Positions 1 to 64,000 of a stretch of DNA of 64,000 bases are shown in pieces. Positions within the stretch are counted from its first letter, which is position 1. The number at the start of each line of letters is the position of its first letter. Origin of the DNA: Antedon mediterranea (lineage: Eukaryota > Animalia > Echinodermata); the NCBI RefSeq assembly GCF_964355755.1, contig NC_092677.1, positions 19,428,101 through 19,492,100 of the forward strand, read 5' to 3'. The notes under the pieces were generated by a model. That model had not been told where the DNA came from and did not search any database. It was given only the letters and a program-made list of their open reading frames with translations. Made by a program: the position numbers and the translations under genes.

Positions 1-739
1 TTTTGAATTTTGATGATCGATATATTGAGATATTGAAAAGACCGACAATCATTTTGTAACAAATATTTTGTTTAACCTTTGAGTCGTTAATCTCAAGCAT
101 TAATTAATTGATATACAATAACAGGAGATTTCTTAGTACTTTTAATTGTAATTTTTTTTGACATTGAGTACAAAAGTCGAATTTGTCGACCGATTGAAAT
201 CGTAATTACCTGTAAATATAAATGCTTAAATCGATAAAGTTGTGACGATAACGATATATTGTGGATAAGTTTGTGTCAACGGGACACACACATTTGTTTC
301 TTTTAAAGTTTTAAGTGATTAAGTTTGATATTTTGATTTTAGGCTAATCAGCCACAGTTTCTTGAGTTTTATGTTTTGATTTGATGATTTATGTTTGAAG
401 ACCATTAGAACGCGATGAGTTGTCACACGATTTGATGTATGTTCAATGTAACATACTATTTTTAAGTTTTGTAATTTTATTTTTAACTGATTTATGTTTG
501 ATAAACGCGAATTTTTATACCAAATTCATTTTTAATTTTAATTTTTTTTAAGAGAGAGAAGAGAGAGAGTGAAAGTGATAAGGTTACACTTCAGAGTCAA
601 TGGTTTTGGCTAACTCAATTTTGCATATATGTATAATAATGTTTTTTTCTTTTATATAACTTTACTTTTGCATGCCACTATTATAACCATTTATATATTT
701 TAAATAGATTAGAAGAAAAAAAAAAGGTAAACAGAGGGA

Positions 740-1324
740 TGTAAAATAACGATATACTTTTATATTTAAGAAATTGACCTTTGTATCAGAATTTAAATAG
801 GTTCACAAACTTGACCCAGAAAGTCCAGAGGAGAGTTTGTCCAGATGTTTTAATGACCATTTAGTTTATAATAGAATCCCTAAAGAAAACACTTAGCTTA
901 ACTTTGCAACCGTTCCCATCGTAAAACAATTAGATATTGACAGTTTTAAGCAGAGATTCGACAGGGCCAATTCATCATTGTAACCTCCCCAGATAAGATC
1001 AATCATTCCCACTTAAACACCCCTGGACCAACTTAGGACCAATCAGTAACCTCTAAGATTACGTAGTGACATATGCAAATGAACCGAGGGCCAATATACT
1101 CCCAAGTTTCAGAAGGGCCCAGACACACCTCACAGCCACTTCTTCAGAAGCAGACCTACACACTTCACACCTCACCGACAGCATCATTGATCCTCCGTTC
1201 CTTATCTATACTTATAGTTGTATATTGTACTGAAGTATTATACTGAATAAACAATATATGTGTTACGACAGTCAAGCGAGTAAGAGTCTTCATTAGTACC
1301 TCAACAACGCAACACTATATTACA
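740..1324 (+). mobile_element. 3' LTR of an LTR retrotransposon (bases 1-739 are probably its 3' internal non-coding region)
   Basis: Begins TGTAAAATA and ends TATATTACA (TG...CA, 8/9 terminal inverted repeat); purine-rich tract (AGAAGAAAAAAAAAAGGTAAACAGAGGGA) immediately upstream; internal AATAAA near 1246; the Harbinger reading frame resumes right after the terminal CA. Confidence 0.75.
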
Positions 1325-2304
1325 CTAGATTGAGATCAGCTTTCTCTGTAGAAATTCGGCTAGCCCTAACATTGTACCGCTTATCAACTGGGGTTTCTTT
1401 TCGGTGCGTTTCCAATCAGTTTGGTGTCGCGAGGTCCACTTCGTGTGAGATTTTTCATGAAGTATGTCGGCAAATTGAAAGGGTGTTGATGCCAAAGTTT
1501 GTACGTGTTCCGGAAGGACAAGAGTTACTGGTAAGTATATAAAATAATTGGTGATGTTACAATTTTGGTTTATACAGTATAAAATAAATTAATTATGTTT
1601 TATTACAGGACATGGTTGAAAAATTCAGGATGAAGCAAGGATTCCCACAGGTCGCTGGGGCTATTGATGGCACACACATCAAAATAACTGCACCAACTGA
1701 AAATGCCCAAGACTACTTTAATCATAAATGGTCATATTCAGTGCTGCTACAAGGGCTAGTGGATGCAGATGGCAAATTTATGAACACTTTTTTTGGCTTG
1801 CCAGGAAGCGTACACGATGCTCGTATGTTCAACCTTTCCACATTAAGCAATAAGTTAGCGGACAACACACTTTTCAACCCAAATCCATCTTTAAATATTG
1901 AGGGAACTGCTGTGCCACTGTTAATAATCGGAGACCCTGCATACCCATTATTACCAAATTTAATTCGCCCTTTTATTGGTAGGGGTAATCTAAATAGAGA
2001 AAAAAGGATTTTTAACTTCAAACATTCTTCCACTAGAATGACAGTTGAAAAAGCTTTCGGAAGACTCAAAGGAAGGTGCCGTTTACTGTTAAAGGAAAAC
2101 GAACACGAAGTTAGAAATTTACGGTCTGTGGTACAGGCTTGCTGTACCTTGCATAATATTTGTGAAGCTTCAAATGTTCCTTATATGAATTATCTCAACG
2201 AAGGGGTAAATTTAGAGGACGAGGGGAAACAGATATGCAGACATAACCGTACACAATCTGGGGAAGAAATTAGGAATGCTATAGTTTCTTTCTTGAAGGA
2301 TTAA
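1325..2304 (+). pseudogene. PIF/Harbinger DDE transposase (HARBI1-like, DDE_Tnp_4), 5' part cut off by the LTR insertion; exons 1325-1530 and 1609-2304
   Basis: Motifs RLALTLYRLSTG, GAIDGTHI, PGSVHDAR, IIGDPAYPL, VEKAFGRLKGR, CCTLHNIC; phase-0 GTAAGT...TTACAG intron at 1531-1608 joins the two ORFs. Confidence 0.93.
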
Positions 2305-2789
2305 AACTAAAAAATGTTTATTAAAACAATCAACATGCATGCAGTTTATAAACAAAACACTTCTAAAATCTAAAAAATATATATGTAAAAACAGTAAAAA
2401 TACATAAATGTTCATAAATTTGTCTACATTATTTTGGCAAGGTTAAATAAGTTTTATATATATTGCATTATTTTATAAGTAGTAAATATGTGTATAATAA
2501 TCAACATGCATGCAGTCTATTAACAAAACACTTCTAAAATCTAAAAATACAAAAATGTTACTAATATTGTCCACCTAAACATGGCAAGGTAAAATCTAAA
2601 AATACAAAAATGTTACTAATATTGTCCACCTAAACATGGCAAGGTTAAATATGTTTTATATATATTGCATTAAATTGAAAGGCTTGAAAGATTTGAAGAT
2701 AACAATTTATAGTCGTATGAAAATGATTGCAATTGTATGCATAGCACCATAAAGAAGATATAATAAAATGTTTCACAAAAAAGTAATGT

Positions 2790-4729
2790 TTAATAATTTC
2801 CAAAATGTTGGTTATATTGGCTATATGTGGGTGGTTGGTTACTTGGTGCATATGTGGCTGGATTACTTGCCAGTAACCTTTCCATGAAAATGCCTCTGGT
2901 CCTTCTATCTTCGCTCGCATCCACCCGTCTTTGTTCGATCCCCCCTTCGAGCACGGCCGTTAAGGCCTTCATGGCCTGCTGCTCCTCAGCTCGATCTTGC
3001 CGGTCTTCTTGGCGTGACCTCTCAAAAAGGGACGACATCCGCTTCCAGTTTGCGTCTGAGGTCTCCTTCATCTTTTTACTAAGAGCGTCCACGGTTCTGT
3101 CCCTTTTTGAACTTCCTGACAATCGCCTTTTTTTGCCTAAGATAACAAAAAATGTTTAAATTATGCAAAACAATCTTGAGTTTTTTTCATCATTTGTTTA
3201 TAAAACACAAGCAAGACAGATTTTAAAACAAGTATACAGTACCTGGTTTGGCACGGTTTCCAGTATCCGCTGAATCACTTAGGTGTGGATCATCTCTTTT
3301 CTCACCTTGTTCATCAGCATCTCTATCTATTTCTAGAAACGTAATCAAAATTGTTATAATGTCACAGAATATTATCACAATTTATTATTACTTGTTTTTC
3401 TTGCACTCACCATCATTATTCTGAGACAGAGAACCTTCGTCGGGAAATGCATCGTCTTCTGCATACCAATCATGTAAGCCTAAGCAAAGAAATAAAAATA
3501 TAAGTTTTGCATTGTGCTTTAACAGTGCATTTTTAAGTACATCCATGCCAATGAACCTGGCTTTACTTACCATAAATCATTCCACGTGAAGTTCCTGATG
3601 TGCTTTCATCATCTGGAGCCTCTGATTCTATGATTAACAATAAGAAAATATTAAGATTGTTCTATTCAAACTAATGAGCAAACTATTCTATAAAGTTATT
3701 GTACATGAAACATTTAGCACTGGAAAACCTACCATCAAGCATAGAAGAAACATCACTTGCTGGTGTTGTAGGTCGCTGTGTAATTCTTCTTCGTGGAAGA
3801 AGTACATGACCATTTCTATCTGTAAGATATACAAAATACTGTACTGTAAATTGTTGTGTTATCGGTTGTGAAGATTTTTATTGACAGAATAAAAAGCAGT
3901 TTTACATACCGACACATACTTGATGTTCATCATTACCAACAACAGGTCTTGTATTATTAATTGAAGCACGAGATGTACTTGGCGTATTTTCAAAATCTAC
4001 ATATGAACATGAAACAATGCTCCGATTAATTATGATAAATTAATAAAAAATAATACAGTAAAATTCAGCAGGCCTAGGTAGGGTAGCCTAGTGCTTTGTG
4101 TCTAGAGTAGTAAAAAGTTATTATTAATTAGTTGTAATAATATAATATAGGCCTAGTGTTCTATTATTAATAGTAGGACTAACTAGGCTAGTAGTAGCGT
4201 ATGAGAAATATATAATATCCCGAAAAATGTATAAATAAAACATAGACCTACCTTCGTTGTTATTAACAGTAGTAGTTTGTTTAGGTGTTACAGGCCTAGA
4301 TCGAACACTTGGGCTCGGCATTACCAATTGGTTGCCAGGCATGCCAACCAGCCCCTCACTGACCGTGAATGAATCTCCGATCGTTTTGGGGTTAGGGTTG
4401 ATATTTGGTCTATGACCTAAAATATCATTAATGGCAGAAAAATGTTCGAAACCCGTACTTGCACCGGCTCCAGATTTATTCACTCGGTCTTTCGCCGCTT
4501 TATACAACGACCGCAACCCCTTCAATTTTGTTTGGATATGGAATCCTTCTTTACGAGGATGCCCCATCTCTGCTAACTTGTCCGCCATCTCGTTGAACAC
4601 GGACATCTTGTTGCCGGTGCTTGTATGCCAGTTTTTTACTTCTAACTGATCTCTGAACTCAGGGCTTCCCCACAATGCAATAAGGTCTTTTACCTCGGGT
4701 TCTCGCCAATGCGCACGCTTCGATGACAT
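2790..4729 (-). CDS. Harbinger Myb/SANT-like (trihelix) DNA-binding partner protein, multi-exon, convergent with the transposase
   Basis: Exon 1 (4729-4252) encodes W-x3-E-x3-LI-x2-W...F-x2-MA-x2-L-x3-G...K-x-K-x-L-x3-YK...FEHF-x5-ILG-x-RP; further small GT-AG exons (e.g. 3996-3910) and a charged helical last exon ending at 2790. Confidence 0.88.
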
Positions 4730-5019
4730 TTTAAAATAAATTTAATAATAATACTGTAAAGTGTATTTAAAAGGTTTGATTTTTTCGCGCGTTCACCGAT
4801 CACAACAAATGGATCAGCTTGGCTATACGATCGATGAGGAGCACATGGCACGTTGTGACGTGGCGAATATTGTAATTTGATTGGCTAGATATCTAACCTA
4901 GGTCATATTCATCGATGCGTGACTTTTGTATTGTAAGCGACGTCCACTAAACTCATACCTTGAGCTTTCGTAGCGTACGAAATATCAGTGTCGTACGAGG
5001 TAGCTTTCACTAATCTTTT

Positions 5020-5094
5020 CCTGGTTCAGACCTATGGACTTGTACGCCGCGTACAATACGAAAGCATAACTCCGTAGGTCTGAACAGGCCCTTA
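5020..5094. mobile_element. Right terminus of the Harbinger element with TTA target site
   Basis: ...GTAGGTCTGAACAGGCCC (ends 5091; reverse complement GGGCCTGTTCAGAC) followed by TTA; an inverted subterminal copy GTTCAGACCTATGGA near 5024. The left TIR is outside the window. Confidence 0.75.
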
Positions 5095-5144
5095 TTATTA
5101 GTTAATTTAACCAAATATTTTCTTTCAGTATTACAGTATACACC

Positions 5145-6521
5145 ATGAAATATAAATGTGAACACTGTGGAATTAAGTTGGAATTCAATGACTTGAAAGA
5201 ACATTTAGGATTACACACTCATTCTAAAGAAATAAAATGTGAGCTCGGTGAAGATACATCTGTCAAGGATAAGCTACATAGCCAGACACCATATAAATGT
5301 GAGCATGAGAAGGAAGGGAATCTGAATTTGAAAAAACATTTAAGCACAAACACAGGAGAGACACCATATGAATGTGAGTATGAGAAGGATGGAAATCGGA
5401 ATTTGAAAACACATTTGAGGACAAACACAGGAGAGACACCTTATGAATGTGAGTATGAGAAGGAAGGAAATCGGAATTTGAAAAAACATTTGAGCACAAA
5501 CACAGGAGAGACACCATATGAATGTGAGCATGAGAAGGAAGGAAATTGGAATTTGAAAACACATTTGAGGACAAACACAAGAGAGACACCATATGAATGT
5601 GAACATTGTGGACAGAAATTTAAAATAAATGGAAATTTGAAAAGGCATTTGAGAAAACACACAGGAGAGACACCATATGAATGTGAACATTGTGGACAGA
5701 AATTTAAACAAAGCTGGAATTTGAAAATGCATTTGAGAATACACACAGGAGAGACACCATATATTTGTGAACATTGTGGACAGAAATTTAAACAAAGTGG
5801 TGATTTGAAAAGGCATTTGAGAAAACACACAGGAGAGACACCATATGAATGTGAACATTGTGGTAAAAAATTTAAAATAAATGGAAATTTGAAAAGGCAT
5901 TTGAGAAAACACGCAGGAGAGACACCATATGAATGTGAACATTGTGGACAGAAATTTAAACAAAGCTGGAATTTGAAAAGGCATTTGAGAATACGCACAG
6001 GAGAGACACCATATATTTGTGAACATTGTGGACAGAAATTTAAACAAAGTGGTGATTTGAAAAGGCATTTGAGAAAACACACAGGAGAGACACCATATGA
6101 ATGTGAACATTGTGGACAGAAATTTAAACAAAATGGAAATTTGAAGATACATTTGAGAACACACACAGGAGAGACACCTTTTGAATGTGAACATTGTGGT
6201 AAGAAATTTAAACAAAATGGAAGTTTGAAGATACATTTGAGAACACACACAGGAGAGACACCATATGAATGTGAATATTGTGGTAAAAAATTTAAATACA
6301 ATGGAAATTTGAAGATACATTTGAGAACACACACAGGAGAGACACCTTTTGAATGTGAACATTGTGGTAAGAAATTTAAACAAAATGGAAGTTTGAAGAT
6401 ACATTTTAGAACACACACAGGAGAGACACCATATGAATGTGAATATTGTGGTAAAAAATTTAAACAAAATGGAAATTTGAAGATACATTTGAGAACACAC
6501 ACAGGAGAGACACCATATTAA
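5145..6521 (+). CDS. Tandem C2H2 zinc-finger array (about 11 canonical 28-aa fingers preceded by 4 degenerate 25-aa units); probably a terminal exon
   Basis: CxxC-x12-HxxxH with TGETPY linkers in 84-bp repeats; pyrimidine tract plus CAG acceptor at 5128, open in frame to the ATG. Confidence 0.9.
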   Translation: MKYKCEHCGIKLEFNDLKEHLGLHTHSKEIKCELGEDTSVKDKLHSQTPYKCEHEKEGNLNLKKHLSTNTGETPYECEYEKDGNRNLKTHLRTNTGETPYECEYEKEGNRNLKKHLSTNTGETPYECEHEKEGNWNLKTHLRTNTRETPYECEHCGQKFKINGNLKRHLRKHTGETPYECEHCGQKFKQSWNLKMHLRIHTGETPYICEHCGQKFKQSGDLKRHLRKHTGETPYECEHCGKKFKINGNLKRHLRKHAGETPYECEHCGQKFKQSWNLKRHLRIRTGETPYICEHCGQKFKQSGDLKRHLRKHTGETPYECEHCGQKFKQNGNLKIHLRTHTGETPFECEHCGKKFKQNGSLKIHLRTHTGETPYECEYCGKKFKYNGNLKIHLRTHTGETPFECEHCGKKFKQNGSLKIHFRTHTGETPYECEYCGKKFKQNGNLKIHLRTHTGETPY

Positions 6522-7560
6522 TGTGAATATTGTGGTAAAAAATTTAAACACAATGGAAATTTGAAGATACATTTGAGAACACACACAGGAGAGACACCAT
6601 ATTAATGTGAATATTGTGGTAAAAAATTTAAACACAATGGAAATTTGAAGATACATTTGAGAACACACACAGGAGAGACACTATATGAATGTGAACATGG
6701 TGGTAAGAAATTTAAACAAAATGGAAATTTGAAAATCCATTTGAGAACACACACAGGAGAGACACCATATGAATGTGAACATTGTGGGCAGATATTTAAA
6801 CAAAATGGAAGTTTGAAGATACATTTGAGAACACACACACAGGAGAGACACCATATGAATGTGAAGATTGTCGTAAGAAGTTTACACACACAAGAGAGAC
6901 ACCATATGAATGTGAACATTGTGGACAGAAATTTAAACACAATGGAAATTTGAAAATACATTTGAGAAAACACACAAGAGAGACACCATATGAATGTGAA
7001 CATGAAAAGGAAGGAAATCGGTATTTGAAAAAAACATTTGAGGACAAACACAGGAGAGAAGAGATTTAAAGTGATAATTTGAAAAGACATGTGAGAATTC
7101 ACACGAGAGAGAATTAATAGGTTAAGTTTGAAAATTGTTGGGAAAAATAAACAGAAATATTTATTTCAGATAAATGAGTTACTATAATGTAGTACTCAAT
7201 AATTTGAGCCATGATAATTGAAGAATATAATTGTGTAGATTACTGTATTCCCTGATACAAAAAACTTATACATTGTTTATTAAGAGTTTTAAGATTTAAT
7301 ACTATAAAATAATGTCAATCAAACAAATCAAACAAAATAGATAATTATAAACCATTCCCATAAAGTGAGAATTTTTAAAAAACATTTTAGAACTCGCACA
7401 ATGAATCTGAATATTGTGAGAATAAAAAAACATTTGAAAATATACACTACAGAGACACAACACAATATAAATGTAATTTGTGGAAAGAGATTTAAAACTA
7501 CTTTAATATTCAACATTTAAAATTGCATTTGAGGATACACACAAACAGAGAAAACATACG
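6522..7560 (+). pseudogene. Disabled continuation of the zinc-finger array
   Basis: Same 84-bp unit with a second in-frame TAA (6603-6605), frameshifts near 6840-6890 and increasingly decayed fingers to about 7560. Confidence 0.8.
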
Positions 7561-8599
7561 GTACTGTATAAATGTTAATGTTCTGTGTGTTACTGTTTTT
7601 TGTTTTGTTTAAAGTACACACACACTTTCAATTCTAAATGTACACTCTTTTACTTACTAGTTAGTAAATTGTTGTTTTAACATTTATTATAATACTATGA
7701 TACCTAGGACTTAATTATTATACTATTGTATTATTTTAATTCACTTTATCATAACATTGCCACTAAATATAAAAACATGTAGATTATAATAAATGTTTGG
7801 TTTTGTTTACACTTTGTTTCGTTTGCGATATTTCAAAATTTATAATAAACCCTTTCTATGATTTATAATGTACAGTAGCCTTCCTATGTGATAAAGCCTT
7901 CCTGTGATTTTTAATTCAAAGTAAGAGTTTTCATTTATAGTCGGTTCATTTTTGTAACAATAAAATCAAGTTTTATTCATATTATTCAAGATACTGTAAA
8001 ATATACTATTTTCTTTGTGTATATTTGTAGACACAGCGACACAACAGGGGATAGATATATAGTATTTTATATAATATTATATTTTTATGTTGAAGTTGAG
8101 GTATTGAGCAGACGTACACTATAGATTATGTTTTGGAAAAAAGTGTGTACTGCAGTTATTAGAATTATAAAGTACTGTAGTTATATTATAGATAACTGAT
8201 TTTTCTGCAGTTTTACAAGTGGTCAGATAATATTCAAAACTGAATGTTGTTACGTGTTGTCAAAAGAATTGACACAACAATGTAACACTGAATCCAGTGA
8301 GTAACAACTCTCTTCTAAATCCAATTATTTAATTAAAGTGGAATTTCAATGCAATTCTACATAATTGGCGTTATACAGTATACTGTAAAGGCGGTAACTA
8401 TCCACTATTATAGCTCTAGATAAAGCCTTTCCCACCACCATTACACAATGGTAGAGTGGATCGGTTATAATGTTTCGGGTCGTTACTCAATAAGTACTCT
8501 TACGGCATCTAAGTATATAATTCCATTTGCATAATTATACTCTCAACCAATCTAATACCGTAAATAAGTACTCGCCCTGCCAGTCTATGATCCTATTTA

Positions 8600-10759
8600 T
8601 TGCCGAGGAATGCCATTCAGTTGTATACAATGGCAGCGAGGGAACGACTGAGGAAGACGAAGGAAGTCTTGACATTTCTCTACCGGATAGTCCATTTCAA
8701 CCCGACATTCCAAAGAATCAAGGATGGAAAAACAGGGAAAGAAAAATCTATTTCACGTTCCTGTCACTACGAATATTTTGAGCGATGGCATTGGCTTCAT
8801 TATGGAAAAAATAAAGATGCGGTTCTTTGTGTCACATGTGCAAAGGCAATTGAAAAGAAATTAGTGCTGAAACCTACTGGAAACCAATATGACACGTTTC
8901 TGTCAAAAGGTTTTCGGAAATGGTCAGACGTCAAACACAAAGTTACAAAGCACGAAATTAGCACTTTTCGTCGTATCACAGCCACTAAACTTGCTGCTAT
9001 CAAGCAAGTGCCCATTTCACAGTCATTAAGTGAATTAACCAAAAAAAATGCTCTTCAGTATCTTCGTGTGATATTTTCGTCTTTGAGATATTTATGTTCT
9101 CAGGGCTTGCCAATACGCGGACATGAACATGATGATGATGCATTTTACAATTTGATGCTCGAACGGCTGGCATCTGATTATAATCACCTACTTCCTCTGC
9201 TACACAAAAGGGACAATTAGATGTCAGATACCATTCAAAATGAGATTATCCAGATGCATGCACATCCGCTACAAAGACATATCATGTCCAAAATATATAC
9301 TTGCCATTTCATTGGTATAGTTGTTGATGACTCTGGCATGGAGCAATTTACTGTCTGCACAGTATGCAGTTAATGATGAGAGTAGCCTAATGTCCTGAAA
9401 ATCCAAAACAAGTTTATGGGACTTTATAACTGTCTAGACAACTGGAGAAACGCTATCCAAAGTTATTTGGGATGTTTTGAATCGCATGGCATGTCAAGAA
9501 AAGCTGCGTGGATTCTCTTGTGATGGAGCATCGAATATGAGTGGAAGATTTAAGGGAGCACAAGCACACTTGAAGAAGTCTTCACCTGGTTCTCTATATA
9601 CACTGTGCAAACCACAGCTTATATCTTGTTCTTCAAGAAGCTGCTCGTGCGAATTCTAACATTTCAAGTGCACTGGTTTTTTTAAAAGATGCTGCCAATG
9701 TCATACGCGAGTCATCAAAACGCCGTGGTTTGTTTTCTAGTCGGTTTGAAATGAACCCGTCGTCACTTCATCAGCGCTGTGTCCAATTCTTGATGGTGCA
9801 TTAGAACAAAAGCTATTCGTAAGATTCTCAAAAGCCACAAACATGTGAATGAAGCCCTCAAATCTATCGCTTTTGACCGTGGAACTCGTGGAGAAAATCG
9901 AGGTAAATGCTAGGGTCTCGCTAGACAGACAAAGAAGAAGAAAACGTACAGATCGTTACTCACTGCAGAATATATATTTCAGGATTGTGAAGGAGTTGTC
10001 AAACAGTTACAATCCGTGGAGGTCACGCCTGCTTCAGCATTAACTCTAATAGAAAGTCTAAAGACGTCTCTTCAACAAATTGCTGCAGAAGTGGACTTGG
10101 AAGACGGGTTAGGAGAAAAGGGTTCAGGGATTAATTGGACCTGTTTCGGATATTGGGATAGCTACGTAGTTCAGCTTCGAGCAGATTTCTATCATTTTCA
10201 AACTATATATAGATCTCATTAGCGATGCTTTGGAACAGAGGTTTGACCAAGCCGACCCGGTTGCAAGCAACAGAGAGACGCTTCTCACTTGTCTGTCCAC
10301 TGTCAGATGGGGACTCTGTGGAGTTCGATGAACTTGTGAAAGCCTCGAATTTTCCATCATATTGACCAAAGAAAGCTACGTCGACACTTACTACAAAAAT
10401 AAACTATTTAATGCAAGCTGTATCTGAAGGTAAATCTCATCCATTCTTATGCGACCATTTAAACAAGATAGTAACAGTTCTCGGCAAAATGGATAAAATA
10501 CAGAGGTCTTTATATAATAAAGTTGAATATCTATTTGAGCTTATTCTGTGTCAAGCTACTAGTCGCCAGTGCTGAAAGGCCGTTTTCTTGTCTCCGACGA
10601 CTTAAAACATGGGTCAGGTCTACGATGGCTCAATCTAGTTTAACCCATTCAGCTTTACAAAATATTTACAGGAATTTGATCACTCAGCTTAACACTAGAG
10701 ACATTTTACGCACATTTGTGCAGAAAGCACCAGAAGGAAGAGAAGTGTTCGGACAGTAG
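8600..10759 (+). pseudogene. Decayed hAT-family transposase (ZMYM1/ZNF862-like: TTF zinc finger, DUF4371, hAT dimerisation domain)
   Basis: Fragments WLHY...DAVLCVTC...F-x3-GF-x2-W...HE-x-S, YL-x2-QGLPIRGH, CDGASNMSG-x2-KG, SAER-x-FS-x-LRRLKTW-x-RSTM; many stops and frameshifts; TIRs not identified. Confidence 0.85.
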
Positions 10760-12249
10760 TTAAACGTTGATTTATTATTTTGGTTTTTTTTTATTATCGT
10801 TTGTTTTATTTGTTTGGGATTTGTTCAGTGGTGAATATGGCACACTTATAAATGAACAAATTACTTTAATGATATCTATATATAAATTTACGTATGGGCA
10901 AAATTCGGTAAATCGCGCCTTACTTCTAGAATTTTTACTCGATGGTATATAAAGTTTGTTCGTACTTTCGGTACTGATTTTAACCACCTGATGTAACCCT
11001 GTTTACTAATTAAATTAAGTTAGATAATTAGTTATTGACGATTAAAACGAATTTAGGTTCAACGATTTGCCCCAAATAGGGGTGTTTTCCGATCGTGGTA
11101 TACACTGTCTAATGGATGTCCATCTTGAAAAATACCCGCCACAAAAATGCGAGGAGGCTTCGCATTTTCCTATCTCCTCCTACGATAATTGTTTTTAATA
11201 GCTGAAAACCGGTTGAACAGCTAGAGTACAGCATCATAATGTTGTAGACAGGCCGATTTTCTTTAAAAAAATACTATTTTGATAGATTTAATATACGATT
11301 ATACAAATGTATTGATTTGCGATGAATGGAACATCCCAATCTCTAAGTCTGCCAGAGTTTGGTTTAACACAAGTAGATAAATTTATGATCCCTTGGTTTA
11401 ACACATACGGTAGGTAAATATATGGGCCCTTTGAGAATAAACTTGCAATACTGTAAATACCTATTAACTATTTTTGGTCCTCATTTGAATCGAGCATTTC
11501 TTACTGTGAATGTTCGTACTGTTAGATGTAATATAAAAATATATACAAATAAACTTTATTACTGAGATTGTGGATAGGCTCTACTGTTTAGATATATAAA
11601 CACATTATTATACAAATAAACTTTATACTGACAGTTCCTTCTCACAGTTTGTATTAATTAATAATTACCAAAAATATAAACGTCGTAGTGGTGTATCGTG
11701 ACATGTACTTTAATATTTCAATCGATTATGACAGTGACAGTTTTAACAAAGTATTACATCGCAAATGTTTTACTGTATTTAGAGGTATATTATTTATAGG
11801 CCTATAAAACATGAAAAAAAAAATTTCGTTACTGAGTGGATAAAGAATATACTTAAAAATTGTTCCTCTTGGTACCTATCCGCTTTCCCATCCCTCAACC
11901 CTAATGTTACATACAAAACACAAATTGGGTTTCTTTAAATGAGTCCAAATCAAAAATTTGGACTCATTTTGTGATAAGTTACTCCTTCGGAAGTAATTCC
12001 CAGGGTGCTAATTTTAGTTGACTACATAAATCATCGTGTCTATTTATTCGTTTCTGTAAACGACAATGTATTATAGTCCCGCGGTACGTACATTTGAAAT
12101 CGCCAGTTTTGTTACGCTGAAATTACTGTGTATTTGAGAACCATCGGTGGGCACGACCTAGATGGTACGCGAGCGTACTTAAAGTGTATTTCCTGGCTTA
12201 TTTTGACCACCATCCATATTTTTAGTTATAAATGTCTCTTTAAGAGAAT

Positions 12250-13640
12250 TTTTTTTCTGGAAAAATATTATTAAATAAACAACTGTATTCAGATACAGAA
12301 TGTGTAATAATGATTAACGGTTGGTGTTCAAAAAGCTTCAAAATGCATAGAGGGATCAGACAAGGCCCTTTCTGCCTTACTATTCATTTTATTAGCAGAA
12401 ATAATTGCTATAAGAATTAAAAGTGATCAAAATATCGAAGGGATTGCCCTTCCAGGCAAGGATGACTATACAACTGAAGTCAAAATTGCACAATTAGTAG
12501 ATGACACAGTTTTATTTCTAAAAAATGAAAACAGTATAAAAAATATCATCTCTCGAGATTTGGCAAAGTTATGATTTTAAAAACACTTGGGTTTTAGCAA
12601 AGTTAATCTACAACGCAAGTATTATAGATACCCCAGAATGCGTTTTAAATGAAGTCGATAAAATTGTATTCGACTTTATTTGGAATAATAAAACAGAAAA
12701 GATAAAAAGGTTAACATTAATCAATGATTATAAAAGTGGTGGAGTAAATGCTCCAAACTTCAGATCTCAAGTCAGGGCACTACACATGTCATGGCTTAAA
12801 AGACTGTACAATGATGACACATCAAAATGGAAGTGTTTACCTAAAATGTATTTTAACAAAATAGGTCCAAGAGAGGTTATTGAAAATATATCAAATGTAA
12901 AATATAAAGAAACACATTACAGTAGTATGCCTTTATTATATAAATCAATGTTAAAGTATTTAGCTGAATTCAATCAATATTCTTTTAAATTTCACTTTCC
13001 TATGAACAAATTATAGAACAACCTATATGGGGCAACAACTTGATAACACACAATGTTTTCTCACTCCTTTATAGGAATTGGATTAGATCTGGTATAACAA
13101 AGATGAAACATATTAGGCCTATAATTGATAACAGATTTATTAATAAAAATGAATTACTATTTTTGTTAAATATCAAATCTAATTGGATTGCTGAATTTTC
13201 ATGTCTACTAAAAGCAATACCACGAGAATGGAAAGACAACATCTATTCAAAAATTGATAATGTAAAAGTTAACGAAGTTATATCAATACAGTATAGTAAA
13301 ATTAGTTGTAAAAACATTCGTCTCTTTTTTATCAAAAAAAAATTGTAATTGTAAAGAACCAACCAGTAAAACAAAGTGGGAAACACATTTTAATATAGAG
13401 AACGATTGGTCACTGACATGGAAAAGAAAAGTAAATGATATTAAAGATAACAAATTTAAACAGCTAAATTTCAAACTATTGCATTGTATTATTCCTACCA
13501 ATAGAGGGCTCTTTAAATTTGATCAGACACTTGCCTGCAATGCAATGTAATAGAAGATGATAAACACTTCTTTTACCAATGTACTGAAGCAAATGATTTA
13601 TGGAAATACATTAATGTTATTATACCATATATAAGTTTGG
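12250..13640 (+). mobile_element. Decayed L1/Tx1-like LINE fragment (RT C-terminal half and zf-RVT region)
   Basis: GIRQG near 12350, LVDDT near 12495, F-x-FIW...KIKR...GG-x-N-x-P, WLKRL, NFKLLH; fragmented frames. Confidence 0.75.
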
Positions 13641-13933
13641 AATTGAAGCAAACTTTCAAAATATTGTACTCGGTACCGAAAACAGATATGTTGACCACAT
13701 GTTCTCTCTTGGATGCAGTCTGTATTTATAAAGCACACATTAAAAAAATAAGTAAAGAAATGGAATTATGGTTCACTTTCTCGCCTCTTTTTGGCATTGG
13801 TATAATAGGTTATACCTTAACCGACTATTATAATACGGTATATTCTACAGAGGTTTATATAACGCTGTGCAATGCCAATAGGTGGTTAAATCTTTATATA
13901 GAATTAATAATATAAGTTATATATAAGTAAGCA

Positions 13934-14463
13934 ATGAATATAACCATGAGACATAAAACTAGAAAATACAATGTTAGTTCTCATCTCATTCATATGTTTT
14001 ATTCCTCTGTTGTTCAATCAATCATTTCTTATTGTATTATTGTTTGGTTTTCTCATATTAATGTAAACAGTAAAAGTCAAATTCAGAGATTAGTAAACAA
14101 GGCCAGCAGAGTTATCGGTGTAGAAGTGAAATCTTTAGATGAAATGTTTAATACATTCATACTTAAGAAATTTGACACAATTATGCAAGACCCATCACAT
14201 CCATTACATTCAGACATCATTATAAGTAGATCAGGAAGGGTTAGACTGACACAGGAAAAAATATCCACAAACCGTTTCAGATTTTCACCAATGTACATAG
14301 CATGCAATTTATTTAACAAAAACTTTTCAAGATAGTCACTTGTATCATTTGTATTTATTTATATAGTTATCACATCGTATTATTTATTCTACTCAGGTAC
14401 AAAACATATCTCGAAATTGTTAACAATTTTGACAATAAAGTTATCTTGTATCTTGTATCTTGT
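13934..14463 (+). mobile_element. 3' end of a Rex/Babar- or RTE-like LINE with (ATCTTGT)n tail
   Basis: ORF with FY-x-S-x2-QSII-x-YC-x3-WF and IMQDPSHPLH; AATAAA then ATCTTGT x3. Confidence 0.75.
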
Positions 14464-14796
14464 AAAACTAGAAAAAAAAGAAAAGAATGTTTAAAACTTA
14501 CTATAATTTTTAGAATTTTATAATTTTACTTATGTTCTTATTGTACAAAAAAAAAGAATTAAGAATAATTGTATTGCATTTTATGTATTGTAAATATTTA
14601 TTTATTTATTTTTTACTAAATCAGCTAGAATGTTGCTTTTAACAAATAAATGACACGAAATTACATAGGCCTAGTGGCCTGCATTTTTTGTACAGAGGCC
14701 AAAATTGACTTTATTGACCAGTGATTTGCCGTTTATATGTTAACTACATAATGATTGAAAATGTTCATCTGGTTTGTAGGTATAAGTATCTTGAAA

Positions 14797-14832
<36 letters not shown>

Positions 14833-15619
14833 CAAACCAAAAACTAACCTTCATTAGCCATAGTAATTATTGGTTTGAAAAAAAGAATATTTTCAAGATA
14901 GTTAACTACATAGCTAGTAATTATTTGTAGATATTGCCTTTATATCAGTGTAATATAACATTGATATCGGTAAGAATTATATTTTTCTCTCATACTAGGC
15001 CTATATCAGGCAATATCTGTTTGACATTTTACCACAGTTACTTGTGCCACAGGAGCATGTGTATCTTATTAGCTTTACAGTATGTACCAAGTGCAGTACG
15101 TGTCTTGTGGACAAGGGTCATTATAACATGCTGAAAAATAATATAAAAATTAGCATAGCTGGTAACCTATGTTAGGCCTAACTGCATACTCAATGATATT
15201 TCAGTTTAAATAAAATATCTTTAATAGACAAAATCTATAATCATAATTAATGAAAAGGCGATATTCATTGCAAATAATCGTTTATACGTGCTGATTTTTG
15301 CTAATAGATAAATATTGAATTACCGGTGTAAAAATGAAAAGATATTTGTCAGATTTGTATAGGCCTAAGTAAAGTACGGTATAGACTTAAACACACGTAC
15401 TTTATTTCCTACACTTTACCTTTAATACAGCTTGTAATAAAATGAAATCATACCTTGACAGTGTACAAGAATCATTTTACAGATGAGTATAAGAAAAACA
15501 CTGGTACTTAATAACTTCCCACATATCTAAAGCTAATTCATTGAATTAAATCACTGAACTGTTTGTAGTTAACAAACACATGATTGACACATTGAATTGT
15601 TTTTTTTTTCCGATAATTA

Positions 15620-18600
15620 TGGGTTTGAATTATAATTTCTCAAGAACTAATGTATCCGCTTTCAAGCGTAAAAGAGGGCGCCGTGCTGGTCGGAATATGC
15701 GGAAGCAAATACTTGTTCAGATCGGAGGAAGAGTAGATAATTCTAATATTAATGGTGAGAGAGGGCCTAGCATTCTTGTTCCAATTTTGTGTAAAGCTAA
15801 ACTTAGTAGGTCTAACATTTACCCTAGTGTTTTTCTGTGTAATGCGCGCTCGTTATGTAATAAGATGAATGAATTTGAGTTAGTTTTAGCAAACAGTAAC
15901 ATTGACATTGCTGGTATAACAGAATCGTGGTTTCATTCTGATTTTTCTTCTGAGTGTTCGGCAGTTCAGGGTTTCTCATGCATTCGGAATGATAGAAGTA
16001 ATCGCGTTGGCGGTGGTGTTGTTCTATATATTAATGAAGTATATGATTACGAAGTTGATGATGCATGTCCTATTGATCTTGAATGCCTATGCGTTGATGT
16101 AAAAATTAACCTCTCTTTCTCAATCGTCACTATTGTCGTCTATTACCCACCTAACTGTAATCGGAATCAACAGCTTACAGAGTTCTTGTGCTCAAGAATT
16201 GACTATTTTCGTAGTGTAAGGGATAATGCTGCTTTCATTATTATGGGTGACTTTAATGACTACGATATTGACCCCCTACTTTATCAAACATCATTAGAAC
16301 AAGTAGTAGATTTTCCCACTCGCGATGATGCATGTCTTGATAAAATGTTAACAAACATCTCTGATCTTTACCAATCCCCTTTAAAACTCTCTCCCCTGGG
16401 TTGCAGTGACCATGCCTCCATTCTTTTAAAACCTAATTTTATTCAAAAGAAACCGGTAAAGAGAAGGTTGCTAGTTCGCCGTCCCTTGAAAGACTCGTCC
16501 ATGCGTGCATTTGGCCAAGTTATTACTGGGATTGACTGGGATGATATAGTTCATGAGGACGACAGTTCTGAATATTTAGCTGCCAAATTTGAAAGTGTGC
16601 TTAAGGAAACCTACGAAAAGTCTTTTCCTTCAGTAGTTATTCGTGTCAGAGACAATGATAAACCTTGGTTTAATCAAAGTATTAAAAAAATGATTGAGAA
16701 AAGACATCGTGCTTATCGAAAGGGTAACCAAACAAGATACCGTCATTTTAGAAGGCTTGTTCGTTCTGAAGTAAGATTGGCAAAATCAAACTTCTATAAA
16801 GAATCTATATCTTCTCTTAGGAAAATTGAGCCCCAGAAGTGGCACAAGAAAGTGCAGAGGATTGCTGGAAAATCAAAACCGCAATCTGCACTTCTTGAAC
16901 CTGGTTGTGACCCTGATGTTGTTGTAGATGTTGTCAACAAACATTTTGCTAGGATTTGTTCTTTTTTACCTGCATTAGATTTGCGAAATTTACCTGCCTT
17001 TCTTCCTTCTGTTAAGCCCCCTGTTATTTTTCCTGGGCAAGTTTTTAAACTATTAAAGGGCATTAATGTGAATAAATCAAGGCATCCTCGTGATATACCT
17101 CTCCGATTAATTAAGGAATTTGCCTTAGAACTTGCCCAACCTCTCGCTAAAATATTGAATTGTTGCCTCCAGGATAATAATTTCCCATCTATCTGGAAGA
17201 ATGCCATCATTACTCCTGTACCCAAAAAGCCAAAGGCTTCTACACCTAATGAACATAGGCCTATATCCATCACGCCTGTTTTTGGTAGAATTTTTGAGAG
17301 CTTCCTTTCTGATTGGATAGCTACTGATTTCAGACCTCTTATGGATTCCCAACAGTTTGGAAATGCGAAGGGTTCATCACCGACTCATTACCTTGTTCAA
17401 CTCTGTAATAGGCTTCTGTCAGGATTAGATAGCTCAGGAATGTATGGTACTATTTGTGCCATAGACTTTAGTAAAGCCTTTGACCGGGTCAACCATTCAA
17501 TTCTGATTGACAAATTAATTGGTCTTAATATCATGCCCTCTATCATTCCAACGGTGTGTAGCTTCCTCTCGCAAAGAAATCAGTGTGTGCGGTTGGGCGG
17601 TTCAGTCTCAGCGCCAGAACCAATTTCGTGCGGAGTGCCTCAGGGTACTAAATTAGGCCCAATCCTATTTACTATCATGGTTAATGATTTGCTCAACAAT
17701 GTACCTGATAGATGGAAGTTTGTTGATGACCTGACGATTGGCGAGGTGATTTCAGTACAGAGACCTGAAGATAGTTCGATTCAAAGCAACCTTGATGCTC
17801 TTTCCAGTTGGTGTGTGGAGAATGATGCAACACCAAATCCTGTAAAGTTTCAAGTGATGCGTGTTCATTTTTTGCGTAATTTTCCCCAATTTGAGCCGTT
17901 ACAAATGGATGGTGTTATACTCGAAGAATCCCAGAGTGTGAAACTTCTTGGAGTGCATCTGCAATGTGACCTCAAGTGGGACAAGCAGATTAAAGAAGTC
18001 GTTTCCAGGGCATCACGTCGTCTATATATGCTATACATTCTGAAGCGTTTTGGAGCCCCAAATGATGATCTGGTTTTCACTTTTATAACATACATTCGTC
18101 CTTTACTTGAGTATGCCAGTCCTCTTTGGCATAGCTCGATCACCAATAAACAGAGTGATCAACTTGAATTCATCCAAAAGCGTGTTGTAAAACTTATTAT
18201 TGGATATCAAAACTATGTTAGTTACGCAAAATCACTTGAAACCCTCAAGTTAAAGACATTGCAGCATAGACGTCAGGTTCTTCTTTATAACTTTGGAAAG
18301 GGGCTGCTAAAGTCAGATCGCTTTAAGGAATGGATCCCTGAAAAAGAAAAGCCGACAAGGTGTTTGCGTAAAGTTATAAGTTTGATGTGCCACGATGTCG
18401 GACTAAAAGACTTGCTGCATCAACAATTCCAACTGTTATTGGACTCTTAAATAATGAATAGATTTGGACAATTAACCTTTAAAGACATTTCGAAGAGTAT
18501 GTTCTATTGTCTCTTTGTCAAGTAGTTGTTTTATGCTTTAAATTTTTTTTTGTAACTACTTATGGGACTATAAAAATGTGATTTATAAGATTCAATTTTT

Positions 18601-18983
18601 TAAATTTGTAAATATAATATAAGAATTTGTAATTATTAATATCATCCTTTGAATTTGAATTTTGTGCAATTTTTATTGTACTTTTAGTTTAATGAATTTT
18701 ACATATATTTTATTGGTGTTTAAAAATAATGTGATTATTAATATTAGTCTCTATTTTTTAAAATTGTATATTTAAGAATTTGTGCATTTTTTATAGTAAT
18801 TTTAAGTTTAACGAATTATACAGTAATTATTACTGTTTCTTAGGCTTTAATGTGTTTTTTCTTCGTTTAACTTTGTTTAGGCTATGTGAATTATCATTTT
18901 CATATGTAAGCTCTTCATTTCAACTATGAGTTGTATTTTGAGTCTTTTTATACCGATTAAATAAAAAAAAAATAAAAATAAAA
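15620..18983 (+). mobile_element. CR1/L2-group LINE, near-complete ORF2 (APE endonuclease plus RT), T-rich 3' UTR and A-rich tail
   Basis: ORF 15580-18450: NARSL, ITESW, GGGV, GDFN, SDH (endonuclease); RPIS, DFSKAFD, GVPQG, FVDD (RT); C-terminus apparently frameshifted; AATAAA and poly(A) at about 18960-18983. Confidence 0.92.
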
Positions 18984-18989
18984 TTGAGT

Positions 18990-21900
18990 ACCATATTCAA
19001 TCAAACAAAACATTGTTGATCCTAATAAATGAATTAGATCATACATAAATGAGTGTTTAAAATGTGGATTAACAAATCATCAAACCAGAGACTGTTTTTA
19101 TGCTCATCCAATTCGATGTGCTATTTGTGGTGAGTATGGACACAAAGCATACCTTTGTCGCACACAAGATCACAAACACGTCGTCCACTTCAACAATCGT
19201 GAAGCATAGGACAACGGCAACAGCAATGTAAGCACTAACAATAAATTCACTGTCCTATTAGACGAAGCAGAACATTTAGAGATTGAGAACAATGACAATT
19301 ATTTTCCTACAAATACTACATCAGCATCTACGACTGGAAGCGTTTTTAAACGTCACAGACGTGGTCATGGTAAAAGAAATAAGACTGGTAAGAATATTAC
19401 AAATCATGGCAAATGTCTTCTAAATATTGGTTTCAACAATGTAAATCGATTACGCTCTAAAGTTCCAGAAATTTTAAGATTAATGAATTCGGAAAATATA
19501 CACATATTTGGAGTTGTAGAAACTTTTTTAAAAGGTGAATTAACTGATGATATTAATGGGTTCCAATGGATAGGTAAAAACAGAAGTTCAAAGGGAGGTG
19601 GTGGAATTGGTGCATTTATATCAAAAAATGTTAAGATTATTGATGACAATGTTTTGAACTCGCGAGATGATACATATGAAAGATTATGGTTCAAAATCTC
19701 TCCTGATGAAAATCAAATTTATATAGCCGTTGCATATTTTCCTGTTGAGGGAGTAGATAATGATTTATGTGATGAATTATATAACCAATTGCTTGCTGAT
19801 ATAATTTGTATCGAGAATGATCATGGAGACCCCGATCCCCAAATCATAATAATGTCTGATATGAATGCTAGGATTGGTAAAGAAATCCCTTATGGCGATC
19901 CAGTTCTAAACTCAAATGGCGAGCGTCTTTTAAATTTTCGTAACGACACATGTTTAAATATTCTTAATTGTACTCGGAAATGTGTAGGTAAATTCACATG
20001 GTTTAGAAACAATTTCCAAAGTACTATTGATTATATGCTTTGTTCTGATAATTTAGTCGATTCTGTTAAAGAATTTTTAATTGATGAAGATCGAATAATG
20101 GGTTTGGGGAGTGACCATAATGTTTTATTATTAAAATTATTTGTAAAATGTGTTGGTAAAGTATACGTTAATCGTAATACCAGATATAGCTGGGACTTTA
20201 AACAAGGGCAAGATTTTGAATTATTTCATGGTAAAATAGAAGAAAAGTTTAAAGATTGGAATGCCGATTCATACCATGATGTTGACATGCTTTGGGAATC
20301 ATGGAAACAAAATTTAATTGAAGCGGCCCGCGAAGGAATTGGTGTACGTAAACAAAAAAATAGTAATAAATGCAATGCTTGGTTTGACAAGGAAGTCGAA
20401 ACTGCTATAAAACAAAGAAGAGATGCAGCTCGTCTTCATAGAAAATGGGCAAAGAATAAAAGTAATTTAGATGAAGGGGAGAAGCTATGGCAAAGCTATC
20501 TTGATAAGAAAAATCATACAAAGAATCTAATTAGAAATAAGATTACTGAAATGCAAGTAAATAGATCGATTGATATTGCCAACAAAGGTGGTCGTAATTG
20601 CCGTGACTTTTGGAAAGTGCTTAAAGGAAATACGCGCAAAAATGACACTGTACAATGCTTAAAAATACCGGGCACCAATGAAATAACTTGTGACCGAAAT
20701 AAAATGAACTATACCGTCTTAGAGTATTGGAGTACACTAGGAAAGATGAATAGAAATTTAAATTCCGAGTATGATAAAGATTATATAGAGACAGTCAACT
20801 TCGTTAATAACCTTAAAATAAATAATGACTGTAGGCAAAATGTTGAGGATAGCACTAAATCAATAGTTGACATTAAACTCACATTAGATATAGTTAAATC
20901 TGCTATCTACCAATCAAAAAACAACAAATCTGCTGGTTCTGACAATATATCTAATGAATTACTTAAAAACGGTGGGACGATTTTAAATAGATTAATGTTA
21001 TCTCTATTAAAAAAAAATTGTTAGTCTTGAAAAAGTACCGTCGGAATGGAATAGTAGCATTGTTGTACCAATATATAAAAAGGGTGATAGAAGGGACCTA
21101 AATAACTTTAGAGGAATATCTTTAACATCTTGCGTTTCTAAAATATTCAATAGAGTTGTACATTACACAGTTTCCGACTTCTTAGAAGAAAACAATACCC
21201 TTTCAGAAGTTCAGGGAGGGTTTAGACCCCACCGAAGATGTGAAGACCACATTTTCACTCTTAAAAACATTGCTAGTTGCCGACTTGCGGAAGGCAAGAA
21301 GACTTACTTAGCATTCCTTGACATAAAAAAAGCATTTGATAGCGTATGGAGAGATGGATTGCTAATGGCAATATGGAATATTGGAATTCGTGGTAGATTA
21401 TGGAATATTATAAGTAGCTTGTACGACAATGTTAAGGGGCAAGTAAGATTTGGTGACATTGAAACACAGTCTTTTGATATAGAAGAAGGTGTTAAGCAAG
21501 GGTGTGTCCTTTCCCCAACCCTGTTTTGCATAATAATGAACGAACTCACTAAATTATTACGAGAACACGCGTTAGGTGTGCGCATACACGATATCTGCCT
21601 TGGTAGCCTTTTTTGGGCCGACGATATTGTACTTTTAGCAGATAGCGAAAAAGAACTCAATAAAATGTTAGATTTAGTATCCTTATTTGCTAAAAAATGG
21701 AAATTTAATTTTAATAGTGAAAAGTCAAATGTTTTGATAATAGGCCAGAATCTGAATAGCGAAAAACTTTGGAAATTGGGGGATACTTTTATATCTGAAG
21801 TTGAAACATATAAGTATCTTGGTGTATACATTTCTAGAAATCTAAAAGACAATTTCCACATCAATCAAGTTATTAAAAAGGGCAATAGGATCATTGCGTA

Positions 21901-23172
21901 CATTAAATATATTATAGATAGACTCAACAATTTTGATCGTGTTGTATATGGAGATATCCTTTGGAGAAGTATCGGCCTTCCGACTATTAACTATGCTTGT
22001 GCTGTATGTGTCAATACAAATACTAAAGACATACAAAGGATTGAGTCTCTTCAATTACAAATGGCGCGAACAATTCTTAAAGCGAGTAGAAGCACTGCAA
22101 AAGAGGCACTTTATGGCGATCTAGGTTGGCAACCAATTAAAGTAACTCAGGATATTTTTAAAGCAAAATATATAAGAAATGTTATGTGTATGGAAATGTA
22201 TCGTTGGCCAAAACTTATATTAAACACAATTATTAGACATAAGAATTTTAATTCAAGGTACCAATTTATTAATGAATTTGAAAAAACTTGTGATTATATT
22301 AAGTTCGATTTCAATGCCATTCTTAATGATATATGTACAGGTACTGATATTGATATAAACTGGGTCAAGCCATTTGAAAATACAATTAAACAATCGTATT
22401 CTACTTTTTGGAAACAAGAAGTATTAAGAAAATCATCTTTGCTTGATTACTCTTTGATAAAGGAGTCACCTAGCCTAGAACCTTACCTACTGGATAAAAC
22501 AGATTTTTATGGCTCAAGTTTAAAATTTAAACTTCGTTCAAACACTTTACCACTTGGAAAAAATACAAATAAGTGGAACATTGATAATCTAAATGACAAG
22601 TGTAAGGTTTGTGGGTCAGGTGAAGAAGATGTTATTTCCTGTTTATTTGTAATAAGTTACATTGTATTAGAATGGAAGAATTACAAACACTTCAACATAA
22701 ACTTATTGCAATAAATTGTGTAGATACTTGGGTAAATTTTATTTCTGGTGACCTATCTATTAAGGTTCAATATGTCCTAGGAAGCACGTTATTCCATAAA
22801 AATAACTCTCACGACATTTATGCTGTATTTGACAGTTATTGTAAAATGTACACAAGCCGTGCTTGGAAATTAAGAAATGCAATTGTATTACAAATTTGAA
22901 CTGTTTTATTTTTTTTTTTTTTTAAGTGTTTTCTTTTCCATTGCTGTTGCAAAATTAGTAGTTGTATATTAGTGTAGTTTTAGTTTGTAAATAAGTTTTG
23001 TAATAGCGTCGAGTCAAATTTTATGTCTATCTCAAATATGTTTTATTTTCGTTTCAGTTTTTATTTTTCATTGTTTTTGTATTGAATTTTGTAATTGGTA
23101 TGGACGCACCATCTACGCATGTGTGCCACTGTTAAAAAAGTGTTGTTCCAAATAAATATTATATTATTATTA
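18990..23172 (+). mobile_element. LINE with ORF1 remnant (two CCHC knuckles) and ORF2 (endonuclease plus RT) broken by frameshifts; (ATT)n tail
   Basis: CLKCGLTNHQTRDC and CAICGEYGHKAYLC at 19054-19158; ORFs 19483-21024, 21359-22714, 22672-22899 with DMNARIG, SDH, AFDSV, GVKQG, WADD; frameshift in an A-run near 21010; AATAAA plus ATT repeats near 23151-23172. Confidence 0.9.
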
Positions 23173-24465
23173 AATACAATACTATGTATAATATCTAATT
23201 TCCATTACCAATTACCATATCCGAAATGCAGATGCAGTTTTCTTAACATTTTTATATTTGGTCTTAGTAATAGTTAACCTGTGTAATACATGCACAACAT
23301 AAATCCACTCCTCAAAAGTTGGTGCTGAGAGTTAAATTTTCGTGTAAATTGGGACACGGATCCTGGCGTATATCAATATTTAGTTATCTATTTATTTAGA
23401 GTTTATATTTTTGTTATTGTTACTAGTCAGTCATTATGTGCATTATTTTGTTGGTCGATCATTTTATACAACCGAAGTTAACTATCAAGTATCGTTCGAT
23501 TATCATCATCATTATTAGCTTCATCAACATATTATGATCATCTTCTGTCCTATATCATGCATCTTCACAGTGGCGGTGATGTTCGATTATATACTACACT
23601 AGAAATAATTATAGTAAGTTATGCTATTAACACAGAAAGAAAAGAAACAAATATTTACATAACTAAATGGAAGAATGAAATAAATTAGCATCGTCAACAT
23701 GTAATTTACACACAACACAAATAAGTTAAGCTTTCTCAGTTTATTCAGAGTATGCATATTTAACAATACATAATATTTATTTCTACTGATACTGTACAAG
23801 CAATGTTAAATACTACTAGACTAGCTTAATAATATGGGGGATACCACTCATATGACATCGCTGTATTAAAGGTCCAGTGTGTTGTCACAGGAGCCAGTAA
23901 ATCAAATGGTTGTTATTAAGTATATCGGTAAGGATGTGTGTGACCTATTGAACGGCTAATTTAACAATGAAGTGTACTAGTGTGCATCTTATTAAACAAC
24001 TAAAAACACTATGAATTCCCCTTGATTGCCAATTAGAAATTAGCCTATTCTACATGTTTGTGGTTCCTCTATAGATATACCCATTGGTCTATAGAATACA
24101 TCGTCAATTACTGTGGTTGGAACTTTGATAAAGTGAATCCCTTGACTAACATTCACTTTTTATTTACCCTGTAGAAACATTCATCTTAATTACTCTGAAA
24201 TCTACCCACATTTATATACCACATCCTTGGTTAAAAGAAAGTACTTGTGCTGTGTATAAACTATAATTTATTACTTTAAATTAAAAAATGTTATTACTTA
24301 ACAATCTTATATAACTGTTTTATTTTAGGCCTAAAGTATACCATTGTCACCATCCATTATCTTTATCTAACTCCTTTCCAAGTTAGAAAAACGTTTAGTT
24401 CGTGCTGGTATATCATGACAAAACGTTAACATGTAATAATGACCGATCTTTGAATAATTTGTACT

Positions 24466-24500
<35 letters not shown>

Positions 24501-24504
<4 letters not shown>

Positions 24505-25656
24505 CCAAAGACAAATTACTGAGAAAAATGACAATGCTGTGGGTATCAGTGGCTGGATCTCAATGGAGATACAAAAATAAAAAGCGAAAAGCTAAATCAA
24601 AACGATAAAGTAAACAGCCAGAAAAGTTAGCAGAGCTTTCGGGCAACACTAGCCCTTCATCAGTGCAAGTGAAGGAATTTGGATAACGTCATAGTATAAA
24701 GCTGGCAAGTGCTGCCTGGGTGGACATGAATAAAAGAAATATAACAAAGGGAGCCAGGGTGGAGTCTGAATAAGAGTGGAAAACAAAGAAGGTAGCTTGG
24801 TAGAGATATAAACAATTTTGGAATGAGACTAAAAAACAGCTTAAATGGTGGTTAATATTGAAACTTAAATTTTGGTAGTCAATGGAATAATTTTACCGAT
24901 CTGGGAGTATGTTCCTAATGTTAAGTCCAAAAGGTTTTGTGGTTTTAAGTAGTAATTCCCAGTGGTTTTCTTTGTCTTTGCGAGTTTTGTCGCTCCATTT
25001 GACATCGTGGTCTATTGCAATAACTCTGAAATTTGCAATCGAGTGACCAGCTGAATTAAAATGTTCGGCTACAGGTTGATCAAGCTTTAATGTTTTGATA
25101 GCTGATCTATGTTGTGTCATTCTCATACGGAGAGTGTTTTTTGTTTCTCCGACGTACTGTTTGCCACAAATATTACAGTATATGAGATAAATGACGTTTT
25201 TGGTTAGACAATTAATTGATTGTCTTATCCGAAAAATGCGGCCAGTTTGGTTACTCACAAATTTTTCAGTAGAATCAACCAATGAACAAGTTTTGCAAGA
25301 TTTGCCGCAAAGGTGACTGCCCAAATTTTGGCTGTCATGAGAGTTAATTTCACTCTTAAATTTGGATCTGACTAATATATCACAAAGGTTGGGAGGTCTA
25401 CGAAATGCAATAATGGGTGGTTCCGGAAAAACAGTCCTGAGACGTTCTGTGGACTGTAGAATGGGCATATGTTTCTCAATAATAGCCCGTAATGGAGGCA
25501 ACCTAGGGTGTAGGTTGTGACCAATGGCACTCTGGTCGATTTGTTTGGCTGACGTGGTTTGTACGTCAGTGTTTGACATCGAGGAATATCTTTTGCTTTC
25601 TTTATAGCAGTTTCGATGAATTCCTTCTTGTAATTTCTATTCCGGAGAAGTCCGGT
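24501..25656 (-). mobile_element. 5'-truncated Penelope-like retroelement (GIY-YIG endonuclease end and 3' region) between (TA)n tracts
   Basis: ORF 24893-25579: RRPPNL-x-DILV, C-x3-C-x2-C, NVIYLIYC-x2-CGKQYVGET...R-x3-H, E-x2-W...P-x-GLN; (TA)n at about 24470-24500 and 25657-25671. Confidence 0.9.
24630..24667 (-). ncRNA. Minimal type I hammerhead ribozyme of the Penelope element
   Basis: Minus strand TTGCA-CTGATGA-AGGGC-TAGTGTT-GCCC-GAAA-GC-TC-TGC: catalytic core, 4-bp stem II, palindromic AGCT stem III, 3-bp stem I. Confidence 0.8.
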
Positions 25657-25671
25657 TATATATATATATAT

Positions 25672-28600
25672 AAAAGTGTATATAAAAGTGAAGGTACATA
25701 AAATAAAAAATTAAAAATTAAATTATAGAAGTTATGATAAACCAGGCAATTATATAATATAATGATAAAAGGGATAATGATAACAATAAGAGTATAATAT
25801 GAAATATAATTAAATAAAGTATAATAACAAGTATAACGATACAATGTAGCGGAGATTATTGAATACCAGGGTGGAGGATTTAATGCCATGTATCACCACC
25901 AAATAAATAAGGATAAAAGATCGGCGAAAAAATATGTAGCATATTCTGACACCATTTTGTGTTTGAAATTAGATTTAAAACTAGAAAATGAAGATTTCTG
26001 TTTAAATTCATTTGAGAGTGAAGTTCAAAGTTTGGGACCAAAATAATAATTAGAAGATCGTCGAGTCTTAACATTTAAATTATCAAAAATATAATTGTTT
26101 ACAGAGGATCGGGTTTGATAGGAATGACGTTCGTCAATTCTTAAAGTAAATAAAGCACTAAAATGTAAAGCCAGTAAATTGTTAGATAAACGGTACATAA
26201 ATGAGGCAACTTGTAATTTATTTAAATCATAAATGTTTAAAACGATAAATCTTTTAAAGAGTAATGATTCTCCCGCACAAATCCGAAGTGCACGTTTTTG
26301 TAGTTTAAAAAGGCGGTCTATTTGAGTTTTCTCTAGACTTGTCCAGGGGCATAACGTATCAAATTTATCTAGAGTAATTGCCCAACATAAATTGGCATAA
26401 GAAAGGTAAGGCAAAACTAAAGTATTATAAAGGGTTAATGTCATTGTTAATAAAGTGAGAAGGGAACGGTTTACGAGATTTCTTGTCAAGGACTCCATAA
26501 TTGATTGCCAGGTTTTTTGGATGTTATTTTTATGGAATTCAAATTTGTCACTGTAGTAATTCTTTTGGGCAGTACGAAGGATTTTGGTAAGTACATTTCG
26601 ATATTTAACATATATCTTTGTCCTTTTTCTTTTTAGATATAAGAATGTTTTTATATAATTTGTGTTTTTTGTCGATAGATTTAATTAAGCCTTTAGTTAT
26701 CCAGTTTTTTTTCTTTCCGAATATTGAGTTTGGAACGAGTGGTTTTAATGTTGTTATTATAATGTACTAAATATGTCGTTGAATAATGCGTATGCCTGAT
26801 TGAGTTCATTGGAGTTATAAATACTAGTCCAGTCAACATTTGACAAATCATTACTTAAGGCAGAAATTGAAATATCATTTACTTTTTTTGTGTATATATA
26901 TTTATAATTTGGTTTCAGATGTTGGAGAGGTTCTGATTTATGTATTGGCAAGAAAACAGGAAAGTGATCCGAGATGTCCGAATATAGAATTCCGGAAGAA
27001 ATGTTATCGTATAAATTGTTACAACAAATATTGTCGATTAAAGTTGCAGAATTACGCGTAATTCTAGTTGGCCTAGTAATAAGAGCGTAATAATTGGATT
27101 GAAATAAAGTATCAACAAAATCAGAAGAAGAAATTAGAGATATCTTTATTAAATGTGTTAATAGATAATTCAGGCAAACGATATACTACTCCAAGGATTA
27201 TGTTTTTGGGTTGTGCGTCGATTTCAATGAAAAGAGATTCCGAACCATTAGTAATGATAAATGATAAATCAGGGCGAAGAATATATTTAAATCTCTGGTG
27301 TAGGTAAATGGCAACGCCTCCTCCTGGTCTATCAGCTCGTGGAACATGCAAAAGATTATAATTGGTAATATTATAAAAGGAAAAGGGCGTGTTATGATTA
27401 AAAAAAATTTCGGTAAAACATAGTGCTGAGAATTCATGGTTAATAGCACCTACGCATACATTGATATCGTTAAAATTTTAACAAGACTGCGTGCGTTTAA
27501 GTGAAAGATACTAAATGAATAATCTTGTGTTGAATATTTGTTGTTAAGACTATCGATAGGCCTATATTCATAGGCACAAGAGTCAATATTTTCGGAAAAT
27601 AATTGGGCATCGTTGTCATTAATAACATCTTTAAAATTAATATCAAAAGGGTTAAACATTAAAGAATTAAATCTATCAAAGTCAATTCTATCGTCACAAA
27701 GGTAATAGTGAATGACATGCAAGAATTCAGCATCATCGATAATGTGATTAAATGGGAATGCATCTATATTGTCAAAAGGGTCCATGAGAATATCTAACGA
27801 TACATAATGTGATTAGTTTATTCAATAGTATGTAATAAAAGATGCCTGGTAATATTACGTAAAAACAGAAAAGTACAAGAACGTAAATATAAAGAAACAA
27901 GTTGAGAATTAGGGGGTAACAATAAAACAAAGATGAACAAATGGTTTTAAGTAGCTTAAACATCTTATGACAATGCAATTATGTGAGAACAGATTCCTGA
28001 AAACGCTATTGTAAAATTATTATGTAAAATCAATCAAGATCAGGCTTATACAAATTGAGCAAAGTATGCAGATGTAAGGAAAATAATGGATGAAAGATTC
28101 TTAGTCTAATGTTAAACTTTATAATGAATTAAATTTGCAAGGAAAAAACGTTTCTTAGACTGTCCAAGTGTTTACAACAACATTCCGATCGCTAGTATGG
28201 CAATGGAATTTTGAAAAGTTTACCGGAACTATTTCAATGGAATTTCGAAAAGTTTACCGGAATGCCAGTTGATGTTCACCATTTTCCAGCCGTAAAACGA
28301 AGCTTGGTATCTTTGTTGTACATCTCTTTTACTTGTGATCTCCATTTCTTTTTTCCAGTAGATCGGCAGCAGTAAGATCATCTATGATATAACATTTCTG
28401 GCTATCTAGCTCAGAACTTCGTTGTTTCATAACTTCAATCAGCGTATGAGAGAAAACGGGCAATGATACGCCTTGGCCTACGGTGGGCCCGTGCGCTTGT
28501 TGGCCTGGGATCGAGTGTGAAAAAATCAGAAAGAATTTTCTCAAAGATTAAATTACAGTTTTCTTTTGTGTTCTCTTCCACACCAACAATTCTTACGTTA

Positions 28601-28870
28601 TTACGACGAGAAAAGCGTTAATTTTTGCCAACAGGTCAGTTGTACTACCTTGTAAATTAGCAACTGTTGTTGTCAGCTCTGTGACAGTCGTTCTTAATTC
28701 CTTGTTTACATCTTCAAGGGCATCTATTCTAGCAGAATTAAACGATATTGCTTCGTAAAGCTCAGCTTTATTAGATTCTTGGCCCTTTAAAATAGATTCA
28801 AGTTTTTTTTTAAACAAACGATTCAAACGATAGCTGGTCTTCGCTTTCGAGTTCAGCGGGATTGGTTTGT
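25672..28870 (-). mobile_element. Decayed CR1/L2-group LINE: ORF1 remnant, endonuclease and C-terminus, RT core deleted
   Basis: Coiled-coil ORF1 fragment 28593-28826; ORF2 start with FNPF...FHLNARSL (27785-27450), GGGVAIY, GVVYR; C-terminal LYNTLVLPYLSY...LQKRALR...H-x-YQTR. Confidence 0.8.
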
Positions 28871-29068
28871 CGTGATTGGCCTAGAGAGAATTAATATGCT
28901 ATGTATTGAAACATAACATGATATGGAACTTTAAATGTCAGGCCTTCACATTATTAAAGCATCCAAAGTAACAGAATAGTAAGAAATAACAATTACTTTT
29001 ATTATATTTCACCAATCTAATATCCTAACCACACAAGATTATTCACATTAACTTAAAGTACGATGACC

Positions 29069-31291
29069 TTATTGTAATGTAATATACGTATGTAATTCAA
29101 CATCATCATAATTAGAGTGCTCGTTATTACAAAGGGTTGGTATGCTGGTTTCATATTCTGCTTCTGCTGATTTATTTATTATTTTCGCTGGACAACTCAT
29201 ATCTCCCCGATTGGTAATTTTAATTGCTGTGTCATTCACTACCGGTACCCTGTTATTCTTTTGAGACCTGTAATAAATGTATATAATACAATATCATGAA
29301 GTTAGGGTTTTATATGGCTCTATAACCGACAACAAATGGAAGAGAAAAAGAACAAATTGAAGTGGAAATTGAAGTGTTTAAAACAAATAATGATTTCAAA
29401 TACTAAACGTAACATCCTAATTGCGCAGATGTTGTTTATTTGAATGAGTCACAAGTAAATTACCCAAAGACATCAGCAATCACGGTGCAATACTAACAAT
29501 ACCCAAAGCTCTGTCTACACTATCAAACTAACAAAAAATGTTATGTGGCCATATGGACATATCACTACCATATTTAGGCACATCACACTTTTTTTTGTCA
29601 AACTAGTTTGCTAGTGTAGACAGAGCTTTAGTTTTTTATATCAACATAATATAAATGTACAAACCTGCGATAACAGAATACACTTAGAATAATCACCAAT
29701 ATGATGATAACAAGAATAATTATTACAACCAATATGTAAACTGGCAATTCAGCAGATGAATCTGAACTTGGTGTTGATCCATTTGGTCTTTGAACTTTCC
29801 GTTGTTTGGTTAATGCTGTGTCAGAGGTTATTGGTGATCCTTCGGTTACTAAGTTACGCAAATAAAAACGATTCGTTCATCTATTTGATAAATACATTTC
29901 ATATAAACACAAAAATGCTATCTACCAAATACAAAAATAACAAACATAAACCCTCAGAATTTTGTAACAATTATTACATGTAACACCATTATCATCGTAC
30001 ATGCATAAATTTTTATAATGTAATTACCATCTGCTGGTGTGGAACTAATGTTAGCGCAGTCAGGTACGTTTTCTGGTTGAAGACACTGATCAGAAGTCTC
30101 GTCGTAGGCCAATCCACTAGGACATGGCTGAACTGTACTACCTCCATTTACACAGGCCACATAGACAGAACAGTTGGTCGGATGAGCATAATTACCATCA
30201 GATCTCTGATTACACACGTCATCGGGATCTGTAAAACAATCACTTTGACCATCAGATCTCGGATCACACAGATCATCGGGATCTGTAAAACAATCACATT
30301 GGCTATCAATGGTAATATGAACAACACATTTCCGTAAAGTATGAAATAAATGATCATATCTTCAGAAATGATTATGGTCTTCATCATAGCCATGTGTATT
30401 TACCATCTGCTGGTGTGGAACTAATGTTAGCGCAGTCAGGTACGTTTTCTGGTTGAAGGCACTGATTAGAAGTCTCATCGTAGGCCAATCCGTTAGGACA
30501 TGGCTGAATTATACTTCGTCCATTTGAACAGGCCACATAGACAGAACAGTTGGTCGGATGAGCATAATTACCATCAGATCTCAGATCACACACGTCATCG
30601 GGATCTGTAAAACAATCACATTGGCTATCAATGGTAATATGAACAACACATTTCCGTAAAGTATGAAATAAATGATCATATCTTCAGAAATAATTATGGT
30701 CTTCATCATAGCCATGTATAGTTACCATCTGCTGGTGTGGAACTAATGTTAGCGCAGTCAGGTACGTTTTCTGGTTGAAGGCACTGATTAGAAGTCTCAT
30801 CGTAGGCCAATCCATTAGGACATGGCTGAATTATGCTTCGTCCACTTGAACAGACCACATAGACAGAACAGTTGGTCGGATGAGCATAATTACCATCAGT
30901 TCTCAGATCACACACGTCATCGGGATCTGTAAAACAATCACATTGACCATCAGATCTCGGATCACACAGATCATCGGGATCTGTAAAACAATCACATTGG
31001 CTATCAATGGTAATAATATGAACAACACATTTCCGTAAAGTATGAAATAAATCATCATATCTTCAGAAATAATTATGGTCTTCATCATAGCCATGTGTAG
31101 TTACCATCTGCTGGTGTGGAACTAATGTTAGCGCAGTCAGGTACGTTTTCTGGTTGAAGGCACTGATTAGAAATCTCATCGTAGGCCAATCCATTAGGAC
31201 ATGGCTGAATTATACCTCGTCCACTTGAACAGGCCACATAGCCAGAACAGTTGGCCGGATGAGCATAATTATCATCAGATCTCTGATCACA
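29069..31291 (-). CDS. Single-pass receptor: four CBM14 (peritrophin-A chitin-binding) exons, Ser/Thr stalk plus TM exon, Tyr-motif cytoplasmic exon
   Basis: 201-bp phase-1 exons 30726-30926, 30404-30604, 30028-30228 and interrupted 31105-31291 (C-x4-DG-x-YAHP-x-NC-x2-YV-x-C...CP-x-GLAYD-x5-C...C); stalk/TM exon 29665-29848; tail exon 29069-29267 translating to ...EYETS...SNYDDVELHTYITLQ*; all GT-AG. Start exon not identified. Confidence 0.85.
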
Positions 31292-31671
31292 TAGTCCAAG
31301 AGCATTAGTTCATAAGTATAGGCAGACTCGGACATTTCTGGTAACAAGCTAATTTTTTCAGGAAAGGTCCAGAACTATGATTGGAATATCATACTAAAAG
31401 TCCCGAAAAATCCTCCTTGTGCTCGCCGAGAAATCCAAGATGGCGTCCAAAATGGCTGCCATTTTAATTAGTCTATAACTATGTAACCGCTTGTCATAGA
31501 GTATTGATTTTGGTGTCAAATAGTTCACATTATATACATTCCTATTTGCTGTAACAGAAAATTTTGTCAAAAAATGGCCGCTACTACAGTTTCTGGTAGT
31601 TTGACCTTTAACCTGGTCTTATCATATCTCGGTAATGGTTTTTCATAGAGAATTGAGATTAGGCCCAAATT

Positions 31672-32628
31672 TAGTCTGGGTTCCAGACGGAGTTTTGTCT
31701 TAATATTAGTTAAAAGATAAATATTTTGGCACATATGGCGTTTCATACGTATACTACTTGATTTTGGATACTCCGTCTGGGGAAACACGCACAAGTCACG
31801 TGGTTTGACACCAAGAATTCTTGGTGCATACGATTATCCGGTTGACTAGTTTCAGCTGCATGCGATTGGCTACTCTCTCGTACACCGTTTAAATATTCAT
31901 ATTTAAGAATTTCAAAGACTCAACAAATAAGATGATGCGCATGCGCTATGTTACGTTTAGACAATGTGTACTTGGGTACATTTATGAAAGTTCTGAAGGC
32001 TAGAAATTATTTTATATGCCTAGTAGTCTGGTAAACATTTGATGGGATCTTTGAAACATGAAAACTCGTCTTGATATATGATAGGCTAGCTTCTCCGCAA
32101 ATCAAACATTGAATGGATCATTTATTACGCGGAGATAATTTTGATTTAATTCCCACCCAGACCCTGTCCTGTTCTGTGTGTGGTGGTGTAGCCCTGTTGT
32201 GTGCCGGTGGTATGTAGGCCTACTTCATTGGCGTTTTATTTGGCAGGTCATACGTGCGAGTTGAGTAGGACCTACGAAAGAGGCCTAGGCCAAGGACTAA
32301 ACAATTAATAAACAAAACAACTTGGCATTACTATTTTATATTTCAACAGTCTCGATCGTACATTAAGCACTGGTAGGCCTACGTACTCGATCTCTTTCAT
32401 TTTGAAACAAAATGATCATTGGTTGATTCGAAATCCATATTTACATACCGCCCGCCCCATATAGCCAAATACGGTATGATAACCTACGTCATTCTTATCA
32501 TAATGTTTGCGGTCTGCAAATCGATTTCTATACGTGTTTCACAAGTCTGTATTTTCAGACAAAAATCGCGGTCGAAATAAAAACAAATAAATAAAAAAAA
32601 AAGATAATACAGACTTGGGGCAAGTCTA
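31672..32628. mobile_element. AcademH-like non-autonomous element nested in the left arm, 9-bp TSD GCCCAAATT
   Basis: TAG...CTA ends, each with its own hairpin (GTCTGG-GTT-CCAGAC; AGACTTG-GGG-CAAGTCT); perfect 9-bp duplication at 31663-31671 and 32629-32637; the right arm shows the empty site. Confidence 0.85.
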
Positions 32629-33130
32629 GCCCAAATTGTTCAGAACATGCATATTTATATTTGGTGTAATAAAATATTTTATCCCAAAATGACTGGAAGT
32701 GAGGTTATTGACCTCTTATTGACATATTCAAATATCTTTTACCGTATCTCAGGAAATATTTGTCGTAGGTCATAACTTTTGGTGTCAAATTGTTTGGAAC
32801 ATATACATTTCTATTTAGTCTAATACAACAGTTTCCCTTAAAATGCTCGGAAGTAAGTTAATTTATTGAAAATTAAAAAAATCAAAGAGCTGCATAGGCA
32901 GAGTATATATGAATACTGTAGATAAAATGAAAATCAAAGTTTTAACTCTGCCTTCAACTCTTCTCTGTGGTTCGGGCATACCACATCATCAGGTAAAGTG
33001 AATTGTTACAAAAAGAAAATATAAAGTCAATAACTTAAAAGAACAACTGTCAGTGGCTAATCAAAGTTGGTTAAGTAACCAAAAGACAATTGGCAAATAC
33101 CCTTTATCTGCAATGTTTAGATTAGAATTT

Positions 33131-33627
33131 TAAAAGCGACTCTATAGCTCACTATGTCGGTCGGTAAACACTAACTCATATAAATATTTTTTCACTATTT
33201 TGACACTGGATATTAATACTTGGAGGCAAGTATAAATGTTTTTAAACATTTTTCAACATTTTTTAACATTTTCAGTAATTTCGGTCGGTTGGTCAGTCGG
33301 TTAACACTAACTCATATTCATATTTTTTCGTTATTTTGATACTGGATAATAACACTTGGAGGGAAATATAAATGTTTTTAAACATTGTTCAACATTTTTT
33401 AACATTTTCAGCAATTTCAGTTGGTCGGTTGGTAAACACTAACTCATATTCATATTTGTTCGTTATTTTGACACTGGATATTAATACTTGGAGGCAAATA
33501 TAAATGTTTTTAAAAATTGTTAAACATTTTTTTAACATTTTCAGCAATTTCGGTCGGTTGGTTGGTCGGTCAGTCAGTAAACAATAACTCAAATTTGCAC
33601 ACGCGACTGCAGCCATGTTGACTTTGT
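33131..33627 (+). repeat. Helentron/HINE-like element with internal approx. 125-bp tandem repeats
   Basis: GCGACTCTATAG-x-TCACTATGTCGGTC head and GCACACGCGACT end shared with 56801-56906; 3-4 tandem units containing GGTC/GGTT microsatellite. Confidence 0.6.
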
Positions 33628-33806
33628 AAAAATAATCCATTTGAAACATTTCTTGTTTTAAATGTTCGTTATATGGTTTATTTATGATAAAAAGAGAATG
33701 TACCCTAGGTATTTCGCGTGAAACGCTCTTTACTCGGCATGCATATACTTTTTTTTTTCAGATTCAGATTTGTTTTGGTCCTTGCGGAAATCCATGAAAA
33801 ATAGAT

Positions 33807-33878
33807 AGGAAGACCCGGGCAATGACCCGGTACCTCCCACATGCTAAGTGAGCGCTCTACCATTTGATCTAGTCCACC
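33807..33878 (-). pseudogene. tRNA-Ala(AGC)-like pseudogene inside the transposon
   Basis: GGTGGACTAGATCAAATGGTAGAGCGCTCACTTAGCATGTGGGAGGTACCGGGTCATTGCCCGGGTCTTCCT: recognisable D arm and AGC anticodon arm, degenerate T loop and mismatched acceptor stem. Confidence 0.7.
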
Positions 33879-35767
33879 AGTTACATATTTAACTGTTTAA
33901 AGAAAAAATTATTGCCATATGCCCTATAGGATTTATTATATATTGAAAATATGCAAAATAAGGGTCTTTAAATCACTGTAACATTGATCAGCAGCATTCT
34001 GTTACAGTCATTCATCATCTGATGTTGCATCTTCAACATCTTGGTGTTTGTTGCTTCTTTCACATCATTATCTTCATGTTCATCTGTATGGATGCCGTTG
34101 CATATTTGCCATAAAAAGTTATGATGTTAATTTGTTGTCATCTTTAAACAGTTAAAAATGTCTAGTCTGGGCTTCCCGGTTAGAGAACATTCAAGAGTGC
34201 ATTCTCTTTTAAAACGAGGAATGACCTGATTTCAGGTTCCAAAATGCATTATTTTTACAAATAAAATGGTGTTTAACATTTGTTTTTGACAATCCAGAGC
34301 AAACACTATGTACATAGTGTTTGCCAATGCAATGTATTTCCATGCGAAATGTATATGACCTGAAAATTTCATTCTCAAAGTATCATAAAGTCTATACATT
34401 TCCTAAATTACATAAAAGTTATACTTCTTCTATGAACAAAAATAATTATCGAAATTCCTATAAAATTTCTGAAAATATGAAGACAAAAGCATTAATTCGT
34501 GTATAACGCGAGTTACAGACGAATAAAGCATTTAAAATGTATTCATGACATCTAAATATTATTGGTGAAATTTTGTAGCAATAACTTTTCAACCATAGCT
34601 AGTATGGAAATTTCAATTAACGTGTCTCTTTTTTTGGTCATGTCCATTTTTTGTAACAAGAGTTACCGATATATTCTTTGTTCTATCGAAATTAAATAAA
34701 TGATTATTTTGGTTTTTTCTTTTCTAGTATAGTTCATACCCAATGTAACACTTGTTTGTAACAATTCACTTTACCTGATTATGTGCTATGCCCGAACCAT
34801 GGAGAAGAGTTGAAGGCAGAGTTAAAACTTTGATTTTCATTTTTATCTACAGTATTCATATACTCTGCCTATGCAGCTCTTTGATTTTTTTTAATTTTCA
34901 ATAAATTAACTTACTTCCGAGCATTTTAGGGGAAACTGTTGTATTAGACTAAATAGAAATGTATATGTTCCAAACAATTTGACACCAAAAGTTACGGCCT
35001 ACGACAAATATTTCCTGAGATACGGTAAAAGATATTTGAATAGGTCAATAAGAGGTCAATAACCTCACTTCCAGTCATTTTGAGATAAAATATTTTATTA
35101 CACCAAATATAAATATGCATGTTCTGAACAATTTGGGCCTAATCTCAATTCTCTATGACAAGCCATTACCGAGATATGATAAGACCAGGTCAAAGGTCAA
35201 ACTACCAGAAACTGTAGTAGTGGCCATTTTTTGACAAAATTTTCTGTTAGAGCAAATAGGAATCAATATACTGTGAACTATTTAACACCAAAATCAATGC
35301 TAAAATGGCAGCCATTTTGGACGCCATCTTGGATTTCTCGGAGAGCACAAGGAGGATTTTTCGGGACTTTTACTATGATGTTCCAATCATAGTTCTGGAC
35401 CTTTCCTGAAAAAAATTAGCTTGTTACCAGAAATGTCCGAGACAAACCCTAATGCTCCTGGACTAATAGGTCATTAACATCTGCAAAGACTGTGTATTTT
35501 AAAAGACTACAACAAACAAGTGAAAGATCTTCACGTTTTCTTTATTTATTTGTTTCAGTGTACATACACCAAATGTATAATAATGCATATAGCTGTAACA
35601 TAAGAGGTAAGAGGTTTCAAACGTGAAAACTAAAATAATGAAATAAATAGTAAAATAAATAAAATTAGATTACCACATCATTATTACCAATGCTCGTATT
35701 ATGAATTAATAATTTTTTCATATTTTCTGATGCATTTCTTCATCTCTCAGCTGGATTGTATTCAATC

Positions 35768-36085
35768 ACTCAGTGAGTGGCCGAGCGGTTAAGACAGTGG
35801 AACCGTAATCACGTAGCCATAACATCGGCAGGGGTTCGAGGCTCACTCACTCCATGGTTCTGGTGGTAGAACGAGTCTTCTCGGATAAGGACTATAAACC
35901 GTAGGTCCAGTGTACACAACTTGCTCGTGTGCACTTTAAAGAACCTAGTACATCTTTCGAGACGAGTAGGGGGTTACCCCGGTGTATTAGTACATCACAG
36001 CCACTGATCACCAACTGGGCCCTCTGGGAGATCAGTCTTTGACTGAAGAGGTCACCCAGTATAAAGATAAAACAAACAAACAAAC
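35768..36085 (+). mobile_element. tRNA-derived SINE with (AAAC)n tail
   Basis: A box TGGCCGAGCGG, B box GGTTCGAGGC, AAAC repeats at the 3' end; second decayed copy near 50065-50290. Confidence 0.85.
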
Positions 36086-37123
36086 ATCTCAAGAAGACGG
36101 TCGGTCATGTTTCGACAATTATGTGTAAACCATCAGTCATTAGGAAATAATCGTCATTATTGGTACGATACTAAATAAGTAATTTACATTCTACAGATGT
36201 CAAAATATAACATCCATAGGCCGGTTTAGAGGGTACCAAGGGACTCTTGCCATTATAGAAAGTGCACAAATGGACAAAATAGAGGCTCTTAGGAAAGGTT
36301 TTTTTCCTGGTTAGGACCTCAGAACCCCACAATCATAGATTCGCCCTTAACATTTAATCAAATTCAATTCATCTTTAAATACAATTAAAAAAAAAATCAG
36401 AAAATCATACTACCTTGACCATAAACATATTTCGGCTTACAAGTAACTATAAAGAAAATACTTATAATAAATGACCACATATTAGATTACTAAAAACTGC
36501 TACATGTATTAGTTGAGAGAATTCTTTATGCATACTGAATATGATTGGTAGTATGACCAGTGAGTTGTACAACAACAATGAATATTCATTTTTCTTACAC
36601 GAATGATATGTTATTCATTGAAAACAGGAAAACAAATGCTCTATGCTCCGGATTCATTAAAGTGTATAGGCTCATTATTCATCTGATGATGTTTTTCTTT
36701 CGTAATATAGGCAATGTTTATGCATATCCTCACGAAAGATATTTAAACATACAGACTACGATTAACCTATTTTTCGTAGTTTGATGTAAAGTAGGAAATA
36801 ATAAAAAGCACTGTGAACCTTTCCAATCGGGATTTACAGTAGCCTATTGTTATTTTTACATGTTAATGTTAAAATTCGTTAAATAGTCTGGACAATAATT
36901 TACTGTACAATAGTTAAACACACAAACAATATTACTCCAACGTATGTTAACTATCTTTTCATCTTTCTTCTTTTTGAATATATAATACCGTAACAATTAA
37001 ATTATTTTGAAATGATTGTCATTGTACATTTAATCTGAAATGCAGAAAAAAAAATATTGTTAAAATAAACTAGTTATTAGTTTATTAGTGTTATCTTAAT
37101 TATATAATATAATTATGTATTAC

Positions 37124-39560
37124 CCTTATTTATATTGAAATTGTGTATTGCCAAAGTTGTCACTCCAAGACATTTAGCTATTTTAGGATCAGTTGTTGTA
37201 CCAGCAACTTTGAGTTTTGTTATTGTTTGTTTATTTCTCCTGAAGAAATCCATAAATATATTGTACTTTGTAGCATTAGAGAAGATGGATTATAATAAAA
37301 CCATGTTACCTGTACATTGTTATCAACACGATGACTACCAGCACGACGAGTACAACAATGATAGGAAGGGTGATAGTCATGTTCTTTAAATCTGAAAATA
37401 TGAAAGTACGTTGTCAGCATGTGACCACCAATCAAATCTGATTTTTAGAGAATTGCTTAGAAATGTAGTAAACTGCATACATGTAGTAAATTGTCAAACC
37501 CTTTTGGGTACATGGAAATAAACATGGTCGTTACCAGAAGGGTTACAGAGGAACACAGAGAAGATTTATTTCAAAGATAGGCCTTACGAATTTTCACAAA
37601 ATGTTCAATTTATATTACATACATTTCTCGCCACATTGCATTCCTGAATATCCCGCCTTACAAGTGCATTGGTAAAGAGCTATTCCGGCGAATACATTCA
37701 CTATTCCTGGAGCATGACATGGTGGCACAAACTATGAAATACAACCTTAATCAACTATCACAATTTCATAAAAACTAATCTGTTGTTCTTCTTTATATCA
37801 TAATTCACATCACGGATCACCATATTCACAATCATCATTATCTAACTATCCCACAAAATCGATACCGGTAATATATTATAGTTTCCTAACAATCGAAATA
37901 TTATGGTTGATTTTAATGTACCATCTATGGTGCACTGATTTCCAGAAAATCCCGTGACACACTCATAAACGTAGCCGTATGCCACTGGAACACATGTTCC
38001 TGAATTATAACAGGGATCACTTGCACATGCTAAAAATGCATTAACCATATGGATGATGTTGACAACTAAACGCAATGGATGTAACTTTTTGTGTGTGTAA
38101 AGTATTAATTATAAATAACAATTATAAAGATGTTAATTTTAATAATTGTTATGGAAGATTAAGTTACTTTAATTTATAAACTATATAGAGGGCGCTATCT
38201 TCTCCTTCTAATTAAATTGCATTATTTGAGTGCAATTTGCATACACTACTGGGTAGAATATTAGTTGAAAATGCCAGGCCAACTTACCGTAAACTTCGCA
38301 ATCGTGACCTACATATCCGATTTGACAGGCGCATGAAGACCCAGTTTCACCTCTGATACATGTTGACCCTTCCTGACACGTATTGTTGGAGCAAACAAAA
38401 AACAACACTATTGCGTGAGTTTTATGTAAATATCCAAATATAACTATAATAAAGCTGTTCTCATCAAAATTTACTTTACAGATGCTTGTTTGTTGATTTA
38501 GATGTGACGGTAATAATTCCAGCTTTTGGAAATTAGAAGAATAAACACTTTAGTTTAAACTTATCGATTTTTAACATCTTAAATAAAACTAGGACACTCA
38601 TAATTGTAAATCGCCAAAACAAGATACGTATTTCTTTAATAGACGATAACTGTTCGTTGTTCAGGTAACTCGATATCTTCTATCAGCAAAATAATAGTTC
38701 GGATCTTTAACTTAGATATTCAAAAAGTTCCGAAAAACAAGTTAAAGCTTATAATAAAATATGTAAGCTCTACCAAATGTGGTTGCCACAACTTCATTTA
38801 AAAGTGGAAGGTTTGCACCATAAATAGAACATGATTGTGACAATACAAACATTCAGGGCACCTGAAATACACTGCAAGAGAACTTGTTGTATTGATATGA
38901 AATATTATTGAAATATTTTAAGAATGATTGCAGTTTACCATCATATTGACACCTTGTTCCAAAATAACCAACTCACAGTGACAAGTGTACCGACCTCTAG
39001 CGCATAGTCCATAATTAAGGCATGGGTTAGGCTCACACGCTGCAGAAAAAAAAATGAAGTTTACTAAAGATCTTAAATGAAAATATATTCATTCTATTTA
39101 TGCTGCTTAGGGCTGTAGTAGGTACTTACAATCAACTTGGCACATTTATCCTGAAAAACAAATACCACAGCTACAATTAAAACTACTACCAGGACCTCGA
39201 ATACAAGTACCATTATTGGTACATGGGTTTGAAGCACATGCTAATAGAAATAAAACTTGTGATTCATTAACTGGTAAGTTGTATGACATTCTTTAATTAT
39301 TATAACTTATATACAGTAGGTATGTGGTTGGGCGTACATTCTTCCTACAAGATGCTCCCTATACCACTGAATTAGGGAATAAATAAGATAACCTAGACTA
39401 AGCTGAATATTATAACAATAACAATATAATATTGTTGGAATATGTGTGTAACGGAGTCTCTATGCCAATATTTTGAAACACCATTATATGCTGTAGATAA
39501 CAATATCTTGTTATCCATCATGCTCGCATATTCCTCCAGAATAGCCAATATTGCAGTCGA
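37124..39560 (-). pseudogene. Pseudogenised paralog of the EGF-repeat TM receptor
   Basis: Exons collinear with the 44.5-51.6 kb gene: 39130-39240 (in-frame TAA), 38939-39039 (frameshift), 38288-38395 (acceptor TG instead of AG), 37922-38029, 37623-37731 (2-bp deletion), TM 37310-37391, tail exon 37124-37239. Confidence 0.85.
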
Positions 39561-39564
39561 CTAA

Positions 39565-40050
39565 AATTGACTTGCTGCAACCACTGGTTGCCAAGATACA
39601 AGTACCTATTTGTGTTTGTTCATATAACCCTTGACCCTGACCCTTTGACCTTTTGTAACATTTTTCAAAATGTGCAACAAATAACAAAATGTATATTGCG
39701 AACAATTGAAGACCCAATTCAAGTGTCTACGACCAGAACTTACGGAGATACATACATGCCCTGTGTAGTGGGTCAAAGGTCAGAAATAGCATTTCCGGTC
39801 ATTTTTGACTAAAATTAGACTGCATATAAATATATACCTTCTGATCAATTTGAGACCAAAATTACCTTTCTGTGACCAGTGGTTGTTGAGATTTAAGGAC
39901 CTATTGGTGTTTGGTGTTATAACGTTTCACCCTGACCTTTTGACCTTTCGCCACAATTTCAAAATGTGTAACCAAGCCAAAATTGATTGTTTGACCACCC
40001 TAAACCAATTTCTTAAGTCAAATTCTCTGGACCTCAAAGTGCATACGAAA
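39565..40050. repeat. Probable non-autonomous DNA-transposon remnant truncating an EGF exon
   Basis: Recurrent TGACCTTT/TGACCCC motifs and two similar subunits (about 39585-39680 and 39880-39975); the EGF exon at 39516-39560 stops at its edge. Family not recognised. Confidence 0.4.
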
Positions 40051-40726
40051 GTTGATCTAGCTACTAGAGTAAAAGAAATTCTGAATAATCAGTTTGAAAA
40101 AGAAATAAAAAAGTTGCATAACCCAATATCAACTACAGTAATACTACTGTATTTTAAGATACTTGCCACTGGTTCAGTTCTTTCATTATACCTCATCATT
40201 ATGTCTAACTGTACAGGGAATATACAGTATAGTACGCTAGTACTCTCATTATATACTGTACATTATAATTTTAAAGTAGGTAATACCAATACTATTATTT
40301 AATAATAGATAGAAATATAATGTTGGACGTATACAACAAACAGTATCGTAAATAACAGCATTTAAATTTATTTATATACAAACACAATTGACAGCACGAT
40401 GCCAAATGGATGCCTTAATAATAAAGCCTAGCCTATGGAAAATTCACAACAATTCTTTCTGTGTAAAAATAATATATAATATTATGATAATGATCATTTA
40501 TAAGGATGTTATAAAACTTAAAACAAAAAGGGTAAAGATGCAGTTATTTAGGCATATCGTTTTTGTTTTCATGTCTTAAACTTCTTTGGAAAGTGTAAGT
40601 ATAGCAAAATATAGGAAAATTAATGAAAAAAGGGAGGTAATATGCAAACCAAAGTGAGTGAGACAGATGACATTAATGTGAATAAAGTGGTGTTTACGCC
40701 ACAAAAGAGAAAACATAATAAAGGCA

Positions 40727-40910
40727 GATTTTCACCAATGTACATAGCATGCAATTTATTTAACAAAAACTTTTCAAGATAGTCACTTGTATCATTTTTA
40801 TTTATTTATATAGTTATCACATCGTATTATTTATTCTACTCAGGTACAAAACATATCTCGAAATTGTTAACAATTTTGACAATACAGTTATCTTGTATCT
40901 TGTATCTTGT
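40727..40910 (+). mobile_element. Short 3' LINE fragment, near-identical to 14280-14463
   Basis: Direct sequence match including the (ATCTTGT)3 tail; absent from the paralogous site near 43735. Confidence 0.85.
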
Positions 40911-41334
40911 AAAGCATGTTGCCACCAAAACGAAACATGACAAACAATAAGTTACAGCATTCAGTTACAAACATGAAAGTAAATAATGATTGTATATATA
41001 AGTATTATCGGTATTTAGGCATATGTATACAGTATTCTAAATAATATGCAACGTACAAACAACAACAAAAGTTTTAATAATAAGAAATATGATAACCAGA
41101 ATTATAATTTTCTGTACAGTAGGCCTACCGGTACCAGTTTTGGTTCATTAACATAGTGTCAAATATTACAATATACTGGGTAATACAGTAAGTAATATCA
41201 ACCACACACCAAATTCAAACTCCACAATTGCTATCGAGTTTGTATTAAACTCAATTCTGTTTATTATATAATTTTCATAAAATACATAGAAATCGTGTTG
41301 ATCTGAGACTACGGCACAATACAATACAAACAAA

Positions 41335-42325
41335 TGGTATCCTATCCAACAAAGAATCTACCAGTGTTGGAGCTCCTCAAGGATGTGTTATCTCCCCAAT
41401 TTTGTTCTCTTTTTATTCTAGTAGTTTTAATATTTTAAGTAAAGATTGCAATATTGTAAAATACGCTGACGATACTGTAATTAGTGGTTTTCTTTGCGAT
41501 AGTAAGCATAATGTAAATGAATTTGTTAATGAAGTTGGAAGATTTGTTAATTGGTGTGAAGATATGAACTTAATACTTAATATTACTAAAACCAAAGAGA
41601 TGATAATAGATTTTCGTAAAACCGCAGTTGAACATAATGTAATAACTATTAAAGAAACCGAGTTGAAAGAGTAACCCAATACAAATACTTAGGTACTATA
41701 ATTGACAACAAATTAAAATGGGAGTCAAACTCTCTCATGATTTCCAAGAAGGCATCTCAAAGGCTCTACTTTCTCAGAAAACTCAAGCAAATTAGAGTTG
41801 ATAACACTATTTTAATTCTATTTTATCAAAGTATTATTCAAAGTATTTTATCTTATAGCATTGGATGTTTTTATGGTAACTTTACTGAAAATGATAAGAA
41901 AAATATTGAGAGACCACGTAAAATTGCACAACGTATTATTAAAGCTGATCTAACGCCTTGTTCATTTATCTATGAAAAGAGTATTCTAAAAAAAGTAAAC
42001 AATATTATGAAAGACCCCACTCATCCGTTACATTACTGTTATAACTTAAATAGATCAGGCATTAGGCTACGACCTCCAAGAGCAAATCTTTGTAGAACTA
42101 GAAAATCCTTCGTTGTAAATAGCATTCATATTTTTTATTCTAATGTAAGACGTTAATGCAATTTTTAATAGTTTTAACAGTATTTTTAACTTTTTATCTT
42201 GTATTTTTAATCTGTTATAATACTGCACGTTTTTAAATTGTTGCAATACTGTTGTTTTAATCTACCAAGCAAAGTGAATTTCCATTTTTATGGACAAATA
42301 AAATTTCTTGAATCTTGAATCTTGA
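41335..42325 (+). mobile_element. 5'-truncated Rex/Babar- or RTE-like LINE with (ATCTTGA)n tail
   Basis: GAPQGCVISP, KYADD, LNITKTKEMIIDFRK, QRLYFLRKL, DPTHPLH; absent from the paralogous site near 44155. Confidence 0.85.
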
Positions 42326-42498
42326 ACATCCATGACACATCATTCGGTGCTCTAATGGAACATGGATAAAAGCTATTACGGAATCCATTTATGCGGGAGG
42401 TGATTAATCGGAAGCGTCTGCCGCTCCTAAGAACAGGGGATGGGTTGGGATGATTGGGTCATTGATTACAATACAATACGAATACGTTTATTCATCAA

Positions 42499-42998
42499 AT
42501 ATGTAAACTGGCAATTCATCAAATTAATCTAAACTTGGTGTTGATCCATTGGGTCTGAACTTTCCGTTGTTTGGTTAATGCTGTGTCAGAGGTTATTGGT
42601 GATCCTTCGGTTACTAAGTTACGCAAATAAAAACGATTCGTTCATTTATTTGATAATTACATTTCATATAAACACAAAAATGCTATCTACCAAATACAAA
42701 AATAACAAACATAAACCCTCAGAATGTTGTAACAATTATTACATGTAACACCATTATTATCGTACATGCATAATTGTTTATAATGTAATTACCATCTGCT
42801 GGTGTGGAACTAATGTTAGCACAGCCAGGTACGTACGTTTTCTGGTTGAAGACACTGATCAGAAGTCTCGTCGTAGGCCAATCCACTAGGACGTGGCTGA
42901 ACTGTACTACCTCCATTTACACAGGCCACATAGACAGAACAGTTGGTCGGATGAGCATAATTACCATCAGATCTCTGATCACACACGTCATCGGGATC
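42499..42998 (-). pseudogene. Duplicated CBM14 exon plus truncated stalk exon
   Basis: Near-identical to 29731-30228 but with a 4-bp ACGT duplication near 42832 (frameshift) and truncation at the start of the TM segment. Confidence 0.85.
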
Positions 42999-43198
42999 TG
43001 TAGGCCTACAAGATGCTCCCTATACCACTGAATTAGGGAATAAATGAGATAACCTAGACTAAACTGAATATTATAACAATAACAATATAATATTGTTGGA
43101 ATATGTGTGTAACGAAGTCTCTAGGCCAATATTTTGAAGAAAAAAAAAAAAATATTTTGAAACACCATTATATGCTGCAGAGAACAATATCTTGTTAT

Positions 43199-43590
43199 CC
43201 ATCATGCTCGCATATTCCTCCAGAATAGCCAGTCGCAACGGTATTCACTACCTGGACCTCGATCACAATTACGAAAATGTAAACACGGATTGGGAACACA
43301 CGATTACAAGACGAAAAAAGTAATGCCTTATTATTTTGTTCTACCATGGAGCTATAAAATTAGATAGCTTCATAGTTCTACTACTAAAACACGTAAAATA
43401 AAAGGATAACAAATCAATAATCACTATATTTTCAATTGATATCATTCGTATCCAGCTTTCTCTGTTGTTAAAACAACCATGATGATGAAATTACATGATT
43501 TTTTGTTATTGTGACTTCAAAATTAACTATAGTAATGTAATTACCATCAATTACGCAATTCAGACCGGAATAACCAACATCACAATGATC
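43199..43590 (-). pseudogene. Two damaged EGF exons (about 43199-43303 and 43545-43590)
   Basis: CVPNPCLHFRNCDRGPGSEYRC with deletion and lost GT donor; partial CDVGYSGLNCVIDG cut by a duplication junction. Confidence 0.7.
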
Positions 43591-44522
43591 ATTTATAAAG
43601 ATAAAAATTTAAACAAAAAGGGCAAAGATGCAGTTAATGAAAAAAAGGAGGTAATATGGAAAACAAAGTGAGTGAGACAGATGACATTAATGTGAATAAA
43701 GTGGTGTTTACGCCACAAAAAAGAAAACATAATAAAGCACATTGCCACAAAAACGAAACTTGACAAACAATAAGTTACAGCATACAGTTACAAACGTGAA
43801 AGTAAATAATGATTGTATATAAGTATTATCGGTATTTAGGCATATGTATACAGTATTCTAAATAATATGCAACGTACAAACAAACACAAGTTTTAATAAT
43901 AAGAAATATGATGACCAGAATTATAATTTTCTGTACAGTAGGCCTACCGGTACCAGTTTTGGTCCATTAACATAGTGTCAAATATTACAATATACTGGGT
44001 AATACAGTAAGTAATATCAACCACACACCAAATTCAAACTCCGCAATTGCTATCGAGTTTGTATTAAACTCAATTCTGTTTATTATATAATTTTCATAAA
44101 ATACATAGTAATCGTGTTGATCTGAGACTACGGCACAATACAATACAAACAAATTACAACATCCTTGACACATCATTCGGTGCTCTAATGGAACATGGAT
44201 AAAAACTATTACGGAATCCATTTATGCGGGAGGTGATTAATCGGAAGCGTCTGCCGCTCCTAAGAAAATGGGATGGGTTGGGATGATTGGGTCATTGATT
44301 ACAATACAATACGAATACGTTTATTCATCAAATCATAATATGTACAGTGTTTAGAAAAATGGAAAATGATGACATAGAGTCTCAGGAAACCAGGAAGGTT
44401 TGTATGAAAGAGACCTCAGATTACTTTAAAAAAGTAATTAAAATGGTATATATAAATTACATTAGGAATTACAAACGTGGTAGATATACATGGGTATCCC
44501 AGGAAGTATAATCTATATTCAA

Positions 44523-47500
44523 TTATTTACTCAACGGTTTCAAATCAGTATATGTTTGTTCCACTGATAAATGAATGTGAAGATCTTGATATTCAGGACT
44601 AACCCTCTTTCCAGACTTGGACAGTGGTGGTAGCGCTGCAACATTACTAATAGTTGAAATAGCAACATTTTCATAAGTAGCCATATTCATTCCTGTAGTA
44701 GGCATATCGTTCATTCGTTTGTTCTTCATGTAAACATACGACCTATATAAAATGTGTTTGTAGCTTGTCATGATTATAATTGTCGTAGAAGAAAAGTGAT
44801 TTCATAATTTTGTTTAAAGCCACCAAGCAATAAAGCTACCAAGCAATAAAGCTAAAATCAATACGATAAAAACTGTAAAGATTAGAAAGTACACGAGGGT
44901 GCCACAAGTACGTATTCATTACTGTAGTAGGCCTATAGTTCATTCATGGGTGCCACAGATTGATCCAATTGATACAATATAAATTAGTATATTAAAATAT
45001 TACTCTAGTAAAATTAATAGTATATTGTACATAAACAATACCTGAAAGTGAAATATCAATTACCTGTAAATGATGACTGCCAGCACGACGAGTACAACAA
45101 TGATAGGAAAAGTGATTATCATAGTTTTTAAATCTTCAAATGAAGTAGAATACAATTGAACTAAAGTGTACGCATTAAATCCGTTACTTGAAATTGCCGG
45201 CCACACAGGCACAGAGAAAAACTAAAGAGTTTTTTCGAAAACACTATACTTAAACAGAAATAACATGTTAAGCATTTTCTATTACTTACATTTCTCGCCA
45301 CATAGCGTTCCTGAATACCCTGCCTCACAAGTGCATTGGTAGAAAGAGCTATTCTGGCGAACACATGCACCATTGTTAGAGCATGATACGTTGGCACAAA
45401 CTAAGAAATACAGTATTAATAAAATACAAATTATTATGTTTCCATGTATTATCTTTATGTAAGATAATAATGAGTAGTACAACCCATAATCACCTTATTG
45501 TATAATCATTTAATTATTTTTTTTTTTTTTTTTTTATTTCATCATATAATACATTACAAAGGAAAAACATAATCAAATAAAAAATTAAAATAAAAAGCAA
45601 CAAACAAAAACAACAAAGATATCCATCTAACAAATTAAATAAAGGTTCATAAAAATTATTCTACTCTATAAACCATTTTATATTTGATTTATAAATTCTT
45701 CTAATTTTATCCATTTTCTATTAAAAATACTGTCCTCAAAATTCTGATGATAAATAAATTTTTCTGTTTCATAAAACCTTTTTAACTCGTTCATAACCAT
45801 TCTGATAGTTGGCTTACATTTAACTAGTTTACATTTATAAATAAATGATTTTACAATTAGAATAATTGCATTAATGGCTTTTAAATTAAAAAACTGATGC
45901 GCATCTTGGTATCCGAAAATTATGCTCTCTTTACTAAAAATAAATTGCACTCCAGTTTTTTCTGAAATTTTTTCCTGGAGGAGGTTCCATATCCTTTTTA
46001 CTATTGGAAAATTACAGAACAAATGCTGAATGGTTTCAATTTTACCATCTCCAAATGAGCACATTGAAGTTTCTTTTATATTCATTTTAAATAATTGTTC
46101 ATTTGTTGCAATTATTCTATTTACAATTTTATATTGAAAATATATTAAAGCAATATTCATTGTACACGTATGTGGAGCTAGGTAGATTGTTTTCCATTGT
46201 TCGTTATTGAATACAAATTTATTTTCTGCCCATTTCTTTTGTGCTTTCCATGATTTAAACATTGAGTTATTTAAAACATCATAAAAAATACGACATCCCT
46301 TTCTTTGTTGAAAGAGTACTTTTATGTGAAATGGAATATCTGGCAAAACTGTTTTTTTAATTTCACATATCATTAAATTGTTAAATTTTTCCCTAAGAAG
46401 CCTTTTTAATCCTATTAATTTTATATAATTTATCTTAATACCATAGGTATCTTCGACTTCTTTTTTATTCATAAATTGCCCATTGCTGTTAAACAAATCA
46501 TTAACAAACAAAATACCTGCTTTTTCCCAATTTCCATATCTTATACATTCGTTGCCTATTCTTATTACTTCATTATTCCAAATTTGCATTCGTAATAGCT
46601 CGTCAACAGACTTTGGATAATGAATAGAAATAAAATTACTCCATGCATCTATTACCTCTTTCCAGAAGAGAATTTTAACATTATCTCTAATGCTGGACAG
46701 ACGTTTACAATTCGTTTCAAGTTGCATAGAGTTAGACAAATTTGTTATGTACTTAAATAGCTTAAATATTGGGTTGTCTTCGGATTTATTCTACGCAACC
46801 AAGTTATTTTTAATGACATAAAAAAAAAGTTCAAATCTACCATTCTTAATCCACCATGTAAGTAATCACTTTTCATCTGATGCCGGTTTATTTTATCAGG
46901 TTTGTTTTGCCAAATAAAACGAAAAAATAAATTATTAAGACGTACTACGTATTCATTTGATGGGTTCGGTAAGGACATGATCATATGAATGAGTTTTGGT
47001 AACAAGAGTGATTTAATAATAGTTATTTTACCAATTACTGTCAAGTTTCTTTTAGACCATTGGTTTATCATACGCTCTATCGTTAAAAACACTCTTTCAT
47101 AGTTTACATTAATCATTTGAACTGCATCTAATGAAAAGTCAATACCTAAAATTGAAAATATGGCATTGCCTATCCAGTTTATCTTTTTTCTTGTTTTTAA
47201 CCTTACATTGCTACCTCTCTTACTACCTATCCATACAACTTTTGTTTTTTCTTCATTTATTCTTAAACCGGAAATACTCTCGTATGTATCCAGTGTATCG
47301 AGTGTTGCATGCAGTGATGCTTCAGACCCATCAAGTATAATGGTAGTGTCGTCTGCATATTGAGATATTGTATATTCCTTATCTCTAATTTTAACTCCCT
47401 TAATTAGTTTGTTTTGCTTTATTAAATTATTCAATATTTCTGCACAAATTATAAAAATATATGGAGAAAGAGGGTCTCCTTGTCTACAGCCTCTTTCAAT

Positions 47501-50500
47501 TTTAAAACGATTTGACATAGCACCGTTAACATTAACTGAGGAATACATTTCCGAATAAAAAATTGTAATCCACCTTCTAATAGACTCGCCAAAGTTAAAC
47601 ATTTCCATGGCTCTATCAATGAATATATGTGAAACAGAGTCGAAGGCTTTTTCGAAGTCAATTAATAATAGCATACCGGGAATCTTTAACTGTTCACTAA
47701 GACATATAATGTCATTCATTAGTCTAATATTTTCGCCAATAAATCTATCTGGCATAAAACCGTTTTGCTCTCTACTTATAATATGACTTAATACATTCTT
47801 TATTCGATTAGCTATACATCCAGACGCTAACTTATAGGTGATGCTTAATAGTGATATAGGTCGCCAATTTTTTAGAAGGTCCCTTGGTTTATTCGGTTTA
47901 GGTATAAGCGTTATGATTCCAATTTGTTGAGATTGAGATAGTTTTCCGTTCTTATACACCCAATCGAGCATTCTAACTAAATAACCACTAATATTAATCC
48001 AGAAAAATTTAAAGAATTCGGCGGAGAAACCATCTTGTCCGGGACTTTTATTGTTTTTCATATTTTTAAGAACTTGTAATATTTCATCAATTGTTAATGG
48101 CCCTTCAATTTCCTCCTTTTGTTTTTGTGATAATTTTGTCATACTATTTTTTTCAAATATTGTTTTCATAGTTACAAGATCAATTTTAACGTCTTTGTTT
48201 TTGTACAATTTGTTATAATAACTTTCTACATTCTTTATAATTTGTTTATTATCAGTTATATCCTGACACATTTCCCTCCTAATTTTATTCAAACTTTTAT
48301 TTACAATCTTTTTTTTCTCCAAATTAAGGAAGAAAGAAGATGGTTTTTCCCCTTGTTCCACCAACTGAGCTCGCGATCTCAGCATGATCCCTTCAATTTT
48401 AACCATACGTAATTGTTGTAATTCAATCTTTATGGAATTTAGCTCTTCAATATTGTTGTCCATTTCTGGACCAATTTGAAGTTCATCCATCTTTCTTTCA
48501 ATTACATTAATTTTATCTTCTAATTCTTTTTCTCGCTTTTCATTTTCTTTTTTTAACCTTGAGGAGAACGAAATTGTTTTGCCTCTTATTCCTAAGAGCA
48601 ACATTTCAAAAAATAATGCATCATTAATAGAAAGGGACAAATCTGAGACTGGGATATCTTTAATTGTGTCTCTTTTGTATGGCGACGCAGCATATAGTTC
48701 TGTAATTGTTTGGATTTCTTTTTTAACTATTTTAACATATTCCTCATTTCTTAACAAGCTATTATTGAACTTCAATTAGGTGATTCTATCTTTTTCATTT
48801 AATTATGATCAATACTATACTATTCTAATAATAATATTATTGTGATGAAAGTTTACCATCTATGGTGCACTGATTTCCAGAAAATCCCGTGACACACTCA
48901 CAAACGTAGCCGTATGCCACTGGAACACATGTTCCTGAATTATAACAGGGATCACTTGCAGATGCTAAAATATTCAGTAATTATGTTTCAATTACTATTC
49001 AATCTCACAACTATATATATATATATATATAGGGCCTACATCAAATGCTCTGCTATTGGCATTAGAATTCACGGGAAGTAATAATAATAGAAAGTAATTT
49101 TATGTTTTACCATGTACAATGTAATGTCTTTGGAAACTCAGCATTAAAGCCCTCTTTGGCTTACTTGAGATTCCACGCATAAACAAAGACTTACCAAGAT
49201 TTTTAGTATGATCTTTAGTTTTTTCTTACTTTATGTGGAACAATAACAAATAAAAATGGAAATAATGTTTCAATAACCTGTTACCGTTTAAATGACAATA
49301 CGGGGCACTTTTTTTATGTAATTTTTGAGAATTGTAGTAAAATTTTCATACTTTTCAGGTGTACATTATCATCAACTGTTAATAAATTTGAACTTACCGT
49401 ACATCTCACAATAATCACCTACATATCCAATTTGACAGGCGCATGACGAACTAATTTGGCCCCTGATACACGTTGACCCTTTCTGACACGTGTTGTTGGC
49501 GCAAACTAAAGGGAAAAACACAGCACTATTTCGTGATTCTACGCGTTTCGTATACAAACTCATTATAGCAACATTATAGGCCGAAACCTTAGTAAAAGGT
49601 TCTCATCAAAATGTACTATAGTCTGTATTTTTAATTAGAAAATCAACATCGTAAGCAAAATTAACTTTAATATTTTCTACATCCACTAACTCACGTGGTT
49701 GCCACTTCAAGTGGAATGTCATACCATAACTACATGATTGGGACAGTAAAGGTAAACTAAGGTAGCTGCATGAGTTTAAGAGAACGTCTTTATACGGAGT
49801 TATACCATATTACATATTATATACATTATCATATTTTAAAACGTATTGCAGTTTACCATCATCTTGACACATTGTTCCAAAATAACCAACTCCACAAAAA
49901 CAAGTACTGTATACCGACTACCTGGACCTCTAGCGCATACTCCAAAATTAAGACATGGGTTAGGCTTACATGCTGAAGAAAATTGGAGACACAACAACAA
50001 TGTTACTACAGACATTATGTTTCTTCATTCATTATTGGAATTTCATTTTTGTATGATCTATTATTATTTTATACTGGGTAGCCTCTTCAGTCAAAGACTG
50101 TTCTCTCCGAGGTCCCAGTTATGATCAGTGGCTGCGTGTGGTAACCCCCTACTCGTCTCGAAAGATGTACTAGGTTCTGCACATGCACTGGACCTATTGT
50201 AACAGTATATAGACTCATTCTACCACCAGAACTATGGAGCATGGAACTCTTGCCGATGTTATGGCTACGTAATTACGGTTCCACTGTCTTATAGAAATTG
50301 TTTGACTTAAAATTATAAGTTAACGTTCAACAAATTCCAATAATCAATTTTAATTGATTTTCTTCTCGTAGGTACTTACCATCATGTTGGCACATTTCTC
50401 CTGAAAAACCAATACTACATCTGCAATTAAAGCCACTACCAGGACCCCGAATACATGTACCATTATTGGTACATGGGTTTGAAGCACATGCTATTAAAAG

Positions 50501-53500
50501 AACAGAGCTTACTTATTAAATCAACACAGATATTGTACAACAATAAACAACAACAATCCAAACTATACAAAAAATTTAACCGGTTTTAGAGTTTTTAATT
50601 TGAAACACTACAGTACTGCTTAAACGCTCCTAATACCACTCACATTGTTCATAATTTTAGATACATGTAGTGGCAAGATTCCTGTTCAAAAGAATTGTTC
50701 ATTGTGATTTGCATTGTTTTTTCATTAATTCTTTGCTTAATGTTGAACACCTTTATCTAAATTACTATAGAACAAAACTGTAATTGCACGGCGTAGCGTG
50801 TGGCAGTTCAGTTCTTTTTGCTATTTGAAACAGGCGGTTCGTAATGGTCATTGGTAGTACTGTAGTACTATACGAATTAATTAAAATGAAATCGTTCCCA
50901 AATGATTTGTCATTTGTTGCTGTCTACGTGAATTTTAGGTTGAATTGGTAACGTTGTTTGAAACGATTCCCATTGGCCCAAAGTGCCAGATGCAAATGTG
51001 AACTCAATGCTTTACTCATATTGCTGATATGAAATTATTATAGAATTGTGTTACTGAATGTGTTCATTGTGTAACAAGACAGGTATATTTAAGCCTAAAG
51101 TATTCTACTTTGGTCAATAAAATGTAGTAAACAATACCATCATGTTCGAAAGTTTCTCCAGAATAACCAATATCACAATTACAACGATATTCACTCACTG
51201 GAATTCGATCACAGGTACCAACATTTAAACATGGATTTGGAACGCATGCTTCAAATAAGAAAATAAATCAATTAAAAATTCTTTCTGCTAAATAATTAAT
51301 ACAATTTAAGATTAAAAACAATACTTTAGAATATATTAATATTAATACTACTATTAATACTACTACTATTAATTTTTCATCTGATATTATTCATATCCAG
51401 TTTTACTCTATCATTACTATGGTTGCAAAGGTAAGCTTGATTCATGATTTGTAACTTGTTTTTATTTTGTAACTTGTTTTTATTGTGTAACTTAAGGAAT
51501 AAATAAAATATAAATAAAATACCATCAATTTCGCAATTTTCTCCAGAATAACCGACTCCACAGTCACACGTATACTGACTTCCAGAACCCGATCGAACGC
51601 ACGTTCCAGAATTTAAGCATGGACTTGGTACACAAGCTAGAAGAGAGATAAGGCCTATAAGTTACTGTTAAATTAGTTTAATGATTAAGATTATCGGATG
51701 GTATTTTGACGAAAGTACATGACTAGGCATATAGTGCTAATACTATCTAATAAAATCTCTTAATACCAGATCCTTTTAATGAAAACTGCACGTGTTATCC
51801 TCAATCTAGAAAAAGACTACGTAGAAGTTGGTATTAAATATTATTTTAATATTACAGCATTTACTAAACGAGTCATCCTGTTTTTACTTAATCGCAATGT
51901 TTTACCATGTTCATTCACATGCGTGTTTATCGAATAGTGATGTTAGAGTTGAGTACCGGACTGTTTAACATTCACAAAACATTATTTATCATTCTTTAAA
52001 AATGGAATTCAATAAAAGAAACACTTACTGTTGAGGCTAGCCCGTTGTATTTGAAAGAGTTCTATCTATTCAATTCCAATGTTGTTGTTTATTGATGTTG
52101 TGTTTTTTTTTTGTATTTTAGTAGTATACTATAAATACCCTTTATGTTATGGATACGTTGTAAAAAGCTCCGTGGGGTATTTATAAGTTAACAACAAATT
52201 TGTATTGATATACTCTACTCTTTATAACATAGTTGATGAAGGGAACTTTAAACAAGTTGACAAAGGCTATATTGTATAATATTATTCTGTGTATTACAGA
52301 CTCATACGTCACCATCGTCTTGACGGCTAAGTCCATGAATATATTTATCTAGACATATTATGCACGACGGTCCACTGCTTTTTGATCTTACTACAAATTT
52401 CATTATAACAAAGATTTGGATTACAGGTTATATCAAACAAAATAATAATTGTATTATAACAACACCTGCCAATACCATTCAAAATAATATAATACACAAA
52501 TCAAACTTCTTACCGTCGTCACATGTGTATCCACTGCCCGGACCTCGAATACAACTTCCAGAATTATAACAAGGATGATTCGGACTAAAGGCTAAATAAT
52601 TATAATAATAACGGTTGACAATACTATAATACAGTGATTGCAGATAGTATGTACAATTAGTTAAGAACATGTTCCAATCCGTTTATCCGTTCCCCTACTG
52701 TAAGTGCAGTACCATATAACTCTACAACATTGCAAATGTACGAAAGCCATTACATTCCGTTGTTCAAACGAATTAGTAAACCGGCGTTTGAACGGATTAT
52801 ACACATTAAAACATACTTAAAATGGCACTTATAGGCTTTCGTAGACATGTGGAAGAACAATATTATTACCTCCGCCAAGGAGGTTATGTTTTCACCCCTG
52901 TATGTTTGTGTGTGTGTTTGTTTGTGTGTGTGTGTGTGTGTGGGTGTGTTTGTGTGTGTGTCTGTGAACAGCCTGGAGGCCACAGTTTTTATCCGATTCT
53001 AACCAAATTTGGACACAATGATCTATGCCCAAAAAGCTCGGACGAGTTCGAATTTGAGGGGGAAAGGTCATAGGTCAAGGTCACAACTAACAAAAAACTA
53101 TTTTACTGCCTATAGACCACAGTTTTGATCCGATTCTCACCAAACTTAGCCACAATGATCAATGACACATCATATAATTGTGGTTAAATTTTGAAGGGTC
53201 AGGGTCAAAGATCAAGGTTCACAAAAAAAAAAAGAAATTTAAAAAAAATAATTTAAAAAAAACCCCTCAGTGGGACTTGAACCAGCGATCTCAACTGTGA
53301 GAGGCTGGATACATAACCATTACACCACACTGTCATCCACAACTTCGTAGTGTGCAGTTAACATATTTACACTTAGAACTAATAAAAAAAAATGTAAAAA
53401 AAAAATATTCAGGGGGCATTTCATGTAGGGGAATTTTACAGTAGGCGGAGGTTTGTACTCTCGGAGTACCCTCTAGTTTACTATTTAATTACTGGATACA

Positions 53501-56500
53501 GCTCATACTGCTTTACCGTCTTTGACTACAATTTCCTGATTTATAACATGAGATGGTGGGACCAGCCTTAATCAAAGATTGTATCTACTCTATAACGACG
53601 TGCCAATAGAAATCAACTCGATCCTGAATATCCATCTGTGCAGTCACACGTATATTCACTTTATGGACCTCGAATACACATTTCAGAATTACAAGGATTC
53701 AGATTACATGCTATATAATTCAAATTTTACACTTATAATAATTGAGAATGCAAATAAGATAAAAAGTTCTAGCAACAACGTTTAACAATTATATTATAAA
53801 TTACAAAATAAACAAGTTACCGTCGGTTTGGCATCTAGTTTCTGAATATCCATCCCGACAGCCACATGTGTATCCACTGCCCGGACCTCGAATACAACGT
53901 CCAGAATTATAACAGGGATTCGGATTACAGACTAAATTTTAAATAATAGTGACAACGACTGAAAATACATTTAAATTTGTAAAAAGTATAGTAATTAAGA
54001 GTGTAAATAATGGTAAAAAGTTCTAAAAAACGTTTTACGATAATTATTATATTATAAATTACAAAATAAAACTTCTTACCGTCGTTTTGGCATCTAGTTC
54101 CTGTATATTCATGCCGACAGTCACATGTGTATCCACTGCTGCCCAAACCTCGAATACAACGTCCAGAATTATAACAAGGATTCGGACTACAGACTAAAAT
54201 AAAAAAATAGCAAAACAAAACAAAATTATAATTGTTAACGTCATCTGACATGGCATCTTTGTCACACGTGTATTATATTTGCTGGTCCTCGATTACAACT
54301 TCCAGGGTTCCGATTACAGTTTATAACATTCTACTAAATTTGTATTAGTTTTTGTCAGTGCAGTAAAGTAGGCTCTACTGTAAAATTGTACAGTCTTTTT
54401 ATGTTATAAAGAAATATTAACAAAACTGTAGATGATAAATTAATGCTACCCCCCACATGTAATTTTAAAGGGGTTAGTGGTTAAGGTAATTTTTCAAACA
54501 AAAATTAGAATTCAATTTAAATGCAATTTATTTATTATTATATTGTTTATATACTTGTTTATGCCGTCAATAAGTATAGTTAATTTATATTTGAAATATT
54601 CTGAATAATATTACCATCAACATCACAGGTTGGTCCTGAAAACCCCGGCTCACAGACGTTGCATTCGCAAGTTCTTGCAGTACGGCATGGACAAGAAGGT
54701 CCTGGGGCAGGAACTATTGGGACAAGGGAACAATCAGTAATCAAACATACATATTATTTATAAATACCACGGCACCATAGTTAATTATCTATTTTTGGTT
54801 CAATGCAACTATATACCCACCACTTTATTGGCTATTATTTCCACCTATAGCCTACCCGTGAATTCACGGCTAGCTATACAGATATAGTCTGAGCTTGTTG
54901 AGATTTACCAACCTACTAGGTCAGGTGGTCAGTGTCAGCTCGTGACTCCCAATTATTCCAATTTCCAGCTGAAAACTACCGTATTATTTTCCAACAAACC
55001 TTTTTTTGTAATCTTATATCTAACAATTTGTCCATTTCATGTTTGTTTTTTTTCAATTCAATATCAATAATTCCAGTTAATGAATTAATGTGTGTTATAT
55101 TCACCACATTAAAGCTAAAATAACATAAAATAACATACCAAATATCATCGTTGCTTTAAACAAAAGAAATAACGACTTTAATAACCAAGATCTCATATTG
55201 GGAATAAAGTGAGAGACAAACTATATGTATTCTTTCTACATTGATGACTGAATGAACATTGCTTGAATATACTATGATATTTTAAAGCAACCCTCTGTTA
55301 GTAACCAGTCATGTGTACTAATGATGCTTTATTGTATTTTATTTATTTACTTATTTATTTGGATGTACACCATTAGATAGGTGGCACACTTTTTTGGGGA
55401 TTTCGGTGGCACACGTACAAGTCTGCATATTTTAACATAAAAATAATAAACTATATAAAATACAAAAAAAAAACAACCCAAAATTACATACAAAAAATGT
55501 GTAAGGTAGAACATGGGTTCCATCGTTGGAAAGATGATCCTCCACTATTGAATATGAAAAAGTAAAGGCAATTTAATGAAAGTCTTTTTTGTAATGTAAG
55601 GTAATGTAAAGGTAGTCATACTGTGTTCAAATTCGTCCAGTTTCCACATCTGTATTCACACTTTTTCTGACAAAAGTCCAGCTTCCAATACGATATAATG
55701 AGAACAAACATAACTACATTTATAAACACATTCTTTCTTCTTTTTCAGCAATGCACAATGCTTGTATATAACTGAACATTTACTATATTGGTCAGATATT
55801 TGCCCTACTCTAACCCAAAGCTACTTCGCAGTAGAAGTAGTAACAATTATCATTACCGATATTATTCTAAAACAATAAATAAATATATTACATACAAAAA
55901 TTAACTAAGAATTTCCGATAAAGTCGTTTTTATAGAATTTTCAAATACAGTAGTAATTCTGGAAAACTATGGTACATACAATAGAAGTTACAACGATTTG
56001 TTGATCTAATTCTAGTTTCTTGTAAATGTCTATTGTTACTGTTTACACATTGAAATTTTGTTCAGCAGTATTTCTAATCAGTATCTGTTATTTTTTCCTA
56101 ATATTGCATTAACTTAGTAAGACAACATTGTATTGGATTACATAATAAGACATACGTGTAGTCGTGCTTAACATGCTAGATAACTCTCTTCTTCTGCTGG
56201 GGTGTGTTGACTGACTCTGGATTTTATCTTCTCTATTCTTGGGATATTATCTCGAGAGCTGCTGTTTTGGGAAGAGCTACCTATACAAATGCAAAATATA
56301 ATTATATTATGGATAAGCATACAATAACAAGGTATTTAATAACGATACAAACAGTCTCAACTTTAAGCGACAATAACCAATGCCTACAGTCATTATATAG
56401 GCCTACCCTCTTAACAACTGTATGTAAATGTGGCAAGTATAACAATCAAATTAATACGTGATATAAAGGGGCTTCCATAAATTGGGTATAATTTTCTCGT

Positions 56501-56984
56501 AAAATGCCAAGTTTTGCAAGATGCAACATCAAGAAATGTTATTACCAATATAAATAGGACCTACGGATGCAATTTATTAGGGTACGTTCTTATACCATGA
56601 TGAGGGTGATTTTTGACCGGACTATAACTTTAAGTTTAAATGAGGAATCTGCAGAATCCAAAAAGGTTTTACCGAGATCTTTACATTCCAATTACATACA
56701 GTTGTTAAAAAGGTATAATGACCGTTAATAGTTTATACAATTGTATTGACTTGACTTGTTGTTTGTTCACTTACCATGTATGGTGGAGTTTAAGAGTCGC
56801 ATTTTTAGTCACGTGGACGCGACTCTATAGTTCACTATGTCGGTCTGTCTGTCGGTCCGGTATCACTATGCGTTTTAGCACGCGACTTATGGCTGTTGGC
56901 CTTGTTACCATATGCACTGCTTTCATAATTGTCTTCTTCTTCCTCCTCCTCTTCCTCAACCTCATTGTGAGTAAGATTCTGCAG
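44523..56984 (-). CDS. Multi-EGF single-pass transmembrane receptor with Tyr-motif cytoplasmic tail
   Basis: Putative N-terminal exons 56909-56984 (acidic) and 56173-56280; Cys-rich 54615-54713; phase-1 EGF exons 54080-54193, 53821-53931, 51523-51636, 51138-51248, 50380-50490, 49398-49505, 48857-48964, 45290-45400; TM 45064-45133; tail 44523-44742 (YENV, YQDL, YTDL). Dead EGF exons near 53620-53712, 52513-52592, 52310-52430 and 49857-49972. Signal-peptide exon not found. Confidence 0.8.
45518..48794 (-). mobile_element. 5'-truncated L1-Tx1 LINE in an intron of the EGF receptor, 12-bp TSD
   Basis: ORFs 46745-48775 and 45678-46739 (NWRPISLL, DFEKAFDSV, GCRQGDPLSP, QYADDT); poly(A) at about 45518-45535; TCATTTAATTAT at 45506-45517 and 48795-48806. 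Confidence 0.93.
50065..50290 (-). mobile_element. Decayed copy of the tRNA-derived SINE
   Basis: Reverse-complement match to 35790-36070 with internal deletions. Confidence 0.75.
52863..53478 (+). mobile_element. Non-autonomous Helentron/HINE-like element containing a tRNA-like segment
   Basis: TTACCTCCGCCAAGGAGGT head, (TG)n microsatellite, subterminal inverted GGCGGAGGT, 3' hairpin GTACTCTCGGAGTAC and CTAGTT end; minus-strand A/B-box segment at about 53263-53330. Confidence 0.75.
56801..56906 (+). repeat. Short HINE-like element
   Basis: AGTCACGTG...CACGCGACT subterminal inverted repeats, GTCT/GTCG microsatellite; same family as 33131-33627. Confidence 0.55.
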
Positions 56985-57639
56985 CTACGTTAAGTCTAAA
57001 TATTCCTTTAAAACAAATTAATACACATATTGTACATAAGTAGTCTACATCTACCTGTTCTTTTTCTCTAGCTCTTATATTTTATATATCTTATATATAA
57101 TATATTTATTTGTACGATAACTACATCATTTTCAGGTTATCGTCATCAAATGTTTTTTTATTATTACGATGACGTCAAAAAAATGTTATTAACGATTTTG
57201 GGCGCCCGAAACAGAGATGTCTTTTATAAACATGATCATTGGACAAGAAATGTACTAATTGATTGTATACCGTACCTTTGCAGCATATTTATAAACAAAA
57301 TAATGTAGTGGCAGAGGCTAAAATCACAAGGCATTCTATTAAAAATGAATATGATATTCTCTATGAAAGAGAGAAAGGTAAACAAATGAGAAAAGATAAA
57401 TAATAGTATTTTATCAATTTATAGACAAAATGTTGGTTTTGAAATAAGTGTATGATAGAACAAGTTTAAAAATGTCTGTATGACGATCGGTAAAAATGTT
57501 ATTGCTGTACGGTAAACATAGCTTTTGATTAGCATGGTTTACATTTACTTATATATATTTGAAAACAATTTGAAGAGGCATTGCTTTTCTATAGTCTAAT
57601 GAATCAGAGTATCGTGTTAGGCCTAATTCTTTTTTTACA

Positions 57640-57717
57640 AAAGATGCCAAATGTGATGCAATCGACAGCCAAAATGTTTGCCGATGACACAAAAAATATA
57701 GAGAAATATTAAGAGCC
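57640..57717 (+). mobile_element. Fossil CR1-type RT fragment split by the foldback element
   Basis: STAKMFADDTK at about 57665-57695; decayed continuation (FN...KC-like) after 60224. Confidence 0.5.
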
Positions 57718-60223
57718 ATTGTCTGTAAAAATCAAAGATTTGGTGGCAGATATAAAAAAATGGATTTCTCTCAAATTTTTACCATGAATAGACACTTCAA
57801 TAAAAAGCATATCTACAACATTCATTTTAATTTTTAGCCTTCGTTGCCATGACAACGGTCAATTATCCAAATGTTGATGTTTTTGCCATTTTTCACAGAT
57901 TTTCTATAGTGAAAAAGTACAAACTTGTATACTTGTTTTAACCAGAAATACTTACAGTATACAGTTTTTGTTTATATCAGTGTAAACAACTAAGTATTGA
58001 GTTCCATTTAATGTAGAAAAAAAAAATTACAAAATGGAGTTTGGTTCATACCATTATTTTTAAAAGGGGTGTTTTTAAAAAATATTTTTTTATAAAAGTA
58101 TACCTCATAAACGTACCTATAACTTCCAAAGTGGTGTTTTTATATCAATGAGGTTTTGTAATTTGATAGTCAATAGGTTTTTCAACAATAATCTCGAAAA
58201 AAAAAACTGGGGTAAATTTTGTACATAGATTTTGTGTTGCCAGGGAAATACAGAAAATACAAAAAAATACAATAAAAAAAAGGCAATAAACAAAACACAA
58301 GAATAAATATTTAAATATGGCTAATCCAATGATAAAATATATATTTGGCTTGTCATAATGCTACTAGACTTGCCCCAAGTCTGTATTTATTGTCTTTTTT
58401 AAAAATTATTTGTTTTTATTTCGACCGCGATTTTTGTCTGAAAATAACTCCAGTAATACACGTATGAAACGCCATATGTGCAAAAATATTTATATTTTTA
58501 CAAAATTCCGTCTGGAGCCCAGACTATAATGCTACTAGAGTCATACGAATAGTTTAGATAAAATACGAGAATGTGTTGCCAGGTTTATTTCAATTAATTG
58601 CCAGAAAAAACAGTATTTTGCATTGAAATATTTAGTTGATGGAAACTAATGTTAAACTTTGAAATAATTGCCTCCAGGTTTTTTTTTTAGTTTTGACATC
58701 TATTTTTTGTAAAGAGATACAAAAAGACGTCCCAAAAAATCTGAACATGTAAATAGGTCATTTGAGGTCAAAACAGGACAGGTCCCCACTTTAGTTCAAA
58801 TATTAATGTTTTATCAAAATTTACAAGATAATTTAATTTTAATTTAATTTTTTAACTATAGTTTTACCTTAGCAACCATTTCTATGTGTAACTAAGGAAA
58901 GAAATTTTAAAAAAACGTTAAAAAAATGACGTTTTTATGAATACAAAGAATTGATTGCATTTGTACTTTTTTTCAATTTTACTTCTACTGCATTCTAATA
59001 ATCATAAAGTGATGACAAACTCATTCACCTTGGAAATTCATTCATTTTGAGGTCAAATGAGGTCAACATTTTACCATAGTAACTGTTTCTATGCGAAAAT
59101 ATTTTTAAAATAAGGGGTTTTCATAAATACTACTTAGTTTTACATTTCTACTTTTTCCCAAATTTACTTTAATTACTGAATCCTATTAATCTCAGAAAAA
59201 AGTCTTGACAAATCTAAATAAAGGTAAAAAATTGACCTTTAGTGTTATCTTAAAACCTGTTTCTATATATAACTATAAAGGATAATTTAAAAAAAAAATA
59301 AAATATGGGGTTTTCATGAAAAAAATATAATTACATTTTACATTGAGGTCAATTGACATCAACATGTTACCTATAGTGTGTTTTAGCAACTCTTTCTATG
59401 CGTAACTAAGTACAATTTTTTTATTACGGGGTTTCATGACTACAAACAATTGATTACATAGCTTTACTAATTTTTCCCAAATTTACGTATCTACTGAATC
59501 CCAAAAATCACACAACAGGGGTTGTGTGGGGAGTCGGAAGTGGTGGTTGATGGTCATGTGGAATGGGCACAACTAGAATTATATAAAACATTAAGAATTG
59601 TTCTGACCAATGGGTTTAAAATCAGATAAATCAAAGAAAATAAAATGTTTTTAATAATTTACCATGTTTTTTTTTATAAAAATGCCCATGTTTCTGGCAA
59701 CACTGCTTGTAGATATTTAAATTACCCAAAATTACCCCAGTATTTTATTTTAGAAATCACTTATTAAACATTAGAACTACCTATTTGTAATAAATCAGCT
59801 AAAAAAACACCACTTTGGGCGTTATGGTGAAGTAGTTTTTAGCAATTAATAAAAACTGAAAAACACCCCTTTTTAAATAAATGGTATCTCCCAAAGTATG
59901 AAATCAAAATTTAAAAAAAAATATGAAACAGATACACAATGCATTGTTATTATGCATACACTAATTATTTTTTATAATCAAATAAACAAAACAAAAATAT
60001 CGTTCATCAAAGTACTATCAATATCCATTTTAAAAAACCTTTAAAAAGGACAAAATTTGTCAAAAACACCAATTTGCCCGTTGCCATGGAAATATATGTG
60101 TGAAATAAAAAATACTTCATATTTGATTTCTCTCAACACATATACAAGTGCAAAATTTGAAAGAAATCCATTTTTTTTTAGTCTGCCACTATTTTTGATA
60201 TTTCTTTGATTCTTACAGACAAT
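57718..60223. mobile_element. Non-autonomous long-TIR (foldback) DNA element
   Basis: ATTGTCTGTAAAAATCAAAGA / TCTTTGATTCTTACAGACAAT termini; imperfect inverted arms of about 500 bp; internal degenerate tandem units at about 58770-59500; no TSD seen. Confidence 0.75.
58365..58526. mobile_element. 162-bp miniature of the AcademH-like element, 9-bp TSD TAATGCTAC
   Basis: Same hairpin termini as 31672-32628 in opposite orientation; perfect TSD at 58356-58364 and 58527-58535. Confidence 0.88.
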
Positions 60224-62232
60224 AGATTGAATATCTCAACGCCTTGCACTTTGCAGCATGATCATCTCTTTTGGTTATTCAATTCCAACTAAATGTGCTG
60301 TTGTTCTAAGATTCTATTTTTTTAAATGAAGAAGTGCCAGTGTAAAATAACAACTATTTCAACAACATGAAACCTGCAAAATTACACGTAGGCCTACAAG
60401 AAATTTGCAAACGAGCAAATGAACGAATTGGAATCGATGATCAAAAGATGTTTTAATTTTCATTTTTTCCCCGTGAATTGATTCACCACTCACTGTTATG
60501 ATTATTAGGCCTACCCAGATTTATTCAGGAAGGGTTTAGGGAAAGGTCTTATTATGATACCTCACAAAAACAGTGTAGTTTCAGATGGAATCATTGTCTT
60601 TAGACTACATCGATTCGTATGACATAATTAACATCGATCACAATTCCTTATTTGGTACAGTAGTAGTAGGCCTATCACACAACACAAGTTGGGATAGACG
60701 TGTCTTCCATTGCATTATTATTAAGCCAACACAACTAAATGCCGCTCACTATAGGGCCTCCAGACGAATACTAAGATCAAAGAATATATATCACAAGAAT
60801 GAGTATTCCGCGATTTTTGCATGAGAAATTTGTAACAGAGAGCTCCGGAGAGTGATGCCCGCCCTCATAAGGGCGGATGTATACATACTAAATAAGACTT
60901 GATTTAATAGATATTATACATGTCACATTAAATAGAATTATGATAATATATTTCGCAATTGTAAACTATTTTATAATACATATTTATTAACAAACTAGTG
61001 TACATTCACTTTTACAGACAATTATTTACTAACATGCTAAATTAGTTCACAAAAAAGGCCTAACACAGCAACACCAAAATCAACAAATCGTTACTCAGCA
61101 CTGGCCTATTCTTTACCATTGCCGCGTACTACTCTACGCCCGGTAAATTAAGTATTGTTTTTATGATATAAATTAGTATAAAATACATGTTATTAATAGG
61201 ATAAAATGTTAAATGTCATTAACATTTATTTGTTTTACCAGAAACAAGTTAAATATAGGAATATTATTAAACTATCCTACGTGAAAACGCGTAAACACCA
61301 ACACGCCCGGTCACGCTATTGTAGCGCCCGGTTGATAAAGCAAACTGTTTATACGGCAGTTTTTACTAAATAAATTGCATAAAACGAACAATTAAATATC
61401 CAAATAGTATTTAACATGATGTTGGCATGTAGTTGATAACATTTTTTATCATGAAAATACTACCGGTGGTCCAGCCTTTGATTAGTGAAACCGTCACAAA
61501 AAGTTGTATACATCCCAGATACATCCACACTTATGGCGGCGCCCTACCACATGGACAATATTACTTTTAATTAATTTATTAGGAAATGACACCTTTGCAT
61601 CGGTGGCACACACAGAAGTGGTGCATCCAATTTAACATAATACATCAAAACAATACATTATATGACGGATACAGGTTCTTAAACTGTTTGCAAAAATATA
61701 AAAGAAAAATCATTACCAACATGGTAATATAGGTACTGTATTAAATTGTCCTACGGTATCATAGGTTTGAGTTGATAAAGAGGTATATAAAAATAAACAT
61801 AAAATATACTGTAGTAAAGAGTTTACAAACCATTGTGTTTCAACATCAGGTACTGTTACAGGGAAAATCGCGGATTACTCATTCTTGTGATATATATTCT
61901 TTGCTAAGATACTGTAATCAGTTACAATTAAGATACATAGACATCCTAGGCCTACTATTTTTATTCCAATTACCATGGAGGAATAATAGTCAATTGACTA
62001 TTATATATAATAGGCTATGATGAGAGGTAAACAGACGGTCAGATATTAGTGACTTAATGAACTGTTTATTATTCATGAGTGAAGAGTGTTATTCAGCCTC
62101 CGTGAACGTGTACAGTATTCAATGGAGCAAATTTTGCATCGATTTCCCTCCGATTCCGAGAAAATTATGTTCTCGCCGTGTGAATAGACTTGTTTCTGAA
62201 TTCACTGCTGCTGTGTGAATAATATGGTTCAG

Positions 62233-63165
62233 TATGGAACGCCGTTACTGCCTTCTTCGGCTCTTTTACCATTCGGCCCTTTACCATTTGGCTCTTTCAC
62301 CATTTTATCTTTTACCATTACGTTCGGCACTTTTACCATTACGTTCGGCACTTTTACCATTTCATATGGCTCTTACCATTTCATACGGCTCTTTCATCAT
62401 TTCATACGGCTTTTTCATCATTTTCATACTGCTCTTTTATCGTTTGGTGCTTTTCTATTCGGCCCCTTTACCATTACGTTCGGTGCTTTCATCATTCAGT
62501 GCTTTTACCTTTCGGCCCTTTTCACGTTTCAACAAATATGACCCTTGACATCGGGTAAAATGAGAAAATGTGACTGCTGTATGGAGCCTAGTCCAACTTG
62601 CTCAAACTTGCCCAAGTACACGCGCGGCACATCAAGTCCTAAGGCAGGAGGTTGTTTTCGTCCCAACACCACCAATAGGTGAAAAATTGTTCAACCAATC
62701 AAAACTTTTTCGATTCGTGTGAATATATTCTATATTTTATACACTGTTTCTATATACCCAGTTTAGGGTGTCACGAAACCTAAGACCACGAAAGCTAAGA
62801 CCCCCTAAGACCTAAGATCACGAAAGCTAAGACCCAAGACCTAAGATTACAAATATTTCGTGACACCCACCTAGTTTAGACCTATATCGCGTATTTTTCA
62901 CCTATTGGAAACGACCTGCCTCGGACTCAATGTGCCGCGCGTGTACTTGGGCAAGTTTGAGCAAGTTAGACTAGGCACATTTTCTCATTTACCCGGTGTC
63001 ATATTTGTTGAGACGTGAAAAGGGCCGAAAAGTAAAAGCACTGAAAGATTTTTATTTTTATTTTTTGAACGTAATGGTGAAAGAGCCGTATAAAATGGTG
63101 AAAGAGCCAAATGGTAAAGGGCGGAATGGTAAAAGAGCCAAAGAAGGCAATAACGGCGTTCCATA
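62233..63165. mobile_element. Foldback-type element with 21-bp subterminal tandem repeats and 6-bp TSD GTTCAG
   Basis: TATGGAACGCCGTTA...TAACGGCGTTCCATA; repeats of CGGCTCTTTTACCATT; arms nearly meet in the centre; GTTCAG at 62227-62232 and 63166-63171. Confidence 0.85.
62766..62868. mobile_element. Nested 103-bp MITE (MULE-like), 10-bp TSD with one mismatch
   Basis: GGGTGTCACGAAA...TTTCGTGACACCC, internal CTAAGAC repeats; ACCCAGTTTA and ACCTAGTTTA flanks. Confidence 0.75.
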
Positions 63166-63337
63166 GTTCAGGTAGTAACAAAACATGTGCGTTTGTGTGA
63201 GGGAGAGAACGAGTATTGTTGAGTACCGTTGAGTCACAGTACTGTACAACAATTATTGCTTTTAATTTGAAAAATAAATGTACTTAATAAGGTAAATGAA
63301 GTGCCAATGATCTGTTATGTAGTAATTGACGGCGACG

Positions 63338-63490
63338 ATGGGCAAGAGTAAGAGAAACAAGAGATTTAGAGCGAAAAAATCCAGGCCCACTGGATTACCA
63401 AGCGTGAAAGAAATGGAGGAGCTCGGTGAAACGGAAGATTTGTCAGCTGGTGGTGATCTGCAACAAACAGTGTTTGGCCTTATGGAAAAG
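63338..63490 (+). CDS. HEATR3: First coding exon of HEAT repeat-containing protein 3 (Syo1 homolog)
   Basis: MGKSKRNKRFRAKKSRPTG...GLMEK then AAG|GTTGGC donor; resembles from memory the HEATR3 N-terminus (MGKSRTKRFKR...PTG...LLEK). Confidence 0.75.
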
Positions 63491-64000
63491 GTTGGCTCAT
63501 TTAACTATTATTGTTTGTACCACTGATTCACGTTTTTATCGGATAGTTGGCGCTAATGAAGTTTCGTACCCACCCCTTAAAATTACTCAAAATCTTCATC
63601 CAACCTACTCACTAGGGCCAGGCCTAACTAGGCCTAGGGCCTAGTAGGCCTAGGCTAGGCCTAGGCCTAGTTGTCTACAAATCGATAATTTATAAATAAC
63701 TATTTTTAATCAATTAATATTGAGCAACCTTCATAAACCCATCGCCAGCTTAGCTTTGTAAAAATCATGGATCAACTGCCGTTTTGGCTCCGGAGTTTTC
63801 TTTAGGGTTATTCCATTATTAAAGTGGGGGTGTGTTGTTATGAATATTGTGTGCAGGTACGTCAATAGAAATGACATTGAGAGCCCTCTTCTGTCAGTTG
63901 ACTGGTTGCCGGTCTACCGCCTTGTAATTGACTTAATCATGATCGAATTCCAACAACTTAAGAATAATACAAAATGTTTACATAATTATATAACAATGTA

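What the first reader, a model, noticed from the sequence alone, without database searches (positions are those of the whole stretch)
29069..56984. Candidate paired immune/phagocytic receptor cluster: EGF and chitin-binding ectodomain cassettes with three alternative TM-plus-tail modules
Seen: on one strand, about 20 EGF exons and 5 CBM14 exons (intact or damaged); the intact ones are all symmetric phase 1/1, and three TM exons (45064, 37310, 29665) all start in phase 1 and end in phase 2 before distinct cytoplasmic exons. Established: EGF-repeat receptors with Tyr motifs (CED-1/Draper/MEGF10) mediate engulfment, and clustered activating/inhibitory receptor pairs with birth-and-death evolution typify immune loci. 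Inference: this is a fast-evolving pattern-recognition locus in which any ectodomain exon is frame-compatible with any TM module, so splicing or recombination could build mixed EGF/chitin-binding receptors with opposing signalling.
Basis: partly seen in the sequence, partly recalled or inferred. Interest (0 to 1): 0.8.

Follow-up and report, generated by a model that had tools for sequence, protein, structure and literature searches.

The report
Feather-star chitin-domain receptor beside EGF receptors
A feather star carries, side by side, a transcribed gene for a membrane protein with chitin-binding-type domains and a likely inhibitory tyrosine tail, a predicted EGF-repeat receptor gene with a likely activating tail, and a broken copy of the latter; they are likely separate fast-evolving immune-type genes, not one mix-and-match gene.

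Summary
Counts and phases hold: 20 EGF copies, 5 CBM14 copies, 3 TM exons in phase 1/2. The DNA is from the feather star Antedon mediterranea. It is better read as three units than as one cassette system. A: EGF exons, TM1, ITAM-like tail; an open 444-aa model, expression not shown. B: an 77-98% duplicate of A's 3' half, 7 of 8 EGF copies broken, no tyrosine tail found. C: CBM14 x4, stalk, TM3, ITIM-like tail; TM3 is spliced to its tail in another sample, and a CBM14 exon appears with exact exon ends in a related organism. Phase 1/1 is the norm for such modules, so frame compatibility is weak evidence. No EGF-CBM14 joint was listed, but the table was cut. One DNA rearrangement did put a CBM14 exon behind an EGF exon; both are broken. 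All CBM14 copies have Gln where chitotriosidase has its key Trp465, so chitin binding is doubtful. Not a CED-1/Draper member (no NPxY). The scan noted similar tyrosine-tail receptor clusters elsewhere in this genome, none with CBM14. Verdict: new variant of a known kind.

The parts
55139..55196 (-). Candidate signal-peptide exon of gene A (19 codons, ends phase 1); unproven
   Evidence: 3 such candidates in 9.3 kb against a shuffle mean of 1.0
48857..54713 (-). Gene A EGF exons. Open, phase 1/1: 54713-54615 (atypical), 54193-54080, 53931-53821, 52591-52514 (3 Cys), 51636-51523, 51248-51138 (5 Cys), 50490-50380, 49505-49398, 48964-48857 (5 Cys). Broken: 53710 (stop), 49972-49857 (116 nt, frameshift)
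45520..48800 (-). 5'-truncated LINE, same strand as gene A, with poly-A and a target-site repeat of about 12 bp, in the intron before the last EGF exon; absent from the matching intron of unit B (ends approximate)
   Evidence: RVT_1 E 2e-37; ends
45290..45400 (-). Membrane-proximal EGF exon of gene A, six Cys, phase 1/1
45064..45133 (-). TM1 exon, phase 1/2, no charged residue in the helix
44523..44742 (-). Predicted tail1 terminal exon, 72 aa: YENV and an ITAM-like YQDL-x9-YTDL; no ITIM, no NPxY; AATAAA at 44325
   Evidence: splicing not shown
43005..44333 (-). Segment X: start of unit B (half EGF exon at 43585, broken EGF exon at 43305); duplicated as X' at 42500-39344 (87-98% in pieces, with insertions)
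42488..43002 (-). Segment Y: 95% copy of CBM4, its intron and the 5' part of the TM3 exon, joined behind an EGF exon; the CBM exon 42997-42793 has a 4-nt insertion and a Cys-to-Arg change
37623..39607 (-). Unit B EGF exons: 39607 (half), 39240 (stop), 39039 (frameshift), 38395 (acceptor lost), 38029-37922 (open, 5 Cys, 106 of 108 nt identical to 48964), 37731 (frameshift)
37310..37391 (-). TM2 exon, paralog of TM1, phase 1/2; tail unresolved, no tyrosine-motif candidate
36414..36480 (-). Candidate signal-peptide exon of gene C (22 codons, ends phase 1); unproven
   Evidence: chance of one such candidate 0.15
31105..35480 (-). First CBM14 exon, split by a 4.2-kb element with terminal inverted repeats (about 35465-31292); exon pieces about 35480-35466 and 31291-31105
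30028..30982 (-). Three intact 201-nt CBM14 exons, phase 1/1 (30926-30726, 30604-30404, 30228-30028); 54-bp duplications give in-frame alternative acceptors at 30980 and 30282
   Evidence: exon-exact contigs, records 9 and 18
29665..29848 (-). Ser/Thr/Pro-rich stalk plus TM3 exon, phase 1/2
   Evidence: spliced to tail3 in run X5 (record 17)
29069..29267 (-). Tail3 terminal exon, 65 aa: ITIM-like SNYDDV and terminal YITL; AATAAA at 29003

Best explanation
The region holds a spliced gene C for a single-pass protein with tandem CBM14 domains and an ITIM-like tail, next to a likely separate EGF-repeat gene A with an ITAM-like tail and a broken duplicate B of gene A; C likely dampens and A would likely trigger signalling in cells that sample foreign surfaces. 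Shown: exon anatomy, duplication, decay, splicing of TM3 to tail3. Inferred: separate promoters and signal peptides; Src-type phosphorylation of the tyrosines with SHP-type (C) or Syk-type (A) binding; an immune role. The ligand of C is likely not plain chitin bound the chitotriosidase way. Diversity likely arises at DNA level (tandem duplication, gene conversion, template-switch rearrangement, insertions, loss) plus skipping of symmetric exons within each gene, not by splicing EGF exons onto the CBM14 gene. Gene A may be impaired in this haplotype: two broken exons must be skipped and a same-strand LINE poly-A signal lies before TM1.
For: Run X5 (organism A, another sample) has one contig joining 29848-29663 to 29265-28997 across the 397-nt intron, while run X1 runs through the acceptor unspliced; run X10 (organism B) has a contig matching 30228-30028 exactly, 13 of 201 letters different. 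The NCBI model XP_071959518.1 has the same C architecture, 5'-partial. A and C have their own terminal exons and AATAAA; both models are open end to end in a script (444 and 350 aa). A/B exons are 77-98% alike while 5 of 6 intron pairs are within the shuffle range; pN/pS about 0.33 over 3 colinear exon pairs, Fisher p=0.002: B was under selection, then decayed. One pair is 106 of 108 identical, suggesting conversion. Motifs match published definitions; an ITAM arises in 2.3% of tail1 shuffles. Such clusters with pseudogenes are described in Hydractinia and Botryllus.
Against: An ITIM arises in 14.7% of tail3 shuffles, and tail1's ITAM fits only the loose 6-12 spacing, not 6-8. Neither tail has a clear homolog, so motif conservation is untested: stalk-TM3-tail3 finds 6 of 1.84 billion proteins, itself and 5 matches centred on the hydrophobic helix. 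Both signal-peptide exons are unproven. No tissue or challenge data. The joints table showed 15 of 608 joints, so chimeric splicing is not excluded. CBM copies show no excess of amino-acid change (pN below pS in 3 of 3 pairs).
Confidence: 0.58

Rival explanations
1. Gene C is a membrane-anchored peritrophin- or mucin-like surface or uptake protein; its tyrosine motifs are YxxPhi sorting signals for endocytosis (recalled knowledge), and its place next to EGF genes is an accident of a repeat-rich region.
For: NCBI names it chondroitin proteoglycan 2-like. Best solved relative is the gut protein EHEP, which lacks chitin binding and binds polyphenols. ITIM chance 14.7%. Atlas look-alikes of the stalk-TM-tail are generic single-pass proteins, all under 0.9. 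The window is rich in LINEs and DNA elements.
Against: Two unrelated tails in one cluster both end in paired Yxx[LIV] motifs with acidic residues before the tyrosines; 7 of 706 acceptors in the window give an open frame of 65 aa or more with two such motifs, and 2 of the 7 are these tails.
Confidence: 0.22
2. One reading: one transcription unit in which EGF or CBM14 exons are spliced to any of three TM-tail modules, giving mixed receptors with opposing signals.
For: All open exons are frame-compatible and on one strand. Unit B has no 5' end of its own in this assembly, so its open exon and TM2 could only be used from A's promoter. Tail switching by splicing is reported for Hydractinia Alr1A, Botryllus FcoR and Draper-II.
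Against: Phase 1-1 is general for mobile extracellular modules. Tail1 is a terminal exon with AATAAA between A and C. The listed exon joints and the NCBI model keep C separate. TM2 is a copy of TM1 without a tyrosine tail.
Confidence: 0.1
3. Only gene C is alive; A and B are both pseudogenes, so no activating/inhibitory pair exists today.
For: A has 2 broken and 3 Cys-deficient exons of 12, a LINE in its last EGF intron, and including exon 49972 stops the frame at residue 307.
Against: 10 of 12 A exons, TM1 and the 72-aa tail are still open with splice sites, against 1 of 8 in B.
Confidence: 0.25
4. The X-Y-X' arrangement that places a CBM14 exon behind an EGF exon is a haplotype-merging artefact of the assembly.
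For: The copies differ by about 2-5% over their long pieces, a range that allelic variation in marine invertebrates can reach (recalled).
Against: The window has no N; both junctions are precise, one with a short microhomology inside the TM3 exon; Y has its own lesions.
Confidence: 0.07

Closest known systems
Hydractinia Alr cluster and Botryllus FF/FcoR receptors (bioRxiv 10.1101/2022.03.25.485889, PMC12065747; passages)
   Same: Clustered type I membrane proteins, domain-per-exon ectodomains, single-exon tails with ITAM- or ITIM-like motifs, pseudogenes nearby.
   Different: Those use Ig and sushi domains and have genetic evidence for allorecognition; here the ectodomains are EGF and CBM14, and polymorphism and function are untested.
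CED-1/Draper/MEGF10 engulfment receptors (PMC8092387, PMC13076899; passages)
   Same: EGF-type repeats, one TM helix, YxxL/ITAM-like tail (gene A).
   Different: No NPxY in either tail; no EMI or NIM exon found; the repeats are plain 6-Cys EGF, 35-37 aa, one per exon; lineage-restricted rather than conserved.
Protochordate VCBPs (PMC2632668 abstract; others as search listing)
   Same: Chitin-binding domain in an immune-type gene cluster with copy-number change, pseudogenes and inverted repeats.
   Different: VCBPs are secreted Ig V-V-CBD proteins; gene C is membrane-bound with tandem CBM14 and a tyrosine tail.
Peritrophin-A/CBM14 proteins: EHEP (PDB 8in3), chitotriosidase ChBD (5hbf, 6so0), chitinase 5wvf
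   Same: Six-Cys CBM14 domain, CPxGL loop kept.
   Different: Gln at the Trp465-equivalent place in 5 of 5 copies; those proteins are soluble, without TM or tail.
Babylonia areolata XP_076452266.1 (P0079)
   Same: CBM14 and many EGF repeats in one chain, so the mixed architecture exists in nature.
   Different: A gastropod gene model whose only strong hydrophobic stretch is N-terminal; no TM or tail.

Membership tests
CED-1/Draper/MEGF10 | NPxY motif in the tail | tested here: not met
   0 matches in tail1 and tail3; feature from PMC8092387
CED-1/Draper/MEGF10 | N-terminal EMI domain and NIM repeat | tested here: inconclusive
   No EMI hit in the 10 EGF exons scanned and no other Cys-rich exon upstream on the minus strand by eye; gene A's 5' end is unproven
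CED-1/Draper/MEGF10 | ITAM or YxxL in the tail | tested here: met
   YQDL-x9-YTDL in tail1 fits the 6-12 spacing only
Paired activating/inhibitory receptors | Clustered genes with opposing tyrosine motifs | tested here: met
   ITAM-like tail1, ITIM-like tail3; shuffle chances 2.3% and 14.7%
Paired activating/inhibitory receptors | The two partners share a similar ectodomain (recalled definition) | tested here: not met
   A is EGF, C is CBM14; the true paralogs A and B share ectodomains but B has no signalling tail found
Paired activating/inhibitory receptors | Co-expression and opposing signalling in immune cells | not testable with these tools
   Only contigs of runs without tissue labels
CBM14/peritrophin-A domain | Six-Cys domain above the Pfam cut-off | tested here: met
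   49.5-63.9 bits against 22.1 in 5 of 5 copies
Chitin-binding CBM14 of chitotriosidase type | Aromatic residue equivalent to Trp465 | tested here: not met
   Gln follows C-L in all copies; Trp465 had the strongest effect on binding (PMC5459812). Other members bind by other residues (PMC10619976), so binding is not excluded
VCBP | Two Ig V domains plus one chitin-binding domain, secreted | tested here: not met
   P0001 has no Ig hit and has a TM helix
Combinatorial splicing locus | Transcripts joining alternative ectodomains to alternative tails | tested here: inconclusive

The most novel reading that the evidence does not exclude
Gene C is the first CBM14-ectodomain inhibitory immunoreceptor: a crinoid receptor that reads a glycan or polyphenol surface with retuned chitin-binding domains and signals through an ITIM, balanced by an EGF-ITAM neighbour, in a locus where DNA rearrangement is actively moving CBM14 exons into EGF genes, so that some individuals carry working EGF-CBM14 hybrids.
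Probability: 0.2. Interest if true: 0.72.

Novelty: new variant of a known kind. Interest (0 to 1): 0.42.

Why it matters
Crinoid immunity is almost undescribed. A membrane CBM14 protein with an ITIM-like tail was not found in five literature searches (listings only, open-access library only). If it signals, it adds a lectin-type ectodomain to the ITAM/ITIM receptor repertoire of invertebrate deuterostomes. The locus also holds a datable snapshot of class 1-1 exon shuffling (a CBM14 exon joined into an EGF gene). Without binding or signalling data it remains one more lineage-specific decaying receptor cluster.

Tried and rejected
No whole genome is held, so no genome-wide paralog search. No RNA holder was listed on record; X5 is a guessed RNA run and X10 is of unknown kind; they are read as RNA only from exon-exact contigs. 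Cover of TM1 and tail1 was near zero in X5 (0.08 and 0.2) and low in X10: no evidence either way. Tail1 search: 0 of 23 candidates at E<=10 (weak). EGF-profile search: the best 120 of 528 hits are generic EGF-repeat proteins, the best identity to a window exon is 66%; the gene A model would score 415 bits against a list that ends at 227, so it seems unannotated, but candidates are chosen by shared words. CBM3 search found only P0001 among 8 candidates. A by-eye likeness between tail1 and the DNA behind TM2 failed the shuffle test. The fish and anemone hits to TM3-tail3 are helix-driven and not taken as homologs. Atlas searches gave no usable hit. Read depth was not used as copy number. The stretch at 56984 and a short open frame at 56280-56168 could not be tied to the cluster. 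No fold or complex prediction was run.

Full report
Source. The window is 64,000 bases, about 33% GC, without N. A CBM14 exon matches at 100% a 413-aa NCBI model, XP_071959518.1, 'chondroitin proteoglycan 2-like, partial [Antedon mediterranea]', so this is feather-star DNA. No whole genome was available.

Observation. A DNA profile from 9 open EGF exons finds 20 minus-strand copies at E<1e-4; the reversed-window control gives at best E=2. Pfam confirms EGF in 9 of 10 exons scanned and CBM_14 in 5 of 5. Open exons are 3n long and phase 1/1; the three TM exons are phase 1/2. The third cytoplasmic module is not: behind TM2, 0 of 14 phase-2 acceptor candidates give a Yxx[ILV] motif and no tail1 paralog is detectable (57 of 300 shuffles score as well).

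Unit A (55196-44523). Twelve EGF copies, 10 open (7 with six Cys, 2 with five, 1 with three) and 2 broken, then TM1 and a 72-aa terminal exon with AATAAA 198 bases on. A model with a candidate signal exon and 9 EGF exons is open for 444 aa; including the frameshifted exon 49972 stops it at residue 307. A 5'-truncated LINE with poly-A lies on the same strand before the last EGF exon and could end transcripts early (inference). Splicing of A was not shown.

Unit B (43585-37310). A colinear duplicate of A's 3' half: seven exon pairs are 77-98% alike, and 5 of 6 intron pairs are within the shuffle range. Over 3 colinear pairs there are 14 synonymous changes in 67 sites and 17 non-synonymous in 248 (pN/pS about 0.33, p=0.002), so both copies were long under selection. 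Now 7 of 8 B copies are broken. One pair is 106 of 108 identical, which suggests recent conversion. Organism B holds four pieces of this unit as DNA; one contig has 192 letters that do not fit upstream of 43578, a hint that B's 5' part differs or survives there (record 31).

Unit C (36480?-29069). Four CBM14 exons, a stalk-TM exon and a 65-aa tail. The first CBM exon is split by a 4.2-kb inverted-repeat element; its 5' piece with the acceptor lies at 35480. The NCBI model starts inside the element's end, which explains 'partial'. Skipping that exon leaves an open 350-aa model from a candidate signal exon (chance of such a candidate 0.15). In run X5 (organism A, another sample) one contig joins TM3 to tail3 across the 397-nt intron and ends at 28997, at the AATAAA; another ends exactly at the CBM3 donor. 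In run X10 (organism B) a contig matches CBM4 exactly from 30228 to 30028, with 30 further letters that do not fit. Runs X1 and X6 run through these splice sites unspliced; X6 shows TM3 and tail3 in organism B at 11 and 12 differences over about 350 and 210 letters. Gene C is thus transcribed and shared with a relative. Which letters differ was not shown, so motif conservation is untested.

Shuffling. Segment 44333-43005 (X) recurs at 42500-39344, and between them lies a 95% copy (Y) of CBM4, its intron and part of TM3. This puts a CBM14 exon behind an EGF exon across a hybrid intron, with precise junctions. Both exons are broken. So DNA-level mixing has happened here and left no working hybrid in this haplotype.

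Frame compatibility. [quoted passage not shown] A TM exon behind such a module must start in phase 1. The pattern is expected for any two such neighbours.

Tails. With ITAM = YxxI/L-x6-12-YxxI/L and ITIM = S/I/V/LxYxxI/V/L (bioRxiv 10.1101/2022.03.25.485889, passages; its supplements were not seen), tail1 has an ITAM and no ITIM, tail3 an ITIM and no ITAM; neither has NPxY. Shuffles give an ITAM in 2.3% (tail1) and an ITIM in 14.7% (tail3). The stalk-TM3-tail3 query finds 6 proteins in 1.84 billion: itself and 5 helix-driven matches. Opposing signalling is thus a fair inference from motifs only.

Ligand. The domains align without gaps around the fifth Cys to chitinase 5wvf and chitotriosidase 6so0; the Trp after it is Gln in all five copies. 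Trp465 substitution had the strongest effect on chitin binding in chitotriosidase (PMC5459812, passages). The best solved relative, EHEP (E 1e-15), lacks chitin binding, and binding residues are not conserved across the family (PMC10619976, passages). Chitin sensing is therefore open and somewhat unlikely in the classical mode.

Known kinds. It works like the Hydractinia Alr and Botryllus FcoR clusters (passages) but with other ectodomains. It is not a CED-1/Draper/MEGF10 member (NPxY absent; PMC8092387 and PMC13076899, passages), not a VCBP (PMC2632668, abstract and outline), and not a classical receptor pair, as A and C do not share an ectodomain. CBM14 with EGF in one chain exists in a gastropod model. 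Literature searches for a CBM14 receptor with such a tail gave 2, 0, 15 and 0 papers and 22 on crinoid immunity terms (one listed); none describes it by title or abstract start; these were seen as listings only. Earlier notes of this scan report Ig- and Tie-type tyrosine-tail clusters and a chitinase-like kinase in this genome (unchecked); none matched this locus by sequence, words or place.

Verdict. A real birth-and-death receptor cluster. Its best new element is an expressed CBM14-TM-ITIM-like gene. The combinatorial splicing idea is unsupported, though not excluded. New variant of a known kind; interest 0.42.

Noticed in passing
window 4124-7165: C2H2 zinc-finger array on the + strand; a 471-aa open frame at 5106-6521 with many fingers.
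   Followed up: partly
window 15550-22714: Two LINE-type elements on the + strand: a 966-aa endonuclease-RT frame and a 604+567-aa pair.
   Followed up: partly
window 1588-2304: DDE_Tnp_4 (Harbinger-type) transposase fragment.
   Followed up: partly
window 24893-25636: GIY-YIG endonuclease frame on the - strand, likely a Penelope-like element remnant (family name recalled).
   Followed up: no
window 31292-35465: The inverted-repeat element in CBM1 has arms of about 700 bp, a nested insert (31672-32628) whose ends match 58526-58364, and a 136-bp tandem repeat inside. It may be polymorphic.
   Followed up: partly
window 56168-56280: A 37-codon frame behind a good acceptor ends in a tyrosine-bearing stop-terminated stretch; possibly a terminal exon of an upstream unit, unique in the window.
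   Followed up: partly
window 30194-30308 and 30892-31006: 54-bp duplications of the CBM acceptor region give two in-frame acceptors; the NCBI model uses the longer form for CBM4, organism B's contig the shorter.
   Followed up: partly
window 62233-63165: Nested inverted repeats with 15-40-bp tandem units, a foldback-like element.
   Followed up: no
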